DNA from: a virus
Taxonomy: Duplodnaviria; Caudoviricetes
Virus record (IMG/VR): IMGVR_UViG_3300012878_000049
Span: 1 to 52,569 of that record
Length of the DNA stretch: 52,569 bases
Strand: one strand, 5' to 3'
Positions 1-52,569 of this stretch are shown here, in pieces. Position numbers and translations under genes: made by a program. The notes below the pieces were generated by a model. That model was not told the DNA's origin, did no database searches, and saw only the letters and a program-made list of their open reading frames with translations. Numbering within the stretch: the stretch's first letter is position 1; every line of letters begins with the position of its first letter.

Positions 1-1188
1 ATGCCCCTAACCGACGTCCTCGTTCGCACCGCCAAGCCAGCCGCCAAGCCCCAGAAGCTGTTCGATGGGGGCGGCCTGTTCCTGCTGGTCCATCCCAACG
101 GCTCGAAGTACTGGCGCTGGAAGTACCGCTTCCTCGGGAAGGAGAAGTTGCTGGCGGCGGGGGTCTATCCCGACGTCCCACTGCGGCAGGCACGCGCACG
201 GCGGGACGAGTGGCGCACGTTGCTGGCGTCCGGGGTTGACCCTGGGGAGACGCGCCGCGCGCAGCGGACCGCAGCCGACGAGCGGGCGGCAAACAGCTTC
301 GAGGTCGTGGCCCGCGAGTGGCTGGCCAAGCGCGACTGGGTGCCCAATTACCGGATCAAGGTCGAGGCCTGGTTCGAGAACGACGTGTTCCCGTGGATCG
401 GCGCGCGGCCTGTCGACGAGCTAGGCGCTCCGGACTTCCTGTCGATGCTCAGGCGGGTAGAGAAGCGCGGCGCGCTCGAGTCCGCGCACCGGATCATGCA
501 GAACTGCGCCCAGGTCATGCGCTACGCGATCGCGATTGGGCGCGCGAGCCGAAACCCAGTCGCCGACCTGAAAGGCGCGCTGACGTCGGCGCCCGAGCGG
601 CACCATGCCGCGATCACGGACGTGAAGGAGATCGGCGGCCTGCTCCGCGCGATCGACGACTACAAGGGCGGCCACGTGACCCGGTGCGCGCTGAAGCTGG
701 CGCCGCTGGTGTTCGTGCGGCCGGGGGAACTGCGGCATGCCGAATGGCGCGAGATCGATCTAGAGGATGCCGAGTGGTCCATCCCGGCCGAGAAGATGAA
801 GATGGGCGCGGCCCACGTGGTGCCATTGTCACAGCAGGCGCTGGCGGTGCTCCGCGAGTTGCAGCCGGCGACCGGGCGAGGGCGCTACGTGTTCCCTGGT
901 GGCCGGTCGATCCAGCGCCCGATGAGCGACAACGCGCTGAACGCCGCGCTGCGCAGGATGGGGTTCGACAAGGAGACGATGACCGCCCATGGATTCCGCG
1001 CGATGGCGCGGACGGTGCTGGACGAGATCCTGCAGTTCCGGCCGGACATCATCGAGCACCAGCTCGCACACACGGTCAAGGATCCGAACGGACGCGCCTA
1101 CAACCGGACGGCGCACCTCGAGGAGCGCCGGAAGATGATGCAGGCCTGGGCCGACTATCTCGACGCCAGGCGTGAGGAGAGGCCTTAA
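1..1188 (+). CDS. int: P4-like tyrosine integrase with N-terminal arm-binding domain
   Basis: N-term LFDGGGLFLLV..GSKYWRWKYR; catalytic R (VRPGE), HGFR, LAH and Y (RAYNR). Confidence 0.95.
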   Translation: MPLTDVLVRTAKPAAKPQKLFDGGGLFLLVHPNGSKYWRWKYRFLGKEKLLAAGVYPDVPLRQARARRDEWRTLLASGVDPGETRRAQRTAADERAANSFEVVAREWLAKRDWVPNYRIKVEAWFENDVFPWIGARPVDELGAPDFLSMLRRVEKRGALESAHRIMQNCAQVMRYAIAIGRASRNPVADLKGALTSAPERHHAAITDVKEIGGLLRAIDDYKGGHVTRCALKLAPLVFVRPGELRHAEWREIDLEDAEWSIPAEKMKMGAAHVVPLSQQALAVLRELQPATGRGRYVFPGGRSIQRPMSDNALNAALRRMGFDKETMTAHGFRAMARTVLDEILQFRPDIIEHQLAHTVKDPNGRAYNRTAHLEERRKMMQAWADYLDARREERP

Positions 1189-1394
1189 GCCGCCTTGTCC
1201 CGCTCGACCACGAGATCGGCGATCCACGCATCGATCTCGGATTCGACCCACCGGGACGACGAGCCGAGCGATACCGGCTTCGGGAACCCGCCGTTCTGGA
1301 TCCGCGCGTAGATCGTCGCCTTGGCCAGGCCGACGCGGCCCATCACCTCAGCGATCTTCAAGAGGCGCGGCGGCTTCTGTTCGTTCTCGGTCAT
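1185..1394 (-). CDS. alpA: AlpA-family regulator / excisionase
   Basis: RLLKIAEVMGRVGLAKATIY..FPKPVSLG..SRWVESEIDAWI; convergent with int; start taken at MTENEQ. Confidence 0.9.
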   Translation of the reverse strand: MTENEQKPPRLLKIAEVMGRVGLAKATIYARIQNGGFPKPVSLGSSSRWVESEIDAWIADLVVERDKAA

Positions 1395-1561
1395 GCTGCT
1401 TTCCTCGTAATCAGGCGCCACCACCATGGCCGGCGCAGTCGTTCGTTCTCGACCCTCAGCCGCTCGATCTCGTCCGCGGCGAGGGCCAGCTGGTCGCGCA
1501 GCACGTCCTTGCGCGGCTGCTTCATGCGGCGTGGTGGGCGAGGGAATAGCTGGTCGGTCAT
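1391..1561 (-). CDS. Small coiled-coil phage hypothetical protein
   Basis: ATGA overlaps at both ends; ends LRRPWWWRLITRKAA. Confidence 0.65.
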   Translation of the reverse strand: MTDQLFPRPPRRMKQPRKDVLRDQLALAADEIERLRVENERLRRPWWWRLITRKAA

Positions 1562-1857
1562 TGAGGTACGCTCCCTAGAACACACACGAGAGCGCCGGCA
1601 TGCACACCGAAGGAAATTTCAGACTGGTCGCCGTAGTGGGGCAGGCGATCGACGATCCGCGCAAGTGGCATGCGGCCGGATTCGTCCACGCTGCCGGCGA
1701 AGACGATGCCGTCGAAATGGTAAAGGCGGGCGACACCTTCCCCTCGCGAGAGGATGCTGTGCAGGGCGGCATCGACGCTGCACGAGCCTTGGCGAAGACG
1801 CTTGACCCGGACGACACGTATGCCAAGAGGCGAGCGGAACTCGGGCTGTAGCGTCAC
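1558..1857 (-). CDS. Operon-strand bridging ORF overlapping an antisense gene
   Basis: GTG start overlaps the methylase TGA (GTGA); stop overlaps the next ATG (ATGA). Confidence 0.4.
   Translation of the reverse strand: MTLQPEFRSPLGIRVVRVKRLRQGSCSVDAALHSILSRGEGVARLYHFDGIVFAGSVDESGRMPLARIVDRLPHYGDQSEISFGVHAGALVCVLGSVPQ
1600..1851 (+). CDS. Antisense accessory hypothetical protein (83 aa)
   Basis: Protein-like composition; TACGCT -10-like element at 1567-1572. Confidence 0.65.
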   Translation: MHTEGNFRLVAVVGQAIDDPRKWHAAGFVHAAGEDDAVEMVKAGDTFPSREDAVQGGIDAARALAKTLDPDDTYAKRRAELGL

Positions 1858-4418
1858 GCCGCCTTCTCCAGATCCGGCGCCGCCGCTTCCAGCGCGTCGA
1901 ACAAGCCGGGCATCGACTGATCTCGCGCCACGCTCGCGCAGTAGGCCGCGGCATCGAGGAAGTACTTGGGATTCAGTTCGGACGCGTAGCCGCGGCGTCC
2001 CATCTTCAGGGCCATGTAGGGCACGGTCCCGATACCGCCGAACGGATCGAGCACCAGCTCGCTGGCCATGCAGTGCTGCTCGATGCAGCGCTCGACGATG
2101 TCGAACTGCAGCGGGCAGAGGTGCTGCTCCTGCCCCTTGTGCGCCTGGTGGCTGTTAAGCGTGCGCATGCGCGTGATGTCGGTCCAGACATCCGGGTGCC
2201 ACGACTGCGGCTGCAGCAGCATGAAGGACGACGGCAGCCAGCCGGACTCGGCGACGCGCTCGGCGATGCGCACATCGTGGCGGAAGTCGTAGACGCTCTC
2301 CAGGCTGTGCCGGCGGAACAGCTTGAAGATCGCCGCCTGGTCGAGGCCGTCGAGCATCTCCGGAGCCAGCGGACGGTCGCCGCTGGAGCGCCAGAACCCA
2401 TGCGCGTCGAACTGCCAGCGGGGGCGGGTGAACGTCGACTTGTCCTTCGCGACCGGGATGTCGGCGTAGCCGTTGGCCAGATCGCTGGGCGGCTTCCGGA
2501 ACTTCAGCACGTACTCCGGCATGCCGTTGCCCATGCGCGAGCCGTCCTTGCACTGCTCCGACCAGCCGAGACGGTAGGTCTGGCTGTTCTCGCGCACCAC
2601 GTCGGTCACGATGGTGACACGCGACAGGAACGCGAACCCATGCCTCTGGAATGCGGCGATGCACTCGTCCGAGAACGGCTGCACCGTCTGGAAGCCGAGG
2701 CCGTTGATGCCGCCCGGGGTGATCCGGTCTTTGACGTGGATGCAGGCGACGCGGCCGGGCTTCAGCACGCGCAACAGGTTCGGGATCAGGAAATCCATCT
2801 GCTGCCAGAAGTGCCCGTTGTTGTCGGTGTGGCCGAAGTCGTTGTAGCTGGGGGTGTACTCGTACTGCGTGGCGAACGGAATGCTCGTCACGATCAGGTC
2901 GACGCTGTCGGCGTCCATGCGCGCGGTTTCGAGCACGCAATCGTTATTCACCATCGTGTAGCCGTCGCCCGCGGCCTCGACGCGTTCGACGCCGAGCGAT
3001 CGTGCCAGCATGCCGGCCATCGAAGCGTGCGAGAGACCGTACTCGCGGATGATCTGGGTCATCTTGTCCACCATGTCGTTGTGTTGGCGCCAGCGGCGCT
3101 CGAGCAGCCGGCGCATGTCGCGCTCGGCTTCCGTATAGATCAGATCGATGCGGACTTCGTGCGTCTGCATGAAGCGGTAGAGCCGGTGGATCGACTGGAT
3201 CCAGTCGGCGAACTTGAAGCCGATGCCGAGGTAGATCGACCAGTGGCAGTGGCGCTGGAAATTGCAGCCGGATCCGAGCATCACGGGCTTACCGGCCAGC
3301 TCCTGGATCTCGCCTTCGCTGAACTTGATGACGAGCGACTCGCGGTGATCCAGCTCCTGCGAGCCGTACACCGTCGCCAGCCCGGGGATCTCACGCTCCA
3401 GCGCCTCGCGCTCAGACTCGAGGTCGTGCCAGAGGATCCGGTGCGCGTCGGGATCTTCCGCGCGCAACTCCATCAGCTTGGCCAGCCGCGTCGGCAGGCT
3501 GTCGCGCTTCTCGCGCGCGGCCTCCTGCAGCCCGAGCGATGTCGACCGGAACAGCCGCGCCTGCCCATCCTTCTCGACGCCGGCGGCGCCGTGGTCGGTC
3601 GCGACTTCGTGCCAGCGCACATCCAGCGGCGGGAGGTCGTAGCCCTCATCGCTGAAGCTGGGATCGAGATCCGACGGCTTCTGGATGAAGAGCGCCCAGC
3701 TGGCGACCCAGAGCCAGAACTCGCGCTCCTTGTGCGGATGCAGAGTCAGCTGATCGGCCTTTTCGCTATTGCGCTTGAAGAACCGGGTCTTCGCCTGGCC
3801 CACATCCATGATCCCGAGGAACGCGGCGTAGGCGAGCAGCTCGATGTATTCGTTCGGGCTGGGTGTCGCGGTCGCGACGAATCGATAAGGGATGCCGGCG
3901 GACTTCACGCCTGCAGCGCGATCGTCGCCGGCAATCGTGGCCATGAACTCGCGGAAGGTCTTCGAGCCGCCGAAGCCACGCAGGATTGCGGCCTCGTCCA
4001 GGCTGACCGCGACGAACGCGCGCGGGTCGAGCTTCCCGTCGCGCACCGTCTCGTAGTTGGTGAGGTAGATGCCGCGCGGGTCCGTGGCTTCCTCAATCGT
4101 GCGGATGAACTTCACCGGGACGCCGAGCATCGCCGCGTCGCGCACGAACTCCTGCCTCACGCCGAGCGGAATCACGATCAGGCCCATGCCGAACGCGCGC
4201 TCGGCGCCGATGCGCACGGCCTCGATCTGCATCACCGACTTGCCGAGCCCGAACGCAGCGAACAGTGCGCGGCGCCCGCCGTCGACAGCCCACTGCACCG
4301 CTGCGCGCTGGTGCTGTTTCAGGATCGCGCTGATCTCCGCCGGCATTACCTGGACGCCGGTGCGCGGCGCGACCGCGGCCTTCGCGCGCAGGAACTGGTC
4401 GTAGTCGAGGAGGTTCAA
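1854..4418 (-). CDS. SF2/SNF2-like helicase fused to N4/N6 DNA methyltransferase
   Basis: FGLGKS Walker A, DEAA, ATATP, GCNFQ and HRLYRF helicase motifs; C-term VTSIPF, HLCPLQ and VLDPFGGIGT SAM-binding motif. Confidence 0.9.
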   Translation of the reverse strand: MNLLDYDQFLRAKAAVAPRTGVQVMPAEISAILKQHQRAAVQWAVDGGRRALFAAFGLGKSVMQIEAVRIGAERAFGMGLIVIPLGVRQEFVRDAAMLGVPVKFIRTIEEATDPRGIYLTNYETVRDGKLDPRAFVAVSLDEAAILRGFGGSKTFREFMATIAGDDRAAGVKSAGIPYRFVATATPSPNEYIELLAYAAFLGIMDVGQAKTRFFKRNSEKADQLTLHPHKEREFWLWVASWALFIQKPSDLDPSFSDEGYDLPPLDVRWHEVATDHGAAGVEKDGQARLFRSTSLGLQEAAREKRDSLPTRLAKLMELRAEDPDAHRILWHDLESEREALEREIPGLATVYGSQELDHRESLVIKFSEGEIQELAGKPVMLGSGCNFQRHCHWSIYLGIGFKFADWIQSIHRLYRFMQTHEVRIDLIYTEAERDMRRLLERRWRQHNDMVDKMTQIIREYGLSHASMAGMLARSLGVERVEAAGDGYTMVNNDCVLETARMDADSVDLIVTSIPFATQYEYTPSYNDFGHTDNNGHFWQQMDFLIPNLLRVLKPGRVACIHVKDRITPGGINGLGFQTVQPFSDECIAAFQRHGFAFLSRVTIVTDVVRENSQTYRLGWSEQCKDGSRMGNGMPEYVLKFRKPPSDLANGYADIPVAKDKSTFTRPRWQFDAHGFWRSSGDRPLAPEMLDGLDQAAIFKLFRRHSLESVYDFRHDVRIAERVAESGWLPSSFMLLQPQSWHPDVWTDITRMRTLNSHQAHKGQEQHLCPLQFDIVERCIEQHCMASELVLDPFGGIGTVPYMALKMGRRGYASELNPKYFLDAAAYCASVARDQSMPGLFDALEAAAPDLEKAA

Positions 4419-4717
4419 GCGGCCTCCTGCATCAGCGCGGCCAGATCGATCTCGTCGACGGCCTCACGCAACTGCCGGCGGGCGGCCAGCAGCACGCGCG
4501 CGATGTGCTCGCGCGGCGTGTCGACGGAGAAGCCGCGGTAGGCGAAATGCAGCCGCCCCGTGTGGTCGCGGCGGAACAGGCGCCATTCCACCGCTGCCGG
4601 CGGCAGGCCGCCGCGCGCCGACGGGAAGCGGCCCCAGCTGAAGCCCCTGTTCTTGCGCGGCGCGCGGCGACCTAAGTGGGCTACGCTGCGTAGGGTCACA
4701 GACATGGAGGGCTTCAT
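4415..4717 (-). CDS. Phage hypothetical protein
   Basis: Coupled overlaps with neighbours in the leftward operon. Confidence 0.6.
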   Translation of the reverse strand: MKPSMSVTLRSVAHLGRRAPRKNRGFSWGRFPSARGGLPPAAVEWRLFRRDHTGRLHFAYRGFSVDTPREHIARVLLAARRQLREAVDEIDLAALMQEAA

Positions 4718-4986
4718 GACCGATCACCTATGCGAGAAGTGCACTCAAATCGCCGCGTCTCCCAATAAAAACTGGCCGCTATCCGGCTTTCTGCAGAACG
4801 GATTCCAACGGGAACCAATCGGCTGGGAGCACGTGCCGCTGCTTTGCGACGACTGTGGAGCGAGGTGGACCAGATCGACGTACCGGCCGGATGGCGCCGT
4901 GAGCTGGTCACGGAGGTAGCCATGCATCGGCGAACTTGGGGAGGCTCGGCGCGGTACTGAGACAGATCGCTGCTGTGCTTAAGCAT
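4714..4986 (-). CDS. Operon-strand bridging ORF overlapping an antisense gene
   Basis: Start overlaps the J-domain gene stop by 8 nt; stop overlaps the next ATG (ATGA). Confidence 0.35.
   Translation of the reverse strand: MLKHSSDLSQYRAEPPQVRRCMATSVTSSRRHPAGTSIWSTSLHSRRKAAARAPSRLVPVGIRSAESRIAASFYWETRRFECTSRIGDRS
4716..4919 (+). CDS. Antisense zinc-ribbon mini-protein (67 aa)
   Basis: GGAGG SD; CEKC...CDDCG cysteine pairs; TACGCT at 4682-4687. Confidence 0.65.
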   Translation: MTDHLCEKCTQIAASPNKNWPLSGFLQNGFQREPIGWEHVPLLCDDCGARWTRSTYRPDGAVSWSRR

Positions 4987-5617
4987 GCGTGCCAGTCTCC
5001 TTCTGGTAGGCCGCCCATGCAGCCTCTACCTTCGCGAACTCGGCATCGCTGCCGCCGCGATCAGGATGTGCCTGGGAGCGGAGGCGGCGATAGCTGCCGA
5101 GCGGATCGGCGGGGTCGAGCACGTCGCGCCACGACAGCGCGACCGGCGACGGCAGAGCGGTGAAGCCGGAGAACGCACGCTCGAGGATGGTGGCGCCGCC
5201 GTGCCGCTCGATCGCACGCATGGCATCCAGCGTCGCCGCGACCGCCGCGAGGTTGTCTGCGACGCGGTCGTAGCGGTCGATCGCCATGCACTTCGGCGGC
5301 TGGCTGCGGTCGAATCGATCCGACCAGTAGACGGCGACGCCCGGGTCAGCCGGCTCCGCCTGGTTGCTTCGGGGGAAACCATCGAGGCGCAGCTGCAGGT
5401 TGGTGCTGATCACCAGGTCATCGGATGCGATGCCCATGCGGTCCAGCTCAAGGCGCACACGCTCGACGGCCTCAGAGATGGTGAGCTGCCGCTGGTTGTC
5501 CCAGCCACCGCCGGCGCGCGCGCGGGACGCCTTGCGGAAGCGGGAGCGATCGCGCGCGCCCGCGGGGGTACGCTTCCAGCCTGTCGGCCAGGTGAGGGGG
5601 TAGGCGGGGATGGCCAT
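4979..5617 (-). CDS. Phage protein with C-terminal DnaJ-like J domain
   Basis: YRRLRSQAHPDRGGSDAEF containing the HPD motif. Confidence 0.8.
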   Translation of the reverse strand: MAIPAYPLTWPTGWKRTPAGARDRSRFRKASRARAGGGWDNQRQLTISEAVERVRLELDRMGIASDDLVISTNLQLRLDGFPRSNQAEPADPGVAVYWSDRFDRSQPPKCMAIDRYDRVADNLAAVAATLDAMRAIERHGGATILERAFSGFTALPSPVALSWRDVLDPADPLGSYRRLRSQAHPDRGGSDAEFAKVEAAWAAYQKETGTHA

Positions 5618-6540
5618 CAGCCTTTACCCCCGTCCTGTACGATCGCGCCCGCCTCGGTCGCGCCGTCGGGCGCCGCTCCGGTCAGGTTCGGTTCGGCGGC
5701 CGGCTGGGGCGCGGCGGCGAACTCGACGAGAGTCACGCACCCTTCGTCCGGATAGTCCGGGTTGAAAACGTGCAGGCCATAGGGGCCGGTTGCGTCGGCG
5801 TCCGTTTCCTCCCCGTCAAGTGCGATACGACCCACAACGAGCGTGGCGCCGGCATAGCGGTCGTCAACGTCCTCCGCGTCGGGGTCGTTCGTGACCTGCG
5901 CGAGGAAGTTCTCCACGTCTTCAGGTGCCAGCGCCATCTGCACAGGAACCAGCGCGTAACCCTCCGGCACCACCGCCACGGGTGCGGCCACCTGTTCGGA
6001 TGGTGCGGGCAAGGGATCATCCTCGAAGTCGTACAGGCTGCGAGGTGATGCGGATGGTGCGGGCTGGGTGGATAGGGCGGCGTCGCACTGGTCTGCTATC
6101 CGACGCAGCATGCGCTTCACGGCATCGTGGTCGCCGGACAGCGTGTCAGCGAAGGAGCCGCGCAGGGCTTCGTCTCGCAGTTCACGCAGCGCCAGCACCG
6201 CATCACCGGCAACAGGCTGCGGGCGGTCGTAGACGCCTACGATCCGCTGCCGCGCGTCCGTCTCGTTGATCCAGTCGTTGACCAGCTGACGCGCGACCGC
6301 CCCGCCATTCGCATCGTTTGTGGTCAAGCCGTAGTGCACAGTCCCTTCGGGGTCAACGGCGAGCCAGTACGCCACCGCCTGCCCCTGCTCGCCGTCTCCG
6401 CGCAGGCGGGCGGCGATGTGCTCAAGAGCCATGCTGAAACCGTCATCGGGCGGCTGGTTCTGATCGTGGTCGTAAGCCAGATCCACCGCGCGGGTCAGCA
6501 GCTCCAGTGCCTGCGCATTCGTCATCGTGGCGGCGTTCAC
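5617..6540 (-). CDS. Phage hypothetical protein (mosaic, acidic)
   Basis: 307-aa ORF coupled to both neighbours. Confidence 0.7.
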   Translation of the reverse strand: MNAATMTNAQALELLTRAVDLAYDHDQNQPPDDGFSMALEHIAARLRGDGEQGQAVAYWLAVDPEGTVHYGLTTNDANGGAVARQLVNDWINETDARQRIVGVYDRPQPVAGDAVLALRELRDEALRGSFADTLSGDHDAVKRMLRRIADQCDAALSTQPAPSASPRSLYDFEDDPLPAPSEQVAAPVAVVPEGYALVPVQMALAPEDVENFLAQVTNDPDAEDVDDRYAGATLVVGRIALDGEETDADATGPYGLHVFNPDYPDEGCVTLVEFAAAPQPAAEPNLTGAAPDGATEAGAIVQDGGKG

Positions 6541-6713
6541 GGCTTCGTCCCCGAGCGTGCGTCGCGCTGCGCGTCATCGCGCATCGTCTGGAGCGCGTGC
6601 AGGCGGTTGCGGTCCAGCTGATCGTAACCGGCGGCCGGCGCGTGCTGGTTGACGATCGAGATCGCCCATGCGAGCGCGTCGATCTTGTCCTGAGGGTCGA
6701 TGTGTCCGCTCAT
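6537..6713 (-). CDS. Small hypothetical protein (58 aa, not in ORF track)
   Basis: Read by eye: MSGHIDPQDKIDALAWAI...GTKP; ATGA and GTGA overlaps at both ends. Confidence 0.6.
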   Translation of the reverse strand: MSGHIDPQDKIDALAWAISIVNQHAPAAGYDQLDRNRLHALQTMRDDAQRDARSGTKP

Positions 6714-7006
6714 GCGGCTTGCTCCTGAGATTCGTAGACCCAGCGGCGCACGGTCCCGAAGGGGACGCCGAGGGTTTCGCTGATGGATGCGACGGTCTTG
6801 CCGGCCGCGCGGAGTGCGCAGGCGCGGCTACGGGTGGCGTCTGGCCAGTACCTGGCGTGCGGCATGACTGGCGCAGGCGCACCGACCGACCGGGCCTTGT
6901 CCTGCACCGCGCGCGGCGTGCGGCCCAGGTCGGCGGCGGCACACAGCACGTTTCCGCCAGCGTGCGCGCGAAGGGTGGCCAGCTCGGTGGTGCGCCAGTG
7001 CTTCAT
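6710..7006 (-). CDS. HTH-containing phage protein
   Basis: Start MKHWRTTEL; C-term KTVASISETLGVPFGTVRRWV helix-turn-helix. Confidence 0.65.
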   Translation of the reverse strand: MKHWRTTELATLRAHAGGNVLCAAADLGRTPRAVQDKARSVGAPAPVMPHARYWPDATRSRACALRAAGKTVASISETLGVPFGTVRRWVYESQEQAA

Positions 7007-8766
7007 GCGGCCTTCTTCTCCGGGCCGTTGGGAAGTGCGGCCGCCAACTCCGCCTCTTTGCGGAGCACGTCCTGCATGGCCTCGCACATGGCCGGGAAGT
7101 CCGACCAGGCGTAGAGCTTCGCTGCGCGCTCGTTGCCGACAGACTGGAAGCCAATCCGCGCCAGGCCGGCCGCGTCGATCGAGATCGGCGAGATGCGCTC
7201 GTTGATCTCGCCCAGCCGGATCCTTGCATCGGACTGCACCGCGGCGACAGCGCGTTCGACCAGCCGCGGCGCGGCCTGCGAGTGCTTGACCGGTGCAGGT
7301 GCCGCCGGCGTCGGCTGCTCGGCTACTGCGGGTGCCGGCTCGACCTTGGCGGCATCTTCTGCGGCCTTGGCCTCTGCCTCGCGCGCGGCGGCCTGCTCGC
7401 GTTCGATGCGATTGGTCTCTTCCTTGCGGATGCGCTCGCGCTCCTGCTCCAGGCGCTCGGCCTCGACACGCTGGGCTTCGGCGATGCGCGCGGCGACGAG
7501 GTTCCGCAGATCCTCCGGCGTCTTGCCGGCGCACAGTGCAACGCGGTCGGCGAACAGGTGTGCATGCGACTGGTGCTCGACGAGGATCGCCACGTTCGCG
7601 CGCACGCGGTCGGCCTGCTGGCTGGCGGCGATCTTCGCGTTTGCGGCGACCGCGCCGACGGCTTCGTCCATCGCTGCGAACGAGCGCTTGCCCTTGAGTG
7701 CGGCCGCGATGTCGGCTACCAGGGTCGTCGGCATTGCCAGCCCGTGCGCGCCGAGAGTCTCGTTGATGCCGAGGATGTGGTCCTGCACCGCCCGGCGCGC
7801 GGCGTTCCCGATCTCGCTGCGACGTTCGTCCTTCCGGCGCTTCACGAGCTTGTCGAGGTCCAGGCGCTTCTCGCGGGCCTCCGCGCTGATCTGGTCGATC
7901 GTGCGGAACAGCTCCTCGATGCTGCTGGTCTGGCTCAGCGCGTGCGCCTTCGCCGCCTTCAGCTGGTCTTCGATGTCGCCGCACCACTTCACGGTCCTCT
8001 CGGCGTCGGCGAAGTCCTGATCGGTCTGCAGGTCGGTGCTGATGCCGCGGAACACCGCGATCGCCGCGTCCTTCCATTCGGCGAGGTTGCTGGCGGTGAC
8101 CATGCCGGTGACCTCGACGCGCAGGGCCGGCAGCTGGTCCGGCGCGCGGCCGGGAGCCACGTGCGCGGCGGCGGCCGGCACCTCGTAGGCGGCCACGTCT
8201 GCCTCGAACTGCGCCCAGCCCGCGACGATGCGCTCGCGCAGATCGAGATCGGCGTAGTACCAGCAGTGCCGCTGCTCGACCAGCATGTCGCCGTCCCACT
8301 TCGACGCCATGAACAGCACCGACTCCGCGCCGGACACCATGCACTGGTGCTCCATCTGCACGCGGTAGTGCTCGGGCAGATCGGCGCCCTTGCACCCGTC
8401 GACCATGGCCGCGCGCAGCGTGTCGTTGAGCGACTTGTGCTCGAACGCAGCATCGGCCATCAGGGTCAGGCCGTCGAAGCTGGCCGAGTACTTGCCCTCG
8501 GTGCCGACGCACGGGAACAGATCCTCGCCAACGATCTCTTCGGCCAGCGGCCTGGCCAGCGCCTCGTAGCGGTGACCGTCATCGAAGCGGCGCTGGGTCG
8601 CTTCGTCGATCTCCGGTGCGATGCCGGTGGCGGTCTCGCGCACGAGCTCGCTGCGGGACTTGTAGGGCGAAATTCCGAGCATCGCCGGCGCATCGCTCGC
8701 ATTGAGGTGCGCGGCACGATGCGCGTGCCATGCCGGCGTTCCCTGGATGAGGTTGACGACCTTCAT
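7003..8766 (-). CDS. YqaJ-family viral recombinase exonuclease with coiled-coil tail
   Basis: QGTPAWHAHR..ASDAPAMLG, ASFDG, EHK and YRVQMEHQ motifs; start MKVVNLIQG. Confidence 0.9.
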   Translation of the reverse strand: MKVVNLIQGTPAWHAHRAAHLNASDAPAMLGISPYKSRSELVRETATGIAPEIDEATQRRFDDGHRYEALARPLAEEIVGEDLFPCVGTEGKYSASFDGLTLMADAAFEHKSLNDTLRAAMVDGCKGADLPEHYRVQMEHQCMVSGAESVLFMASKWDGDMLVEQRHCWYYADLDLRERIVAGWAQFEADVAAYEVPAAAAHVAPGRAPDQLPALRVEVTGMVTASNLAEWKDAAIAVFRGISTDLQTDQDFADAERTVKWCGDIEDQLKAAKAHALSQTSSIEELFRTIDQISAEAREKRLDLDKLVKRRKDERRSEIGNAARRAVQDHILGINETLGAHGLAMPTTLVADIAAALKGKRSFAAMDEAVGAVAANAKIAASQQADRVRANVAILVEHQSHAHLFADRVALCAGKTPEDLRNLVAARIAEAQRVEAERLEQERERIRKEETNRIEREQAAAREAEAKAAEDAAKVEPAPAVAEQPTPAAPAPVKHSQAAPRLVERAVAAVQSDARIRLGEINERISPISIDAAGLARIGFQSVGNERAAKLYAWSDFPAMCEAMQDVLRKEAELAAALPNGPEKKAA

Positions 8767-9563
8767 TCCGCGTCCTCCTCTTCCTGCGCCTGCTCGGCTT
8801 CGGCAGCCGGCGGGTTCTTGATCTCGTCGATCTGCTCGGGCGTGAAGCGAGCCTTGGTCTGCAGCATCGCGATCAAGTCGTCGGCGGTCTTGTGGCCCTT
8901 CGCGACGATGTCCCACCACTTCGGCAGGTTGGCCGCGAAGTCGACATCCGAGTAGAGCGGCAGTTCTGCCGGCGTCGACGCTGCGACGGCAGGGCGTGAT
9001 CCCTCGCCTTGCGGCTGGATGTCCATGATCTCTTCCGCGATCGGCATGCCGCGGAGCACGTCGGGGAACACGTCGCGGAGCGCGAATGCACGCGCGCGCA
9101 TCTGGCGCATGCGCTTCGGGTACTGCGTCCACGGGCCTTGCTTGCCCTGCAGGCCGGCTGCCTTCGCATCGTCCATGCTGAAGGTGCGGATTTCCTCCGT
9201 CTCGCCGCGGCGCTTGACCCTGCAGGTCGCGACCTTCCCGTCGTCGGTTTCGGTGATGTACTCGCACAGCGGCGAGCTGCGCACGAGCGCGATCACCGCG
9301 TCACCCCACAGCGCGGGCCGGCCGTTGATGATCGCCAGGTTCTGCAGCGCCTGCAGGGGCTTGAGGCCGAGTTCCGCACCCCACTGCATGGCGATGAGGC
9401 AGTTCGCCGGCTTGCCCTTGAAGTCCTTCGGGACCAGGTCGCTCTCGGCGAGGTAGTCGCAGAACGTCAGGGCCTGCTCGAACGTCTGCGGGCTGAGGTC
9501 GAACTGCTGGCGCTGCTGCGGCGCGAGCGCGGTGCTCGGCTGCTGGTGCACGGGAAGGTTCAT
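8763..9563 (-). CDS. recT: RecT-family single-strand annealing protein
   Basis: GAELGLKPLQALQNLAIINGRPALWG, WTQYPKRMRQMRARAFALRDVFPDVL; adjacent to YqaJ. Confidence 0.88.
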   Translation of the reverse strand: MNLPVHQQPSTALAPQQRQQFDLSPQTFEQALTFCDYLAESDLVPKDFKGKPANCLIAMQWGAELGLKPLQALQNLAIINGRPALWGDAVIALVRSSPLCEYITETDDGKVATCRVKRRGETEEIRTFSMDDAKAAGLQGKQGPWTQYPKRMRQMRARAFALRDVFPDVLRGMPIAEEIMDIQPQGEGSRPAVAASTPAELPLYSDVDFAANLPKWWDIVAKGHKTADDLIAMLQTKARFTPEQIDEIKNPPAAEAEQAQEEEDAE

Positions 9564-9702
9564 GGTGATCTCCGATCGGTGGTCTGGCATCGCGCAGGCG
9601 CAACTCGGTCAAAGAGGGCGCCAGCCCGGTGGTTGGAATGGATCCCGGCTTTGCCCGGCCGGGGCGGGTAGAGCGGCGCCGGGGAAGCGCCGCGGGGTAG
9701 GT

Positions 9703-9799
9703 GGAGAGGGCCGGTGCTGATCTCCGGCACAGCTAAGGCACTGGCATGTTCACCTCGGCGGGATTGCCTACCCGCGCATCAGCCTGCGCATTCCTCTCC
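9703..9799 (-). ncRNA. C4 antisense-like structured phage RNA
   Basis: GGAGAGG/CCTCTCC closing stem enclosing AATGCGCAGGCTGATGCGC and a GCCGG-AGATCAGCA-CCGGC hairpin; resembles the C4 motif as recalled, not searched. Confidence 0.6.
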
Positions 9800-9806
9800 G
9801 TAGTCG

Positions 9807-10475
9807 TTACGCCGCCTCGGCGAGCCGCTTCATGTCGGCCAACGCGTCGTCATTGCTGCAGTAGAAATCAGGGACGCGTTCGAGCTTCGGGTCGCTGGCC
9901 TGGTAGATCAGCGCCGCTGCGGCCGGCGTTCCGAGCGCCCATTCCAGTGCGCGGCCGCCATCGCCCGCGAGCGTCACGACCCAGCCTGCTCGGCAATGGG
10001 CCGTACCGCATGCGTGGTGCCATGACTCCATCGCCAGAGCGCCGGGCTTTGACGCGGCGGTGTACACCGCTTTGTGGATGTCCGGAATGGTGATGGGGCA
10101 TGCGGCACCGCGCAGGACGGCACCGCGCAGGTCGGCATCGCTCAGGTCGGCATCGCTCAGGTCGGCACCGCGCAGGACGGCACCGCGCAGGTCGGCACCG
10201 CGCAGGTCGGCACCGCTCAGGTCGGCACCGCGCAGGACGGCACCGCGCAGGTCGGCACCGCTCAGGTCGGCACCGCTCAGGTCGGCACCGCTCAGGTCGG
10301 CACCGCGCAGGACGGCACCGCGCAGGTCGGCACCGCTCAGGTCGGCATCGTTCTCGTGTGCCTGCTTCACCGCAAATCCAAGCCGCGCGCCGTAGCTACG
10401 TCCGGCGACTTCAGCCGACAATTCGCACTCGAACTGCACGGCGCCGGTCCAGCGGTTCTTGATCTCGAGCTTCAT
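9807..10475 (-). CDS. Pentapeptide-repeat protein
   Basis: 16 A(D/V)L(S/R)(G/D) repeats; C-term [12 protein letters not shown] domain. Confidence 0.9.
10107..10346 (-). repeat. 15-bp tandem repeat, 16 units, coding the pentapeptides
   Basis: Near-identical units such as accgc(g/t)cagg(t/a)cggc on the + strand. Confidence 0.9.
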
Positions 10476-10996
10476 CAGGCGGCCTCCCTCTGCTCGTCCT
10501 CGGCGCCGGCCTTCGTCGGCGGCGTCAGCGTCAGCACGACTTCCTCTCGATCCCAGGCTTCGAGCAGCGGCTGGTAGTCGTCGTCCTCGATCGTCGTGTT
10601 GATCTTGATGACCAGTTCGCAGCTGCCGCCTTCGAGGAAGCCGACCGTGTCGATGACCAGCTCGGTATCGGCGAAGAAGAGCGGCTCGATGTGGTCCAAC
10701 AGCGACGCGATGTTGATCTCGTAGCCCTTGATCTTGATGCCGATCTTCTGGGGCTTGAGGTACGGCAGCTTCAGCGCGGTCAGGTTGTTGCCGTCGATCG
10801 GAAGCGTCTGCTGCTCACCCTTGCCGGGCTTCTCGTAGAACGCAGGGCGGAGCTTCGGATCGATGCTGTCGAGCAGCAGCGCGCTCGCGCCGAGCTTGAA
10901 CGTCAGCGTCGCGGCGGGAACCTTCTCCTCGCCGTGCTTCTCCTTGCGGAGATTCAGGTGCGAGTACTCGGCGTTCTGGGCTTCCAGCTGGAACAT
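10475..10996 (-). CDS. Phage hypothetical protein
   Basis: 173 aa, GAGG SD, coupled to the next gene. Confidence 0.8.
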
Positions 10997-11037
10997 GGGA
11001 TACCTCGTCTGTGATGCCGGCCACCGCCGGCGGATGG

Positions 11038-11286
11038 TCAGGCGGCGGGACGGAACGGGCCGGGGCCGGTGCGCGTGGCGCTGGCATGCGGCGGTCGCAC
11101 GATGCGCAGCGCGGTCTCGGTGGGCGATTCCCAGTCCGAGGCCTCGCGCTTCGCCTGGCGGGCGAACTGCGCGGCGGTCGTGCGCGAGTAGCCGAGCTGT
11201 CGCGCGCGGTAGTGCGCGGCGTTCGCAACGGATGCTTCGCGGATGGCGACGGTGTCGCCGAACGGGGCGGTGAGCACTGCAGACAT
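11038..11286 (-). CDS. Small hypothetical protein
   Basis: GGAG SD before MSAVLTAPFG. Confidence 0.6.
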   Translation of the reverse strand: MSAVLTAPFGDTVAIREASVANAAHYRARQLGYSRTTAAQFARQAKREASDWESPTETALRIVRPPHASATRTGPGPFRPAA

Positions 11287-11294
11287 GACGACTC

Positions 11295-11612
11295 CTATGC
11301 GGCCTTCGGCCACGCGTGGGTTTCAGGGGACAGATCGGCGGGGAGGGGCACGTCGCTGATCACGCGCGCGCGAATCTCGCCGTAGCGCGCGGCGTGGAAG
11401 CCGGGGAATCGAGCCCAGCGGCGCGCATGCGACAGCTCGGTGATCGGGTCGGTCGGCACACAGCGCACCCAGCCGTCGACGCATCCATCCGCGCCGCACT
11501 CGACGGGGTATTCGGTCTGCGGGTCGCCGGAGGCGCTGTCGTTGCGCATGACCTCGCCGGCGCCGTCGCACTCGCGACAGATGCGGTGGGTCGGGGTGTT
11601 GCGCGCGGTCAT
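11295..11612 (-). CDS. Small protein with CxxCxGxG zinc-finger motif
   Basis: CRECDGAGEV...CGADGCVDGW. Confidence 0.65.
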   Translation of the reverse strand: MTARNTPTHRICRECDGAGEVMRNDSASGDPQTEYPVECGADGCVDGWVRCVPTDPITELSHARRWARFPGFHAARYGEIRARVISDVPLPADLSPETHAWPKAA

Positions 11613-11884
11613 GTGGCACCGCCGGTGACGCGGGCGAGGGCGGCGAGCTTGAGGCGCTTTGCCGCTGCAAGATCGTCGATGTCGCAGGGGTCTTCGTCGA
11701 ACCAGTTGCAGCCGTCCAGCAACTGATCCGACTCGATCAGCGCGGCCACGGCGGCATAGGCTTCCGACGACTCGTGTGCAGCCTCTGCGAGCGTCCCGCC
11801 CACGTATCCATGCGCCACTCTGTACGCCTCTGCGTGGGCTTGGTCTCGCTTCATCACCGCCAGCACATCGACGCCCGCGCTCAC
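11609..11884 (-). CDS. Hypothetical protein
   Basis: GTG start with 4-nt overlaps on both sides. Confidence 0.55.
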   Translation of the reverse strand: MSAGVDVLAVMKRDQAHAEAYRVAHGYVGGTLAEAAHESSEAYAAVAALIESDQLLDGCNWFDEDPCDIDDLAAAKRLKLAALARVTGGAT

Positions 11885-12096
11885 AACGCCACCGCCTGGA
11901 TGACGACAGCGCCACCGATGCCGACGATCAGGAACAGCAGGCGCGTCGCGATGACACCGCCCCGGCGTGAGCCGGTCCACGTGCGCACCGCGTCGCCGAG
12001 CGCGACAGATGCCCAGCCGGCGAGACACAGCCACGTCGCCACGTACAGCACCGTCAACGCCGCGAACATCATGTCGAGCTTGTCGTGCGCGTTCAT
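11881..12096 (-). CDS. Small two-TM membrane protein
   Basis: Two hydrophobic segments; coupled overlaps. Confidence 0.65.
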   Translation of the reverse strand: MNAHDKLDMMFAALTVLYVATWLCLAGWASVALGDAVRTWTGSRRGGVIATRLLFLIVGIGGAVVIQAVAL

Positions 12097-12293
12097 GCCG
12101 CGTGCTCGAGTTCGACGCCGACCGCGCGCGCCAGGTCTTCGCGATTCCTCGCCTCGATCGACTTGCGCACCCGCTGCATCGCCATCGAAGCGATCTGACG
12201 CTCGGCCGGCGTCAGCTCGAAGTCGATGCCGTCCTGCGCCGGCTCGCGAGCAGGCTGGTCGATGCGTTCGGTGATGGGCTGCCAGCGGTTCAT
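12093..12293 (-). CDS. Hypothetical protein
   Basis: ATGA overlaps at both ends. Confidence 0.6.
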   Translation of the reverse strand: MNRWQPITERIDQPAREPAQDGIDFELTPAERQIASMAMQRVRKSIEARNREDLARAVGVELEHAA

Positions 12294-12571
12294 GCCACCA
12301 CCTTCAGCGCAGTGCGCAGGCCGGCACGTTCCAGCAACTCCGCCACGCGCGCCTCGAAGTCGGCCGGCCGCTCTTCCAGCAGCGCCAGCGCCTCAGTGCC
12401 CAGCGCCAGCTTCCGAGCGTTCGCCGCGTTGCCAGCCGGGCACAGCTGCCGGCTCACGCAGCGGGCCACCTCAATCGTGCTGTCGTGGTTCCAGACCGTC
12501 ATACCGTGCGCCACGAACGGGCCGCGGGTCGGGTCGGAACTGGGGATGTGCTGGTCGGCGAGGGCGGTCAT
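12290..12571 (-). CDS. Hypothetical protein
   Basis: ATGA overlaps at both ends. Confidence 0.6.
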   Translation of the reverse strand: MTALADQHIPSSDPTRGPFVAHGMTVWNHDSTIEVARCVSRQLCPAGNAANARKLALGTEALALLEERPADFEARVAELLERAGLRTALKVVA

Positions 12572-13350
12572 GCCTGCTGCTCCGCACTGCGCCGTGTCTT
12601 CGATTCGAGATGCGCGGCAAGCTCGCTGTAGCTCTCCGCTAGCTCGGGATCGTCCGTAATGGCGGACGAGAGAAGTCGATACGAGCGCGCCAGCCTGGCG
12701 TTAGCCTTATCCTCGGCGTCATGGAATGGACCGACTGGCTGACCCTCGGAATCGCGTTGCTCGGCGCCGGCCTCGGTGTGTTCAACACCGTCAGCGGCTA
12801 CCGGCGGAAAACTCGCCGCGTCTGGCTTCGATGCGGCTTCGACAAACGCGCTCGGACCCGCGGCCAGCGCCTCTGGTGTGAGGTGGTAAACCCTGGTGGC
12901 GTACCGGTGACGGTCAGATCCGTCCGCCATCACGTCTTCGCAGAGGGCAAGCCTTACGAGATGCCGATCTACGGCGATGCTCAGCTGGAAGCTCAGCTTC
13001 GAGGCAGCTACGAACCAGGGACAGCGCGAACCGTTTTCGCATCGGCAGGCTACGAGCCACACTTTTCGATCACTCGACGCATCGAGGTCCGGACCGAGTG
13101 CGGACTGGTCGCCGTATACGCGGGCCGCAAACTCCGCCGGCTTGTAGAGGAACTCAGGCTCGCACTGGCGGCCGAATCCATATCGGCCAAGGGCTGAGCG
13201 GATACGACCGCCGGCCGCGTCGGCTAACTGGATGATGCGGACTTCGGGCCCGCGCCCATCGCGCCACAGCACATAGGTGGTAGCAGCATTCGCCAGCGCC
13301 GACGCGCTGACCGCTCCCAGAATCAACAGCTGCCCAGTCTCGGGGGACAT
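12568..13350 (-). CDS. First ORF of the leftward operon, spanning an antisense gene
   Basis: Begins just downstream of PL, has an N-terminal TM segment, and its stop overlaps the next ATG. Confidence 0.45.
   Translation of the reverse strand: MSPETGQLLILGAVSASALANAATTYVLWRDGRGPEVRIIQLADAAGGRIRSALGRYGFGRQCEPEFLYKPAEFAARVYGDQSALGPDLDASSDRKVWLVACRCENGSRCPWFVAASKLSFQLSIAVDRHLVRLALCEDVMADGSDRHRYATRVYHLTPEALAAGPSAFVEAASKPDAASFPPVAADGVEHTEAGAEQRDSEGQPVGPFHDAEDKANARLARSYRLLSSAITDDPELAESYSELAAHLESKTRRSAEQQA
12721..13197 (+). CDS. Antisense accessory protein with N-terminal TM anchor
   Basis: MEWTDWLTLGIALLGAGLGVFNT; TATCCT 7 nt before the ATG suggests a leaderless mRNA. Confidence 0.7.
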   Translation: MEWTDWLTLGIALLGAGLGVFNTVSGYRRKTRRVWLRCGFDKRARTRGQRLWCEVVNPGGVPVTVRSVRHHVFAEGKPYEMPIYGDAQLEAQLRGSYEPGTARTVFASAGYEPHFSITRRIEVRTECGLVAVYAGRKLRRLVEELRLALAAESISAKG

Positions 13351-13407
13351 CCGTCTGCGTCCAATGCCCCGGCTCGTCGTGAGCTGTGTCGTGGGGCGAT
13401 GGACGCA

Positions 13408-13446
13408 GTAAACCATCGTTTACAAAAAAGGTCAACAACAATTTAC
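13408..13446 (-). promoter_or_regulatory. OL operators (2 x 16 bp) overlapping the PL-like promoter
   Basis: GTAAACCATCGTTTAC at 13408-13423 and GTCAACAACAATTTAC at 13431-13446; minus strand reads TTGACC-17-TTTACT. Confidence 0.8.
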
Positions 13447-13536
13447 TTCAGGACTTTTGAGAGTTGGCGGTCAATGCACTGTGGAACGTCATGCTCGACG
13501 GCAGAGCAGAGGGATACCGCCCTGCGGCACGAATAG

Positions 13537-13545
13537 TTATCCACA
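13537..13545 (+). promoter_or_regulatory. Consensus DnaA box
   Basis: TTATCCACA in an intergenic region, with a degenerate copy nearby; function unverified. Confidence 0.35.
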
Positions 13546-13925
13546 GGTTGTGGGGTCGCGTGTCCACAGAAGACCGCCATAGACTGGGCTCCGCTACGCG
13601 GTTTGTTGATTTCTTTTTAGGAGGCGGGTGTTCACTACATTTAGCGTTGACGCTGCATGCGGCGCGACGCATCCTGATTCCCGTCGGTTCCGCGACCCCC
13701 ATCACGGAACCAGCTGCGCCCGAGCATCGCGGGCAAAGAAAAACCCCGCCGGCTGGAACCGAACGGGGTCGATGATTTTTCCCTTGTGTACAACGCGTCC
13801 AATGTGCTGGCCGCTGTCGTCAGGTAACCGCCTGCCGACGCCGCGGATAGTGGGGTAGGGAGAGCCTAGGCGTCAAGCCAGCTTAACCTCCGGCCGCACA
13901 GAGGCGCTCCAACTGGAGCTTCTAG

Positions 13926-14657
13926 ATGAACGATGTGAGTGAAGCATTTTCGATCACAGTGCAGAACATCGGCCCCGACCAGGTGCTGACGATCGATGCA
14001 CGGCAGCTGCATAGCTACCTTGGCGTGCAGACTCCCTTCAAAGACTGGATCACGCGGCGCATCGCCGACTATTCGTTCGAGGAAGGGAAGGACTTCTGCG
14101 CATTTCTGCGCGAAAGTACCGGCGGCAGGCCCGCTAGGGGTTACGCCATCAGCATAGACATGGCCAAGGAACTGGCAATGGTCGAGCGAACGGTGCAGGG
14201 CAGGATCGCCCGCCGTTACTTCATCGAGTGTGAGAAGCAACTGCGAGAGAGGTTTGCTCACGAAGCAGCAGTCAGCATTCTTCTGCTGCCGGCCCCGCGC
14301 GAGTGGAAGAGGCGTTTCGAACCGCCGTACTACCAGTCGTTGGCTCGCCTCATGGGGCTCAATTACAGCGGGCACGCTTCAGGCACACCCCCCGTGTTCG
14401 GCAAGATCACCGACGAGTGGGTCTATCAGGTTGTGCTCCCGGCTGAAGTCCTAGCGGACATGCGCGATCGGCGCGAGAACAGCCAGAAGCTGCACCAATG
14501 GCTCACGGACGGCGGATTGCAGAAGTTGGAGTTGCAGATCCTCCGTGTGATGGACCAGGCGGACTCGTCGTCGGGTTACCCGGACTTCAAAGCACGCTGC
14601 ATGCGCCTGTTCAAGAAACCTGGGCAGTTGGGTTTGATCTACCCGACCGCAGCCTAA
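13926..14657 (+). CDS. AntA/AntB antirepressor with C-terminal P63C-like domain
   Basis: IDARQLHSYLGV..FKDWI.RRI and DMAKELAMVE..G..ARRYFI; C-term WKRRF..YY, KLHQWLT. Confidence 0.88.
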   Translation: MNDVSEAFSITVQNIGPDQVLTIDARQLHSYLGVQTPFKDWITRRIADYSFEEGKDFCAFLRESTGGRPARGYAISIDMAKELAMVERTVQGRIARRYFIECEKQLRERFAHEAAVSILLLPAPREWKRRFEPPYYQSLARLMGLNYSGHASGTPPVFGKITDEWVYQVVLPAEVLADMRDRRENSQKLHQWLTDGGLQKLELQILRVMDQADSSSGYPDFKARCMRLFKKPGQLGLIYPTAA

Positions 14658-14668
14658 GGTCGAACGAG

Positions 14669-14694
14669 AAAGCCCCGCACTGCGGGGCTTTTTT
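14669..14694. terminator. Intrinsic terminator between convergent genes
   Basis: AAAGCCCCGC-ACT-GCGGGGCTTTTTT. Confidence 0.85.
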
Positions 14695-14700
14695 GTGGCA

Positions 14701-15045
14701 TCAACGAAACTCTTTCATGCAGCCTGAGAATGCTTTGTTCTGGAAGTCGACGACGTAGCGCTCACGGTTCTTTTCGACTGACATCCTGGGCTTCTCGTAT
14801 GCCAGCGCGATCAGCTCGTTCGTCATCGGGCCAAGCATGGGGTCCTCGTTATCGACCTTGGCCATCAGTTCCGACATGAGCGCGCCGTTCTGGCGAAGTG
14901 TCATGATCGAACCAGCCAACGACGATATCGACGTGCACACTTGCAAGCGCTCGGCGGCCGACGGCGCAGCAGCAGGATTTGGCGAGCCGTTCGAACAGGC
15001 GCACAAGAGAAGCACACTAACAGCTGCGGCGGTAGCACGGGTCAT
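14701..15045 (-). CDS. Lipoprotein co-transcribed with cI
   Basis: Signal peptide with LLCAC lipobox; last gene of the cI unit. Confidence 0.75.
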   Translation of the reverse strand: MTRATAAAVSVLLLCACSNGSPNPAAAPSAAERLQVCTSISSLAGSIMTLRQNGALMSELMAKVDNEDPMLGPMTNELIALAYEKPRMSVEKNRERYVVDFQNKAFSGCMKEFR

Positions 15046-15064
15046 CCTTGAATCCTCAGTCGGT

Positions 15065-15448
15065 TCAACAAGCAGGCAAGCAGTCCGCCAGGCTCGCGCC
15101 CATTTCTGCAGCGTCCACATAGCCGTGCATTCGGTCAAGCAGGTCTTCGAGTTGAGGGTCTGTGAGGTCGGACATGTACTGAACGCCCTTCATTTCCAAG
15201 AAATGGGTGATCGCTGATTTCCAGTTGTGAGTATCAGCAATACGGACAACTGCGCGCATGGTCTTTGCTCGGTCCGAAACATCAACCGGCTGAAATTCTG
15301 CGTCTTCCAGAGAGCGGCGTTCTGATGCTGGCTGCTTAGCCGGCTTTTCGCTTCCGACCAGCCGCAACTCGGTCTTTTCCCCCAGCTTCCGCCTGGCGCG
15401 AAGAGCGATCAGCTCCGCCATCCGATCCAGCCTTTCCGACCTTTCCAT
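15065..15448 (-). CDS. Hypothetical protein downstream of cI
   Basis: AGGAG/AAGG SD upstream; overlaps the cI 3' end. Confidence 0.7.
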   Translation of the reverse strand: MERSERLDRMAELIALRARRKLGEKTELRLVGSEKPAKQPASERRSLEDAEFQPVDVSDRAKTMRAVVRIADTHNWKSAITHFLEMKGVQYMSDLTDPQLEDLLDRMHGYVDAAEMGASLADCLPAC

Positions 15449-15890
15449 CCACCTTCTCCTTCCGCGATTTGAACTTGAGCGCAAAGCGCTCTACATCGCT
15501 GTCGGAGACGGCTTCGATGTTCTGGTCTAAAACCTCATCGATCGCCAGCGCGAAAAATTCAGCGTCATCCTCGGTCTCTATGGCGAAGTGGCCGCCGCCT
15601 CCCTTGAGGGAAGCTCCGGTTGCCAAATGGACAGCGGCGGCAATCGTGTCCTTAGACAGTCGCGCAGGCTGAGACGTTTGCCGAACCGGCCCCTTGCCGG
15701 TGATCAGCCATTCCAGATTGACTCCGTAGTGCCTGCTCCAGTTGTAGAGGAACAGGCCGCCAGGGACCTTCGTGACGCCCTTTTCAATTTGGGACGTACT
15801 TTGCTTGGTCGTACCCGCGATCTTCCCGGCCTGCTCTAACGTCAGGCCAGCACCATCCCGCAGTTCTTGAAGTCTTTTGCCTACGCTCAT
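15336..15890 (-). CDS. cI: CI-like XRE HTH repressor lacking an S24 peptidase domain
   Basis: GKRLQELR..AGLTLEQAG..TKQSTSQIEKG..VNLEWLITGKG; divergent from cro. Confidence 0.85.
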   Translation of the reverse strand: MSVGKRLQELRDGAGLTLEQAGKIAGTTKQSTSQIEKGVTKVPGGLFLYNWSRHYGVNLEWLITGKGPVRQTSQPARLSKDTIAAAVHLATGASLKGGGGHFAIETEDDAEFFALAIDEVLDQNIEAVSDSDVERFALKFKSRKEKVDGKVGKAGSDGGADRSSRQAEAGGKDRVAAGRKRKAG

Positions 15891-15961
15891 GTCAATCAGT
15901 GTTGACTGAGGCGGGTAAATAGTGGTTGACCTCCTGCCGTAAACGATGGTTTACTGCGCCA
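15891..15961 (+). promoter_or_regulatory. OR: three 16-bp operators at 24-bp period with a PR-like promoter
   Basis: GTMAA-N6-TTKAC at 15891-15906, 15915-15930 and 15939-15954; TTGACC-18-TTTACT. Confidence 0.85.
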
Positions 15962-16177
15962 ATGAACGAACCCCTGACGAAGAAGGCAGTACGCGAGGCT
16001 CTCGGTTTTCAGTTTGACCGTGAGCTGGCCCAGTTCTTTGACACCACGAAGCAGGCGGTCAGCCGCTGGGGTGAGGACGAGCCGCTGCCTGACGGTCGTC
16101 AGTGGCAGGCGAGGGCGCTCCGCCCCGACGTTTTTGGAGTGGCGCCGTCCTCGGCCGTGCGTCAGGAGGCCGCATAA
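15962..16177 (+). CDS. cro: Cro-like repressor
   Basis: ELAQFFDTTKQAVSRWG..LPDGRQWQ; position divergent from cI. Confidence 0.85.
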   Translation: MNEPLTKKAVREALGFQFDRELAQFFDTTKQAVSRWGEDEPLPDGRQWQARALRPDVFGVAPSSAVRQEAA

Positions 16178-16378
16178 ATGGCCGCTCGCGACTTCACCCG
16201 CTTCGAGCCGAATCCCGACGAGTCCGTCGAGGCCGTGGCCGCGATCATCACAGTCTGGGCCAACGAGCGGAACCTCACCGGCGCCCAAGTCCGCATGATC
16301 TTCGAGGGCGGAATGCTCGCCTCGCGCGCATTCCTGACCGATCTGATGCCCGCGGAGTTCAGCGGGGAGGGCGGCTAG
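16178..16378 (+). CDS. Hypothetical protein
   Basis: GGAGG SD; abuts the cro stop. Confidence 0.6.
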   Translation: MAARDFTRFEPNPDESVEAVAAIITVWANERNLTGAQVRMIFEGGMLASRAFLTDLMPAEFSGEGG

Positions 16379-16587
16379 ATGAGCCTGAATTTCCGCCCGG
16401 TCTCGATCCCGACCCATCCGTCCTCTGACGGGTTGAGGTGCTCGCCGTCCAGCGTCCGATACGTCGGCAGGGACGTGAAGCTTGCCGCACCCCGGAAGGT
16501 GCTGGCGTCCCTCTGCGAAGTGGTGCGGACGATCTTCGTCGCGTTGCCGCTCTCGTCCTCGGCGTCCAGCCTTTCGACCTTGCTCAT
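16375..16587 (-). CDS. Antisense accessory hypothetical protein (70 aa)
   Basis: CAGGAGGCCGAC-ATG; TAGGCT -10-like element at 16624-16629. Confidence 0.7.
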   Translation of the reverse strand: MSKVERLDAEDESGNATKIVRTTSQRDASTFRGAASFTSLPTYRTLDGEHLNPSEDGWVGIETGRKFRLI

Positions 16588-16690
16588 GTCGGCCTCCTGC
16601 GGCCTCTCGGTTGTGGTATCGGGAGCCTACCGCAGGAGTGCCGGCGCCTACCGCGGCGCGCCCGCTGCCGACCAAGCCAAGGCCGCCTGA
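16379..16690 (+). CDS. Operon-strand bridging ORF
   Basis: ATG abuts the previous TAG; stop is 1 nt before the next ATG. Confidence 0.4.
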   Translation: MSLNFRPVSIPTHPSSDGLRCSPSSVRYVGRDVKLAAPRKVLASLCEVVRTIFVALPLSSSASSLSTLLMSASCGLSVVVSGAYRRSAGAYRGAPAADQAKAA

Positions 16691-16691
16691 C

Positions 16692-17171
16692 ATGCCCCTC
16701 GACTGGCTACGGCGCCTGATCCGCCGTTCCGCACCCAAGCCGATCGGGTTCCTTCCGGTGGTGATTCCGGATGGAGTCGCGGTCGCCCTGGTGTATCCCG
16801 GCCACCTCAATCCGGCCCAGCGCCAAGCGGTGCAGGCACACCTCGATGCATGGGCGAAGCCGAGAGGGATCAGCCCGATCGTGCTTGAGGGCGGCCTGCA
16901 GGTGCAGCTATCGCCGGTCCTAGGCGCTCGTGACAAATTCTTCGCCGGCGTCTTGGCTTCGGGATCGATTCTTACCCGGGCCCAAGTCAGGGCGTTCGAG
17001 GAGCGTAGCGCTCCACCTTCTCCGTCAGGAGACCCATCTGCCGAGTCAGCTCCGGACGGGTTTGATCCTCGCGGCCCGATCGCGCCTTCGCCTCCATCGA
17101 CTTTGCTGCCATCAACGAAACGAGCCGATCCCACTGGTCGCGAAGAGCAGTCGGGTGAGGATGCGTCGTGA
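16692..17171 (+). CDS. Hypothetical protein whose C-terminal part bridges an antisense gene
   Basis: Start MPLDWLRR; stop overlaps the next GTG/ATG. Confidence 0.5.
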   Translation: MPLDWLRRLIRRSAPKPIGFLPVVIPDGVAVALVYPGHLNPAQRQAVQAHLDAWAKPRGISPIVLEGGLQVQLSPVLGARDKFFAGVLASGSILTRAQVRAFEERSAPPSPSGDPSAESAPDGFDPRGPIAPSPPSTLLPSTKRADPTGREEQSGEDAS

Positions 17172-17280
17172 TGAGCGCTTCGAGCATCAAGCCTTGCGCA
17201 AGCGTTTTCGCTTGCAGGTGTGCAATCGCAGTCGTTGTCTCCGCGACCCACTGCATCTCGTCCGAGTTCATTTCGTCCAT
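16987..17280 (-). CDS. Antisense accessory hypothetical protein (97 aa)
   Basis: GGAGGCGGAC-ATG; TAGGAT at 17320-17325; helical protein-like sequence. Confidence 0.7.
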   Translation of the reverse strand: MDEMNSDEMQWVAETTTAIAHLQAKTLAQGLMLEALITTHPHPTALRDQWDRLVSLMAAKSMEAKARSGREDQTRPELTRQMGLLTEKVERYAPRTP

Positions 17281-17620
17281 GTCCGCCTCCGGTAGTGATC
17301 GGGTGTCTCAGCAACACCAATCCTATCGGCAGGCGGGCGCCTACCTCTCGCCGGTCATCAGCTTGGACAGGCCGATGACGCGCGCGGCCCGATCGGGTGG
17401 CATCTCCGCGGTCAGTTCCAAAAGCGCCTCGCTGACCTCCATCGAGAAACGGGGATCTGCCATGGCTCTTCGTGCCAGGGCAGACAAGACCCCCTCCATT
17501 GCCGTCATCAGCAGCAGCATCTCGAGCTTCAGCTCTTTGTCGTCCATGTCGCCCTCCGTGCGGGCTGTGTCTGTGGCCAGCGCAGCGTACCGCAGGGCGG
17601 GCGGCGCCTTTCTTCCCTGA
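17168..17620 (+). CDS. Operon-strand bridging ORF (Ser-rich)
   Basis: Start overlaps the previous stop; ends 70 nt before cII; shadow-like composition. Confidence 0.3.
   Translation: MMSASSIKPCASVFACRCAIAVVVSATHCISSEFISSMSASGSDRVSQQHQSYRQAGAYLSPVISLDRPMTRAARSGGISAVSSKSASLTSIEKRGSAMALRARADKTPSIAVISSSISSFSSLSSMSPSVRAVSVASAAYRRAGGAFLP
17341..17547 (-). CDS. Antisense accessory hypothetical protein (68 aa)
   Basis: GGAGGGCGAC-ATG; TACGCT at 17584-17589. Confidence 0.65.
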   Translation of the reverse strand: MDDKELKLEMLLLMTAMEGVLSALARRAMADPRFSMEVSEALLELTAEMPPDRAARVIGLSKLMTGER

Positions 17621-17689
17621 TTCGATCGTCTCCATGGCCGGCATCGTCCGGCATGGCGGCTCCCAGAACCACGTTCAGCGAGTTCCCCA

Positions 17690-18139
17690 ATGAACATCAC
17701 CGACGCCGCGCACAAGACCGTCAAGGACTATCCCGGTGGCAGCGAGGCTCTTGCGCCTCGGATCGCCATATCTGCGGCAGTGCTGCGCAACAAGGTCAAT
17801 CCCAACAACTCGACGCACCACCTGACCCTGGCCGAGGCCAGCGAGATCATGGGCGTCACCGGTGACCACCGCATGCTGCACGCGCTGGCGGCCGAGCACG
17901 GCTACACGCTGCAGGCCACAGACGCGCCCAACGTCAACACGATCATGTGCGCGATGCTGGCGGCATCTGCGGCGAAGGGCGATCTCGCATCGATTCTCGC
18001 CCAGTCGTTGGCGGACAACCGAATCACGCCGAACGAGGCTGCTGACATCGCTCGGGCGTGCGCTGCAGTCCAGGCGGCGATGACCGAGGTCAGCCGCCAC
18101 GCGAACGCCAAGGCAGCGGCGGGGCTGGTGCAGGCGTGA
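17690..18139 (+). CDS. cII: Phage regulatory CII-family protein
   Basis: DYPGGSEALA..VLRNKVNPN..HHLTLAEA..TGD. Confidence 0.85.
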   Translation: MNITDAAHKTVKDYPGGSEALAPRIAISAAVLRNKVNPNNSTHHLTLAEASEIMGVTGDHRMLHALAAEHGYTLQATDAPNVNTIMCAMLAASAAKGDLASILAQSLADNRITPNEAADIARACAAVQAAMTEVSRHANAKAAAGLVQA

Positions 18140-18282
18140 GCACTAACGCGCGTTATTCCCACGGAGCGCGGAAGGGCGGGCGCAATGCGCTCATGAACGC
18201 GACTGCCCGCGCCATCCGAATCGTACGGTTCAACTGGTTCTGCAGCGGCGCCCGTCTCGAATGCGAGAGGGCGCCGCGATGA
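18136..18282 (+). CDS. Small basic hypothetical protein
   Basis: GTGA and ATGA overlaps. Confidence 0.5.
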   Translation: MSTNARYSHGARKGGRNALMNATARAIRIVRFNWFCSGARLECERAPR

Positions 18283-18524
18283 CTCAATCGTCCAATGGCG
18301 CTCGCATTGGAAAGCCGAGCACGTACTTCACAGACACGAAGCTGTCTGTGCCTTCGCTCACGCCGACGGTTCCTACAGCGATCAGGCTCCACCCCTCGTC
18401 AAGGAGTTTGTTGGCTTCGGCCTGCGTACGCGCCTCGTGCACCGAGGACATCCTAGTTAACGACTTGACGCTCATCCATGCAGCTCCTTCTGTTGGAGCC
18501 TCGAATCCTAGCGGGGTTCGGTGA
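18279..18524 (+). CDS. Operon-strand bridging ORF
   Basis: ATGA overlap upstream; GTGA overlap with the replication gene. Confidence 0.4.
   Translation: MTQSSNGARIGKPSTYFTDTKLSVPSLTPTVPTAIRLHPSSRSLLASACVRASCTEDILVNDLTLIHAAPSVGASNPSGVR
18284..18475 (-). CDS. Antisense accessory hypothetical protein (63 aa)
   Basis: AAGGAG SD; TAGGAT at 18505-18510; EANKLLDEGWSLIAV..YVLG. Confidence 0.65.
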   Translation of the reverse strand: MSVKSLTRMSSVHEARTQAEANKLLDEGWSLIAVGTVGVSEGTDSFVSVKYVLGFPMRAPLDD

Positions 18525-19327
18525 TGGCTGGCGACTGGATCAAGATGCGGACGAATCTCGCGACGAGTCCGAAAGTTGTCCGCATCGCGTCCGCATTGAA
18601 TGCGGACAGGTTGCGCGTGATCGGCGGTTTGCACGCGGTCTGGTGCCTGTTCGACGCGCACTCTGACGACGGCATGCTCACCGGATACTCTCCGGCTGTT
18701 CTGGACGATCTGATCGGATGGCCCGGTTTTTCAGCGGCCATGATTGCCGTCGAATGGATGGCGGAAGAGGCCGGAAACCTCGTCATACCGCGGTTCGAGG
18801 AGCATAACGGGGCGTCCGCAAAGCGCCGAGCGCAGGAGGCTGACAGGAAGCGAAGCGTCCGCAATCTGTCCGCATCACCGTCCGCATCGGATGCGGACAA
18901 AAAGCGGACTAGAGAAGAGAAGAGAAGAGAAGAAGAGAAAGAACCCCCTAAGCCCCCCGCTGACGCGGCGGGCGCCCCGGTGAAATCTCGAAAGACGAAG
19001 TGCACCTTCCCGACCTTCGTCCAGGACTGCCGTGAGTCTGGCGTCAAGCCGATCCCGCCTGATGACCCGATCTTCGGGTTCTGCACCGATGCGGGGATCC
19101 CGAAGGAATTCCTCGAGCTCGCCTGGCGCGAGTTCGCGCTCAAGCACCGCGATTCGGGCCGGATGCAGAAGGACTGGCGCGCCCACTTCCGCAACGCCGT
19201 GCGCGGCAACTGGCACAAGCTCTGGTGGTTCCCGAACGACGGCCAATGCGACCTGACCACCGCCGGCGTGCAGCTCAAGCGAGCCCGAGAGGCTGAGCTG
19301 GCCGCGAAGCAGGGGCAGGCCGCGTGA
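18521..19327 (+). CDS. Replication initiator protein (lambda O-position)
   Basis: AGDWIKMRTNL..PKV N-term, REEKRREE linker, DWRAHFRNAVRGNW C-term; precedes DnaB. Confidence 0.85.
   Translation: MMAGDWIKMRTNLATSPKVVRIASALNADRLRVIGGLHAVWCLFDAHSDDGMLTGYSPAVLDDLIGWPGFSAAMIAVEWMAEEAGNLVIPRFEEHNGASAKRRAQEADRKRSVRNLSASPSASDADKKRTREEKRREEEKEPPKPPADAAGAPVKSRKTKCTFPTFVQDCRESGVKPIPPDDPIFGFCTDAGIPKEFLELAWREFALKHRDSGRMQKDWRAHFRNAVRGNWHKLWWFPNDGQCDLTTAGVQLKRAREAELAAKQGQAA
18857..18944 (+). repeat. Putative replication origin: GTCCGCA iterons plus AG-rich tract
   Basis: Three direct GTCCGCA copies, inverted (T/A)GCGGAC copies, then an (AGAAG)n run inside the initiator gene. Confidence 0.6.
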
Positions 19328-20832
19328 CCGGGACTGATGACATCGATCGGTTGGAATCGTTGTACGCGGCCAGGGCGGAGCCAGCTGATCGTTCGTTGCT
19401 GCGTGTTCCGCCGCATTCGATGGAGGCTGAGCAGGCGGTGATCGGTGGCCTGATGCTGCGCCCCGATGCGCTGGCCGACGTCGGCGACCTGCTGTCGGCG
19501 TCCGACTTCTACCGGCGCGAGCACGCTGCAATTTTCGAGGCGATCCTCGACCAGAAGGCGCGCGGCAAGCCTTTCGACGCGGTGACGCTGGGCGACTGGT
19601 TTGAGACCGCCGGCAAAGCCGAGATGGTCGATAACGGCGCGTACCTGGGCGAGCTCGTGTCGACGACCGCATCGGCCGCGAACGTGCGTGCCTATGCCGA
19701 GATCGTGGCGGACAAGGCGACGCTACGGCAGGTCATTGAGGTCGGCTCGGAGATCGTTGGCATCGGGTTCGATCCGGAGGGCCGGCAGGCTGCCGAGATC
19801 GTGTCGACAGGCGCTGCGAAGTTCGCCGCGCTGACGCTTCGCGGTGCGCGCGAGGGCAGTGGGTTGCGCATGATCGGCGCGGCGATGAAGGAGGCATGGG
19901 ACGAGATCAACGGCCGCTTCGAGGGCTCGATCGAAATCGGCCTGACGCCGCCCTGGGAGAACGTGCGGGCGAAGCTGCCCGGTCTCGAGGACACGGACCT
20001 GATGGTCATTGCGGCGCGGCCAGGCATGGGCAAAACCGTGGCCGGGTTGGAGTTCGCAGACCACGCTGCACGTCAGGGCCGGAACGTCGCCTTCTTCTCG
20101 CTGGAGATGAGCCAGAAGCAGCTGGCAGTGCGGCTCGTCGCTCGCCGCGCGCGCGTCGACCAATCGCTGATGCGTCAGAAGGGCGCGCTGTCGAACGAGG
20201 ACTGGGCGGAGATCAATGGCGCCTACAAGGATCTGCGCGGTCTGCCGCTGGCGATCGATGACACCGCGGAGCTGACGATCGAGGGCATCAAGGCGCGCGC
20301 GTCCCGAATGCACGCCAAGGTGCCCGGTGGCCTCGGCCTGATCGTCGTCGACTACATGCAGCTGATCAGCGGCGATGGCCGGCATGACGACAAGCGCCAC
20401 GATGAGGTGACGAAGATCAGCCGTGGCCTGAAGCTGCTGGCCAAGGAACTGCGCAGCCCAGTCATCGCGCTGTCTCAGCTCAACCGCGGCGTCGAGGCAC
20501 GGACCGACAAGCGGCCGCAGCTTTCAGACCTGCGCGAGTCCGGTGCGATCGAGCAGGACGCCGACATCATCGCGTTCCTCTATCGCGACGATTACTACAC
20601 GAAAGAGGCGTGCGGAGCGCCGGGAATCGCGGAATTCATCATCGCGAAGCAACGCCAGGGCGCACTCGGCAAGGCATATCTCGAGCACCACCTGGAGTGC
20701 AGCCGCTTCGACGATTACCACGGCCCGACGCCCAGCTACAGCAGGAGTCGCGCGGGCAGTGCGAGCAACGACGGATTCGACGATGACCTGCCGTTGTCGG
20801 GTCGAGACCGTGCAGCTGGAGGACGCCGATGA
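19324..20832 (+). CDS. dnaB: DnaB-like replicative helicase
   Basis: PPHSMEAEQAVIG, AARPGMGKT, VDYMQL, LSQLNR, DLRESGAIEQDAD. Confidence 0.95.
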   Translation: MTGTDDIDRLESLYAARAEPADRSLLRVPPHSMEAEQAVIGGLMLRPDALADVGDLLSASDFYRREHAAIFEAILDQKARGKPFDAVTLGDWFETAGKAEMVDNGAYLGELVSTTASAANVRAYAEIVADKATLRQVIEVGSEIVGIGFDPEGRQAAEIVSTGAAKFAALTLRGAREGSGLRMIGAAMKEAWDEINGRFEGSIEIGLTPPWENVRAKLPGLEDTDLMVIAARPGMGKTVAGLEFADHAARQGRNVAFFSLEMSQKQLAVRLVARRARVDQSLMRQKGALSNEDWAEINGAYKDLRGLPLAIDDTAELTIEGIKARASRMHAKVPGGLGLIVVDYMQLISGDGRHDDKRHDEVTKISRGLKLLAKELRSPVIALSQLNRGVEARTDKRPQLSDLRESGAIEQDADIIAFLYRDDYYTKEACGAPGIAEFIIAKQRQGALGKAYLEHHLECSRFDDYHGPTPSYSRSRAGSASNDGFDDDLPLSGRDRAAGGRR

Positions 20833-21032
20833 ACCGTAACCCCGATGAGTGCGTGACCACCGCGCAGCGTGTGCAGTGGCTGCGCAGCGAAGCCGACGAC
20901 ATGGAACGCGACCTGTCGCCTCAGGAGAACCCGCACGAGTTCTGCATGCCACGGCTCATGGCTTCGACCGGCCGTGACCTCGCGCGTCGCATGGAGCGCC
21001 GGGCGGAGCACGACCAGCGTGAGGCCGCGTGA
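20829..21032 (+). CDS. Hypothetical protein
   Basis: Coupled overlaps. Confidence 0.6.
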   Translation: MNRNPDECVTTAQRVQWLRSEADDMERDLSPQENPHEFCMPRLMASTGRDLARRMERRAEHDQREAA

Positions 21033-21211
21033 TGGGCGACCGGGCATTCCGCATCCACATGGCGCGCGTGCTGCTCAACGAGTGCCGGGCGCGCCGGCAT
21101 AGCCGCGTGAACCGCGACTTCTACTGGAGCTTGTTCACGTCTGCGCAGAAGGCGCGCCGACAGGCCGCGGGCATGCGACAGCAGCCAGCGCAGGGAGGGC
21201 TGTTCGGATGA
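21029..21211 (+). CDS. Hypothetical protein
   Basis: Coupled overlaps. Confidence 0.6.
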   Translation: MMGDRAFRIHMARVLLNECRARRHSRVNRDFYWSLFTSAQKARRQAAGMRQQPAQGGLFG

Positions 21212-21744
21212 AGACTGCGGCCGCGAAGAAGATCCAGGCGAAGAGGGCGCGCCGGCCGATCTACCTGCTGGTGCGCAAGCTCGTGGACCCGGCAACCGGT
21301 GAAGAGGTCGGCGCGCTGGTGCCGGCGCATGACATCGATGCGCGCCTGCTCCGCGAGCGGAGGTTCCGCGTCGGCCGCGAGGTTCGCGCTGAGCTGAAGC
21401 AGCCGCGAAACCCGGGCTTCCACCGGCTGATGCACGCGGTCGGCAACCTGCTGGTGGACAACGTCGAAGAGTTCCGCGACCACAGCGGGCACAGCGCGAT
21501 CAAGGCCATCCAGGCGAACACCGGTGTTTGCTGCGAGCCGATGGAGATTGACCTCGGGCCTCTGGGCAAGGTGACCGCACAGGTCGCGCGCAGCTTGGCG
21601 TTCGACGAAATGGACGATGACGAATTCGGGCTGCTGTTCGAGGCCGTCACCGCGTACATCGGCGAGCACTACGCGCACGTGCTGCTCGACGACGTGCGCG
21701 CGGAGTTCTGGCAGATGGTGCAGGGCGATCGGAGGGCGGCGTGA
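21208..21744 (+). CDS. nin-region hypothetical protein (DUF1367-like)
   Basis: KQPRNPGFHR and RSLAFDEMDDDEF motifs. Confidence 0.7.
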   Translation: MKTAAAKKIQAKRARRPIYLLVRKLVDPATGEEVGALVPAHDIDARLLRERRFRVGREVRAELKQPRNPGFHRLMHAVGNLLVDNVEEFRDHSGHSAIKAIQANTGVCCEPMEIDLGPLGKVTAQVARSLAFDEMDDDEFGLLFEAVTAYIGEHYAHVLLDDVRAEFWQMVQGDRRAA

Positions 21745-22319
21745 TGAGGCTAACTCGGACGTCGGTTCACCAGGCGGTACAGCCAGCTGCTCGCATCGTG
21801 GTCGAGTCTCCTGACAGCAACAGCAGTTTGCTCGATACCTCTGACCATGTGATCAATCGCGTCGGAGAACTCGGCGGTAGCAGGCTCGCCATTTTTTGCA
21901 CCCATATTGATCGCAGAGATCAGGTCGTCGGCAAGCCTCAGCAACTCGCTCGTAAGGGTGATGTGGGGTATCAGACGGTACTCGGGGAGATCATCAAGCC
22001 TGATGGAATCCAACGTGCGGCGAGCAGAGCGTACGGATTCGGGATTGATGTGGGTGAACTGCCCGCCGAGAACCATTTCATGCACGAGCGCCGCGTCGGA
22101 CTTGATAGTCGTGACGGCGTAGTTCATCAGCGTCCGAATGGCTCTCGATCGCTTGCGGTCGAGCCTCACGTGCTGCGTGTTCGCGACCCAGATCGCGACA
22201 GCGATCGCTGCAATCGAGCCGATCGCCTGGACCCAAGCGGCCTGCCCCTCCGGCTTCAATGCACACCATCCGATCCAGCTGCAGTCCATGGCATCCCCCT
22301 GTGTGGAGCCCGAGCATGA
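21741..22319 (+). CDS. Operon-strand bridging ORF
   Basis: GTGA overlap with the upstream stop, ATGA overlap with the downstream start, 192 open codons. Confidence 0.4.
   Translation: MMRLTRTSVHQAVQPAARIVVESPDSNSSLLDTSDHVINRVGELGGSRLAIFCTHIDRRDQVVGKPQQLARKGDVGYQTVLGEIIKPDGIQRAASRAYGFGIDVGELPAENHFMHERRVGLDSRDGVVHQRPNGSRSLAVEPHVLRVRDPDRDSDRCNRADRLDPSGLPLRLQCTPSDPAAVHGIPLCGARA
21750..22289 (-). CDS. Antisense accessory protein with N-terminal TM helix
   Basis: AAWVQAIGSIAAIAVAIWVA; GGGGGA SD. Confidence 0.75.
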   Translation of the reverse strand: MDCSWIGWCALKPEGQAAWVQAIGSIAAIAVAIWVANTQHVRLDRKRSRAIRTLMNYAVTTIKSDAALVHEMVLGGQFTHINPESVRSARRTLDSIRLDDLPEYRLIPHITLTSELLRLADDLISAINMGAKNGEPATAEFSDAIDHMVRGIEQTAVAVRRLDHDASSWLYRLVNRRPS

Positions 22320-22687
22320 AGCGCGGCCGCTCCACCGGCAATCCCAATGCCGCCGAGCGCGCGTGGATCGACACCGTGAAGCGCCTCGGCTGCCTGTGCT
22401 GCATCGCGCGCGGCTATCCGCATGACCAGGACGGGCCGGCCGTCGAGGCGCATCACCTCCTGTCCGGCGGCATCCGCCGCGGGCACCTCCACACCTTGGG
22501 GCTCTGCGCCTGGCACCACCGCGGCCGGTTGATCGTCAACGGCTGGTCGCACACCCAACACCGCACGCAGCTCGGGCCATCGCTGGCCGAGGGCAGCGTC
22601 CCATTCCACGCGGCGTTCGGCGACGACGAATCGCTGATGGCCGCGCAACACCGACTGATCGAACAGAGCTCGAGGAAAGCAGCATGA
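22316..22687 (+). CDS. Ref-family HNH-type recombination enhancement nuclease
   Basis: LGCLCC..EAHH..TLGLCAWHHRG. Confidence 0.75.
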   Translation: MKRGRSTGNPNAAERAWIDTVKRLGCLCCIARGYPHDQDGPAVEAHHLLSGGIRRGHLHTLGLCAWHHRGRLIVNGWSHTQHRTQLGPSLAEGSVPFHAAFGDDESLMAAQHRLIEQSSRKAA

Positions 22688-22854
22688 CGAAGCAACAGCA
22701 TGAGCAGGCCCGACTGGCCGGCGAGATGGCGCGGCGCGCGGGCCGCGGTCGGGACAAGTGCCCGCTCTACGCGATGGGCGCGGACGGACAGAAGCTCCGC
22801 GAGGCCTGGTACGCCGGCTGGGATGCGGCCAACGAAGAGAGGGCTGCGGCATGA
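22684..22854 (+). CDS. Rmf/CrpP-fold small protein (56 aa, not in ORF track)
   Basis: AGEMARRAGRGRDKCPLY..LREAWYAGW; ATGA overlaps at both ends. Confidence 0.6.
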   Translation: MTKQQHEQARLAGEMARRAGRGRDKCPLYAMGADGQKLREAWYAGWDAANEERAAA

Positions 22855-23306
22855 AGGCGCGTCCGGCGAGTTCGAGAATCGTCGCGTGGCTGGAGGCGCA
22901 CGAAGGCGAGCAGACCGTGCACGACATCGCGACTGGCCTCGGGCACCAGCGAGGCACGCGCGAGTACAAGGCTATCGGCCGTGCGATATGCCGGCTCGAT
23001 GACGACGGTGCCGTCGACAGCGGATGGCTGGATGGCAAGACCAAGCACTACAGCTTCAAGAAGCCGCTTCGAGCGGCGGGCCGCGTGCAGCCGTCGCTCC
23101 TGCACCGGCGCAAGTCGGCGCAGGCGCTGGGGCTGATTCCAGCACCGGTCGGCCGCGTGCGCAGCGCTGAAATGGCGTCGCGGCCTGCTTATCGCGCTGA
23201 GACCGTCGCCGAGTTCGTAGCGGGCGGCGGAAAGATCGAGCACGTGCAGGGATTCGAGGCGGTGCGCCCGTACGTGGCGCGGCCGGCGTGGAGGTCGGCA
23301 GCATGA
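22851..23306 (+). CDS. Hypothetical protein, possible winged HTH
   Basis: IVAWLEAHEGEQTVHDIATGLG; coupled. Confidence 0.6.
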   Translation: MKARPASSRIVAWLEAHEGEQTVHDIATGLGHQRGTREYKAIGRAICRLDDDGAVDSGWLDGKTKHYSFKKPLRAAGRVQPSLLHRRKSAQALGLIPAPVGRVRSAEMASRPAYRAETVAEFVAGGGKIEHVQGFEAVRPYVARPAWRSAA

Positions 23307-23788
23307 ACACGATCCTTGCCATCGACCCCGGCACCACGGAGAGCGGTGTCGTCGTGTTCCGCGACGGACGCATCCTACATACCGAGGTCTGCGACAACGT
23401 GCGTGCGCTCCATCTGGTGCGTACCGTGAATGCGAACGTGCTCGCGCTGGAGATGGTCGCCAGCTACGGCATGGCGGTCGGCAAGGAAGTGTTCCGCACC
23501 GTCTGGTGGACCGGCCGCTTCGCCGAGGCGTGGTCGCAGCGCACCGAATGCCTGCCGCGCGAAGTCTTCCGCCAAGAGGTGAAGTTGCACCTGTGCGCAT
23601 CGCCGCGCGCAAAAGACGCCAACATCCGGCAGGCGTTGATCGATCTGCTCGGGCCGCAGGGCACCAAGAAGGCGCCCGGGCCTACGTTCGGCGTGAAGTC
23701 GCACGGGTGGGCCGCTCTAGCCGTCGCTGTCACGGCCGCGGGTCTACGCCCCGACCACATGCAGCAGCAGGGGAGGGCCGCCGCTTGA
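23303..23788 (+). CDS. RuvC-like Holliday junction resolvase
   Basis: ILAIDPGTTESG, ALE, WAALAVA RNase H-fold pattern. Confidence 0.7.
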   Translation: MNTILAIDPGTTESGVVVFRDGRILHTEVCDNVRALHLVRTVNANVLALEMVASYGMAVGKEVFRTVWWTGRFAEAWSQRTECLPREVFRQEVKLHLCASPRAKDANIRQALIDLLGPQGTKKAPGPTFGVKSHGWAALAVAVTAAGLRPDHMQQQGRAAA

Positions 23789-24612
23789 CCCAGACAGACG
23801 AGCTGAAGCGGCTGATCCCGACGGAGACCGAGCTGTGCTCGATCTTCATGCGCGACTTCAACGAGCAGCCCGGCTGGATCTGTTACCCGGAGACGGGCGG
23901 CTTCGACGTGCTCGTCGCACACGAGAGCGGGCGCCAGATCGGCGTCGAGGCTAAGCTGCAGCTCAACGCGAAGGTCGCCGATCAGATTCTCCCGAGCAAC
24001 TCGTCGATGGCGTGGTCGCGGCAGGGGCCTGACCATCGACTGGTCATCGTCCGAAGCATCACCGAGGCGAACGCCGGTATCGCGAAGATGCTCGGGCAAC
24101 TCGGCGTCAGCGTGTGGGCGCCGCGCGTCGACACGCGCCTGCTGAAGGACGGAAGCTGGAACAGCGAGACGTACGCGCACTTCCACATCCACCACGAGAT
24201 GTGGGCCGACGGGACGGTTGCTCAGGCGCCGACGAGTTACGGCGGTCGCGAGGCCTACCACTCCTATGTCGGCCTGTTCGACTGGAACCCGGAACAGCGC
24301 ATCGATCTTCCCGCCGCGGTGCCGACGGTACCCGCCGGCGTCCCGGCACCGGTACGGATGACGCCTTGGAAGCAGGCTGCGGTGCGCGTGCTCGCAAGGC
24401 TGCGCGTGCAGGGCGCCATCACCGCGCGCGAGATCGCCGCTGAGGGCTGCAGCCCTTCGATGTGGACGCAGCGCTGGCTCGACCATGGATCCGGTCGCGG
24501 TCAGTGGGTGGAGTCGGCGCGCATGCCGAAATTCGACGAGCAGCATCCCGAGCTGTACGCGATCGCGCTGGAGAACGCGCAGGCGGCGAACGCCGAGGCC
24601 CGCGCCGCATGA
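23785..24612 (+). CDS. Hypothetical protein with PD-(D/E)xK-like motif
   Basis: PETGGFDVL..GVEAKL; TTG start overlapping the previous TGA. Confidence 0.7.
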   Translation: MTQTDELKRLIPTETELCSIFMRDFNEQPGWICYPETGGFDVLVAHESGRQIGVEAKLQLNAKVADQILPSNSSMAWSRQGPDHRLVIVRSITEANAGIAKMLGQLGVSVWAPRVDTRLLKDGSWNSETYAHFHIHHEMWADGTVAQAPTSYGGREAYHSYVGLFDWNPEQRIDLPAAVPTVPAGVPAPVRMTPWKQAAVRVLARLRVQGAITAREIAAEGCSPSMWTQRWLDHGSGRGQWVESARMPKFDEQHPELYAIALENAQAANAEARAA

Positions 24613-24857
24613 ACCTGGTGCCCGGAAACCTCACGCGACCCGAGGCCGCCGCCGACCAGCGCATGCGCAAGCGCTACCGCGCGGCGATCCGGAAGCGAGG
24701 CCTATGCGCGTTCTGCGCCTGCCGCCAGACCACGCTCGGCGTCGCGCACTGCCGCGACCAGCCCGGCAGGCAGATGGGCATGTGCCAGGACGACGGCCGG
24801 CTGCCGGCGTTCCGACTGGACGACACCACGATCGATGAATTCCGCGAGGCGGCGTAG
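24609..24857 (+). CDS. Cys-containing hypothetical protein
   Basis: CAFCACR..C..C; ATGA overlap. Confidence 0.6.
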   Translation: MNLVPGNLTRPEAAADQRMRKRYRAAIRKRGLCAFCACRQTTLGVAHCRDQPGRQMGMCQDDGRLPAFRLDDTTIDEFREAA

Positions 24858-24865
24858 GAGAACCC

Positions 24866-25297
24866 ATGGCACAGATCGATACATTCGGGCTCTACGTTCG
24901 CCGGCGGCTAGATCGCTGGGGCGAGGTCTTCGCGCTGGCCAAAGATGGCGAGTACCTGGGGCACCAGTCGAAGAACATGCTGCAGGTGCTGATCGAGCAC
25001 CGCGGCGAGATGCCCGAGCGCACTCAGGGCTTCAAGCCGATGGAGATCGACGATCAGGCGATGCAGATCGAGCTCATGGTTTCGGACGTTGCTCGGACGG
25101 ACCTGCCGATGGCGTGCGTTCTTCGGGGCTTCTACTGCGGCTCGGGCCGGCGGAAGGTGGAACGGTGGGGACAGGCGAACGAATTACTGCAGGCCCATCG
25201 GCTGCGGACCGTATCGGTCCGTTCGTATCTGGCGACGGCGGAACTGGGATTTGAGCGGATACGCGGCCGCCTTGAGGGCTTTGAGATGGCTGCGTGA
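24866..25297 (+). CDS. Q-like late antiterminator (putative)
   Basis: RRLDRWG N-term; last early gene ahead of the late promoter, terminator and lysis genes. Confidence 0.65.
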   Translation: MAQIDTFGLYVRRRLDRWGEVFALAKDGEYLGHQSKNMLQVLIEHRGEMPERTQGFKPMEIDDQAMQIELMVSDVARTDLPMACVLRGFYCGSGRRKVERWGQANELLQAHRLRTVSVRSYLATAELGFERIRGRLEGFEMAA

Positions 25298-25634
25298 GAA
25301 TGCTTTGCGCGCGGATCATCTCGGTCGTCACCGTGATCACCGTGTAACTGGTGAGCGGGAGCGATACGAGGAGGAGTGCAAATAGCCACCATGGGCCCGG
25401 GGTTCCCCGCTTATCGTTCGGTCTCAGTATCCAACGCAGTTGGCCGATCGCACTTCCGATCCGAGCTGAGAAGAAAAGAAAAAGTACCAGCCACAAGCCG
25501 TAAAGGATCTTCGAGTCGCTTACTTTTGCCGCGATGTTCAGTGCGACGACTACGATCAGCCATTCGGCAGATTTGAGTAGCCACTCCCCAGACTTCTCTG
25601 TTCCCTCGATGAGGCTGTCCATTCGGTCTTCCAT
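25074..25634 (-). CDS. Accessory membrane protein, about 3 TM
   Basis: Three hydrophobic segments, more AT-rich than flanks; tail overlaps Q antisense. Confidence 0.65.
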   Translation of the reverse strand: MEDRMDSLIEGTEKSGEWLLKSAEWLIVVVALNIAAKVSDSKILYGLWLVLFLFFSARIGSAIGQLRWILRPNDKRGTPGPWWLFALLLVSLPLTSYTVITVTTEMIRAQSILTQPSQSPQGGRVSAQIPVPPSPDTNGPIRSAADGPAVIRSPVPTVPPSAGPSRSRSPEERTPSAGPSEQRPKP

Positions 25635-25645
25635 GCTCGCTCTCG

Positions 25646-25674
25646 TTGACAGGTGTGCACCTCAAGAGTAACTT
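25646..25674 (+). promoter_or_regulatory. Late promoter (PR'-like)
   Basis: TTGACA-17-TAACTT upstream of the lysis genes. Confidence 0.75.
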
Positions 25675-25706
25675 TCCCGGCACGGTGGCAGTACTGCCTC
25701 CGCACG

Positions 25707-25737
25707 AAGCCCTGACCTGACCGGTCGGGGCTTTTTC
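25707..25737 (+). terminator. tR'-like terminator after the late promoter
   Basis: AAGCCCTGACC-TGACC-GGTCGGGGCTTTTT. Confidence 0.75.
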
Positions 25738-25858
25738 GTTCCCGCGGGTCTGGATTGGGAGCCTCCCGGTCGCCCGCACTTCCTTCGCCCGACATCCCCA
25801 ACCGGACCGACCATCGAGCCTAGCCGGGCGCGGTGCGGGCACCTATTGCGAGACCGTC

Positions 25859-26290
25859 ATGCGCCTCACGACCAATTTCACGCTGGCGGAGCTGACGGTC
25901 ACGACGACCGGCCTGCCGAACACCCCGACGCCGGCGGAGGTCGCGCACCTGGCAGCGCTCGCGGGCAAGATCCTGCAGCCGCTGCGCGATGACCTCCGCC
26001 GGCCGGTGCTGGTGAACAGCGCGTTCCGGTCGGAGCGCGTGAACCGCGCGGTGGGCGGTACAGCAACGTCGCAGCACCGGCTGGGCCAGGCTGCGGATAT
26101 CCGTGTCGACGGCATGACCTCGCGCGCGCTGGCGCAGCGAATCATCGACCTGCGGCTGCCGTTCGACCAGGTGATCGAGGAGTTCGGCCGCTGGGTGCAC
26201 GTGAGCTTGGGCCCGCGGCATCGCCGGCAGGTGCTGACGGCGACCTCGAGCGGTGGGCGGACGGTCTACGTCCCGGGCTTGACTCGATGA
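25859..26290 (+). CDS. Endolysin, peptidase M15 family
   Basis: NFTLAEL, NSAFRS..NRAVGG..SQHRLGQAAD, WVHVS. Confidence 0.9.
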   Translation: MRLTTNFTLAELTVTTTGLPNTPTPAEVAHLAALAGKILQPLRDDLRRPVLVNSAFRSERVNRAVGGTATSQHRLGQAADIRVDGMTSRALAQRIIDLRLPFDQVIEEFGRWVHVSLGPRHRRQVLTATSSGGRTVYVPGLTR

Positions 26291-26610
26291 GCAGCGCCGA
26301 GATCGCGCCCTGGTGGGTGGCGGGCGGCGCCGCGGCTCTGTGGATCGCCCGTGAGTTCATCGGCGCTGTGCTCAACCGGAAACAGGACAAGGCCGAAGCG
26401 GACGGCAACGTCGCGCTTCTGGCCGGTCTGACGTCGCGCATCGAGTCGCTGGAGCAGTCGCAGGTCGCGCTTGGGCTGCAGTTGGCCGAGGAAATGAAGC
26501 TGCGCATGACGGCGCAGGAAGAGGCCCATCGCCTGCGCCTGAGGGTGATGACGCTGGAGTCGTCGCTCCGCGGCCTGGGTGCGGTCATTCCGCCCGAGGT
26601 GCCGGCATGA
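26287..26610 (+). CDS. Holin-like membrane protein
   Basis: N-terminal TM plus coiled coil, within the lysis cassette. Confidence 0.6.
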   Translation: MSSAEIAPWWVAGGAAALWIAREFIGAVLNRKQDKAEADGNVALLAGLTSRIESLEQSQVALGLQLAEEMKLRMTAQEEAHRLRLRVMTLESSLRGLGAVIPPEVPA

Positions 26611-26963
26611 AACTTCTGGGCTGGCTGGTCACCGCGCTGGTGATCGCCTCCCTGTGGGGAGCGTTCGCGACGTGGCGCTGGTCGAGCGCATCGGCGCGCT
26701 GCGACACCCGAATCGCTGAGCAGCGGCTGGCAGATGCAGAAGCGGCCGCGAAGGACCAGGCCAAGGCGCTGGAGGTGGCCGCCGGCATCTGGACGACGGA
26801 GCGGACCTCGATCCGCGGCGAGCAGACCACCGCCGCCGGCAACACCCACACCCGCGAGACGCTGATCCGCGAGGTGCGCGTGACCGGTGAGTGCGTCATG
26901 CCCGCCGGTCTGCCGAGCCTGGCCCCGGCAGTGAAGGAGGCACGTGATGCAGCGCAGGACTGA
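26607..26963 (+). CDS. Inner-membrane spanin (Rz-like)
   Basis: N-terminal TM, helical periplasmic part, overlaps the lipoprotein gene. Confidence 0.7.
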   Translation: MKLLGWLVTALVIASLWGAFATWRWSSASARCDTRIAEQRLADAEAAAKDQAKALEVAAGIWTTERTSIRGEQTTAAGNTHTRETLIREVRVTGECVMPAGLPSLAPAVKEARDAAQD

Positions 26964-27279
26964 AACCGGTTTTTGCCAGAACGGGCAAAAACCTGTGGCG
27001 CTGCTGCTGGCCGGCTTGCTGCTGGTGCTGGCGGGCTGCGGTGGCCGGCAGACCCGCGCCGACGCCCCGCTGATCACGCCGTGCCTGGAAGCGCCGACCG
27101 CCTACGTGCCGGACGAGCCGGTGCCGCCGGCTGAGGGCGCGCCAATCCCCGACAGCTACGTCGTAGCCCTGAAGGGCTGGGCGAACAGCCTTCTCGGCGT
27201 GGTGACGCAGGACCGCATCGCGTGGCGCGGTGAGCGCCGGTGCATTCGGCGGTTCCAAGAAGCGGGGCAGATCAGATGA
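26944..27279 (+). CDS. Outer-membrane spanin lipoprotein (Rz1-like)
   Basis: LAGC lipobox, Pro-rich; true start may be downstream. Confidence 0.7.
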   Translation: MMQRRTETGFCQNGQKPVALLLAGLLLVLAGCGGRQTRADAPLITPCLEAPTAYVPDEPVPPAEGAPIPDSYVVALKGWANSLLGVVTQDRIAWRGERRCIRRFQEAGQIR

Positions 27280-27286
27280 GGCCGTA

Positions 27287-27312
27287 AAGGGCGACGCGAA
27301 GGCGCCACCCTT
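27287..27312 (-). terminator. Terminator hairpin for the minus-strand peptide genes
   Basis: AAGGGTGGCGC-CTTC-GCGTCGCCCTT pairs fully (with G-U) only on the minus strand. Confidence 0.55.
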
Positions 27313-27326
27313 CACACGACGTTCCC

Positions 27327-27551
27327 TTAGGCAGGCGGGACGCCGGGATCGCCCGGGCCGCCGGAGCACATATCTGCAATGCACGGCAGGATGATGGTTC
27401 TGTAGCAGAAGTCTGCATCCCCGGTGTCTAGGTAGCACTCCACGTACCTGGCCTCGCAATCGGGCATCGGCGGGCAAATCGGGGTTGCGGCAGCCGTACC
27501 AAACAGCGATGCGAATGCAGCGGCAGCCAGCGTTTTCAATTTCCCATTCAT
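27327..27551 (-). CDS. Secreted Cys-rich mini-protein 1 (74 aa, 6 Cys)
   Basis: Sec signal MNGKLKTLAAAAFASLFGTAAA; mature TPICPPMPDC... Confidence 0.75.
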   Translation of the reverse strand: MNGKLKTLAAAAFASLFGTAAATPICPPMPDCEARYVECYLDTGDADFCYRTIILPCIADMCSGGPGDPGVPPA

Positions 27552-27619
27552 CACTCTCTCCTCATGAGCCCATGACAGGCGGGTTGGCAATGACGTGCAC
27601 GCGAGCGGGGGAGGTCAGG

Positions 27620-27838
27620 TCAGCCAGCGATGAAGCAGTAGCCGGACTCGTCGCATTCGTACGAATACGTCCACACCCCGAGACATTGGTAAACGATGTA
27701 GCCATAAGTACCGGTCATGACTCGGGCGTCTTCTTGCCCTTCCACGCATGGCGTTCCTTCAATGGCATGAGCACTGCCAGGAATGGACATCAGCGCAGCA
27801 CCGCACGCGACTGCAAACCCCAGAATTACGCCTTTCAT
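27620..27838 (-). CDS. Secreted Cys-rich mini-protein 2 (72 aa, 4 mature Cys)
   Basis: GGAG SD; signal ending AHA; IEGTPC..YQC..YEC..GYC. Confidence 0.78.
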   Translation of the reverse strand: MKGVILGFAVACGAALMSIPGSAHAIEGTPCVEGQEDARVMTGTYGYIVYQCLGVWTYSYECDESGYCFIAG

Positions 27839-28185
27839 CTTGGTCTCCCGATAGTGAGTTGAGTCGGTGGAGGCCGACAACGCCACAGATACCGCAGTAA
27901 GCACAGCGGCGCTTCGGCAATAGCCCTAGCTCAACGTAGGAAAATCCTGATCGGTCATCGCCTGCATCGCGAAACAGCGGGGCTGTGACGGTCGTGCTGT
28001 GATACCTGCTGCTCAATGCACTGGGCAAGTTCGTGCGGCGCTGGTCAACGAGCGGTTTGTATCTCAAGCATTGGTCGAACCAAAGATCGACACGGGCGAG
28101 AGCCTGTGACAGGAAACCCAATTTGCGGGCTGGTTTGCTGTTAGAAATTCCAGGTCACATGACGTGACGATACGGAGATCGACAG

Positions 28186-28401
28186 ATGAGGAAGCTGATC
28201 AGTGCCGCGTCCGGCGTTTTGCTCCTGGCCGCGATGTTCTCTCCCGCAATTGCGCTCGCTACCGACCCACGCCCGCCACCGCCGCCATGCATCGGAGAGC
28301 CGATCTGCATCGCAGCTGACGCGGATGGCAATCTGTGGGTCTGCGGCCCTACCGGCACGTGCATCCCTTGGACCACGTCGCAGCCGCCCCTTGAGCCCTG
28401 A
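28186..28401 (+). CDS. Secreted Cys-rich mini-protein 3 (71 aa, 4 Cys)
   Basis: GGAG SD; signal ending ALA; PPPPPC..PIC..WVC..GTC; own terminator. Confidence 0.78.
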   Translation: MRKLISAASGVLLLAAMFSPAIALATDPRPPPPPCIGEPICIAADADGNLWVCGPTGTCIPWTTSQPPLEP

Positions 28402-28420
28402 CGTCATCTGCTAAGTACCG

Positions 28421-28448
28421 ACGCCCGCGAAAGCGGGCGTTTTCATTT
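28421..28448 (+). terminator. Intrinsic terminator
   Basis: ACGCCCGC-GAAA-GCGGGCGT-TTTCATTT. Confidence 0.8.
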
Positions 28449-28482
28449 CTGGTCAATCACAAGCGATTAGGGGACAGATCCG

Positions 28483-28680
28483 ATGACCGAGCAATACACC
28501 GATGCGGCGCTGGCCGCTGCGTTCAATTCGTGGATGGACGAGTACGTGAACCACCCGGAACGCTTCAGCGACACAACCGCCGCCGCGCTGAAGCATCTGC
28601 GTGAGCGGATCGACGGTCGGGAGCCGACGTACGGCGAGGTCTCCGCGGCCACTCTCAAGGCGTATCTGGCGCGCGGCTGA
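28483..28680 (+). CDS. Hypothetical protein
   Basis: 65 aa, coupled to the next ORF. Confidence 0.6.
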   Translation: MTEQYTDAALAAAFNSWMDEYVNHPERFSDTTAAALKHLRERIDGREPTYGEVSAATLKAYLARG

Positions 28681-28841
28681 TGGCTTCCTCAAGCATTACC
28701 GTCCGGATCCGTGTCGCTTGGTGGCTGCACTGGTACGTCGGCAGCGTCGCGATGTTCGCGCGCCTTCCAGGCATGGAGCCGGACCCGGTGAAGGTGGAGT
28801 ACTGGGTGCGCCGCGCGTGCCGCGTGCAGGTGGTCCACTGA
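28680..28841 (+). CDS. Small Trp-rich hypothetical protein (53 aa, not in ORF track)
   Basis: MASSSITVRIRVAWWLHWYV...; TGATG overlaps at both ends. Confidence 0.55.
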   Translation: MASSSITVRIRVAWWLHWYVGSVAMFARLPGMEPDPVKVEYWVRRACRVQVVH

Positions 28842-29098
28842 TGAGCAAGGCAACCCTCGGCCGCGACGTCGCCCCGCTTCTGCTAAAGGCGATGGGCTTG
28901 CCGCACACGGCCTGCCTGTCCGTCGATCTGGAGATGCCGGCAGCTGGTCCCGTCACGGTGGTCGCGCGCTTCAAGTTGATGCCCGATGCGCTGGCAGCAT
29001 TCTCCGCGGCATTGGGTGGCCGTGGCGAGCCAGCCACGCCGGGGCAGGGCTACCAGCCGCGCGAGTGCGAGCGCACGCCGTCGCCTGGTGCCGAGTGA
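28841..29098 (+). CDS. Hypothetical protein
   Basis: Start MSKATLGRD; TGATG overlaps. Confidence 0.55.
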   Translation: MSKATLGRDVAPLLLKAMGLPHTACLSVDLEMPAAGPVTVVARFKLMPDALAAFSAALGGRGEPATPGQGYQPRECERTPSPGAE

Positions 29099-29403
29099 TG
29101 GGCAGGCTCAAGTGCATCCCGCCGCGCGTCACCCCGGCGCCCGGTCGCCTGCAGCAGGCAGGCACCCCGAGCCAGCACCGCATCACCGGGCGACGCCTCC
29201 AGAGCCGCAGGCTCCGTGTGTGGGCGAAGGATCCGCACTGCGTGGATTGCAGCGAGCTGACCGTTTACCCGGATGGCTTCGAGCTCGACCACGAGGTGGC
29301 GCTGGTCAACGGAGGCCAAGACACCGACGAGAACAGCCGCGTGCGCTGCCATCGTTGCCACAAGACGAAGACGGCCATCGACCTTGGCCGTCAACCCGCA
29401 TGA
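29098..29403 (+). CDS. Terminase-associated HNH endonuclease
   Basis: CVDC..ELDH..L..GG.D..EN...CHRCHKTKT directly upstream of terS. Confidence 0.88.
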   Translation: MGRLKCIPPRVTPAPGRLQQAGTPSQHRITGRRLQSRRLRVWAKDPHCVDCSELTVYPDGFELDHEVALVNGGQDTDENSRVRCHRCHKTKTAIDLGRQPA

Positions 29404-29607
29404 ACCGGCTCGAACGGTCCAAACTGAACGAAACCGGTCTTCGGTCAGGCTCATGTGAAGGCGAAGCTGAACGACTGTGGATAAGTCGGGGGGATGGTCG
29501 AAACCTGAACGACCAAGCATCCGGAAACCGATCCGCCTCCCACGCGCAGCTTTTTTCCTCGGCCGGAGATTTCGGCCAGAACCCGATTTTTGAGCAGAAA
29601 CGCTGAT
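29404..29607. other. Probable cos/packaging site region
   Basis: Non-coding gap between HNH and terS as in HK97-like phages; exact cut site not determinable. Confidence 0.5.
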
Positions 29608-30003
29608 ATGGCCCGACCCCCGTTCAAACCGACCCCGGCGATGCGCAAACGCGTTGCGATCGCTGCCGGCGCGGGCATGTCGCACGAGGAAATCGCGCTC
29701 GGCCTGGGCATCGCCCGCAACACGCTGGCAAAGCACTTCGAGAAGGAGCTGTCGACCGGTGCATACGAGAAGCGCCTGGCTGTGCTGGACGCGATGCACC
29801 GCGCGGCGCTGAAGGGGAACGTGGCCGCGCAGAAGGCCTACGTCGCGCTGACGCCGCAGGCCGCCGCGCCGCCGGTGGCGAAGGAGAAGCCACTCGGCAA
29901 GAAAGAACAGGCCCAGGCCGACGCGGTCACCGCGGGGCAGGGCACGGAGTGGGGCGACCTGATCGGCCCGAACGTCACGCCGATCCGGAAGTCGGCCGCC
30001 TGA
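29608..30003 (+). CDS. terS: Terminase small subunit
   Basis: HTH N-term, GKKEQA C-term, directly before terL. Confidence 0.8.
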   Translation: MARPPFKPTPAMRKRVAIAAGAGMSHEEIALGLGIARNTLAKHFEKELSTGAYEKRLAVLDAMHRAALKGNVAAQKAYVALTPQAAAPPVAKEKPLGKKEQAQADAVTAGQGTEWGDLIGPNVTPIRKSAA

Positions 30004-30004
30004 C

Positions 30005-31672
30005 ATGGCTTGGGACCTTTCGTGCCCTGACTGGTGGCAGCGCCTCCAGTCGGGGCGGTCGCTCGTGCCAGATCTGCCCCTGTGGGCTGGGGAGGGTGAG
30101 CGCGCGGTTCGGATCTTCAACAAGCTGCGTCTGGCCGATGTGCCGGGTACGCCGACGATGGAGGAAGCGGGGGGCGACTGGTTCCGCGGCATCGTTCGCG
30201 CCATGTTCGGCTGCGTGAACCCGGAGACGCGCGAGCGGATGATCCGCGAGTTGTTCGCCTTGGTCCCGAAGAAGAACAGCAAGACGACCGACGGCGCGCT
30301 GCTGATGGTCACTGCTCTTCTGCTCAACCAGCGTCCCCGCGCCGGCTTCGTGATGACGGCGCCGGTGCAGGACGTCGCAAGCCTCGCCTATGAGGCGGCC
30401 GCGGGCGCGATCGATCTGGATCCGGTGCTCGAGAAGAAGTTCCACACACGCCACCACCTGAAAACGATCATCCATCGGGAGACGAAGGCCGAACTCGAGA
30501 TCATGACCTTCGATCCCTCGGTGCTGACCGGGCAGAAGATCTCCGGCGGCGCGCTGATCGACGAGCTGCATGTCTGCGCCAAGATGGCGAAGGCGCCGAA
30601 GGCGCTGCGCCAGATCCGCGGCGGCATGCTGCCGTTCCCCGAGTCGTTCCTGGCTTTCATCACGACGCAGAGTGACGAGGCGCCGGTCGGCGTGTTCGCT
30701 GACGAGCTGACCAAGGCGCGCGACATCCGCGACGGCAAGCGCGAGGGCGCGATGCTGCCGGTGCTGTTTGAGTTCCCGAAGGACGTGCAGGAGTCGAAGG
30801 ACCGGCAGTGGGAGGATCCGGCGCTATGGCCGCTGGTCACGCCGAACCTGGGCAAGTCGATCACGCTGGAGCGGCTGAAGTCCGACCACGCCGATGCGAA
30901 GGCGACCAGCGAGGCGGAGCTGCGGGTCTGGGCGTCGCAGCATTTGAACATCCAGATCGGCATGGCGCTGCACGGCGCCGGCTGGTCGGGCGCCGAATTC
31001 TGGGAACGGTGCGAGCGCCGCGGCGTCGATCTCGATTACCTGCTGGCGTGGTCCGAGGTGATCGACTTCGGCATCGACGGCGGCGGCCTGGACGATCTTC
31101 TGGGCGCCGCGGCGGTCGGCCGGCACAAGGAGACCGGCGAGTGGCTGGTCTGGACGCATGCCTGGGCGCACCCGTCGGTGCTCGAGCGGCGCAAGGAGAT
31201 CGACGCGCACCTGCGCGGGTTCGCGCGCGACGGCCACCTGACGCTGGTGTCGCAGATCGGCGAGGACGTGGACCAGGTCGCGGAGATCGTGGCGTCGGTC
31301 GAGGAGGCCGGCCTGCTGGACCTGGTTGGCGTCGACCCGGCCGGCGTCGGTGCGGTACTCGACGCGCTGGAAGCGGCCGGCGTGCCGGCGGAGAAGATCA
31401 AGGCGGTGTCGCAGGGATGGAAGCTCACGGGGCCGATCAAGACGGCAGAGCGAAAGCTGGCCGAGGGCGCGCTGATCCACGGCGGACAGCCGCTGATGGC
31501 GTGGTGCGTCGGCAACGCAAAGGTGGTGCCGGTCGGCAACGCTGTGAACATCACCAAGCAGGCTAGCGGCACCGCGAAGATCGACCCGCTGATGGCGGTG
31601 TTCAACGCGGTATCGCTGATGGCGCTTAACCCAGCGGCACCCGGCAGTAAGTACCAGATGATGTTCATCTGA
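30005..31672 (+). CDS. terL: Terminase large subunit
   Basis: VPKKNSKTT Walker A, LIDELH Walker B, GIDGGGLDDL, KIDPLMA. Confidence 0.93.
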   Translation: MAWDLSCPDWWQRLQSGRSLVPDLPLWAGEGERAVRIFNKLRLADVPGTPTMEEAGGDWFRGIVRAMFGCVNPETRERMIRELFALVPKKNSKTTDGALLMVTALLLNQRPRAGFVMTAPVQDVASLAYEAAAGAIDLDPVLEKKFHTRHHLKTIIHRETKAELEIMTFDPSVLTGQKISGGALIDELHVCAKMAKAPKALRQIRGGMLPFPESFLAFITTQSDEAPVGVFADELTKARDIRDGKREGAMLPVLFEFPKDVQESKDRQWEDPALWPLVTPNLGKSITLERLKSDHADAKATSEAELRVWASQHLNIQIGMALHGAGWSGAEFWERCERRGVDLDYLLAWSEVIDFGIDGGGLDDLLGAAAVGRHKETGEWLVWTHAWAHPSVLERRKEIDAHLRGFARDGHLTLVSQIGEDVDQVAEIVASVEEAGLLDLVGVDPAGVGAVLDALEAAGVPAEKIKAVSQGWKLTGPIKTAERKLAEGALIHGGQPLMAWCVGNAKVVPVGNAVNITKQASGTAKIDPLMAVFNAVSLMALNPAAPGSKYQMMFI

Positions 31673-31693
31673 CCGCAGCACGACCCGACACAC

Positions 31694-31717
31694 AAGGCCC
31701 GCACACAGCGGGCCTTT
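31694..31717 (+). terminator. Hairpin / weak terminator after terL
   Basis: AAGGCCCGC-ACACA-GCGGGCCTTT. Confidence 0.55.
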
Positions 31718-31737
31718 CGCGTTTCAGGAGCAACGCA

Positions 31738-33708
31738 ATGAACCGAGCCTATTCGCTGCTGGAAATCAAGGCCGTCGATGACGACGAGCGACTGATCGAA
31801 GGCATCGCCACGACGCCGAAAACCGACCGCATGGGCGACATCGTCGAATCCGACGGCGCGGAGTTCACCTTGCCGATCCCGCTGCTCTGGCAGCACGACG
31901 CCGGGCGACCGATCGGCCACGTGATCGAGGCGAAGGTCACGCCGGAAGGTATCCGCATCAAGGCGCGCATCGAGCGCGAGCAAGAGCCTGGCGCGCTGAA
32001 GGATCTGCTCGACCTCGCTTGGGGTGCGATCAAGAAGAAACTCGTGCGCGGCCTTTCGATCGGCTTCAACGCGCTCGAGTGGAGCGACATCAAGGACACC
32101 TACGGCCGCCGCTTCACGAAGTGGGACTGGCTCGAGCTTTCCGCAGTGACGATTCCGGCCAACGCCGGCGCGTCCATCCAGACCGTCAAGTCGTTCGACA
32201 TCGGCCTGCCTGCCTCGTCTGGCACCAAGGAAGTCCCTGTAGTGCGTCTCGACACCAAGCCCGGCGCTTCGGGCAGCAAGACCAACACCAACCCGAAGCC
32301 CCAGGAGGGCAGCATGGATACCGCAACCCAGATCAAGCAGTTCGAAGACACCCGCGCGACCAAGTCGACGCGCATGGGTGAAATCATGAAGGCGGCCGGC
32401 GAGACCGGCTCGACCCTCGACGCATCGCAGGAGGAGGAGTACGACACCCTCGCCGGCGAGGTGAAGTCGATCGATGCACACCTCAAGCGTCTGCGCGACT
32501 TCGAGTCGGCCCAGGCGGCGACCGCCACGCCGATCACGGCCAAGACCGGCAGTAACCCGGACGACGCTTCGGCTGCCCGCAGCGGCGCTCCGATGATCGT
32601 CAAGAGCGTCAAGAACGAGGAGCCCGGCATCGGCTTTACCAAGTTCGCGCTGGCGATGTACGCCGGCAAGGGCGATGTGTCGAGCGCCAAGGCGTTCGCT
32701 GATCACGCGTTCGGCAACGACACCCGCCTGCAGAACGTCATGAAGGCCGCGGTCGCCGCCGGCACCACGACCGATCCGGCATGGGCCGGCAGCCTGGTGG
32801 ACTACCAGAACCTGTCGAGCGAGTTCGTCGAGTTCCTGCGCCCGCGCACGATCCTCGGCCAGCTCGGTCAAGGCGGCATCCCCGGACTGCGCCGCGTGCC
32901 GTTCAACGTGCGCATCCCTGGCAAGACTGCCAAGGGTCGCGCGCAGTGGGTCGGCGAAGGTTTCCGTAAGCCGGTCACGAAATCGGGCTATGAGGCCGCC
33001 GAGCTGAAGTGGGCGAAGATCGCGGCGATCTCGGTCGTGACCGAAGAGCTGGCGCGCTTCTCGGACCCGTCGATCCAGCTACTGGTGCGCGACGATCTGT
33101 CCGAAGCGGTCATCGAGCGTATGGACGAGGACTTCGTGGATCCGGCGAAGGCAGCCGGCACCGGTGCGAGCCTGTCCCCGGCGTCGATCACCAACGGCGT
33201 CACGCCGACCCCGGCTACCGGCGACGTGGATGCCGATATCGCGGCTCTATGGGCCACGGCTGATGCCACGGACCTGCCGGTTTCCAGCGCGGTCTACATC
33301 ACCGACAGCGCGACAGCGCGCCAGTTGGTGCGCCGCAAGAACCCGCTGGGCAACCGCGAGTACCCGAACGTCACCATGAGCGGCGGCAACATCGATGGCG
33401 TGCCGTTGGTGGTGTCGAACTACGTGCCGGCGGGCACCTTCATCCTGGCCTTCACGAGCGAGATCTATCTCGCCGACGACGGCATCGTGACGATCGACAT
33501 GAGCCGCGAGGCCACGATCATCATGGATGACGACGCGACGGCCACGCCGACGCTGGCGCAGATCCAGAGCATGTTCCAGACGAACCAGCTCGCGATCCGT
33601 GCAGAGCGCTACGTCAACTGGAAGAAGCGCCGCCCGCAGGCGGTGGCCTACCTCTCCGGCGTCGACTGGACGCCGGCGGTGCCGGTCACTCCGGGCGACG
33701 ACGACTGA
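31738..33708 (+). CDS. HK97-type prohead protease fused to major capsid protein
   Basis: PLLWQHD, GLSIGF, ELSAVTIPAN protease motifs; AQWVGEG, DGVPLVVS, SMFQTNQLAIRAER capsid motifs. Confidence 0.92.
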   Translation: MNRAYSLLEIKAVDDDERLIEGIATTPKTDRMGDIVESDGAEFTLPIPLLWQHDAGRPIGHVIEAKVTPEGIRIKARIEREQEPGALKDLLDLAWGAIKKKLVRGLSIGFNALEWSDIKDTYGRRFTKWDWLELSAVTIPANAGASIQTVKSFDIGLPASSGTKEVPVVRLDTKPGASGSKTNTNPKPQEGSMDTATQIKQFEDTRATKSTRMGEIMKAAGETGSTLDASQEEEYDTLAGEVKSIDAHLKRLRDFESAQAATATPITAKTGSNPDDASAARSGAPMIVKSVKNEEPGIGFTKFALAMYAGKGDVSSAKAFADHAFGNDTRLQNVMKAAVAAGTTTDPAWAGSLVDYQNLSSEFVEFLRPRTILGQLGQGGIPGLRRVPFNVRIPGKTAKGRAQWVGEGFRKPVTKSGYEAAELKWAKIAAISVVTEELARFSDPSIQLLVRDDLSEAVIERMDEDFVDPAKAAGTGASLSPASITNGVTPTPATGDVDADIAALWATADATDLPVSSAVYITDSATARQLVRRKNPLGNREYPNVTMSGGNIDGVPLVVSNYVPAGTFILAFTSEIYLADDGIVTIDMSREATIIMDDDATATPTLAQIQSMFQTNQLAIRAERYVNWKKRRPQAVAYLSGVDWTPAVPVTPGDDD

Positions 33709-33722
33709 CCCGACGGAGCAAC

Positions 33723-33750
33723 GCCCGCCCGGTTCGCCGGGCGGGCTTCC
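33723..33750 (+). terminator. Strong hairpin after the capsid gene
   Basis: GCCCGCCCGG-TTCG-CCGGGCGGGC with a short U tail. Confidence 0.6.
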
Positions 33751-33769
33751 CGCCACTCCGGAGTACGAA

Positions 33770-34021
33770 ATGAAGAAAGTAAAGATGATCGCGCTGAAGC
33801 CGATCCGCGGCGTTGCCGTGGGCCAGACCTTCAACGCGGCGCCGGCCTACGCGCGGATCTGGACGGCGTCGGGCCATGCGAAGGCATACACGGCCGAGGA
33901 TCCGCAGGCGCCGGCTGCCAAGCCCAGCGAGACGAAGCCCGCGGCCGAGTCCAAGCCTGCCGGGCCTGCGAAGAAGCGCGCCTACAAGCGGCGTGACGCC
34001 AAGCCCAGCGAGACGAAGTAA
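33770..34021 (+). CDS. Small basic head-module protein
   Basis: GGAG SD; KKRAYKRRD tail; 21-bp direct repeat coding AKPSETK. Confidence 0.7.
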   Translation: MKKVKMIALKPIRGVAVGQTFNAAPAYARIWTASGHAKAYTAEDPQAPAAKPSETKPAAESKPAGPAKKRAYKRRDAKPSETK

Positions 34022-35395
34022 ATGACATTCACCCCTGGCGAGATCGCACTCGAGTACGCACTGAAGAAGTACGGCTCGGCTGCGCTGTCGCCTGTCGGCA
34101 GCACCTCTGGCGGGGGATGGATTCCCGTTATCCGTGAGCCTTACACCGGCGCATGGCAGGAGAACAAGGAGCTGGCCGTCAAGGACGTGCTGGGCTTCTA
34201 CGCGGTATACGCGTGCGTGACCCTGATCGCTGGCGACATGGGGAAGATGCCGATCAAGCTCGTCGAGGAAGGTGCCGACGGCATCTGGCGCAAGGTTAAC
34301 GACGGCTCGCCCTACTGGAAGGTGCTGAAGAAGCCCAACCGGTTCCAGATTCGTAGCAAGTTCGTGCAGCAATGGTTGATCTCGAAGCTGACCCGGGGCA
34401 ACGCCTACGCGCTGAAGGTCCGCGACCAGCGCGGCATCGTGGCCGAGCTGTACATCCTCGACCCCGGCCGGGTGACGCCGCTGGTGTCGGAGAGTGGCGA
34501 CGTGTTCTACCAGCTCAAGCGCGACGATCTCTCTGGCGTGGGTGACGATGTGACTGTGCCGGCGCGCGAGATCATCCACGACACGATGATCCCGCTGTAT
34601 CACCCGTTGATGGGCGTGTCGCCGATCTACGCGTGCGGTATGTCCGCAGGGCACGGACTCAAGATCCAGACGAGCGCGGCGCAGTTCTTCGAGAAGGGCG
34701 CGCGGCCGGGCGGTGTTCTCACTGCGCCAGGCGCTATCGGCGATGACACGGCGAAGCGCATCAAGGACCACTGGGACGCGAACTACAGCGGCGTCAACGC
34801 CGGAAAGGTCGCGGTTCTAGGCGATGGCCTGAAGTTCGAGGCGATGTCGGCGACCGCGATCGACTCGCAGCTGATCGAGCAGCTGAAGCTGACGGCAGAG
34901 CAAGTGTGCTCGGCGTTCCACGTGCCGGCCTACAAGGTCGGCGTGGGGCCGACCCCCACCTACGCGAACGCGCAGGTCCTGAACCAGATCTACTACTCCG
35001 ACTGCCTGCAGGCCCTGATCGAAGACGCGGAGGCGTCGCTGGATCACGGGCTTGAGCTGCCCAGCCGGTACGGAACAGAGTTCGACCTCGAATACCTGCT
35101 GATGATGGATTCAGAGACGCAGATGAAGGTCGCCACGGAGGGCATGAAGGCCGGTCTGATGAAGCCCGATGAAGGCCGGAGGCGACTGAACCTCGAGCCT
35201 GTAGAAGGTGGCGACACGCCGTACCTGCAGCAACAGAACTATTCCCTGGCCGCGCTCGCGCGCCGCGACGCACTGGCCGATCCGTTCGGGCGGTCATCGG
35301 CGGCTTCAGGGCCCGCTGAATCAGCAACTGATCAGACCGACAAGGCCCTGCACGCACTGTGGCGCCGCGCGCCGGAGACCCTGACCCATGTTTGA
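34022..35395 (+). CDS. HK97-family portal protein
   Basis: AVYACVTLIA, LTRGNAY, GVSPI, FFEKGARPGGVL, AVLGDGLKF. Confidence 0.93.
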   Translation: MTFTPGEIALEYALKKYGSAALSPVGSTSGGGWIPVIREPYTGAWQENKELAVKDVLGFYAVYACVTLIAGDMGKMPIKLVEEGADGIWRKVNDGSPYWKVLKKPNRFQIRSKFVQQWLISKLTRGNAYALKVRDQRGIVAELYILDPGRVTPLVSESGDVFYQLKRDDLSGVGDDVTVPAREIIHDTMIPLYHPLMGVSPIYACGMSAGHGLKIQTSAAQFFEKGARPGGVLTAPGAIGDDTAKRIKDHWDANYSGVNAGKVAVLGDGLKFEAMSATAIDSQLIEQLKLTAEQVCSAFHVPAYKVGVGPTPTYANAQVLNQIYYSDCLQALIEDAEASLDHGLELPSRYGTEFDLEYLLMMDSETQMKVATEGMKAGLMKPDEGRRRLNLEPVEGGDTPYLQQQNYSLAALARRDALADPFGRSSAASGPAESATDQTDKALHALWRRAPETLTHV

Positions 35396-36332
35396 TGTGC
35401 AGAAGTTCGTTGGCGAGCTGCAGGATTACATCGGAAAGGCCCTGAAGCCGCTGGCTGATCGCGTCAAGGCGCTGGAGGAACGCGAGCCCGCTCGAGGAGA
35501 GCCGGGCCGAGACGGCGCCGATGGACGTGATGGCCAGGACGCGCCACCTGTCAGCGAAGCCCGACTGCGCGATGCCCTGTCGCCAGCCCTGGCCAAGCAC
35601 GTCGCCGACTGGCTGGCTGCGAACCCGCCGACACCTGGCGCAGATGGTGCGAACGGTCGCGATGGCGTAGACGGTGCGAGCGTCAACATGGACCAGGTCG
35701 AGCAGATCGTCGCAGCGCGCCTGGATGAGATCGAGCGCGAAGCGGCGGTGCAGGTGCAGGCCGCAATCGACGCCTTGCCGGTACCCCAGGATGGGGAGAA
35801 TGGTCGCCCCGGAGCCGACGGCGCGCCAGGCCGAGATGGCGCATCAATCACGCTGGACGACGTTCGTCCCATGCTGGAGGCCGAGCTGGCGAAATGGGCG
35901 CTGGACTTCGAGCGCCGCGCGCAGGGCGTGCTGGAGCGCGCTGTGGAGCGAATCCCTGCACCGCCTGCAGGGAAGGACGGCCGTGATGGCGTAGACGGCA
36001 AAAACGGCCGCGACGGCCTCGCCCTGAGGCATCTGTCCGTGGAGCAGGTCGACGAACGCACCATGACTCTTACGCTGCGCGATGACGAGCGGGTTGAGCA
36101 CGTGCATTTGGCTTTTCCGGTCGTCATCGACCGTGGCGTGTACCGAGAGGGTGATTCGCTCTACGAGAAGGGCGACGGCGTCAGCTTCGGCGGCTCGTTC
36201 TGGATCGCCCAGAAGGACGCTCCGGACGGGAAGCCTGGAATGTCCAGCGACTGGCGCCTGGCAGTCAAGAAAGGCCGAGACGGCAAGGATGGTCGCAACG
36301 GTATCGACTTCACGAAGCAGGTGAAGCCATGA
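35388..36332 (+). CDS. Collagen-like (Gly-X-Y) head-module protein
   Basis: Several short GXY tracts such as GEPGRDGADGRDG; C-term WRLAVKKGRDG. Confidence 0.8.
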   Translation: MFDVQKFVGELQDYIGKALKPLADRVKALEEREPARGEPGRDGADGRDGQDAPPVSEARLRDALSPALAKHVADWLAANPPTPGADGANGRDGVDGASVNMDQVEQIVAARLDEIEREAAVQVQAAIDALPVPQDGENGRPGADGAPGRDGASITLDDVRPMLEAELAKWALDFERRAQGVLERAVERIPAPPAGKDGRDGVDGKNGRDGLALRHLSVEQVDERTMTLTLRDDERVEHVHLAFPVVIDRGVYREGDSLYEKGDGVSFGGSFWIAQKDAPDGKPGMSSDWRLAVKKGRDGKDGRNGIDFTKQVKP

Positions 36333-36610
36333 GAATCATCACCCCCGAGCGCGTTGCAATCGCCATCCGAGCCGACTCCGACGAAGATCTGGCGTATCTC
36401 GAGCGACTCGCAGAGGAGGCGTCGCAGATCGTCCTCGACTACCTGAAGCAGTGGCCTGAAACGTGGACTGGGCCGGACGACGTGCCTCTGCACATCCAGT
36501 CCGCAACCGCGCTGGTCGCAATCTCGCTTGATGAGAAGCGCGACGAGAATCCGATCAACGAAGGCGTGCGCAGCATCCTGATGCGCAGTCGCGATCCGGC
36601 GTTCGCATGA
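36329..36610 (+). CDS. Head-tail connector (gp6-like)
   Basis: Size, position, ASQIVLDYL..VP.HIQSA..RDP. Confidence 0.8.
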   Translation: MRIITPERVAIAIRADSDEDLAYLERLAEEASQIVLDYLKQWPETWTGPDDVPLHIQSATALVAISLDEKRDENPINEGVRSILMRSRDPAFA

Positions 36611-36945
36611 TGGCCGTAGCATCCGGCGGCCGGCCCAACCTCATCCGAATCGAGAGGCAGGAGACGGTGACGAATGACTTTGGCGAAGAGATCGGCGTCG
36701 AGTGGGTCGAAGTCGCGCGCGTGCGGGCCAGGATGACCAACAAGCTGAGCGCGACGGCCGAGGCTGTGGCCTCCGGCGCTACGGCATACCGAGAGACGGT
36801 GCAGTTCGACATCCGCCCCCGCGACATCGACTCGTCGTGGCGCATCGTCCACCGCGGCAAGGTCTACGACATCAAGTCGGCCGGCACGTCGAACGACGGC
36901 AGCGAGACGGCGGTGATCGCCGTAGCGGGATTGAACAATGGCTGA
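36607..36945 (+). CDS. Head closure / head-tail adaptor
   Basis: NDFGE..W..VA.V.A, WRIVHRGKVYDI. Confidence 0.85.
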   Translation: MMAVASGGRPNLIRIERQETVTNDFGEEIGVEWVEVARVRARMTNKLSATAEAVASGATAYRETVQFDIRPRDIDSSWRIVHRGKVYDIKSAGTSNDGSETAVIAVAGLNNG

Positions 36946-37120
36946 TCTACCAGATCGTCCGGTCCCGCCGCCGCCGCGCATTCAGTACTACGGGATAGGC
37001 GGTCCCCTGATGTTCGACTCCCCGGCGGAATTGGCCGCATGGAAGGCAGAGTCGTGGTGGAGGCTATTGCTGGGCCTGACCGCATACGACCGCAAGCTCT
37101 CGAAGCACGGGCGGGGCTGA
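36938..37120 (+). CDS. Small inserted hypothetical protein
   Basis: Fills the gap between neck genes and overlaps the upstream stop. Confidence 0.45.
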   Translation: MADLPDRPVPPPPRIQYYGIGGPLMFDSPAELAAWKAESWWRLLLGLTAYDRKLSKHGRG

Positions 37121-37122
37121 CC

Positions 37123-37542
37123 GTGAGCATCACCGTCGGCATCCGCGGCCTCGGGGCACTGGCGGAGGACTTCTCGCGCTTGGCGAAAGGTGCGCAGAAG
37201 CGCGTGCTGCGACAGGCAACGATGGCCGGCGCACGCGTCGGGCGCAATGCGATCCGAGATGCCGCCCCGGTGGACGAGGGCATCACTCGCAAGAACGTGG
37301 TCGCGGCAGCAGCAAAGCAGAACGAGCCCGGCACCTTCACCTCCGGCGTGCGCGTGCGGGGCGAGCGGCGCGACGACGGCACCAGCCCGGCATTCACGTG
37401 GCGGTTCTCCGAGCTCGGCACCAGTCGCGAGCCAGCGCGGCCGTGGATCCGTCCCACCTGGGACAGCAATGAGGACGAGATCGCCGTCGCGGTGCGTGAC
37501 CGGCTGGCGGGCGCAATCGACGAAGCACTGGGACGCCGATGA
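37123..37542 (+). CDS. HK97 gp10-family tail component
   Basis: APVDEG..WRFSELGT..PARPWIRP; GTG start. Confidence 0.85.
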   Translation: MSITVGIRGLGALAEDFSRLAKGAQKRVLRQATMAGARVGRNAIRDAAPVDEGITRKNVVAAAAKQNEPGTFTSGVRVRGERRDDGTSPAFTWRFSELGTSREPARPWIRPTWDSNEDEIAVAVRDRLAGAIDEALGRR

Positions 37543-37898
37543 TCGAGACGCTGATCCAGAACCGGCTGCGCGCGCTGGCCGGCGGGCGCGTGTACGGCGG
37601 CGTCGCCCCTGACGCGGTCGCGCGGCCGTACATCACGCACTTCCACATGGGCGGCGAGCTCGGCGTGACCTTCTGCGGCCCGGACGGCAGCGACGAGGGC
37701 AGCGTCCAGATCGACTGCTGGGCCGCCAGCCGCGGCGAGGCGACGACGATCGCCTGGCAGGTCTTCCACGCCCTGAAAGCGCAGGGCGCCGATTTCGCCG
37801 TCGATTCGATTCGCCGGCTCCCGAGCGCGTACGAACCGGACACGAAGCTGCACCGCGTGTCGTGGGAAGTCGCCATCACCACCACCACACCCGACTGA
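37539..37898 (+). CDS. Tail terminator (DUF3168-like)
   Basis: RVY..AP....PYI, VQIDCWA, YEPDTKLHR. Confidence 0.85.
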   Translation: MIETLIQNRLRALAGGRVYGGVAPDAVARPYITHFHMGGELGVTFCGPDGSDEGSVQIDCWAASRGEATTIAWQVFHALKAQGADFAVDSIRRLPSAYEPDTKLHRVSWEVAITTTTPD

Positions 37899-37912
37899 GA
37901 GGTATCGCCACC

Positions 37913-38368
37913 ATGGCTTCCAAGCACACGCGCGCGCAGGGCACCCGCATCATGATCTCCGCGCTTCCCATCGACACGCTCACCACGGCCACGCCGGACA
38001 ACGAGGACTACATCACCCTCGGGTGCACGATGAAGTCGTACAACCGCGCCGGCGGCCAGCGCACGGAAACCGATATCTCGACCTTCTGCTCCGAGGTCGT
38101 CGAGAAGGACTTCGGCTTGAAGGACAACGGCACGGTCACGTTCTCGGGCAACTACTACGACGGCGACGACGCGCAGGATCTGCTGCGCGAGGCGGAAGAG
38201 GCGGGCGATCGTCACGAGTTCCGGGTCATCGACAGCCGGAATCGCGAGGCGCGCTACCTGGGCGTCATCACGCAGACCAGCGAGGAAGCAAGCGTCAACG
38301 GCTCGTGGAATGCGACTTTCACGATCGCCATCGTGAGCCGCATCATCCGTGAAGCGTATACGACCTGA
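37913..38368 (+). CDS. Major tail tube protein
   Basis: QGT.I.IS, IST.CS....FGL.D.G..TFSGN. Confidence 0.85.
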   Translation: MASKHTRAQGTRIMISALPIDTLTTATPDNEDYITLGCTMKSYNRAGGQRTETDISTFCSEVVEKDFGLKDNGTVTFSGNYYDGDDAQDLLREAEEAGDRHEFRVIDSRNREARYLGVITQTSEEASVNGSWNATFTIAIVSRIIREAYTT

Positions 38369-38772
38369 TGGCTACCAAGCATGGCATCCGCGCCCTCGCC
38401 ACGGCCTCGCTCGCGCCCTTCAAGCACGAGCGGGTGACCGTCGACGAGTGGGAAGGCGCGAAGCTGATCGTGCGGCAGATGACCGCCGGCGACTGGATCG
38501 ACTACCGGGCCGCGATCGCGCGGGCACGGGACGCAGCCGGCCTCGAGCCGGGTGAAGCGTCGGAGGTGCCGGTCAACGTCATCCCGGCTACCGCTCTGGT
38601 GCTGGTGCGCACGCTGTTCGACGAGGCCGGTAAGCGCGTGCTGACCGATCGCGATGCCGACGACGTGGCCGCATCGTTCTCGGACGTGCACGGCCGTCTG
38701 GTCGATAAGGCGTTCGAACTGTCGGGCATCAACGCCGGCAAGGATGAGGTAGACGAAGCGGGAAACGGCTGA
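38368..38772 (+). CDS. Tail assembly chaperone (G)
   Basis: Position after the tail tube gene; ends at a slippery site. Confidence 0.85.
   Translation: MATKHGIRALATASLAPFKHERVTVDEWEGAKLIVRQMTAGDWIDYRAAIARARDAAGLEPGEASEVPVNVIPATALVLVRTLFDEAGKRVLTDRDADDVAASFSDVHGRLVDKAFELSGINAGKDEVDEAGNG
38760..38766 (+). other. Programmed -1 frameshift site GGGAAAC
   Basis: G GGA AAC in register; the -1 frame is open into 38817..39044. Confidence 0.8.
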
Positions 38773-39044
38773 CGCAGGAACCGGACCTGCGATTTCTGTG
38801 TGACCTCGCGCTCCGGATGGGCCGCACGCTCAAGGAGCTGCGCGAGACGATGGAGCCGGCGGAGCTGGTGCTCTGGATGGCGCGCAATCGAGAGTCGCCG
38901 ATCGGCTTCGACCGCGAGGACTTCCACGCGGCCCAGGTCGCGGCGGCGGTCAGCGGCGGGAAGATCGACGAGCTGATGCCGAAGTGGGGCCAGTCCGTAG
39001 GCGATGAGCCCGACGCGGCGTTAGATATGCTGATGGGAGGGTAA
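38760..39044 (+). CDS. Tail chaperone T extension (G-T fusion part)
   Basis: FLCDLALRMGRTLKEL..EL..W..SPIG..R.D. Confidence 0.8.
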   Translation, partial: GKRLTQEPDLRFLCDLALRMGRTLKELRETMEPAELVLWMARNRESPIGFDREDFHAAQVAAAVSGGKIDELMPKWGQSVGDEPDAALDMLMGG

Positions 39045-39084
39045 GCTGTCCAGGCTATTAGCAGCTAACCAATAAGGAACGTTC

Positions 39085-39327
39085 ATGATCGATGGGTTGA
39101 GAATGGAGTTGGACGAGAGCACGATCTTGGTTGAGAAGGAAGAGTGGAGCCGCATCGTCGCCGAGGGGAGCGCTGGTAAGTTCGAGATGGCATGCAAGTT
39201 CTTTCACGACTCCGTAGCCAGCGGATTTTCCGTGAGGTTGATTGCGAATGGTGAGATCGCCAATAGCCTGGATCGCTCGGATGAAGTGTCTGCCCTAATT
39301 GCGGAAGCAAAAAAAGATCGCGGTTGA
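39085..39327 (+). CDS. Moron hypothetical protein
   Basis: TAAGGA SD; more AT-rich than flanks. Confidence 0.65.
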   Translation: MIDGLRMELDESTILVEKEEWSRIVAEGSAGKFEMACKFFHDSVASGFSVRLIANGEIANSLDRSDEVSALIAEAKKDRG

Positions 39328-39419
39328 TGCTTCAACTGAGGCGGCCTGAGTACAGGCGGGCCGGCAGAGCTGCTAGCCTCGCCAAGTTGAAGGTGTTCCC
39401 GTTCCATGGCCATTTGAAG

Positions 39420-39448
39420 AAGGCACCCTGCGAGGTGCCTTTTTCTTT
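39420..39448 (+). terminator. Intrinsic terminator
   Basis: AAGGCACC-CTGCGA-GGTGCCTTTTTCTTT. Confidence 0.75.
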
Positions 39449-39522
39449 GGCCGATGATCGTCTGGTCCAGGCGTGATAATTTCCCGATCGCACCAGGATC
39501 GGTGCATACAGGGGGATGTGCC

Positions 39523-40134
39523 ATGGGGAAGATGGTGCGGTTACTGGCTGTCTTGTGTCTGTTAGCGTTTAGCGTCGGGTGTGCTACGAATCAGCCACCT
39601 GCGGCCCCGCCGCCTCCGCCACCTGCGGAGCAATACCATGAGCAGAAGGCGCTTGATGATCACCGGGCCGCGGCAATGGACCAAGCTGATCGCGCGATTC
39701 GATGGGAGCGAATAATCGACGCTGCGGTTAAGGATTCGATCGGTGATTGCACTGACTACCTGGAGCTGAAGGGCGACAGATCAGATTCGAGACGTGTATG
39801 GCCAGCGGCCCTGATGATCACCGGTATCGTCGCAGGCTCTGTAGTCGTGCCGGCACTAGCAGCTGGGAATGCAGCCGCTAACGCAGGATGGATCGCTGGA
39901 GTGGGCGGCCTTTCAGGCGGCGCCATCGCCTCCTCCAAGGTTCTTGAATCCTCAGGGTTGAGTGGATCTGCTGACGCGAAAGATCGCAACAAGGTTGCGG
40001 CCGCCGTTCGCGAGCTGGCGGCGGTCGCGCTCGACCCGTCCAAGCCGGTCGACACTCGGATGGCTGCTGCCGTAAGGATCAAAGTCGAGTGCAAGCTGCC
40101 TGACATGCACGTGCCAACGATTCCTGGGACCTAG
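39523..40134 (+). CDS. Moron lipoprotein with internal hydrophobic Gly/Ala hairpin
   Basis: SVGC lipobox, poly-Pro linker, ALMITGIVAGSVVVPALAAG..WIAGVGGLSGG. Confidence 0.75.
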   Translation: MGKMVRLLAVLCLLAFSVGCATNQPPAAPPPPPPAEQYHEQKALDDHRAAAMDQADRAIRWERIIDAAVKDSIGDCTDYLELKGDRSDSRRVWPAALMITGIVAGSVVVPALAAGNAAANAGWIAGVGGLSGGAIASSKVLESSGLSGSADAKDRNKVAAAVRELAAVALDPSKPVDTRMAAAVRIKVECKLPDMHVPTIPGT

Positions 40135-40215
40135 TGTGGCGAGGCCAGGAAGGCAATCCAAGCAAGGACGCCGGGCGGTGGGATACTTGCCCCTCCATAG
40201 ATCGGGGAGGTGGAG

Positions 40216-40821
40216 ATGAAGCTGCTGCCACTAGTGTTGGCGACTGCGTTCGTGGCGGGCTGCTCGCAGGACACGGTTGAGATAGATCAAACGGCCCAAG
40301 AAGCGGTGCCGCAGGACGCGCAGACCGCGCCTATCCTGTTGCCACAGGAAGAAGCGCAGAAGATTGCGATCTATACGTCCCTGGCGAGCCTGGGTTGTAA
40401 GTCGGCTGTGGCTTATCGTGACTTGATCTTGATGGGAGGCAAGCCGTCTATGACTCGCCCGACGGAAAGTCAAAGCTCTGAGTTTTCGGCATTGCACAGC
40501 GCCATTTCTGAATTCCTGGAACTGCGAGATTCTGTCAAGGCCTTTCGCTCAGCCGAGTTGGAATGCTTCTCCAACCCTTCTAATCGCGCGAGCGAGGTAT
40601 TGACGACACGTCGATCAGAAGTCGAAATGAACCTTGAGCTTGTGAGTGAGCGTGCCCAAGCGCATGTGCAGAAGACCCTGCCAGAGCTTGAGCGAGAGCT
40701 GGACGAGCTCAAGCGGAAAGTGGCCTCAAGGGAGGTGCCGGATGACTTCGTGTCCGAAGCGGTAATCTCCGCTTTGGAGGACGACATCGAGCAGGCACGG
40801 ATGGAGCAATCCACGAAGTAG
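40216..40821 (+). CDS. Moron lipoprotein
   Basis: MKLLPLVLATAFVAGC lipobox; GGAGG SD. Confidence 0.8.
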   Translation: MKLLPLVLATAFVAGCSQDTVEIDQTAQEAVPQDAQTAPILLPQEEAQKIAIYTSLASLGCKSAVAYRDLILMGGKPSMTRPTESQSSEFSALHSAISEFLELRDSVKAFRSAELECFSNPSNRASEVLTTRRSEVEMNLELVSERAQAHVQKTLPELERELDELKRKVASREVPDDFVSEAVISALEDDIEQARMEQSTK

Positions 40822-40843
40822 GGTCAGCAGTTTTTTGGTCAAC

Positions 40844-40874
40844 AAGGGTCGCCATTCGGCGGCCCTTTTTCTTT
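40844..40874 (+). terminator. Intrinsic terminator
   Basis: AAGGGTCGCC-ATTC-GGCGGCCCTTTTTCTTT. Confidence 0.75.
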
Positions 40875-40888
40875 GGGAGAAAGCCTGA

Positions 40889-43800
40889 GTGGCGACATCG
40901 CTGCGCGAACTGGTGGTCAGCGTTACCGCTAATACCGCGGCCTATCAGCGGGAGATGGCGCGCGCCTCTCGTATGGGCGGTGACTTCTACAAGACCGTGC
41001 AGCAGGGTGCGCCAGGGGCGAACCGTGCGTGGGACTCTCAGACTGCGGCAGCTCGAACTCACGCGACCGCGGTCGAGGCCGGCACTCAGGCAATTACGCG
41101 GTACATGGGAGTCGCTGCGGGTGCCTTCGGGGTGGGCAAGCTAGTCGGCATGGCCGACGAATGGACCAACATTTCGGCTCGGGTCCGTCTCGCTACTGAG
41201 ACGACCGCGGAGTTCGAGGCAGTGCAGGACCGGCTGGGCAAGATCGCAGACGCGACCTATCGACGGTATGGGGAGGCCGCTGACCAGTTCGCCAGCACCG
41301 CGCGGATGATGCGCGAGTTGGGGTTCTCGACAAACGACACACTGGACTCGGCCGAAGCGCTCGGCCTCGCGCTTGTCGCTGGTGGCTCAGACGCCCAGCG
41401 TGGCGCTAGTGCAATGAGTGCGTGGACGAAAGCCGTAGCGCTTGGGCGGATCGACACTGAAAAGTGGACCACCCTGATGGAGCAGACGCCAAGGGTTGCG
41501 CAGGCGCTGGCAGACGGGCTTGGCAAGACCACCGTCGAGATGACCGAGCTCGCTCGCGCTGGAAAACTGACAGCGGATGTTGCTGTCCCGGCCCTAATCG
41601 GGCAGATGGAAAAGCTGCGCGGCGAAGTGGCGCTGATGCCAACTGAGTTCCGTGATGCAGTTACCCGATCGGCCAATGCGCTGCTGAGATTGGTCGGTGG
41701 ATTGAATGAGGCCAGCGGCGCGACGGCCACGCTTGTGAAGGGCACCGAGTATCTCGTCGAGAACCTCGACGTGGTGTCGAAGATTGCAAGCGGTGCAGCC
41801 ATAGGCGTACTCGCCAGCAAGATGATCCTGATGGCCAAGGCGACAGGTCAGGCGGCGCTGAGTGCGACTCAGTCCTTTGTGGCAACACGGGCCGAGGCAT
41901 TGGCCATTCGAGATGCCACGGCGGCTGGCCTAGCCAAGGCGCAGGCCGATCTCCGCCGAGCACAGGCCGCCATGACCGCGACACGCGGCAGCGCCGAGAG
42001 CGCGCGGCAGTCCCGCAACCTCGCCACCGCGCTGCTGACCGAGCGCCAGGCGGCAGTGGCTGCGGCGACTGCGCAGGTGAACTATGCCCGCGCCACGAAC
42101 CTTGCAGCTTCTGCCGGCCGCGGTGCGCTGGCCATCCTCGGCGGCCCCGCCGGCCTGGCGCTGACGCTCGGCACCGTTGCCGCCGGCTGGCTGCTGTTCC
42201 GCGGTGGCACCGACGATGCCAGCCAATCGCTGGTCGACTTCAGCGGCGCGGCCGACACCGCGATCGGCAAGTTCCGCGAGCTCAACGCCCAGCAGCAGGC
42301 CGGGCAGCTGCTCCGGCTGGACGACCAGATCACCGAGAGCACTCGCGCTGTCGAGCAGGCGATCGAGCGGATGGTGGCCGCGGCGAGCGCGTTCGGCTCC
42401 AACGACATGCTGGCGCCGTACCTGGACCAGATCCGGACACTGCAGGCGGAGTTCGGCGCCGGCCGCATCTCGGCTGACGAGCTGTCCGACCGCGTCGCCG
42501 CGCTGAATCAGCAGGTGCTGCAGGGATCGCCGGCAGCTCAGACGGTCGGCCGCGACTTCGTGCGCTTTGGTGAGTCGCTGGCGACGTCGGCGCGCGAGGC
42601 AGACCGCAAGCGTGGGCTGATGGCCACGCTGACCCAGACCAACACCCAGACCGGCGACTCTGCCGCAGCAGCTGCAGGCAAGTACGACCAGCTCGCTGGC
42701 GGGATACGTGGGGCGGGCCAGGCCGCGGTCGACGTCGACGCTCAGCTACGCAGCCTCGACAGCAGGCTCAACGCGCAGATCGTCAACCTAGTGCGGATCC
42801 GCGATGGCGCCGAGAAAGCGATGCTGGTCGAGATCGGCCAGCAGATCAACGCGGCCGGCGGCGTCGGCGCGCTGACACCGGAGCAGCGCGCGGCCTTCAA
42901 CCAACAGATCGCTGCGCAGCGGCTGGTCATGCAGCAGACCGAAGCCGCGCAGGCGGCCGCGAAGGCAGCGAACGCGGCAGACCGCGCCGGCGCCAAGTCC
43001 GGTGACCAGTGGCGCGACTACAACGCGCAGATGGAGCGTGCGGCCGCTCTGCAGGGAGCGCTTGCAGATGCATATGGATCAAGCGAAGCAGCGGTAGAGG
43101 CTGCGAATCGGCAGCATGCGATAGAGGAGCAGGTACTGCGCTTCGGTGAAGGCCGCCGCGCCGAGATCACTGCTGCCATCGAGCGCGAGGCTGAGGCCAG
43201 AACAAGGGCGTATGGCGCGGAGACGGTCGCCAACCTGGAGCGCGAAGTCGCGATGCATGGTCTCGTCGGGCAGGCGGCTCGTATGCGCTTCGAGATTGAG
43301 CAGGGCGCCTATACCGATCTGGATCCGCTGCACCAGAGGCGACTTCAACAGCTGGCGGAGGAACGAGACGCCCAAGAGCGAGCAAAGAAAGCACAGTCCG
43401 AGTACGAATCGCTGCGGGACCGCTTCCTCGCGCCGGCCTATGGCGGGGGGGGCGTGTACGGGGTCAGTGATCAGTTCTCCGGTGTCAATCGCGCTGCAGC
43501 GCAGGAGCGCGAGGAGTACGAGGATCTTCTGAAATCTTTCGAGGAGTATCGCGAGGCGAAGCTTGCAGCAGGAGAGAGGTGGGACGGCAGCGAGCAGGAG
43601 CTGGCAGAGCGCCATCGCGCGAACATGGATCGAATCGATCAAGCGCGCTGGCAGGTTGCGGGGATGGTGGCGCAGGGCGCGCTGGAGGACATCACCGACA
43701 CGATGCGGGTTGCCTTCGGGGAGCAGTCCGGCCTGTACCGTGCGGCGTTCGCAGTGCAGAAGGCCGCGGCGATCGCGCAGGCGACGATGGCAATCCAGGC

Positions 43801-44239
43801 CGGCATCGCGGAGGCGTCGAAGCAGCCGTGGCCGACCAACCTGGCCGCGATGGCGTCCGTGGCGGCTGCGACGGCAAGCCTCGTGTCCAACATCTCCGCG
43901 GTGGGCATGGCGCACGATGGCATCGACAAGGTGCCGCAGACCGGAACGTGGCTGCTGCAGAAGGGAGAGCGGGTCACCACGGCGCAGACGTCGGCCAAGC
44001 TGGATGCGACGCTCGAGCAGATCCGCTCACAGCGTGGAGGACAAGGCGGGCAGCCGCAGCAGTTCACCATCAACGTCAACGGCGACCCGGATCGCCGTAC
44101 GTTGGAGATGCTCAAGGAGGCCGTCCGACAGGGGTCGGACCAAGGCTACAGTCGGGCGGTGGCGGACGTGACCAGCGGCAAAGGGCAGATATCGAGGGCC
44201 ATGCAACAGAACTGGAATAACGGACGGAGGACGCGTTGA
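40889..44239 (+). CDS. Tail tape measure protein
   Basis: 1116 aa Ala-rich helical; SLRELVVSVTANTA N-term; GMAHDGID.VP.TGTWLL.KGERV C-term. Confidence 0.93.
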   Translation: MATSLRELVVSVTANTAAYQREMARASRMGGDFYKTVQQGAPGANRAWDSQTAAARTHATAVEAGTQAITRYMGVAAGAFGVGKLVGMADEWTNISARVRLATETTAEFEAVQDRLGKIADATYRRYGEAADQFASTARMMRELGFSTNDTLDSAEALGLALVAGGSDAQRGASAMSAWTKAVALGRIDTEKWTTLMEQTPRVAQALADGLGKTTVEMTELARAGKLTADVAVPALIGQMEKLRGEVALMPTEFRDAVTRSANALLRLVGGLNEASGATATLVKGTEYLVENLDVVSKIASGAAIGVLASKMILMAKATGQAALSATQSFVATRAEALAIRDATAAGLAKAQADLRRAQAAMTATRGSAESARQSRNLATALLTERQAAVAAATAQVNYARATNLAASAGRGALAILGGPAGLALTLGTVAAGWLLFRGGTDDASQSLVDFSGAADTAIGKFRELNAQQQAGQLLRLDDQITESTRAVEQAIERMVAAASAFGSNDMLAPYLDQIRTLQAEFGAGRISADELSDRVAALNQQVLQGSPAAQTVGRDFVRFGESLATSAREADRKRGLMATLTQTNTQTGDSAAAAAGKYDQLAGGIRGAGQAAVDVDAQLRSLDSRLNAQIVNLVRIRDGAEKAMLVEIGQQINAAGGVGALTPEQRAAFNQQIAAQRLVMQQTEAAQAAAKAANAADRAGAKSGDQWRDYNAQMERAAALQGALADAYGSSEAAVEAANRQHAIEEQVLRFGEGRRAEITAAIEREAEARTRAYGAETVANLEREVAMHGLVGQAARMRFEIEQGAYTDLDPLHQRRLQQLAEERDAQERAKKAQSEYESLRDRFLAPAYGGGGVYGVSDQFSGVNRAAAQEREEYEDLLKSFEEYREAKLAAGERWDGSEQELAERHRANMDRIDQARWQVAGMVAQGALEDITDTMRVAFGEQSGLYRAAFAVQKAAAIAQATMAIQAGIAEASKQPWPTNLAAMASVAAATASLVSNISAVGMAHDGIDKVPQTGTWLLQKGERVTTAQTSAKLDATLEQIRSQRGGQGGQPQQFTINVNGDPDRRTLEMLKEAVRQGSDQGYSRAVADVTSGKGQISRAMQQNWNNGRRTR

Positions 44240-44694
44240 TGCCGGACATCTTGTACCCGGCTGGCTTGCCGAGCGCGCTACGAGAAGGCTATGGATTCCA
44301 GCACGCGGATCCGCAGTTACGGACACCCATGGTGTCCGGTCGCGCGCGCGTTCGACGCGGTTACACGGATGTACCGTCCAGTGTCCCGGTTGGCTGGCGG
44401 CTTAACGACGCTGAGGCGGCGTTGTTTGAAATATGGTTCAAGGACGATTTGCTCGATGGCAGCGCGTGGTTCCTGATGAAGCTCAAGACGCCGATCGGAA
44501 TCGACTTGCATCGGTGTCGTTTCGATGGCGTGTACGACGGGCCATTCCTGGTAGGGCGCGCCTGGCGCGTGTCTGCAGTCCTTGAGTTGCGCCGGCGGCC
44601 GCTTCTGGCCGAGGGCTCGTCGAGCTATCCCGATGCAGTCTTGAACTCGACCATCGTCGACGCCGCAGCGAACAGGGAGTGGCCTGAGTCGTGA
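44236..44694 (+). CDS. Distal tail protein
   Basis: Follows TMP; RTPMVSGRARVRR, GSAWF.M.L.TP. Confidence 0.75.
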   Translation: MMPDILYPAGLPSALREGYGFQHADPQLRTPMVSGRARVRRGYTDVPSSVPVGWRLNDAEAALFEIWFKDDLLDGSAWFLMKLKTPIGIDLHRCRFDGVYDGPFLVGRAWRVSAVLELRRRPLLAEGSSSYPDAVLNSTIVDAAANREWPES

Positions 44695-45170
44695 CGATCC
44701 TCAACCGCTTCTATTCATCCTCCGGCCCTGAAGTCGAGCTCGACACGCTGGAGATCCGCACCGAGAGCGCAGTGTGGCGGCTGGTCAAGGGTTATGAGGG
44801 CATCGAGGCGCGCACGGAGGACGACGAGCTGGTGACCTTCGAGTGCGCGGGGATCGATGTCGCGATGCCTGCGCGGAACGCTGACGGCACACAGGATCTG
44901 GCCTTCGCGATCTCGAACATTGATGGTGTTGCGAGCACCGAGCTGCGTCGTGCGATCCGCGCTGGCGAGAAGATGCACGTGGTCTACCGCGCATACCTGT
45001 ACCCGGACCTGTCGGCGCCGGCCAAGCCGCCGGTCAAGATGGAGATCAAGGGCGGGTCATGGACTCGGCGAGTCGCGAATCTAACCGCCGGCTACATGAA
45101 CTTGCTCGACACGGCCTGGCCGCGGGAGCGCTACACCCTCACACGGGCGCCGGGGCTGCGCTACCTCTGA
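44691..45170 (+). CDS. Minor tail protein (DUF1833-like)
   Basis: TLEI..QDL.FAISNIDG..LDTAWPR.RY....PGL. Confidence 0.8.
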   Translation: MTILNRFYSSSGPEVELDTLEIRTESAVWRLVKGYEGIEARTEDDELVTFECAGIDVAMPARNADGTQDLAFAISNIDGVASTELRRAIRAGEKMHVVYRAYLYPDLSAPAKPPVKMEIKGGSWTRRVANLTAGYMNLLDTAWPRERYTLTRAPGLRYL

Positions 45171-45547
45171 TGGATCTCGATCGCTTCCAGAACGTCCGCT
45201 GGGTCGCCGGCGGACGCGAATATCCGTGGCTGGACTGCTACGGCGTGATCAACGAGGTGCGTGCGGTGCTGGGTCTGTCGCTATGGCCCGAGTACGCAGG
45301 CATCACCAAGGAAGATGGCGGGCTTGCCGGCGCCGCGGCTGAGCACGCGCGATCGGCGGCGACCTGCGCGCCTGAGCCGGGCGCTGTGGCGTTCTGCTAC
45401 GAGGGCAGCGCGGTCGCCCATGTCGCGGTCGTGATCGAGCAGGACGGCCGATTGTGCGCCCTGGAGTGCAATCCAGGCCGGCACGTCACTGTCCTGCCGC
45501 TGTCCCGCTTCTGTCGGCGCTTCGTGCGCGTGGAGTTCTACTCTTGA
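45170..45547 (+). CDS. NlpC/P60-like tail assembly protein
   Basis: W..GGR....LDCYG and HVAVV. Confidence 0.8.
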   Translation: MDLDRFQNVRWVAGGREYPWLDCYGVINEVRAVLGLSLWPEYAGITKEDGGLAGAAAEHARSAATCAPEPGAVAFCYEGSAVAHVAVVIEQDGRLCALECNPGRHVTVLPLSRFCRRFVRVEFYS

Positions 45548-48500
45548 TCCGGATTTATCCATCCCGACTCGACGGCGAGCCGTTGGAGGTGCACGCGCAC
45601 GGCCGCACGACGATCCACCGGTGGATGCGGTCAATGGTCCGCGGCTACGAAGGGCAGGGCGAGCACCCGATCCAGATCGATGTGGACGGCGAGACTGTGC
45701 CGCCGGATCGCTGGACCGTTACCGAGATCGATGGTGACTCGGACGTGCGCATCTACCCGGTTCCGCACGGCGAGGGGGTGGCAGGGATCATCTATTGGGC
45801 GGTCACTGCGATAGTCGCGGCCTACGCGATCTACATGCTCAACAACCTGCCGTCGGCGCAGAACACGACAGGCAACACCATCGACCTCAACCCCGCGCGC
45901 GCGAACACCGCCCGCCTAGGGGCGCCGATTCGGGAGGTGCTCGGGCGTCGGCGCGTCTATCCCGACTACTTGCTCCAGCCGGTCAATCGCTTCGTCAATG
46001 CGACGACCTACCAGACGCAGATGTTCGTGTGCGTGGGCGTAGGTCAGCACGTAATCCCGCCGGGCGAAATGCGCATCGGCGCGACGCCACTGGCTGCCTT
46101 CGGCGATGCTGCCAGCTACACGATCTACCCGCCTGGCGCCGATGTGTCCGGAGACCCGCGATCCGAGAACTGGTGGAGTTCGACCGAGGTCGGCGGCACC
46201 AACTCGGGGACGCCTGGACTGGACACCAAAGAGACGGCCAACTCGGCGATCGGCATCGTCGCCGGGTCGGTAACGGTGCAGGGCGACGCGATCACGTTCG
46301 ACGATATCCAGAACGACGGTTCAGCGTCGAACCTGCAAGACCTGTGGTCACCTGGGATGGTGGTGACCGCGCGCGTCGCGGCGAGCTTCCAAGCGCGCAA
46401 CGATGGGTTGTACAGCGTCATCTCCGGCGCCGCGGTGGACGAGCTGGCGCCAACCGTTGGGATGCCGGTGACGCTCGAGTACAACGACAGCGAATACAGC
46501 CTGTTCGTCGCCAGCTACACAGCGGGCACGCCGCCAATTCCGGGTGTCGGGGGCTCTTCGGCGAGCATCACGGGCTCGGCCGCGCTTGCCGGTTACGACT
46601 TCAGTGGACCGGCGGCGGTGACGTTCACCGTCGTTTGGCAGAGCAACAGCTACGTCGTCTCGCTCAATCAGGATTACGGCAACATCGCCACGCTGGCGGA
46701 CGCCATCACGACCCAGATGGCTGGAAGCGGACTGGTGGCGACGTACAGCGGCGCTGTGTTGAAGATCGGCGAGTCTGCCAGCCCTTGGATCGGGGGCGCG
46801 ATTGGGTACTCGATCCTGCCGGTACAGCTATTCGGAGCTTCACCTGTTGAGGCGACTGGAGTTGCGTCTACCGGAGGAACGCCGGCACAGCTGCCGAACA
46901 TCACGCTCGCCTACGAGAGCGCCACCGGCACAGCCTTCAGCGGCCTGCCGGAGTTCCCCGTCGTGCTGTCGCTGTCCTACGGCACGGGCGAATACCGAGT
47001 CGGCACCGTCAGCGGAAACACCGCGACGCTCACACGTCTCAATCCGGATGGATCGACGGATTCGTCGTGGCCGGGCTGGACGCCGCGATCGACACTCGAT
47101 TTCACCGCCTCAGGATTCGAAGAGAACGATCGATGGCTCGGGCCGTTCCTCGCGTGCCCGGACGGCGAGACGACGACCGCGTTCGAAGTCGACTTCAGCC
47201 TCCCCAATGGACTGGCGTCCTACAGTAGCAAGGGCAGGATCCGCGGCGCTGGGGTGACCGTTGCGGTGCAGTACCGGGCCTACAACGCAGGTGCGGCGTG
47301 GATCACGCAGTACTACACCTACAGCGACACGACGATAGACGCGAAGGGATTCACGCATCGGATCGTTCTGGGAACCGATTCCCAGGTCGAGGTACGGGCA
47401 CGCCGCATTTCGCCGATCGATGGCGGGAACACACGCGAGTCGGTCTACTGGCAGGGCCTCCGATCGCGCCTGTCCACGAGACCGGCGTCATACCCTGGGG
47501 TGACGACTATCGGTCTGACGATCAATACCGGCACGAAACTGGCCGCGCAGTCGGATCGACGTTTCAGCGTCGTCGCGACTCGCCAGTACGAAGAGGGCAC
47601 GGCACGCACGATCAGCGGCGCGCTGTACCACGTGCTGCACTCCGTTGGGTTCGGCGACGCGCAGATCGACCGCGACACCATCGACTGGCTCGAATCGACG
47701 TACTGGACGCCGCGCGGTGAGTTCCTGGACCTGATCGCAGATGGCGACAACACGAGCGCGCTCGATGCCCTGCAGACGATCTCCGCCGCCGGCATGGGCT
47801 ACTTCCTGCTGCAGGACGGACTGTGCTCGGCTGGCCGAGAGGGCGTCAAGGCGCGCTCTGGCGGGATCACGCCGCAGGAGATGGCCGAGGAAATGGAGAC
47901 GGCGTTCAAGGCGCCTGGCCCCGACGATTTCGACGGCATCGATGTCAACTACGTGGACTCCGTGACCTGGGCCGAGGAAACTGTCGAGTGCCGCACAGGA
48001 TCCGACACGCCCCGCAAGGTCGAGAAGGTCACGCTCGATGGCGTGACGAATCGCAACGTCGCATATCGCATCGGCATGCGCCGGCTGATGAAGCACCAGC
48101 ACCAGCGCATCACGCATACCGTGCGCACCGAGATGGACGCATGGGTCTACAACTTCGGCGACCGCTTGCTGCTGACCGACGACATCCCCGGCAGCGACAC
48201 GCTGAGCGCGATGATCGATGACGCATCGCTGGCCAGCGGCGTTCTGACGATCCGCGTCGGCGAATACCTCGATTGGGAGATCGACAGCCCGCGGTGCCTG
48301 ATCCGATTCCAAGACGGAAGCCTGTCTTCGCTGCTGGAGCCGACGCGCATCGACGGCCACACGCTGACCGTGCCCGCCGCCGGCCTCGACTTCGACACGT
48401 GGGCGATGGACGACCCGCACATCGAGCCGCCGCGCCTGATTTTCTGCTCGTCCACGCAGCAGGGATACGACGCGACCGTGACCGAAATCAGCGCCGACGG

Positions 48501-48576
48501 CGCGGGCCGCGCAACGCTGACCGCCATCGAATACAAACCCGCCATCTACGCGCACGACGACGCGATCGCGCCGTAA
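45544..48576 (+). CDS. Tail tip / host specificity protein (TipJ-like)
   Basis: About 1010 aa; LG.PIREVLGRRRVYPDY, WLGPFLACP; TTG start coupled to the previous stop. Confidence 0.85.
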   Translation: MIRIYPSRLDGEPLEVHAHGRTTIHRWMRSMVRGYEGQGEHPIQIDVDGETVPPDRWTVTEIDGDSDVRIYPVPHGEGVAGIIYWAVTAIVAAYAIYMLNNLPSAQNTTGNTIDLNPARANTARLGAPIREVLGRRRVYPDYLLQPVNRFVNATTYQTQMFVCVGVGQHVIPPGEMRIGATPLAAFGDAASYTIYPPGADVSGDPRSENWWSSTEVGGTNSGTPGLDTKETANSAIGIVAGSVTVQGDAITFDDIQNDGSASNLQDLWSPGMVVTARVAASFQARNDGLYSVISGAAVDELAPTVGMPVTLEYNDSEYSLFVASYTAGTPPIPGVGGSSASITGSAALAGYDFSGPAAVTFTVVWQSNSYVVSLNQDYGNIATLADAITTQMAGSGLVATYSGAVLKIGESASPWIGGAIGYSILPVQLFGASPVEATGVASTGGTPAQLPNITLAYESATGTAFSGLPEFPVVLSLSYGTGEYRVGTVSGNTATLTRLNPDGSTDSSWPGWTPRSTLDFTASGFEENDRWLGPFLACPDGETTTAFEVDFSLPNGLASYSSKGRIRGAGVTVAVQYRAYNAGAAWITQYYTYSDTTIDAKGFTHRIVLGTDSQVEVRARRISPIDGGNTRESVYWQGLRSRLSTRPASYPGVTTIGLTINTGTKLAAQSDRRFSVVATRQYEEGTARTISGALYHVLHSVGFGDAQIDRDTIDWLESTYWTPRGEFLDLIADGDNTSALDALQTISAAGMGYFLLQDGLCSAGREGVKARSGGITPQEMAEEMETAFKAPGPDDFDGIDVNYVDSVTWAEETVECRTGSDTPRKVEKVTLDGVTNRNVAYRIGMRRLMKHQHQRITHTVRTEMDAWVYNFGDRLLLTDDIPGSDTLSAMIDDASLASGVLTIRVGEYLDWEIDSPRCLIRFQDGSLSSLLEPTRIDGHTLTVPAAGLDFDTWAMDDPHIEPPRLIFCSSTQQGYDATVTEISADGAGRATLTAIEYKPAIYAHDDAIAP

Positions 48577-48589
48577 CAAGGAGCCCTGC

Positions 48590-51016
48590 ATGACCACTTA
48601 CAACACCGGGAATCCGGTGCCGTCGACGGCTGTCAAGGATTTGTACGACAACGCCGAGAACCTGGACGCAGGCATCAACGGCTCGGCACCAACATGGAGC
48701 GACCGCCTTGGACGAACGCGCCGGAGTTGGGATGGCCTCACTGCGGAGATCGACGAGTTTATCGCCGACAACGGATTGAAACGCTACGACAGTTGGACAC
48801 AGCTGCAGGCCGACACTTCGCGCGACCTCGGATTCGCAGCAGACGTGATCGGCGACGAGGGCACGCACACAGACCCGGTCAGCGGAGATACCGTACCGAA
48901 TTCTGGCCAGTACCGCTGGACCGGCAGTGCGTGGGAGTTTCTGCGTGCGGATATGCTGGCATCCAAAGCGGACATCGCCAGCGTGCCTCCAGTCGGCGCA
49001 GGGGCAGCGGACACTGCTGGATACGCCGACACATTCGTGCTGGCGGAATCACGGCTCACGCAGACCGCGAACTCATCGGCGGGTGGCAGTTACGTCGTGG
49101 CTTCCGCTCCGGAGGGAGGTATGCGGGTCTCCAACAGCAGCTCGACGGGCTACAGGCAAGTCGCGTCGCTGTACACCCGCCGCGCCGGCCTGATAGCGAG
49201 GTACGCAGCGACGTGGGTGATCGAGAATCTATCCGGATCGAACGGGCGCGCTGGTATCGCGATCGGGCCGGCGGGAGTGGATCGCACCGACGCGAGGATT
49301 TACATCTACCGCGGAGACGGTGTCGTTTACTCAATCAACGGCGCCGGCGGCGACTCGATCATCTACCTATCCGCCTCGGGATCGCGCGTGTACGGACAGG
49401 GGGACTCGGTTTCGATGGAGATCAGCGTCGACGCTGACGGCGCGGGGACGATCTCCGTCAGGACTCCGGGCGGCGAGCGATTTGAGGCGCCAGTGTCCGG
49501 CATCCCGGTGGGCCGGGTCTGGGCCCAAACGAGCACATACGGCACGACGCGATTCTTCGCGGTGACGTCGGAGACGATCGAGGCGGTTGCTCAACAGGTA
49601 GTTGCGACCCACCGGCAGATCGAGGATTTGCAGAGCGAGATGCTGGCTCTGTCCAATCTCCTCGCGACCGTCGTGAGTCCCGGTTCTCGTGTACCGGTGC
49701 CCGCAGAATGGGCCTCGCCGGTTGCTCCGCTCGTTGATGTGTATCGACTGCCGGGCGGGGTCTACGCCGGTGCCTTCAACCCGGACCTGTACCGCCCGTT
49801 CCAGGCCGCGGATCAAACGGTCTACGTCGATCCGGTCGCAGGCAACGACAGCAACTCCGGCACCGAGGCCAGCCCCAAGCGGTCGCTGTCGGCCGCCGTC
49901 TCGGTGTCTGCCGGCAATTTGCACGTGCTCGCGAAAGGCGGCCTGTACGCGGGTGCGCAAGGCTTCGACGGTGCTGCGATCACTGCGTCGCGATTGGTCA
50001 TTGAAAGCGCTGACGGCAATCCGGTGGTGTCCACGCGTCGGCTGTCGCTTGGTGGCTGGACGTCCGAAGGTGGCGGCGTCCACAGCATCGCCGTGTCTGG
50101 CGCCTTCGGAACTGTGGTGGACGCGACGAATCCGTCGGCCGATGGTGACGCCGACTGGCTGTTGCCGCGCGGTTCCCTATCTGAGGTGCAGGATGCCGCC
50201 GGGACCTACTACCACAACGGCACCCGGCTCTACATCCGCACCCACGACTCGCGCCAGCCCGATGCTTCCGTGGTCGTCTACGACAATCAGCCAAACTTCG
50301 TTTACGGCGTGAACGGCAGCGTGCTCTGGATGTCCGATGTGCGCTGCCTGGGCGGCGATGTGCCGCTGCGCCCTCGCTTCACCGCTCAGTCGCAATCCGG
50401 TCGCGCATACTTGGTCCGATGTGAAGGCAGCTACGGGTGCGGCGCGGCGTCGGGCGTCGGCAACGGCATGCAGTTCTATGGCAAGTGGGAGGGCGTGCTT
50501 GTCGATTGCCGCGCAGTCATGAACCGACGCGACGGTTTCAACTATCACGGAGCAGGCTTCGTCGTTCCCAACATCGTGGAGATCGGGTGCATCGGCAACG
50601 ACAACGGTCACGAGGGCGCGAACGGCGTGTCCGGATCTCACAACGGGTCGACGATGCATGAAGCGGGCACGATTGTCCGAGTGAACGGCACGTATCTGCG
50701 AAACCTTCGGAACATCCACGACGTCTCGGACGTGACCGTCGGCACGAATAACGGCTATTGGACGCACTCGTGGAATCTGGGCTGCAGGACCGGGGAATCG
50801 CGCGGATCGGCGGGCGCGCCGGACAGCGCGAACGGCTGGCGCATGGGCCACCCGACCGCGCCCGGTGATCTGGGCAGGATGTGGCTGTACGACTGCAGCA
50901 ACGATGCGCCGGGCTTCGATCGGTCGACTGCCGGTAGTGGTGCGACGATCTATAGCCGCGGGTTCTCTGGCGACGGCGGCGATCAGCCCGGCAGCAACAT
51001 CGTCGAGGTGGCCTAA
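48590..51016 (+). CDS. Tail fiber / tailspike with probable beta-helix depolymerase domain
   Basis: MTTYNTGNPVPS..DLYDNAENLD anchor; VYVDPVAGNDSNSGT..P motif; RRDGFNYH. Confidence 0.82.
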   Translation: MTTYNTGNPVPSTAVKDLYDNAENLDAGINGSAPTWSDRLGRTRRSWDGLTAEIDEFIADNGLKRYDSWTQLQADTSRDLGFAADVIGDEGTHTDPVSGDTVPNSGQYRWTGSAWEFLRADMLASKADIASVPPVGAGAADTAGYADTFVLAESRLTQTANSSAGGSYVVASAPEGGMRVSNSSSTGYRQVASLYTRRAGLIARYAATWVIENLSGSNGRAGIAIGPAGVDRTDARIYIYRGDGVVYSINGAGGDSIIYLSASGSRVYGQGDSVSMEISVDADGAGTISVRTPGGERFEAPVSGIPVGRVWAQTSTYGTTRFFAVTSETIEAVAQQVVATHRQIEDLQSEMLALSNLLATVVSPGSRVPVPAEWASPVAPLVDVYRLPGGVYAGAFNPDLYRPFQAADQTVYVDPVAGNDSNSGTEASPKRSLSAAVSVSAGNLHVLAKGGLYAGAQGFDGAAITASRLVIESADGNPVVSTRRLSLGGWTSEGGGVHSIAVSGAFGTVVDATNPSADGDADWLLPRGSLSEVQDAAGTYYHNGTRLYIRTHDSRQPDASVVVYDNQPNFVYGVNGSVLWMSDVRCLGGDVPLRPRFTAQSQSGRAYLVRCEGSYGCGAASGVGNGMQFYGKWEGVLVDCRAVMNRRDGFNYHGAGFVVPNIVEIGCIGNDNGHEGANGVSGSHNGSTMHEAGTIVRVNGTYLRNLRNIHDVSDVTVGTNNGYWTHSWNLGCRTGESRGSAGAPDSANGWRMGHPTAPGDLGRMWLYDCSNDAPGFDRSTAGSGATIYSRGFSGDGGDQPGSNIVEVA

Positions 51017-51185
51017 TGCCACGCACCCTCTCCTCGTGCGCTCGCTGACGGGCTCGCGCCCCATCACCCAGACCTGCATCGCCGCAGTGCTGGGCGAGCC
51101 GCAGGAAGTAGTGCAGTGGGGCGATGACCTGCTGTCAGACGTGAGCATCCGCGAAGCGATCGCGCTGGCGCCGCTGGCGGGGTAA
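51016..51185 (+). pseudogene. Possible small ORF disrupted by a 1-nt frameshift
   Basis: Coupled ATG (TAATG) closes after 10 codons; one extra C would give MPTHPLLVRSLTG...PLAG. Confidence 0.3.
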
Positions 51186-51233
51186 GAGGTGGCAGACGTA
51201 TGAGCATCTGGCTTCAGATTTTGATTCTCGTGG

Positions 51234-51746
51234 CTATTGCTGTCCTTTTCTTTCGTGCTGGCTGGGCGGAATGTCGCGCGCGGCTTCGCTCAAAATCAGA
51301 TGAATCTCGGTCTGAAACTGTATTGATTGTTCTGGTGCCTTTTCCTTGCAGGACTGCAAAAAACTCGCAGCCGCCAGAGCAAGAGTGAGATAGGCGACAA
51401 GCGAATCCGGGGTCTTCGGAGCGTAGCGCGCTATCCCTTTCAAGAAGGGGTACTTCTCAGCGACCACCTTATTGACGTCGGCGCTGGACGCCCCGCCTCG
51501 TAGCCGCCCAACGATGTCGTTAAGAGCAGCCGTCACCAGGTCGAGATCGCTCGAGTTCCATAGGCTTGCTGATGTGGCGGTGTACTTGCCGTCAGGAACT
51601 CGGCCCATGCCGCCGCATTTCGGACAAGGTCCTGCTCCACAACCTTGCAAAAAAACTGTAGCCCCCGGACCAATACCGAATGCTGAGTTATCTAGCCATA
51701 TCGTTCCGCAGCTTGAAAGGTTGCAGATGACGGGAATTAGCGACAT
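51234..51746 (-). CDS. Accessory protein with N-terminal zinc ribbon
   Basis: GAGGA SD; CNLSSCG..PCPKCGGMG; AT-richer. Confidence 0.7.
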   Translation of the reverse strand: MSLIPVICNLSSCGTIWLDNSAFGIGPGATVFLQGCGAGPCPKCGGMGRVPDGKYTATSASLWNSSDLDLVTAALNDIVGRLRGGASSADVNKVVAEKYPFLKGIARYAPKTPDSLVAYLTLALAAASFLQSCKEKAPEQSIQFQTEIHLILSEAARDIPPSQHERKGQQ

Positions 51747-52035
51747 TCCGCACTTCCTCCATGAATTAGACGCGCAAGGCGGCGCAGCCTTAGGGCGCTG
51801 GTGGCACGGAGCATACGCGGAGAAGACGTGGGGCGTGGTGTCAGTTCAGTAGGGGGTAGGCGAACCCTTACGTTCCGATGCGGACGTCGCTGGCAGAGGG
51901 GGCTCCTGTCCGCGGGCAATCTACTCGCACAGCCCGCACGCGCGTCCCTCGCGCATCCCCTCGCGACAGTCGCCGGCCTCGGCCAGCGTGCGGGCTGTCT
52001 CGATCCATGCGACCCCTTGCGTGCAGGCTATGCGC

Positions 52036-52227
52036 ATGGTCAACCAGCACAAGGCCCGGTGGGCCGCTCGCCGGGCGGAAGCCTTGGAGCGGCAGGCGAT
52101 GGACCTGGGCGCGCAGCGCGGCGGCGACTGGCGCGAACATCAGCGAAGCCGGGACGGCGCCACCCGGCTGCGCAACGAGGCCGCACGATTCAGGCAGATT
52201 GCATCCCGGCACCGTCGCATTGCCTGA
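52036..52227 (+). CDS. Small basic hypothetical protein
   Basis: MVNQHKARWAARRAE...; start uncertain. Confidence 0.55.
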   Translation: MVNQHKARWAARRAEALERQAMDLGAQRGGDWREHQRSRDGATRLRNEAARFRQIASRHRRIA

Positions 52228-52251
52228 GACCGGCAGCCGTAGGATGTCGAC

Positions 52252-52569
52252 ATGGCCGAGATACCGCCCTCTGACCACCTGCCGCCCGGCTTCGGTTGGG
52301 CCTGGCGATACTCACGGACCCGGGCCACGTTGTTCTACGGGTCCAAGCCGATTGCTGATATCCAAGGATCGTCGGGCAACTGGGTCGTGCACACCTCGAT
52401 GCACCGAATGCAACACGAGTTGCGACACGCTCTGGTTACCACGCGCGAACTCGCGATCCGATACGCCGAGGCGTACGCCAGACGCTGGGAGGATCGGATT
52501 CGGCACGACCTGCGGCAGCTTGGGGAGCGCCCGGTACCGCCAGTCGGCGATGCTTTGGATAGGGACTGA
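52252..52569 (+). CDS. Hypothetical protein at the prophage right end
   Basis: LPPGFGW N-term; TAGGAT 6 nt before the ATG. Confidence 0.65.
   Translation: MAEIPPSDHLPPGFGWAWRYSRTRATLFYGSKPIADIQGSSGNWVVHTSMHRMQHELRHALVTTRELAIRYAEAYARRWEDRIRHDLRQLGERPVPPVGDALDRD

Follow-up and report, generated by a model that had tools for sequence, protein, structure and literature searches.

Antisense cargo genes in a provirus early region lie beneath operon-strand open frames, with evidence of selection for openness at some slots

The classical morons of lambdoid phages sit between genes, carry a promoter and a terminator of their own, and are not known to place any requirement on the other strand. Translational coupling, as it is known, joins two real genes, usually at a junction in which an ATGA or GTGA overlap is accompanied by an upstream Shine-Dalgarno (SD) sequence, and Rho typically acts on parts of a transcript that are not being translated. 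An arrangement with genes on both strands has been described in the Pseudomonas aeruginosa phage Fc02, in which gene 10 runs over olg1 and olg2; in the accessible part of that report, one of the overlapped, lysogen-transcribed genes gives superinfection exclusion, and an exclusion phenotype is reported for both strands (PMC9936078).

The window analyzed here is a provirus of 52,569 nucleotides with a GC content of 66% (IMG/VR record IMGVR_UViG_3300012878_000049). Its early region is lambdoid in style, with an integrase, a leftward recombination operon, a cI-like repressor, cro, a CP76-type cII, replication genes, and a nin-like block containing a DUF1367 gene and a Ref-like nuclease gene. The original prediction, made from this DNA alone, held that eight opposite-strand genes lie inside the early operons, each under an operon-strand frame that remains free of stops and couples to its neighbours, and that such cargo is accepted only where ribosomes can cross it. 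All eight opposite-strand ORFs, here termed A1 to A8, are present at the predicted positions, and a frame check found a stop-free operon-strand frame over each of them (B1 to B8, hereafter bridges). Small antisense genes do lie between operon genes; A4 to A6 (16375-17547), however, are not within one continuous operon, being placed downstream of a conserved non-coding region that sets them apart from cII. The description of two-strand cassettes is thus largely right, and selection for ribosome passage is partly supported, at some slots and not as a general property. The preferred reading, in which the cargo genes are real and passage across some of them is selected, is given a probability of roughly 0.6 as a whole.

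The frame relationships are as predicted, with the codon-aligned antisense frame used at cassettes 1, 3 and 8 only, the offset frame as1 at cassette 2, and the offset frame as2 at cassettes 4, 6 and 7. Along the predicted path, A5 is covered by two frames in succession (16692-17171, followed by 17168-17620), and a third, codon-aligned frame (16930-17295) also spans this gene. Coupling to both neighbours had been claimed with few exceptions, and 11 of the 14 operon-strand junctions overlap or abut; the three that do not are the upstream end of B3, which faces an AT-rich gap with no upstream partner, the downstream end of B6, with its stop 69 nt short of cII, and the upstream end of B7, which starts 121 nt past cII. 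The -10-like hexamers assigned to each cargo gene found no support, as a consensus scan of 12400-22500 gave one promoter-like site where 1.5 are expected by chance, and this site does not coincide with any cargo gene. Terminator-like sites also occur at chance level and flank no cargo gene in such a scan, which is insensitive in this kind of organism. An antisense gene at 27327-27838, offered as a control moron without coupled cover, contains five stops in that frame, the actual ORF being 27327-27590. The operon-strand RNA is only slightly richer in pyrimidines over cargo (0.51-0.58, with 0.51 at cassette 8) than over ordinary genes (0.45-0.52).

The cargo genes are real protein-coding genes, and the ORFs that cover them on the operon strand do not encode conserved proteins. 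A codon model favours the cargo frames and scores the bridging frames as antisense shadows, and no PHROG or Pfam family was found for the bridges except a marginal match of B6 to phrog_22248 (E = 0.0058). Support beyond codon statistics, in the form of homologues, PHROG matches or a CxxC..CxxC motif, exists for seven of the eight cargo genes, the exception being A1 with one weak homologue. As expected of morons, codon usage in the cargo deviates (A-ending share of 18%, against 6% in operon genes) and different cargo types are found at the same slots, that is, presence at a fixed slot is variable. Searches with PADLOC gave no match for the cargo genes or B3, and no Rfam match in 12400-22500 passed the threshold. 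The converse assignment, in which genuine genes lie on the operon strand alone and their antisense counterparts are shadows, would account for the textbook operon junctions, for codon statistics that are weak on both strands at cassettes 1 to 3, and for the choice of B3 over A3 by automatic gene callers. It is, however, highly improbable: substitutions concentrate at the third position of cargo codons, with a cargo pN/pS of 0.13-0.37, the cargo proteins form alignable families, A2 carries a CxxC pair and A8 has a confident predicted fold. For A3 and A8 this assignment is already refuted.

With the cargo taken as real, the operon-strand ORFs could all be chance shadows of high GC, coupled through commonly occurring NTGA junctions and free of any selection. 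The original prediction had itself cautioned that high GC makes shadow ORFs common. When the 43 confident genes of the window are cut into pieces of cargo length, at least one antisense frame is open in 72-87% of pieces of 63-97 codons and in 47-52% of pieces of 158-179 codons. Synonymous resampling gives each designated frame a probability of 0.09-0.86 of being open, and the joint figure of 1e-4 to 1e-3 applies to frames that were picked after the fact. Within the window alone, the case for more than chance is weak and unconvincing. Openness in relatives is also not diagnostic by itself, because the aligned antisense frame is open in most members of two of five ordinary control families (24/26 for g10475 and 12/14 for g18521). 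Aligned-frame openness ranges from 24% to 92% across these control families and was dropped as sole evidence at the family level; the case for selection is built on the coupled ends and on comparison with a codon-matched control. Once relatives are included, cassette 8 clearly exceeds chance and cassettes 3, 1 and 7 probably do, in statistics that ignore the kinship of these phylogenetically non-independent relatives beyond the choice of divergent representatives.

At the level of DNA, 1-25000 matched the phage collection in short patches only by megablast, and 401 genomes at order level plus 401 at class level gave gene-sized patches only (cII, replication gene, antA and dnaB). A search with the DnaB-like protein found one viral relative; its matches in genome contigs were mostly dnaB-like at 37-54% identity, and by tblastn these carry none of the other window genes. 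Contigs from runs X2 and X3 are identical to the window across 1500-21499 and therefore provide no variants.

The clearest selected open frame is that at 21741-22319, in the slot between the DUF1367 gene and the Ref-like nuclease gene. The cargo gene A8 (21750..22289, minus strand) encodes 179 aa with a cysteine pair and a membrane helix at its N-terminus and a variable C-terminal part. It matches phrog_33632 and has a family in relatives, and tblastn against the phage collection returned no match to it; its own ESM Atlas model has a pLDDT of 0.76, and of its 30 nearest Atlas clusters the first three score 0.96-0.97, all hypothetical proteins. The codon-aligned bridge B8 (21741..22319, plus strand), for which no PHROG match was found, begins on the stop of the DUF1367 gene (GTGA/TGATG, with the GTGA at 21741-21744) behind an SD sequence, GGAGGG, and ends by ATGA (22316-22319) on the start of the gene for the Ref-like RecA-dependent nuclease (22316..22687, plus strand; Pfam PF16786, E = 2.3e-18). 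The true start of the latter gene is not 22259 but the ATG at 22316, where a motif ending AAGCATGAAGCGCG is kept in relatives, with GGAGG before most copies.

Both flanking genes were located together in 28 loci, giving 26 distinct gaps, 23 of which measure 553-742 nt and three about 2 kb. Each of the 23 short gaps has exactly one operon-strand frame with no stops, the other two frames having 3-12. In all 23 distinct versions this frame ends by ATGA on the Ref-like start; in 22 it begins within -6 to +8 nt of the upstream stop, the remaining one (L177) having a 10-nt overlap, and an SD-like motif precedes the bridge start in 22. The gap lengths, 13 of them distinct, are all 1 mod 3. The alignment of related prophages that had been proposed as a check thus shows, at this slot, different cargo under one codon-aligned, coupled frame that is kept open in 23/23.

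The codons of the cargo point in the same direction. Among 488 Leu and Ser codons in 17 cargo genes of this slot (3146 codons in total) there is no TTA, CTA or TCA, whereas 26 cargo genes from the slot upstream of cII, used as the control, have 31 in 455 (Fisher P = 9e-11); the share of A-ending codons in Val, Pro, Thr, Ala and Gly is 18% in both sets. The control rate predicts 34.6 antisense stops. The cargo of this slot avoids exactly the three codons that create antisense stops. For chance shadows, such codons are too rare here and the ends are not random relative to the neighbours, and a bridge is found in 22-23 of 23 versions although the C-termini of the cargo are unrelated. At cassette 8 the chance explanation is hard to hold, and as an account of every cassette it is improbable, even with the baseline of open frames, the shadow-like scores of the bridges and the slot upstream of cII (below) in its favour.

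The bridges might instead encode functional proteins, at least in the case of B8, B3 and B1, which would have to tolerate nearly any sequence or function only at their non-overlapped ends. A conserved start context with an SD sequence and a defined stop are in keeping with this, as is the case of Fc02, in which, in the accessible part of the report, an early-operon gene antisense to exclusion genes also gave exclusion (PMC9936078). However, purifying selection is seen on one frame and not on both. In pairs at 2.7-27% divergence, A8-type cargo has a pN/pS of 0.13-0.32, whereas the bridge frame has 1.0-1.96, next to 1.01-1.23 for the antisense frames of four ordinary genes; the amino-acid sequence of the bridge frame evolves like an unselected antisense frame. 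B8-like translations from different cargo types do not align with one another. Dual coding is accordingly judged unlikely. Preferred over it is a frame selected to be open, although the Ref-like start has an SD sequence of its own in 16 of 23 versions, such that coupling may be dispensable for its translation.

Open frames at 12568-13416, 1558-1857 and 18261-18524 were probably also selected. At the first of these, A3 (12721..13197, plus strand) encodes 158 aa with an N-terminal membrane helix and belongs to a family of 14 distinct members marked by MEWTxWLTLGIA. The codon-aligned B3 (12568..13416, minus strand) encodes 260 aa from the ATG at 13350 or 282 aa from the ATG at 13416, and ends by ATGA (12568-12571) on the gene at 12290-12571, a coupling also present in two relatives (L200 and L211). 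Past A3 codon 9, the antisense frame is free of stops in 14/14 family members, and in a test excluding that codon TTA, CTA and TCA number 0/131 against 31/455 in the control (P = 5e-4). At codon 9 itself, 11 of the 14 carry CTA or TTA, and the B3-like ORF of this core group stops there; in the one case inspected (L205) the stop lies 78 nt before the next gene, which does not fit a bridge. Over the overlap, pN/pS is 0.37 for A3 and 1.13 for the antisense frame, once more arguing against a second protein. In contrast, the N-terminal 48 codons of the B3-like ORF, which lie beyond A3, are conserved in eight relatives with a pN/pS of 0.48 and open with a hydrophobic helix, suggesting that this part is really coding and pointing to a protein and not just to a spacer, as does the preference of the gene callers for B3. 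The B3-like ORF with its conserved helix may be an overlapping gene on the way. The idea that B3 arose by inverted duplication of A3 was set aside, as no inverted DNA repeat was found.

At cassette 1, A1 (1600..1851, plus strand; 83 aa) is preferred to B1 by the codon model and is called by gene callers. The codon-aligned B1 (1558..1857, minus strand) scores as an antisense shadow, and joins the stop of the methylase/helicase gene by GTGA (1854-1857) and the next gene, 1391-1561, by ATGA (1558-1561); the start of this last gene is confirmed by homologues that align from residue 1. The single homologue of A1 (31.6% identity) lies in L255, where a GTGA...ATGA bridge again spans it in a different context, a recurrence that also speaks against chance shadows. 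Another relative (L268) has the empty site, in which both flanking genes overlap directly.

Cassette 2 contains A2 (4716..4919, plus strand; 67 aa), with a CxxC...CxxC arrangement (CEKC, CDDC), for which no database match and no relatives were found. Its bridge, B2 (4714..4986, minus strand), lies in the offset frame as1, with an 8-nt upstream overlap (4979-4986), GGAGA before its ATG, and ATGA downstream (4714-4717). The B2 translation is Arg/Ser-rich, and the probability of an open frame given the A2 protein is about 0.5. Only single comparisons could be made for cassettes 1 and 2, because the neighbours of g4415 homologues differ in nearly all 80 loci.

At cassette 7, A7 (18284..18475, minus strand; 63 or 55 aa) matches phrog_6634 and has homologues in relatives (L146/L150, L152 and L167). 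B7 (18261..18524, plus strand; as2) ends by GTGA (18521-18524) on a replication gene, and resampling gives its frame a probability of 0.78-0.86 of being open. In L146, L152 and L167 the A7 homologue is likewise covered by an ORF, the end of which overlaps the next gene at its ATG by 8 nt; in L146 this ORF also starts by ATGA on the cII stop. At their ends, then, the bridges of cassette 8, of the cassette 1 arrangement in L255 and of the cassette 7 relatives resemble coupled operon genes, but they lack a conserved product. Longer forms of A2 and A7 were rejected, as their upstream parts mirror conserved neighbouring DNA and contain stops in relatives.

The slot upstream of cII, with cassettes 4 to 6, behaves differently. 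A4 (16375..16587, minus strand; 70 aa) matches phrog_36903 (E = 1.8e-5), with a relative of at least 90% identity in a Luteimonas record, which holds near-identical A4 and A6, and a 70% homologue in L194. A5 (16987..17280, minus strand; 97 aa) has the best codon score of the eight and homologues in two relatives (L149 and L117), with no match to A5 alone in viral contigs. A6 (17341..17547, minus strand; 68 aa), the start of which is set by a conserved SD sequence and ATG, also has homologues in relatives; a longer form (17341-17724) was rejected, its upstream part mirroring conserved neighbouring DNA with stops in relatives.

Above these genes runs a chain of plus-strand ORFs that never reaches cII. 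B4 (16379..16690; as2) abuts the stop of 16178-16378 (TAG|ATG, 16376-16381) and has a resampled probability of about 0.46 of being open; its equivalent in L194 has a TAA|GTG start and ends 76 nt before cII. The second link, B5' (16692..17171), starts 1 nt past the B4 stop (TGAcATG, 16688-16694), overlaps the 3' part of A5, and has a weak positive coding score in 16610-16900 with no homologue found. The third, B6 (17168..17620), is joined to B5' by GTGA (17168-17171), and the only matches to it are shadows cast by conserved DNA. The non-coding stretch that separates the A6 start from cII, 17548..17689, is conserved at the DNA level, including in L194, with stops in every frame in many relatives and no Rfam match, and is probably a divergent control region. 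Alignment of this slot did not bear out a coupled open frame over different cargo: of the 30 distinct cargo genes that relatives carry here, 15 leave no operon-strand frame free of stops, and the 15/30 that are open agree with chance expectation. The open frames at 16379-17620 are ordinary high-GC shadows. The idea of cargo selected for passage thus holds at cassette 8 and, in smaller samples, at cassettes 3, 1 and 7, and is not a rule for all eight.

In the proposed mechanism, slots whose downstream genes depend on upstream transcription and translation would keep one operon-strand frame free of stops, beginning at the upstream gene's stop behind an SD sequence and finishing by ATGA on the start of the downstream gene. 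Keeping the codon-aligned antisense frame open is cheap, because the cargo need only avoid TTA, CTA and TCA. Ribosomes would then cross an antisense stretch of roughly 0.2-0.7 kb, keeping the early transcript translated, shielding it from Rho-dependent polarity, and preserving the translational coupling of the gene that follows. No constraint would apply at 16379-17620, because a conserved non-coding region, probably with its own promoter, follows the cargo. Ribosome passage is the most likely purpose of the open frames; we infer both this passage and any involvement of Rho from sequence patterns. A further proposal, held tentatively at somewhat less than even odds, is that in this group of temperate phages backward cargo is accepted into early operons only as modules with a translatable, phase-correct and doubly coupled opposite strand, with translation and not the product being selected, and the resulting "sequence-free" ORFs serving as a pool for new overlapping genes.

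If ribosome passage is indeed selected, a simple rule would allow lysogen-side cargo to be added while early-operon expression stays intact where no N-type antitermination is available. It would also account for long antisense ORFs that avoid stops and are otherwise unconstrained, a puzzle in genome-wide surveys, and would provide a concrete place in which translated, unconstrained frames supply the material from which overlapping or de novo genes could arise. Annotators could separate cargo from bridge by the codon-position pattern of substitutions together with the depletion of TTA, CTA and TCA.

The cargo genes described here resemble lambdoid morons as small accessory genes of unknown function and deviating composition between conserved phage genes. 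Unlike morons, the other strand is constrained, and promoters and terminators were not detectable by a scan insensitive in this kind of organism. Fc02 is comparable as a temperate phage of a GC-rich host with an early lytic-operon ORF extensively antisense to other genes, which in Fc02 are transcribed from their own promoter in the lysogen; the Fc02 report, in its accessible part, treats both strands as functional genes and claims no sequence-free selection for an open frame, and both-end coupling and comparison of cargo types are not among its analyses (PMC9936078). A genome-wide survey of antiparallel ORFs likewise found, as far as its accessible text goes, that long ORFs opposite real genes exceed expectation and that opposite-strand stops are avoided in a subset. 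That text draws no connection between the ORFs and operon context, whereas here the frame lies on the operon strand, runs from neighbour stop to neighbour start, and occupies a fixed slot with interchangeable phage cargo. In contrast to known translational coupling, the coupled element here appears to be a frame without a conserved product that passes over a gene on the opposite strand.

The window, an IMG/VR provirus record, is 52,569 bp long (~66% GC, completeness estimate 91%); its gene layout was derived from Pfam matches and codon statistics. An integrase gene (1-1188, positive strand) stands at one end, with a leftward operon on the negative strand (from ~13700 to 1391) that includes a YqaJ-type exonuclease, RecT, a pentapeptide protein and a helicase/methylase (1854-4418). 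Next come an AntA/P63C gene (13926-14657, positive strand), a cI-like HTH repressor (15336-15890, negative strand), cro-like genes (15926-16378, positive strand), a CP76-type cII (17690-18139), a replication gene (18521-19327), a DnaB-like gene (19324-20832), a DUF1367 gene (21208-21744) and a gene for a Ref-like RecA-dependent nuclease. Part of the pentapeptide-repeat gene (10103-10350) shares 88-91% DNA identity with pentapeptide genes from phages of Rheinheimera and Bordetella, a match far closer than that of any other part of the window. Just past the AntA/P63C gene, a short palindrome (14669-14694) has 86-100% identity to many sampled Burkholderiales genomes, in some on both strands, and looks like a terminator or dispersed repeat. 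A 56-aa ORF 3′ of the Ref-like gene (22684-22854) matches the Pfam family RMF (ribosome modulation factor) at an E-value of 1e-6, narrowly above its curated cut-off.

The original prediction placed eight antisense cargo genes in the early operons (A1, 1600-1851; A2, 4716-4919; A3, 12721-13197; A4, 16375-16587; A5, 16987-17280; A6, 17341-17547; A7, 18284-18475; A8, 21750-22289), each under a stop-free operon-strand frame, here called a bridge (B1 to B8). All eight ORFs are present with an open frame over each, and the frame relations are as described, codon-aligned in cassettes 1, 3 and 8 and offset in the others. Coupling to both neighbours was confirmed in part: at 11 of 14 operon-strand junctions the frames overlap by 4 or 8 nt, abut or lie 1 nt apart, while the upstream end of B3 (12568-13416, negative strand), the 69-nt gap from B6 (17168-17620, positive strand) to cII and the 121-nt gap from cII to B7 (18261-18524, positive strand) are uncoupled. 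The downstream end of B8 (21741-22319, positive strand) is counted as coupled because relatives place the real Ref-like start at ATG 22316, not 22259. The longest-ORF start of this nuclease is 22259, whereas the motif conserved in relatives ends in AAGCATGAAGCGCG and mostly has GGAGG before it; ATG 22316 is probably the start and 22259 wrong. The −10 hexamers proposed for the antisense genes found no support in a consensus promoter scan, and the antisense "moron" at 27327-27838, cited as a control, is not an ORF. The late-region antisense ORFs 25074-25634 and 27327-27590 score weakly or negatively as coding and match no family, the former overlapping a well-scoring positive-strand gene (24866-25297) by 224 nt, and may not be genes.

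Codon usage was modelled on eight long genes of the window. The model rates seven of the eight cargo ORFs as coding, all but A2, where neither strand scores, and places seven of the eight bridges in an antisense shadow class, all but that of cassette 3, where both strands are weakly positive. Homology agrees with the model in pointing to the cargo ORFs as the coding strand. Relatives of A3, A5, A6, A7 and A8 are present in IMG/VR contigs, which were fetched by way of cII, A3 and A4; two cargo proteins have relatives of at least 90% identity in one Luteimonas record by protein look-up; A4, A7 and A8 match PHROG families of unknown function; the A2 protein bears CEKC...CDDC; and A8 has a confident Atlas model with many look-alike clusters. 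No bridge ORF has a Pfam match, the single PHROG match is marginal (B6, E = 0.0058), and tblastn matches of the bridges merely reflect conservation of cargo or neighbour genes.

Open antisense frames are common among ordinary genes of the window. In 43 confident genes, which total 12,493 codons, the aligned frame carries 0.005 antisense stops per codon and the two offset frames 0.027 (as1) and 0.020 (as2). One or more antisense frames are open in 72-87% of pieces 63-97 codons long and in 47-52% of those of 158-179 codons. When codons were redrawn synonymously with the cargo proteins held fixed, the designated frames were open with P 0.09-0.86, and the joint product of these probabilities is 1e-4 to 1e-3 for frames picked post hoc. 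By itself, the evidence in the window would have been called a GC artefact. Homologues of two ordinary operon genes (10475-10996 and 18521-19327; L114-L193) have an open aligned antisense frame in 24 of 26 and 12 of 14 members, respectively.

The slot of cassette 8, between the DUF1367 and Ref-like genes, is where relatives give the clearest evidence. Counting the window with the cII-anchored loci, 28 sequences carry both flanking genes, and these give 26 distinct gaps, 23 of 553-742 nt and three of ~2 kb. Every short gap contains a negative-strand ORF of 172-232 aa; the N-termini share a Cys pair and membrane helix or are of other types, and the C-terminal parts do not align from one group to another. 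A single positive-strand frame, the codon-aligned one, lacks stops in each of the 23, the other two holding 3-12. The bridge starts at the DUF1367 stop in 22 of 23 (L177 has a 10-nt overlap), follows an SD-like motif in 22 of 23 and in all 23 ends as ATGA on the start of the Ref-like gene; the 13 distinct gap lengths are all 1 mod 3. The comparison of different cargo in relatives proposed by the original prediction thus finds a coupled open frame here in 22-23 of 23 versions. In pairs 2.7-27% diverged, differences pile up at cargo codon position 3, with pN/pS of 0.13-0.32 for the cargo versus 1.0-1.96 for the bridge; unselected antisense frames of cII, DUF1367, 10475-10996 and the Ref-like gene give 1.01-1.23. 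The cargo frames are constrained proteins. Their codon bias is weak (in five four-fold families 18% of codons end in A; CTT occurs 66 times and TCT 23 times), yet CTA, TTA and TCA, which read as stops in the aligned antisense frame, are absent from 310 Leu and 178 Ser codons. In these same phages, cargo at the slot upstream of cII has an equal A-ending share and 31 such codons in 455, a rate predicting 34.6 antisense stops against none observed (Fisher P = 9e-11). It follows that selection keeps the operon-strand frame of cassette 8 stop-free, in phase and coupled, with no amino-acid constraint on its product. The relatives are not independent, divergent representatives being the only remedy used, and the window frame choice and the omission of A3 codons 1-9 were defined after the data were seen.

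The cII-upstream slot (cassettes 4 to 6) is the exception. Here 30 distinct cargo genes have the aligned frame open in nine, as2 in nine, as1 in none and no open frame in 15, about the composition expectation; that different cargo keeps an open frame therefore holds at the cassette 8 slot but not as a general rule. The stretch of ~140 nt separating cII from the A6 start (17548-17689) is conserved at the DNA level in relatives anchored on cII, many of which have stops in every frame, and negative-strand cargo genes of unrelated sequence all begin at the same conserved SD and ATG on its far edge. In the window, A6, A5 and A4 occupy the slot and the bridging chain ends within the conserved region. 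The region has no Rfam match, and a divergent promoter/operator and an RNA element are both possible; the reading preferred here is a divergent control region, which would make read-through from cro unnecessary. The ~400 nt between A4 and A5 (16588-16986) hold no listed negative-strand gene and score weakly positive as coding in the positive-strand frame of 16692-17171; a small real gene may lie there.

Evidence for a bridge in cassette 3 is mixed. The 14 distinct members of the A3 family have no aligned antisense stop past codon 9, and seven divergent members have 0 stop-making codons in 131 versus 31 in 455 for the control (P = 5e-4); in two of five control families, too, most members are open in this frame. 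In the window, L200 and L211 the antisense ORF ends as ATGA on the following gene. Eleven of the 14 members have the rare CTA or TTA at codon 9, a conserved stop in the antisense ORF, which in L205, the sole core locus inspected, lies 78 nt short of the following gene. Beyond A3 (13198-13416 in the window; ~2927-3070 in L195-L206), 48 codons of this ORF are conserved as protein in eight relatives (pN/pS 0.48). The ORF, which opens with a hydrophobic helix encoded past the A3 stop, may encode a genuine small membrane protein whose tail is unconstrained.

Cassette 1 is compared with one relative carrying the cargo, L255, in which an A1 homologue amid different neighbours lies under an aligned ORF that starts as GTGA on the upstream gene's stop and ends as ATGA on the start of the downstream gene; at the empty site of L268 the flanking genes overlap directly. 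Cassette 7 is compared with three (L146, L152 and L167), in which the ORF over the A7 homologue ends with an 8-nt overlap of the following gene, starting in L146 as ATGA on the cII stop; openness is cheap here (P 0.78-0.86). In L194 the A4 homologue lies under an abutting ORF whose end is 76 nt short of cII, and no relatives were found for cassette 2. Further operon-strand ORFs end as ATGA on homologues of the window genes starting at 4415 or 1391 (L243 5683-6627; L272 2431-3483; L267 2986-3483; L278 3010-3486; L237 4225-4920). The last four have shadow-like composition (GC1 > GC3) and a codon-aligned antisense ORF within, and that of L243 was chosen for its coupled ends only; all five are possible additional bridges.

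Ribosomes would translate the bridging frame, and this could shield the early transcript from Rho-dependent polarity, deliver ribosomes to the next start, or both. The pyrimidine content of operon-strand RNA is only slightly higher over the cargo than over ordinary genes, which is weak support at best. Among published work, a genome-wide preprint (10.1101/724807) describes long antiparallel ORFs that avoid stops without negative selection and speculates on a role for translation, and PMC9936078 describes an early-operon gene of phage Fc02 that overlaps lysogenic exclusion genes in antisense. A full-text literature search found no report of antisense phage cargo bridged by ORFs that are both coupled and sequence-free. 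The bridges are therefore classed as a variant of known antisense-ORF phenomena, new within the literature searched.
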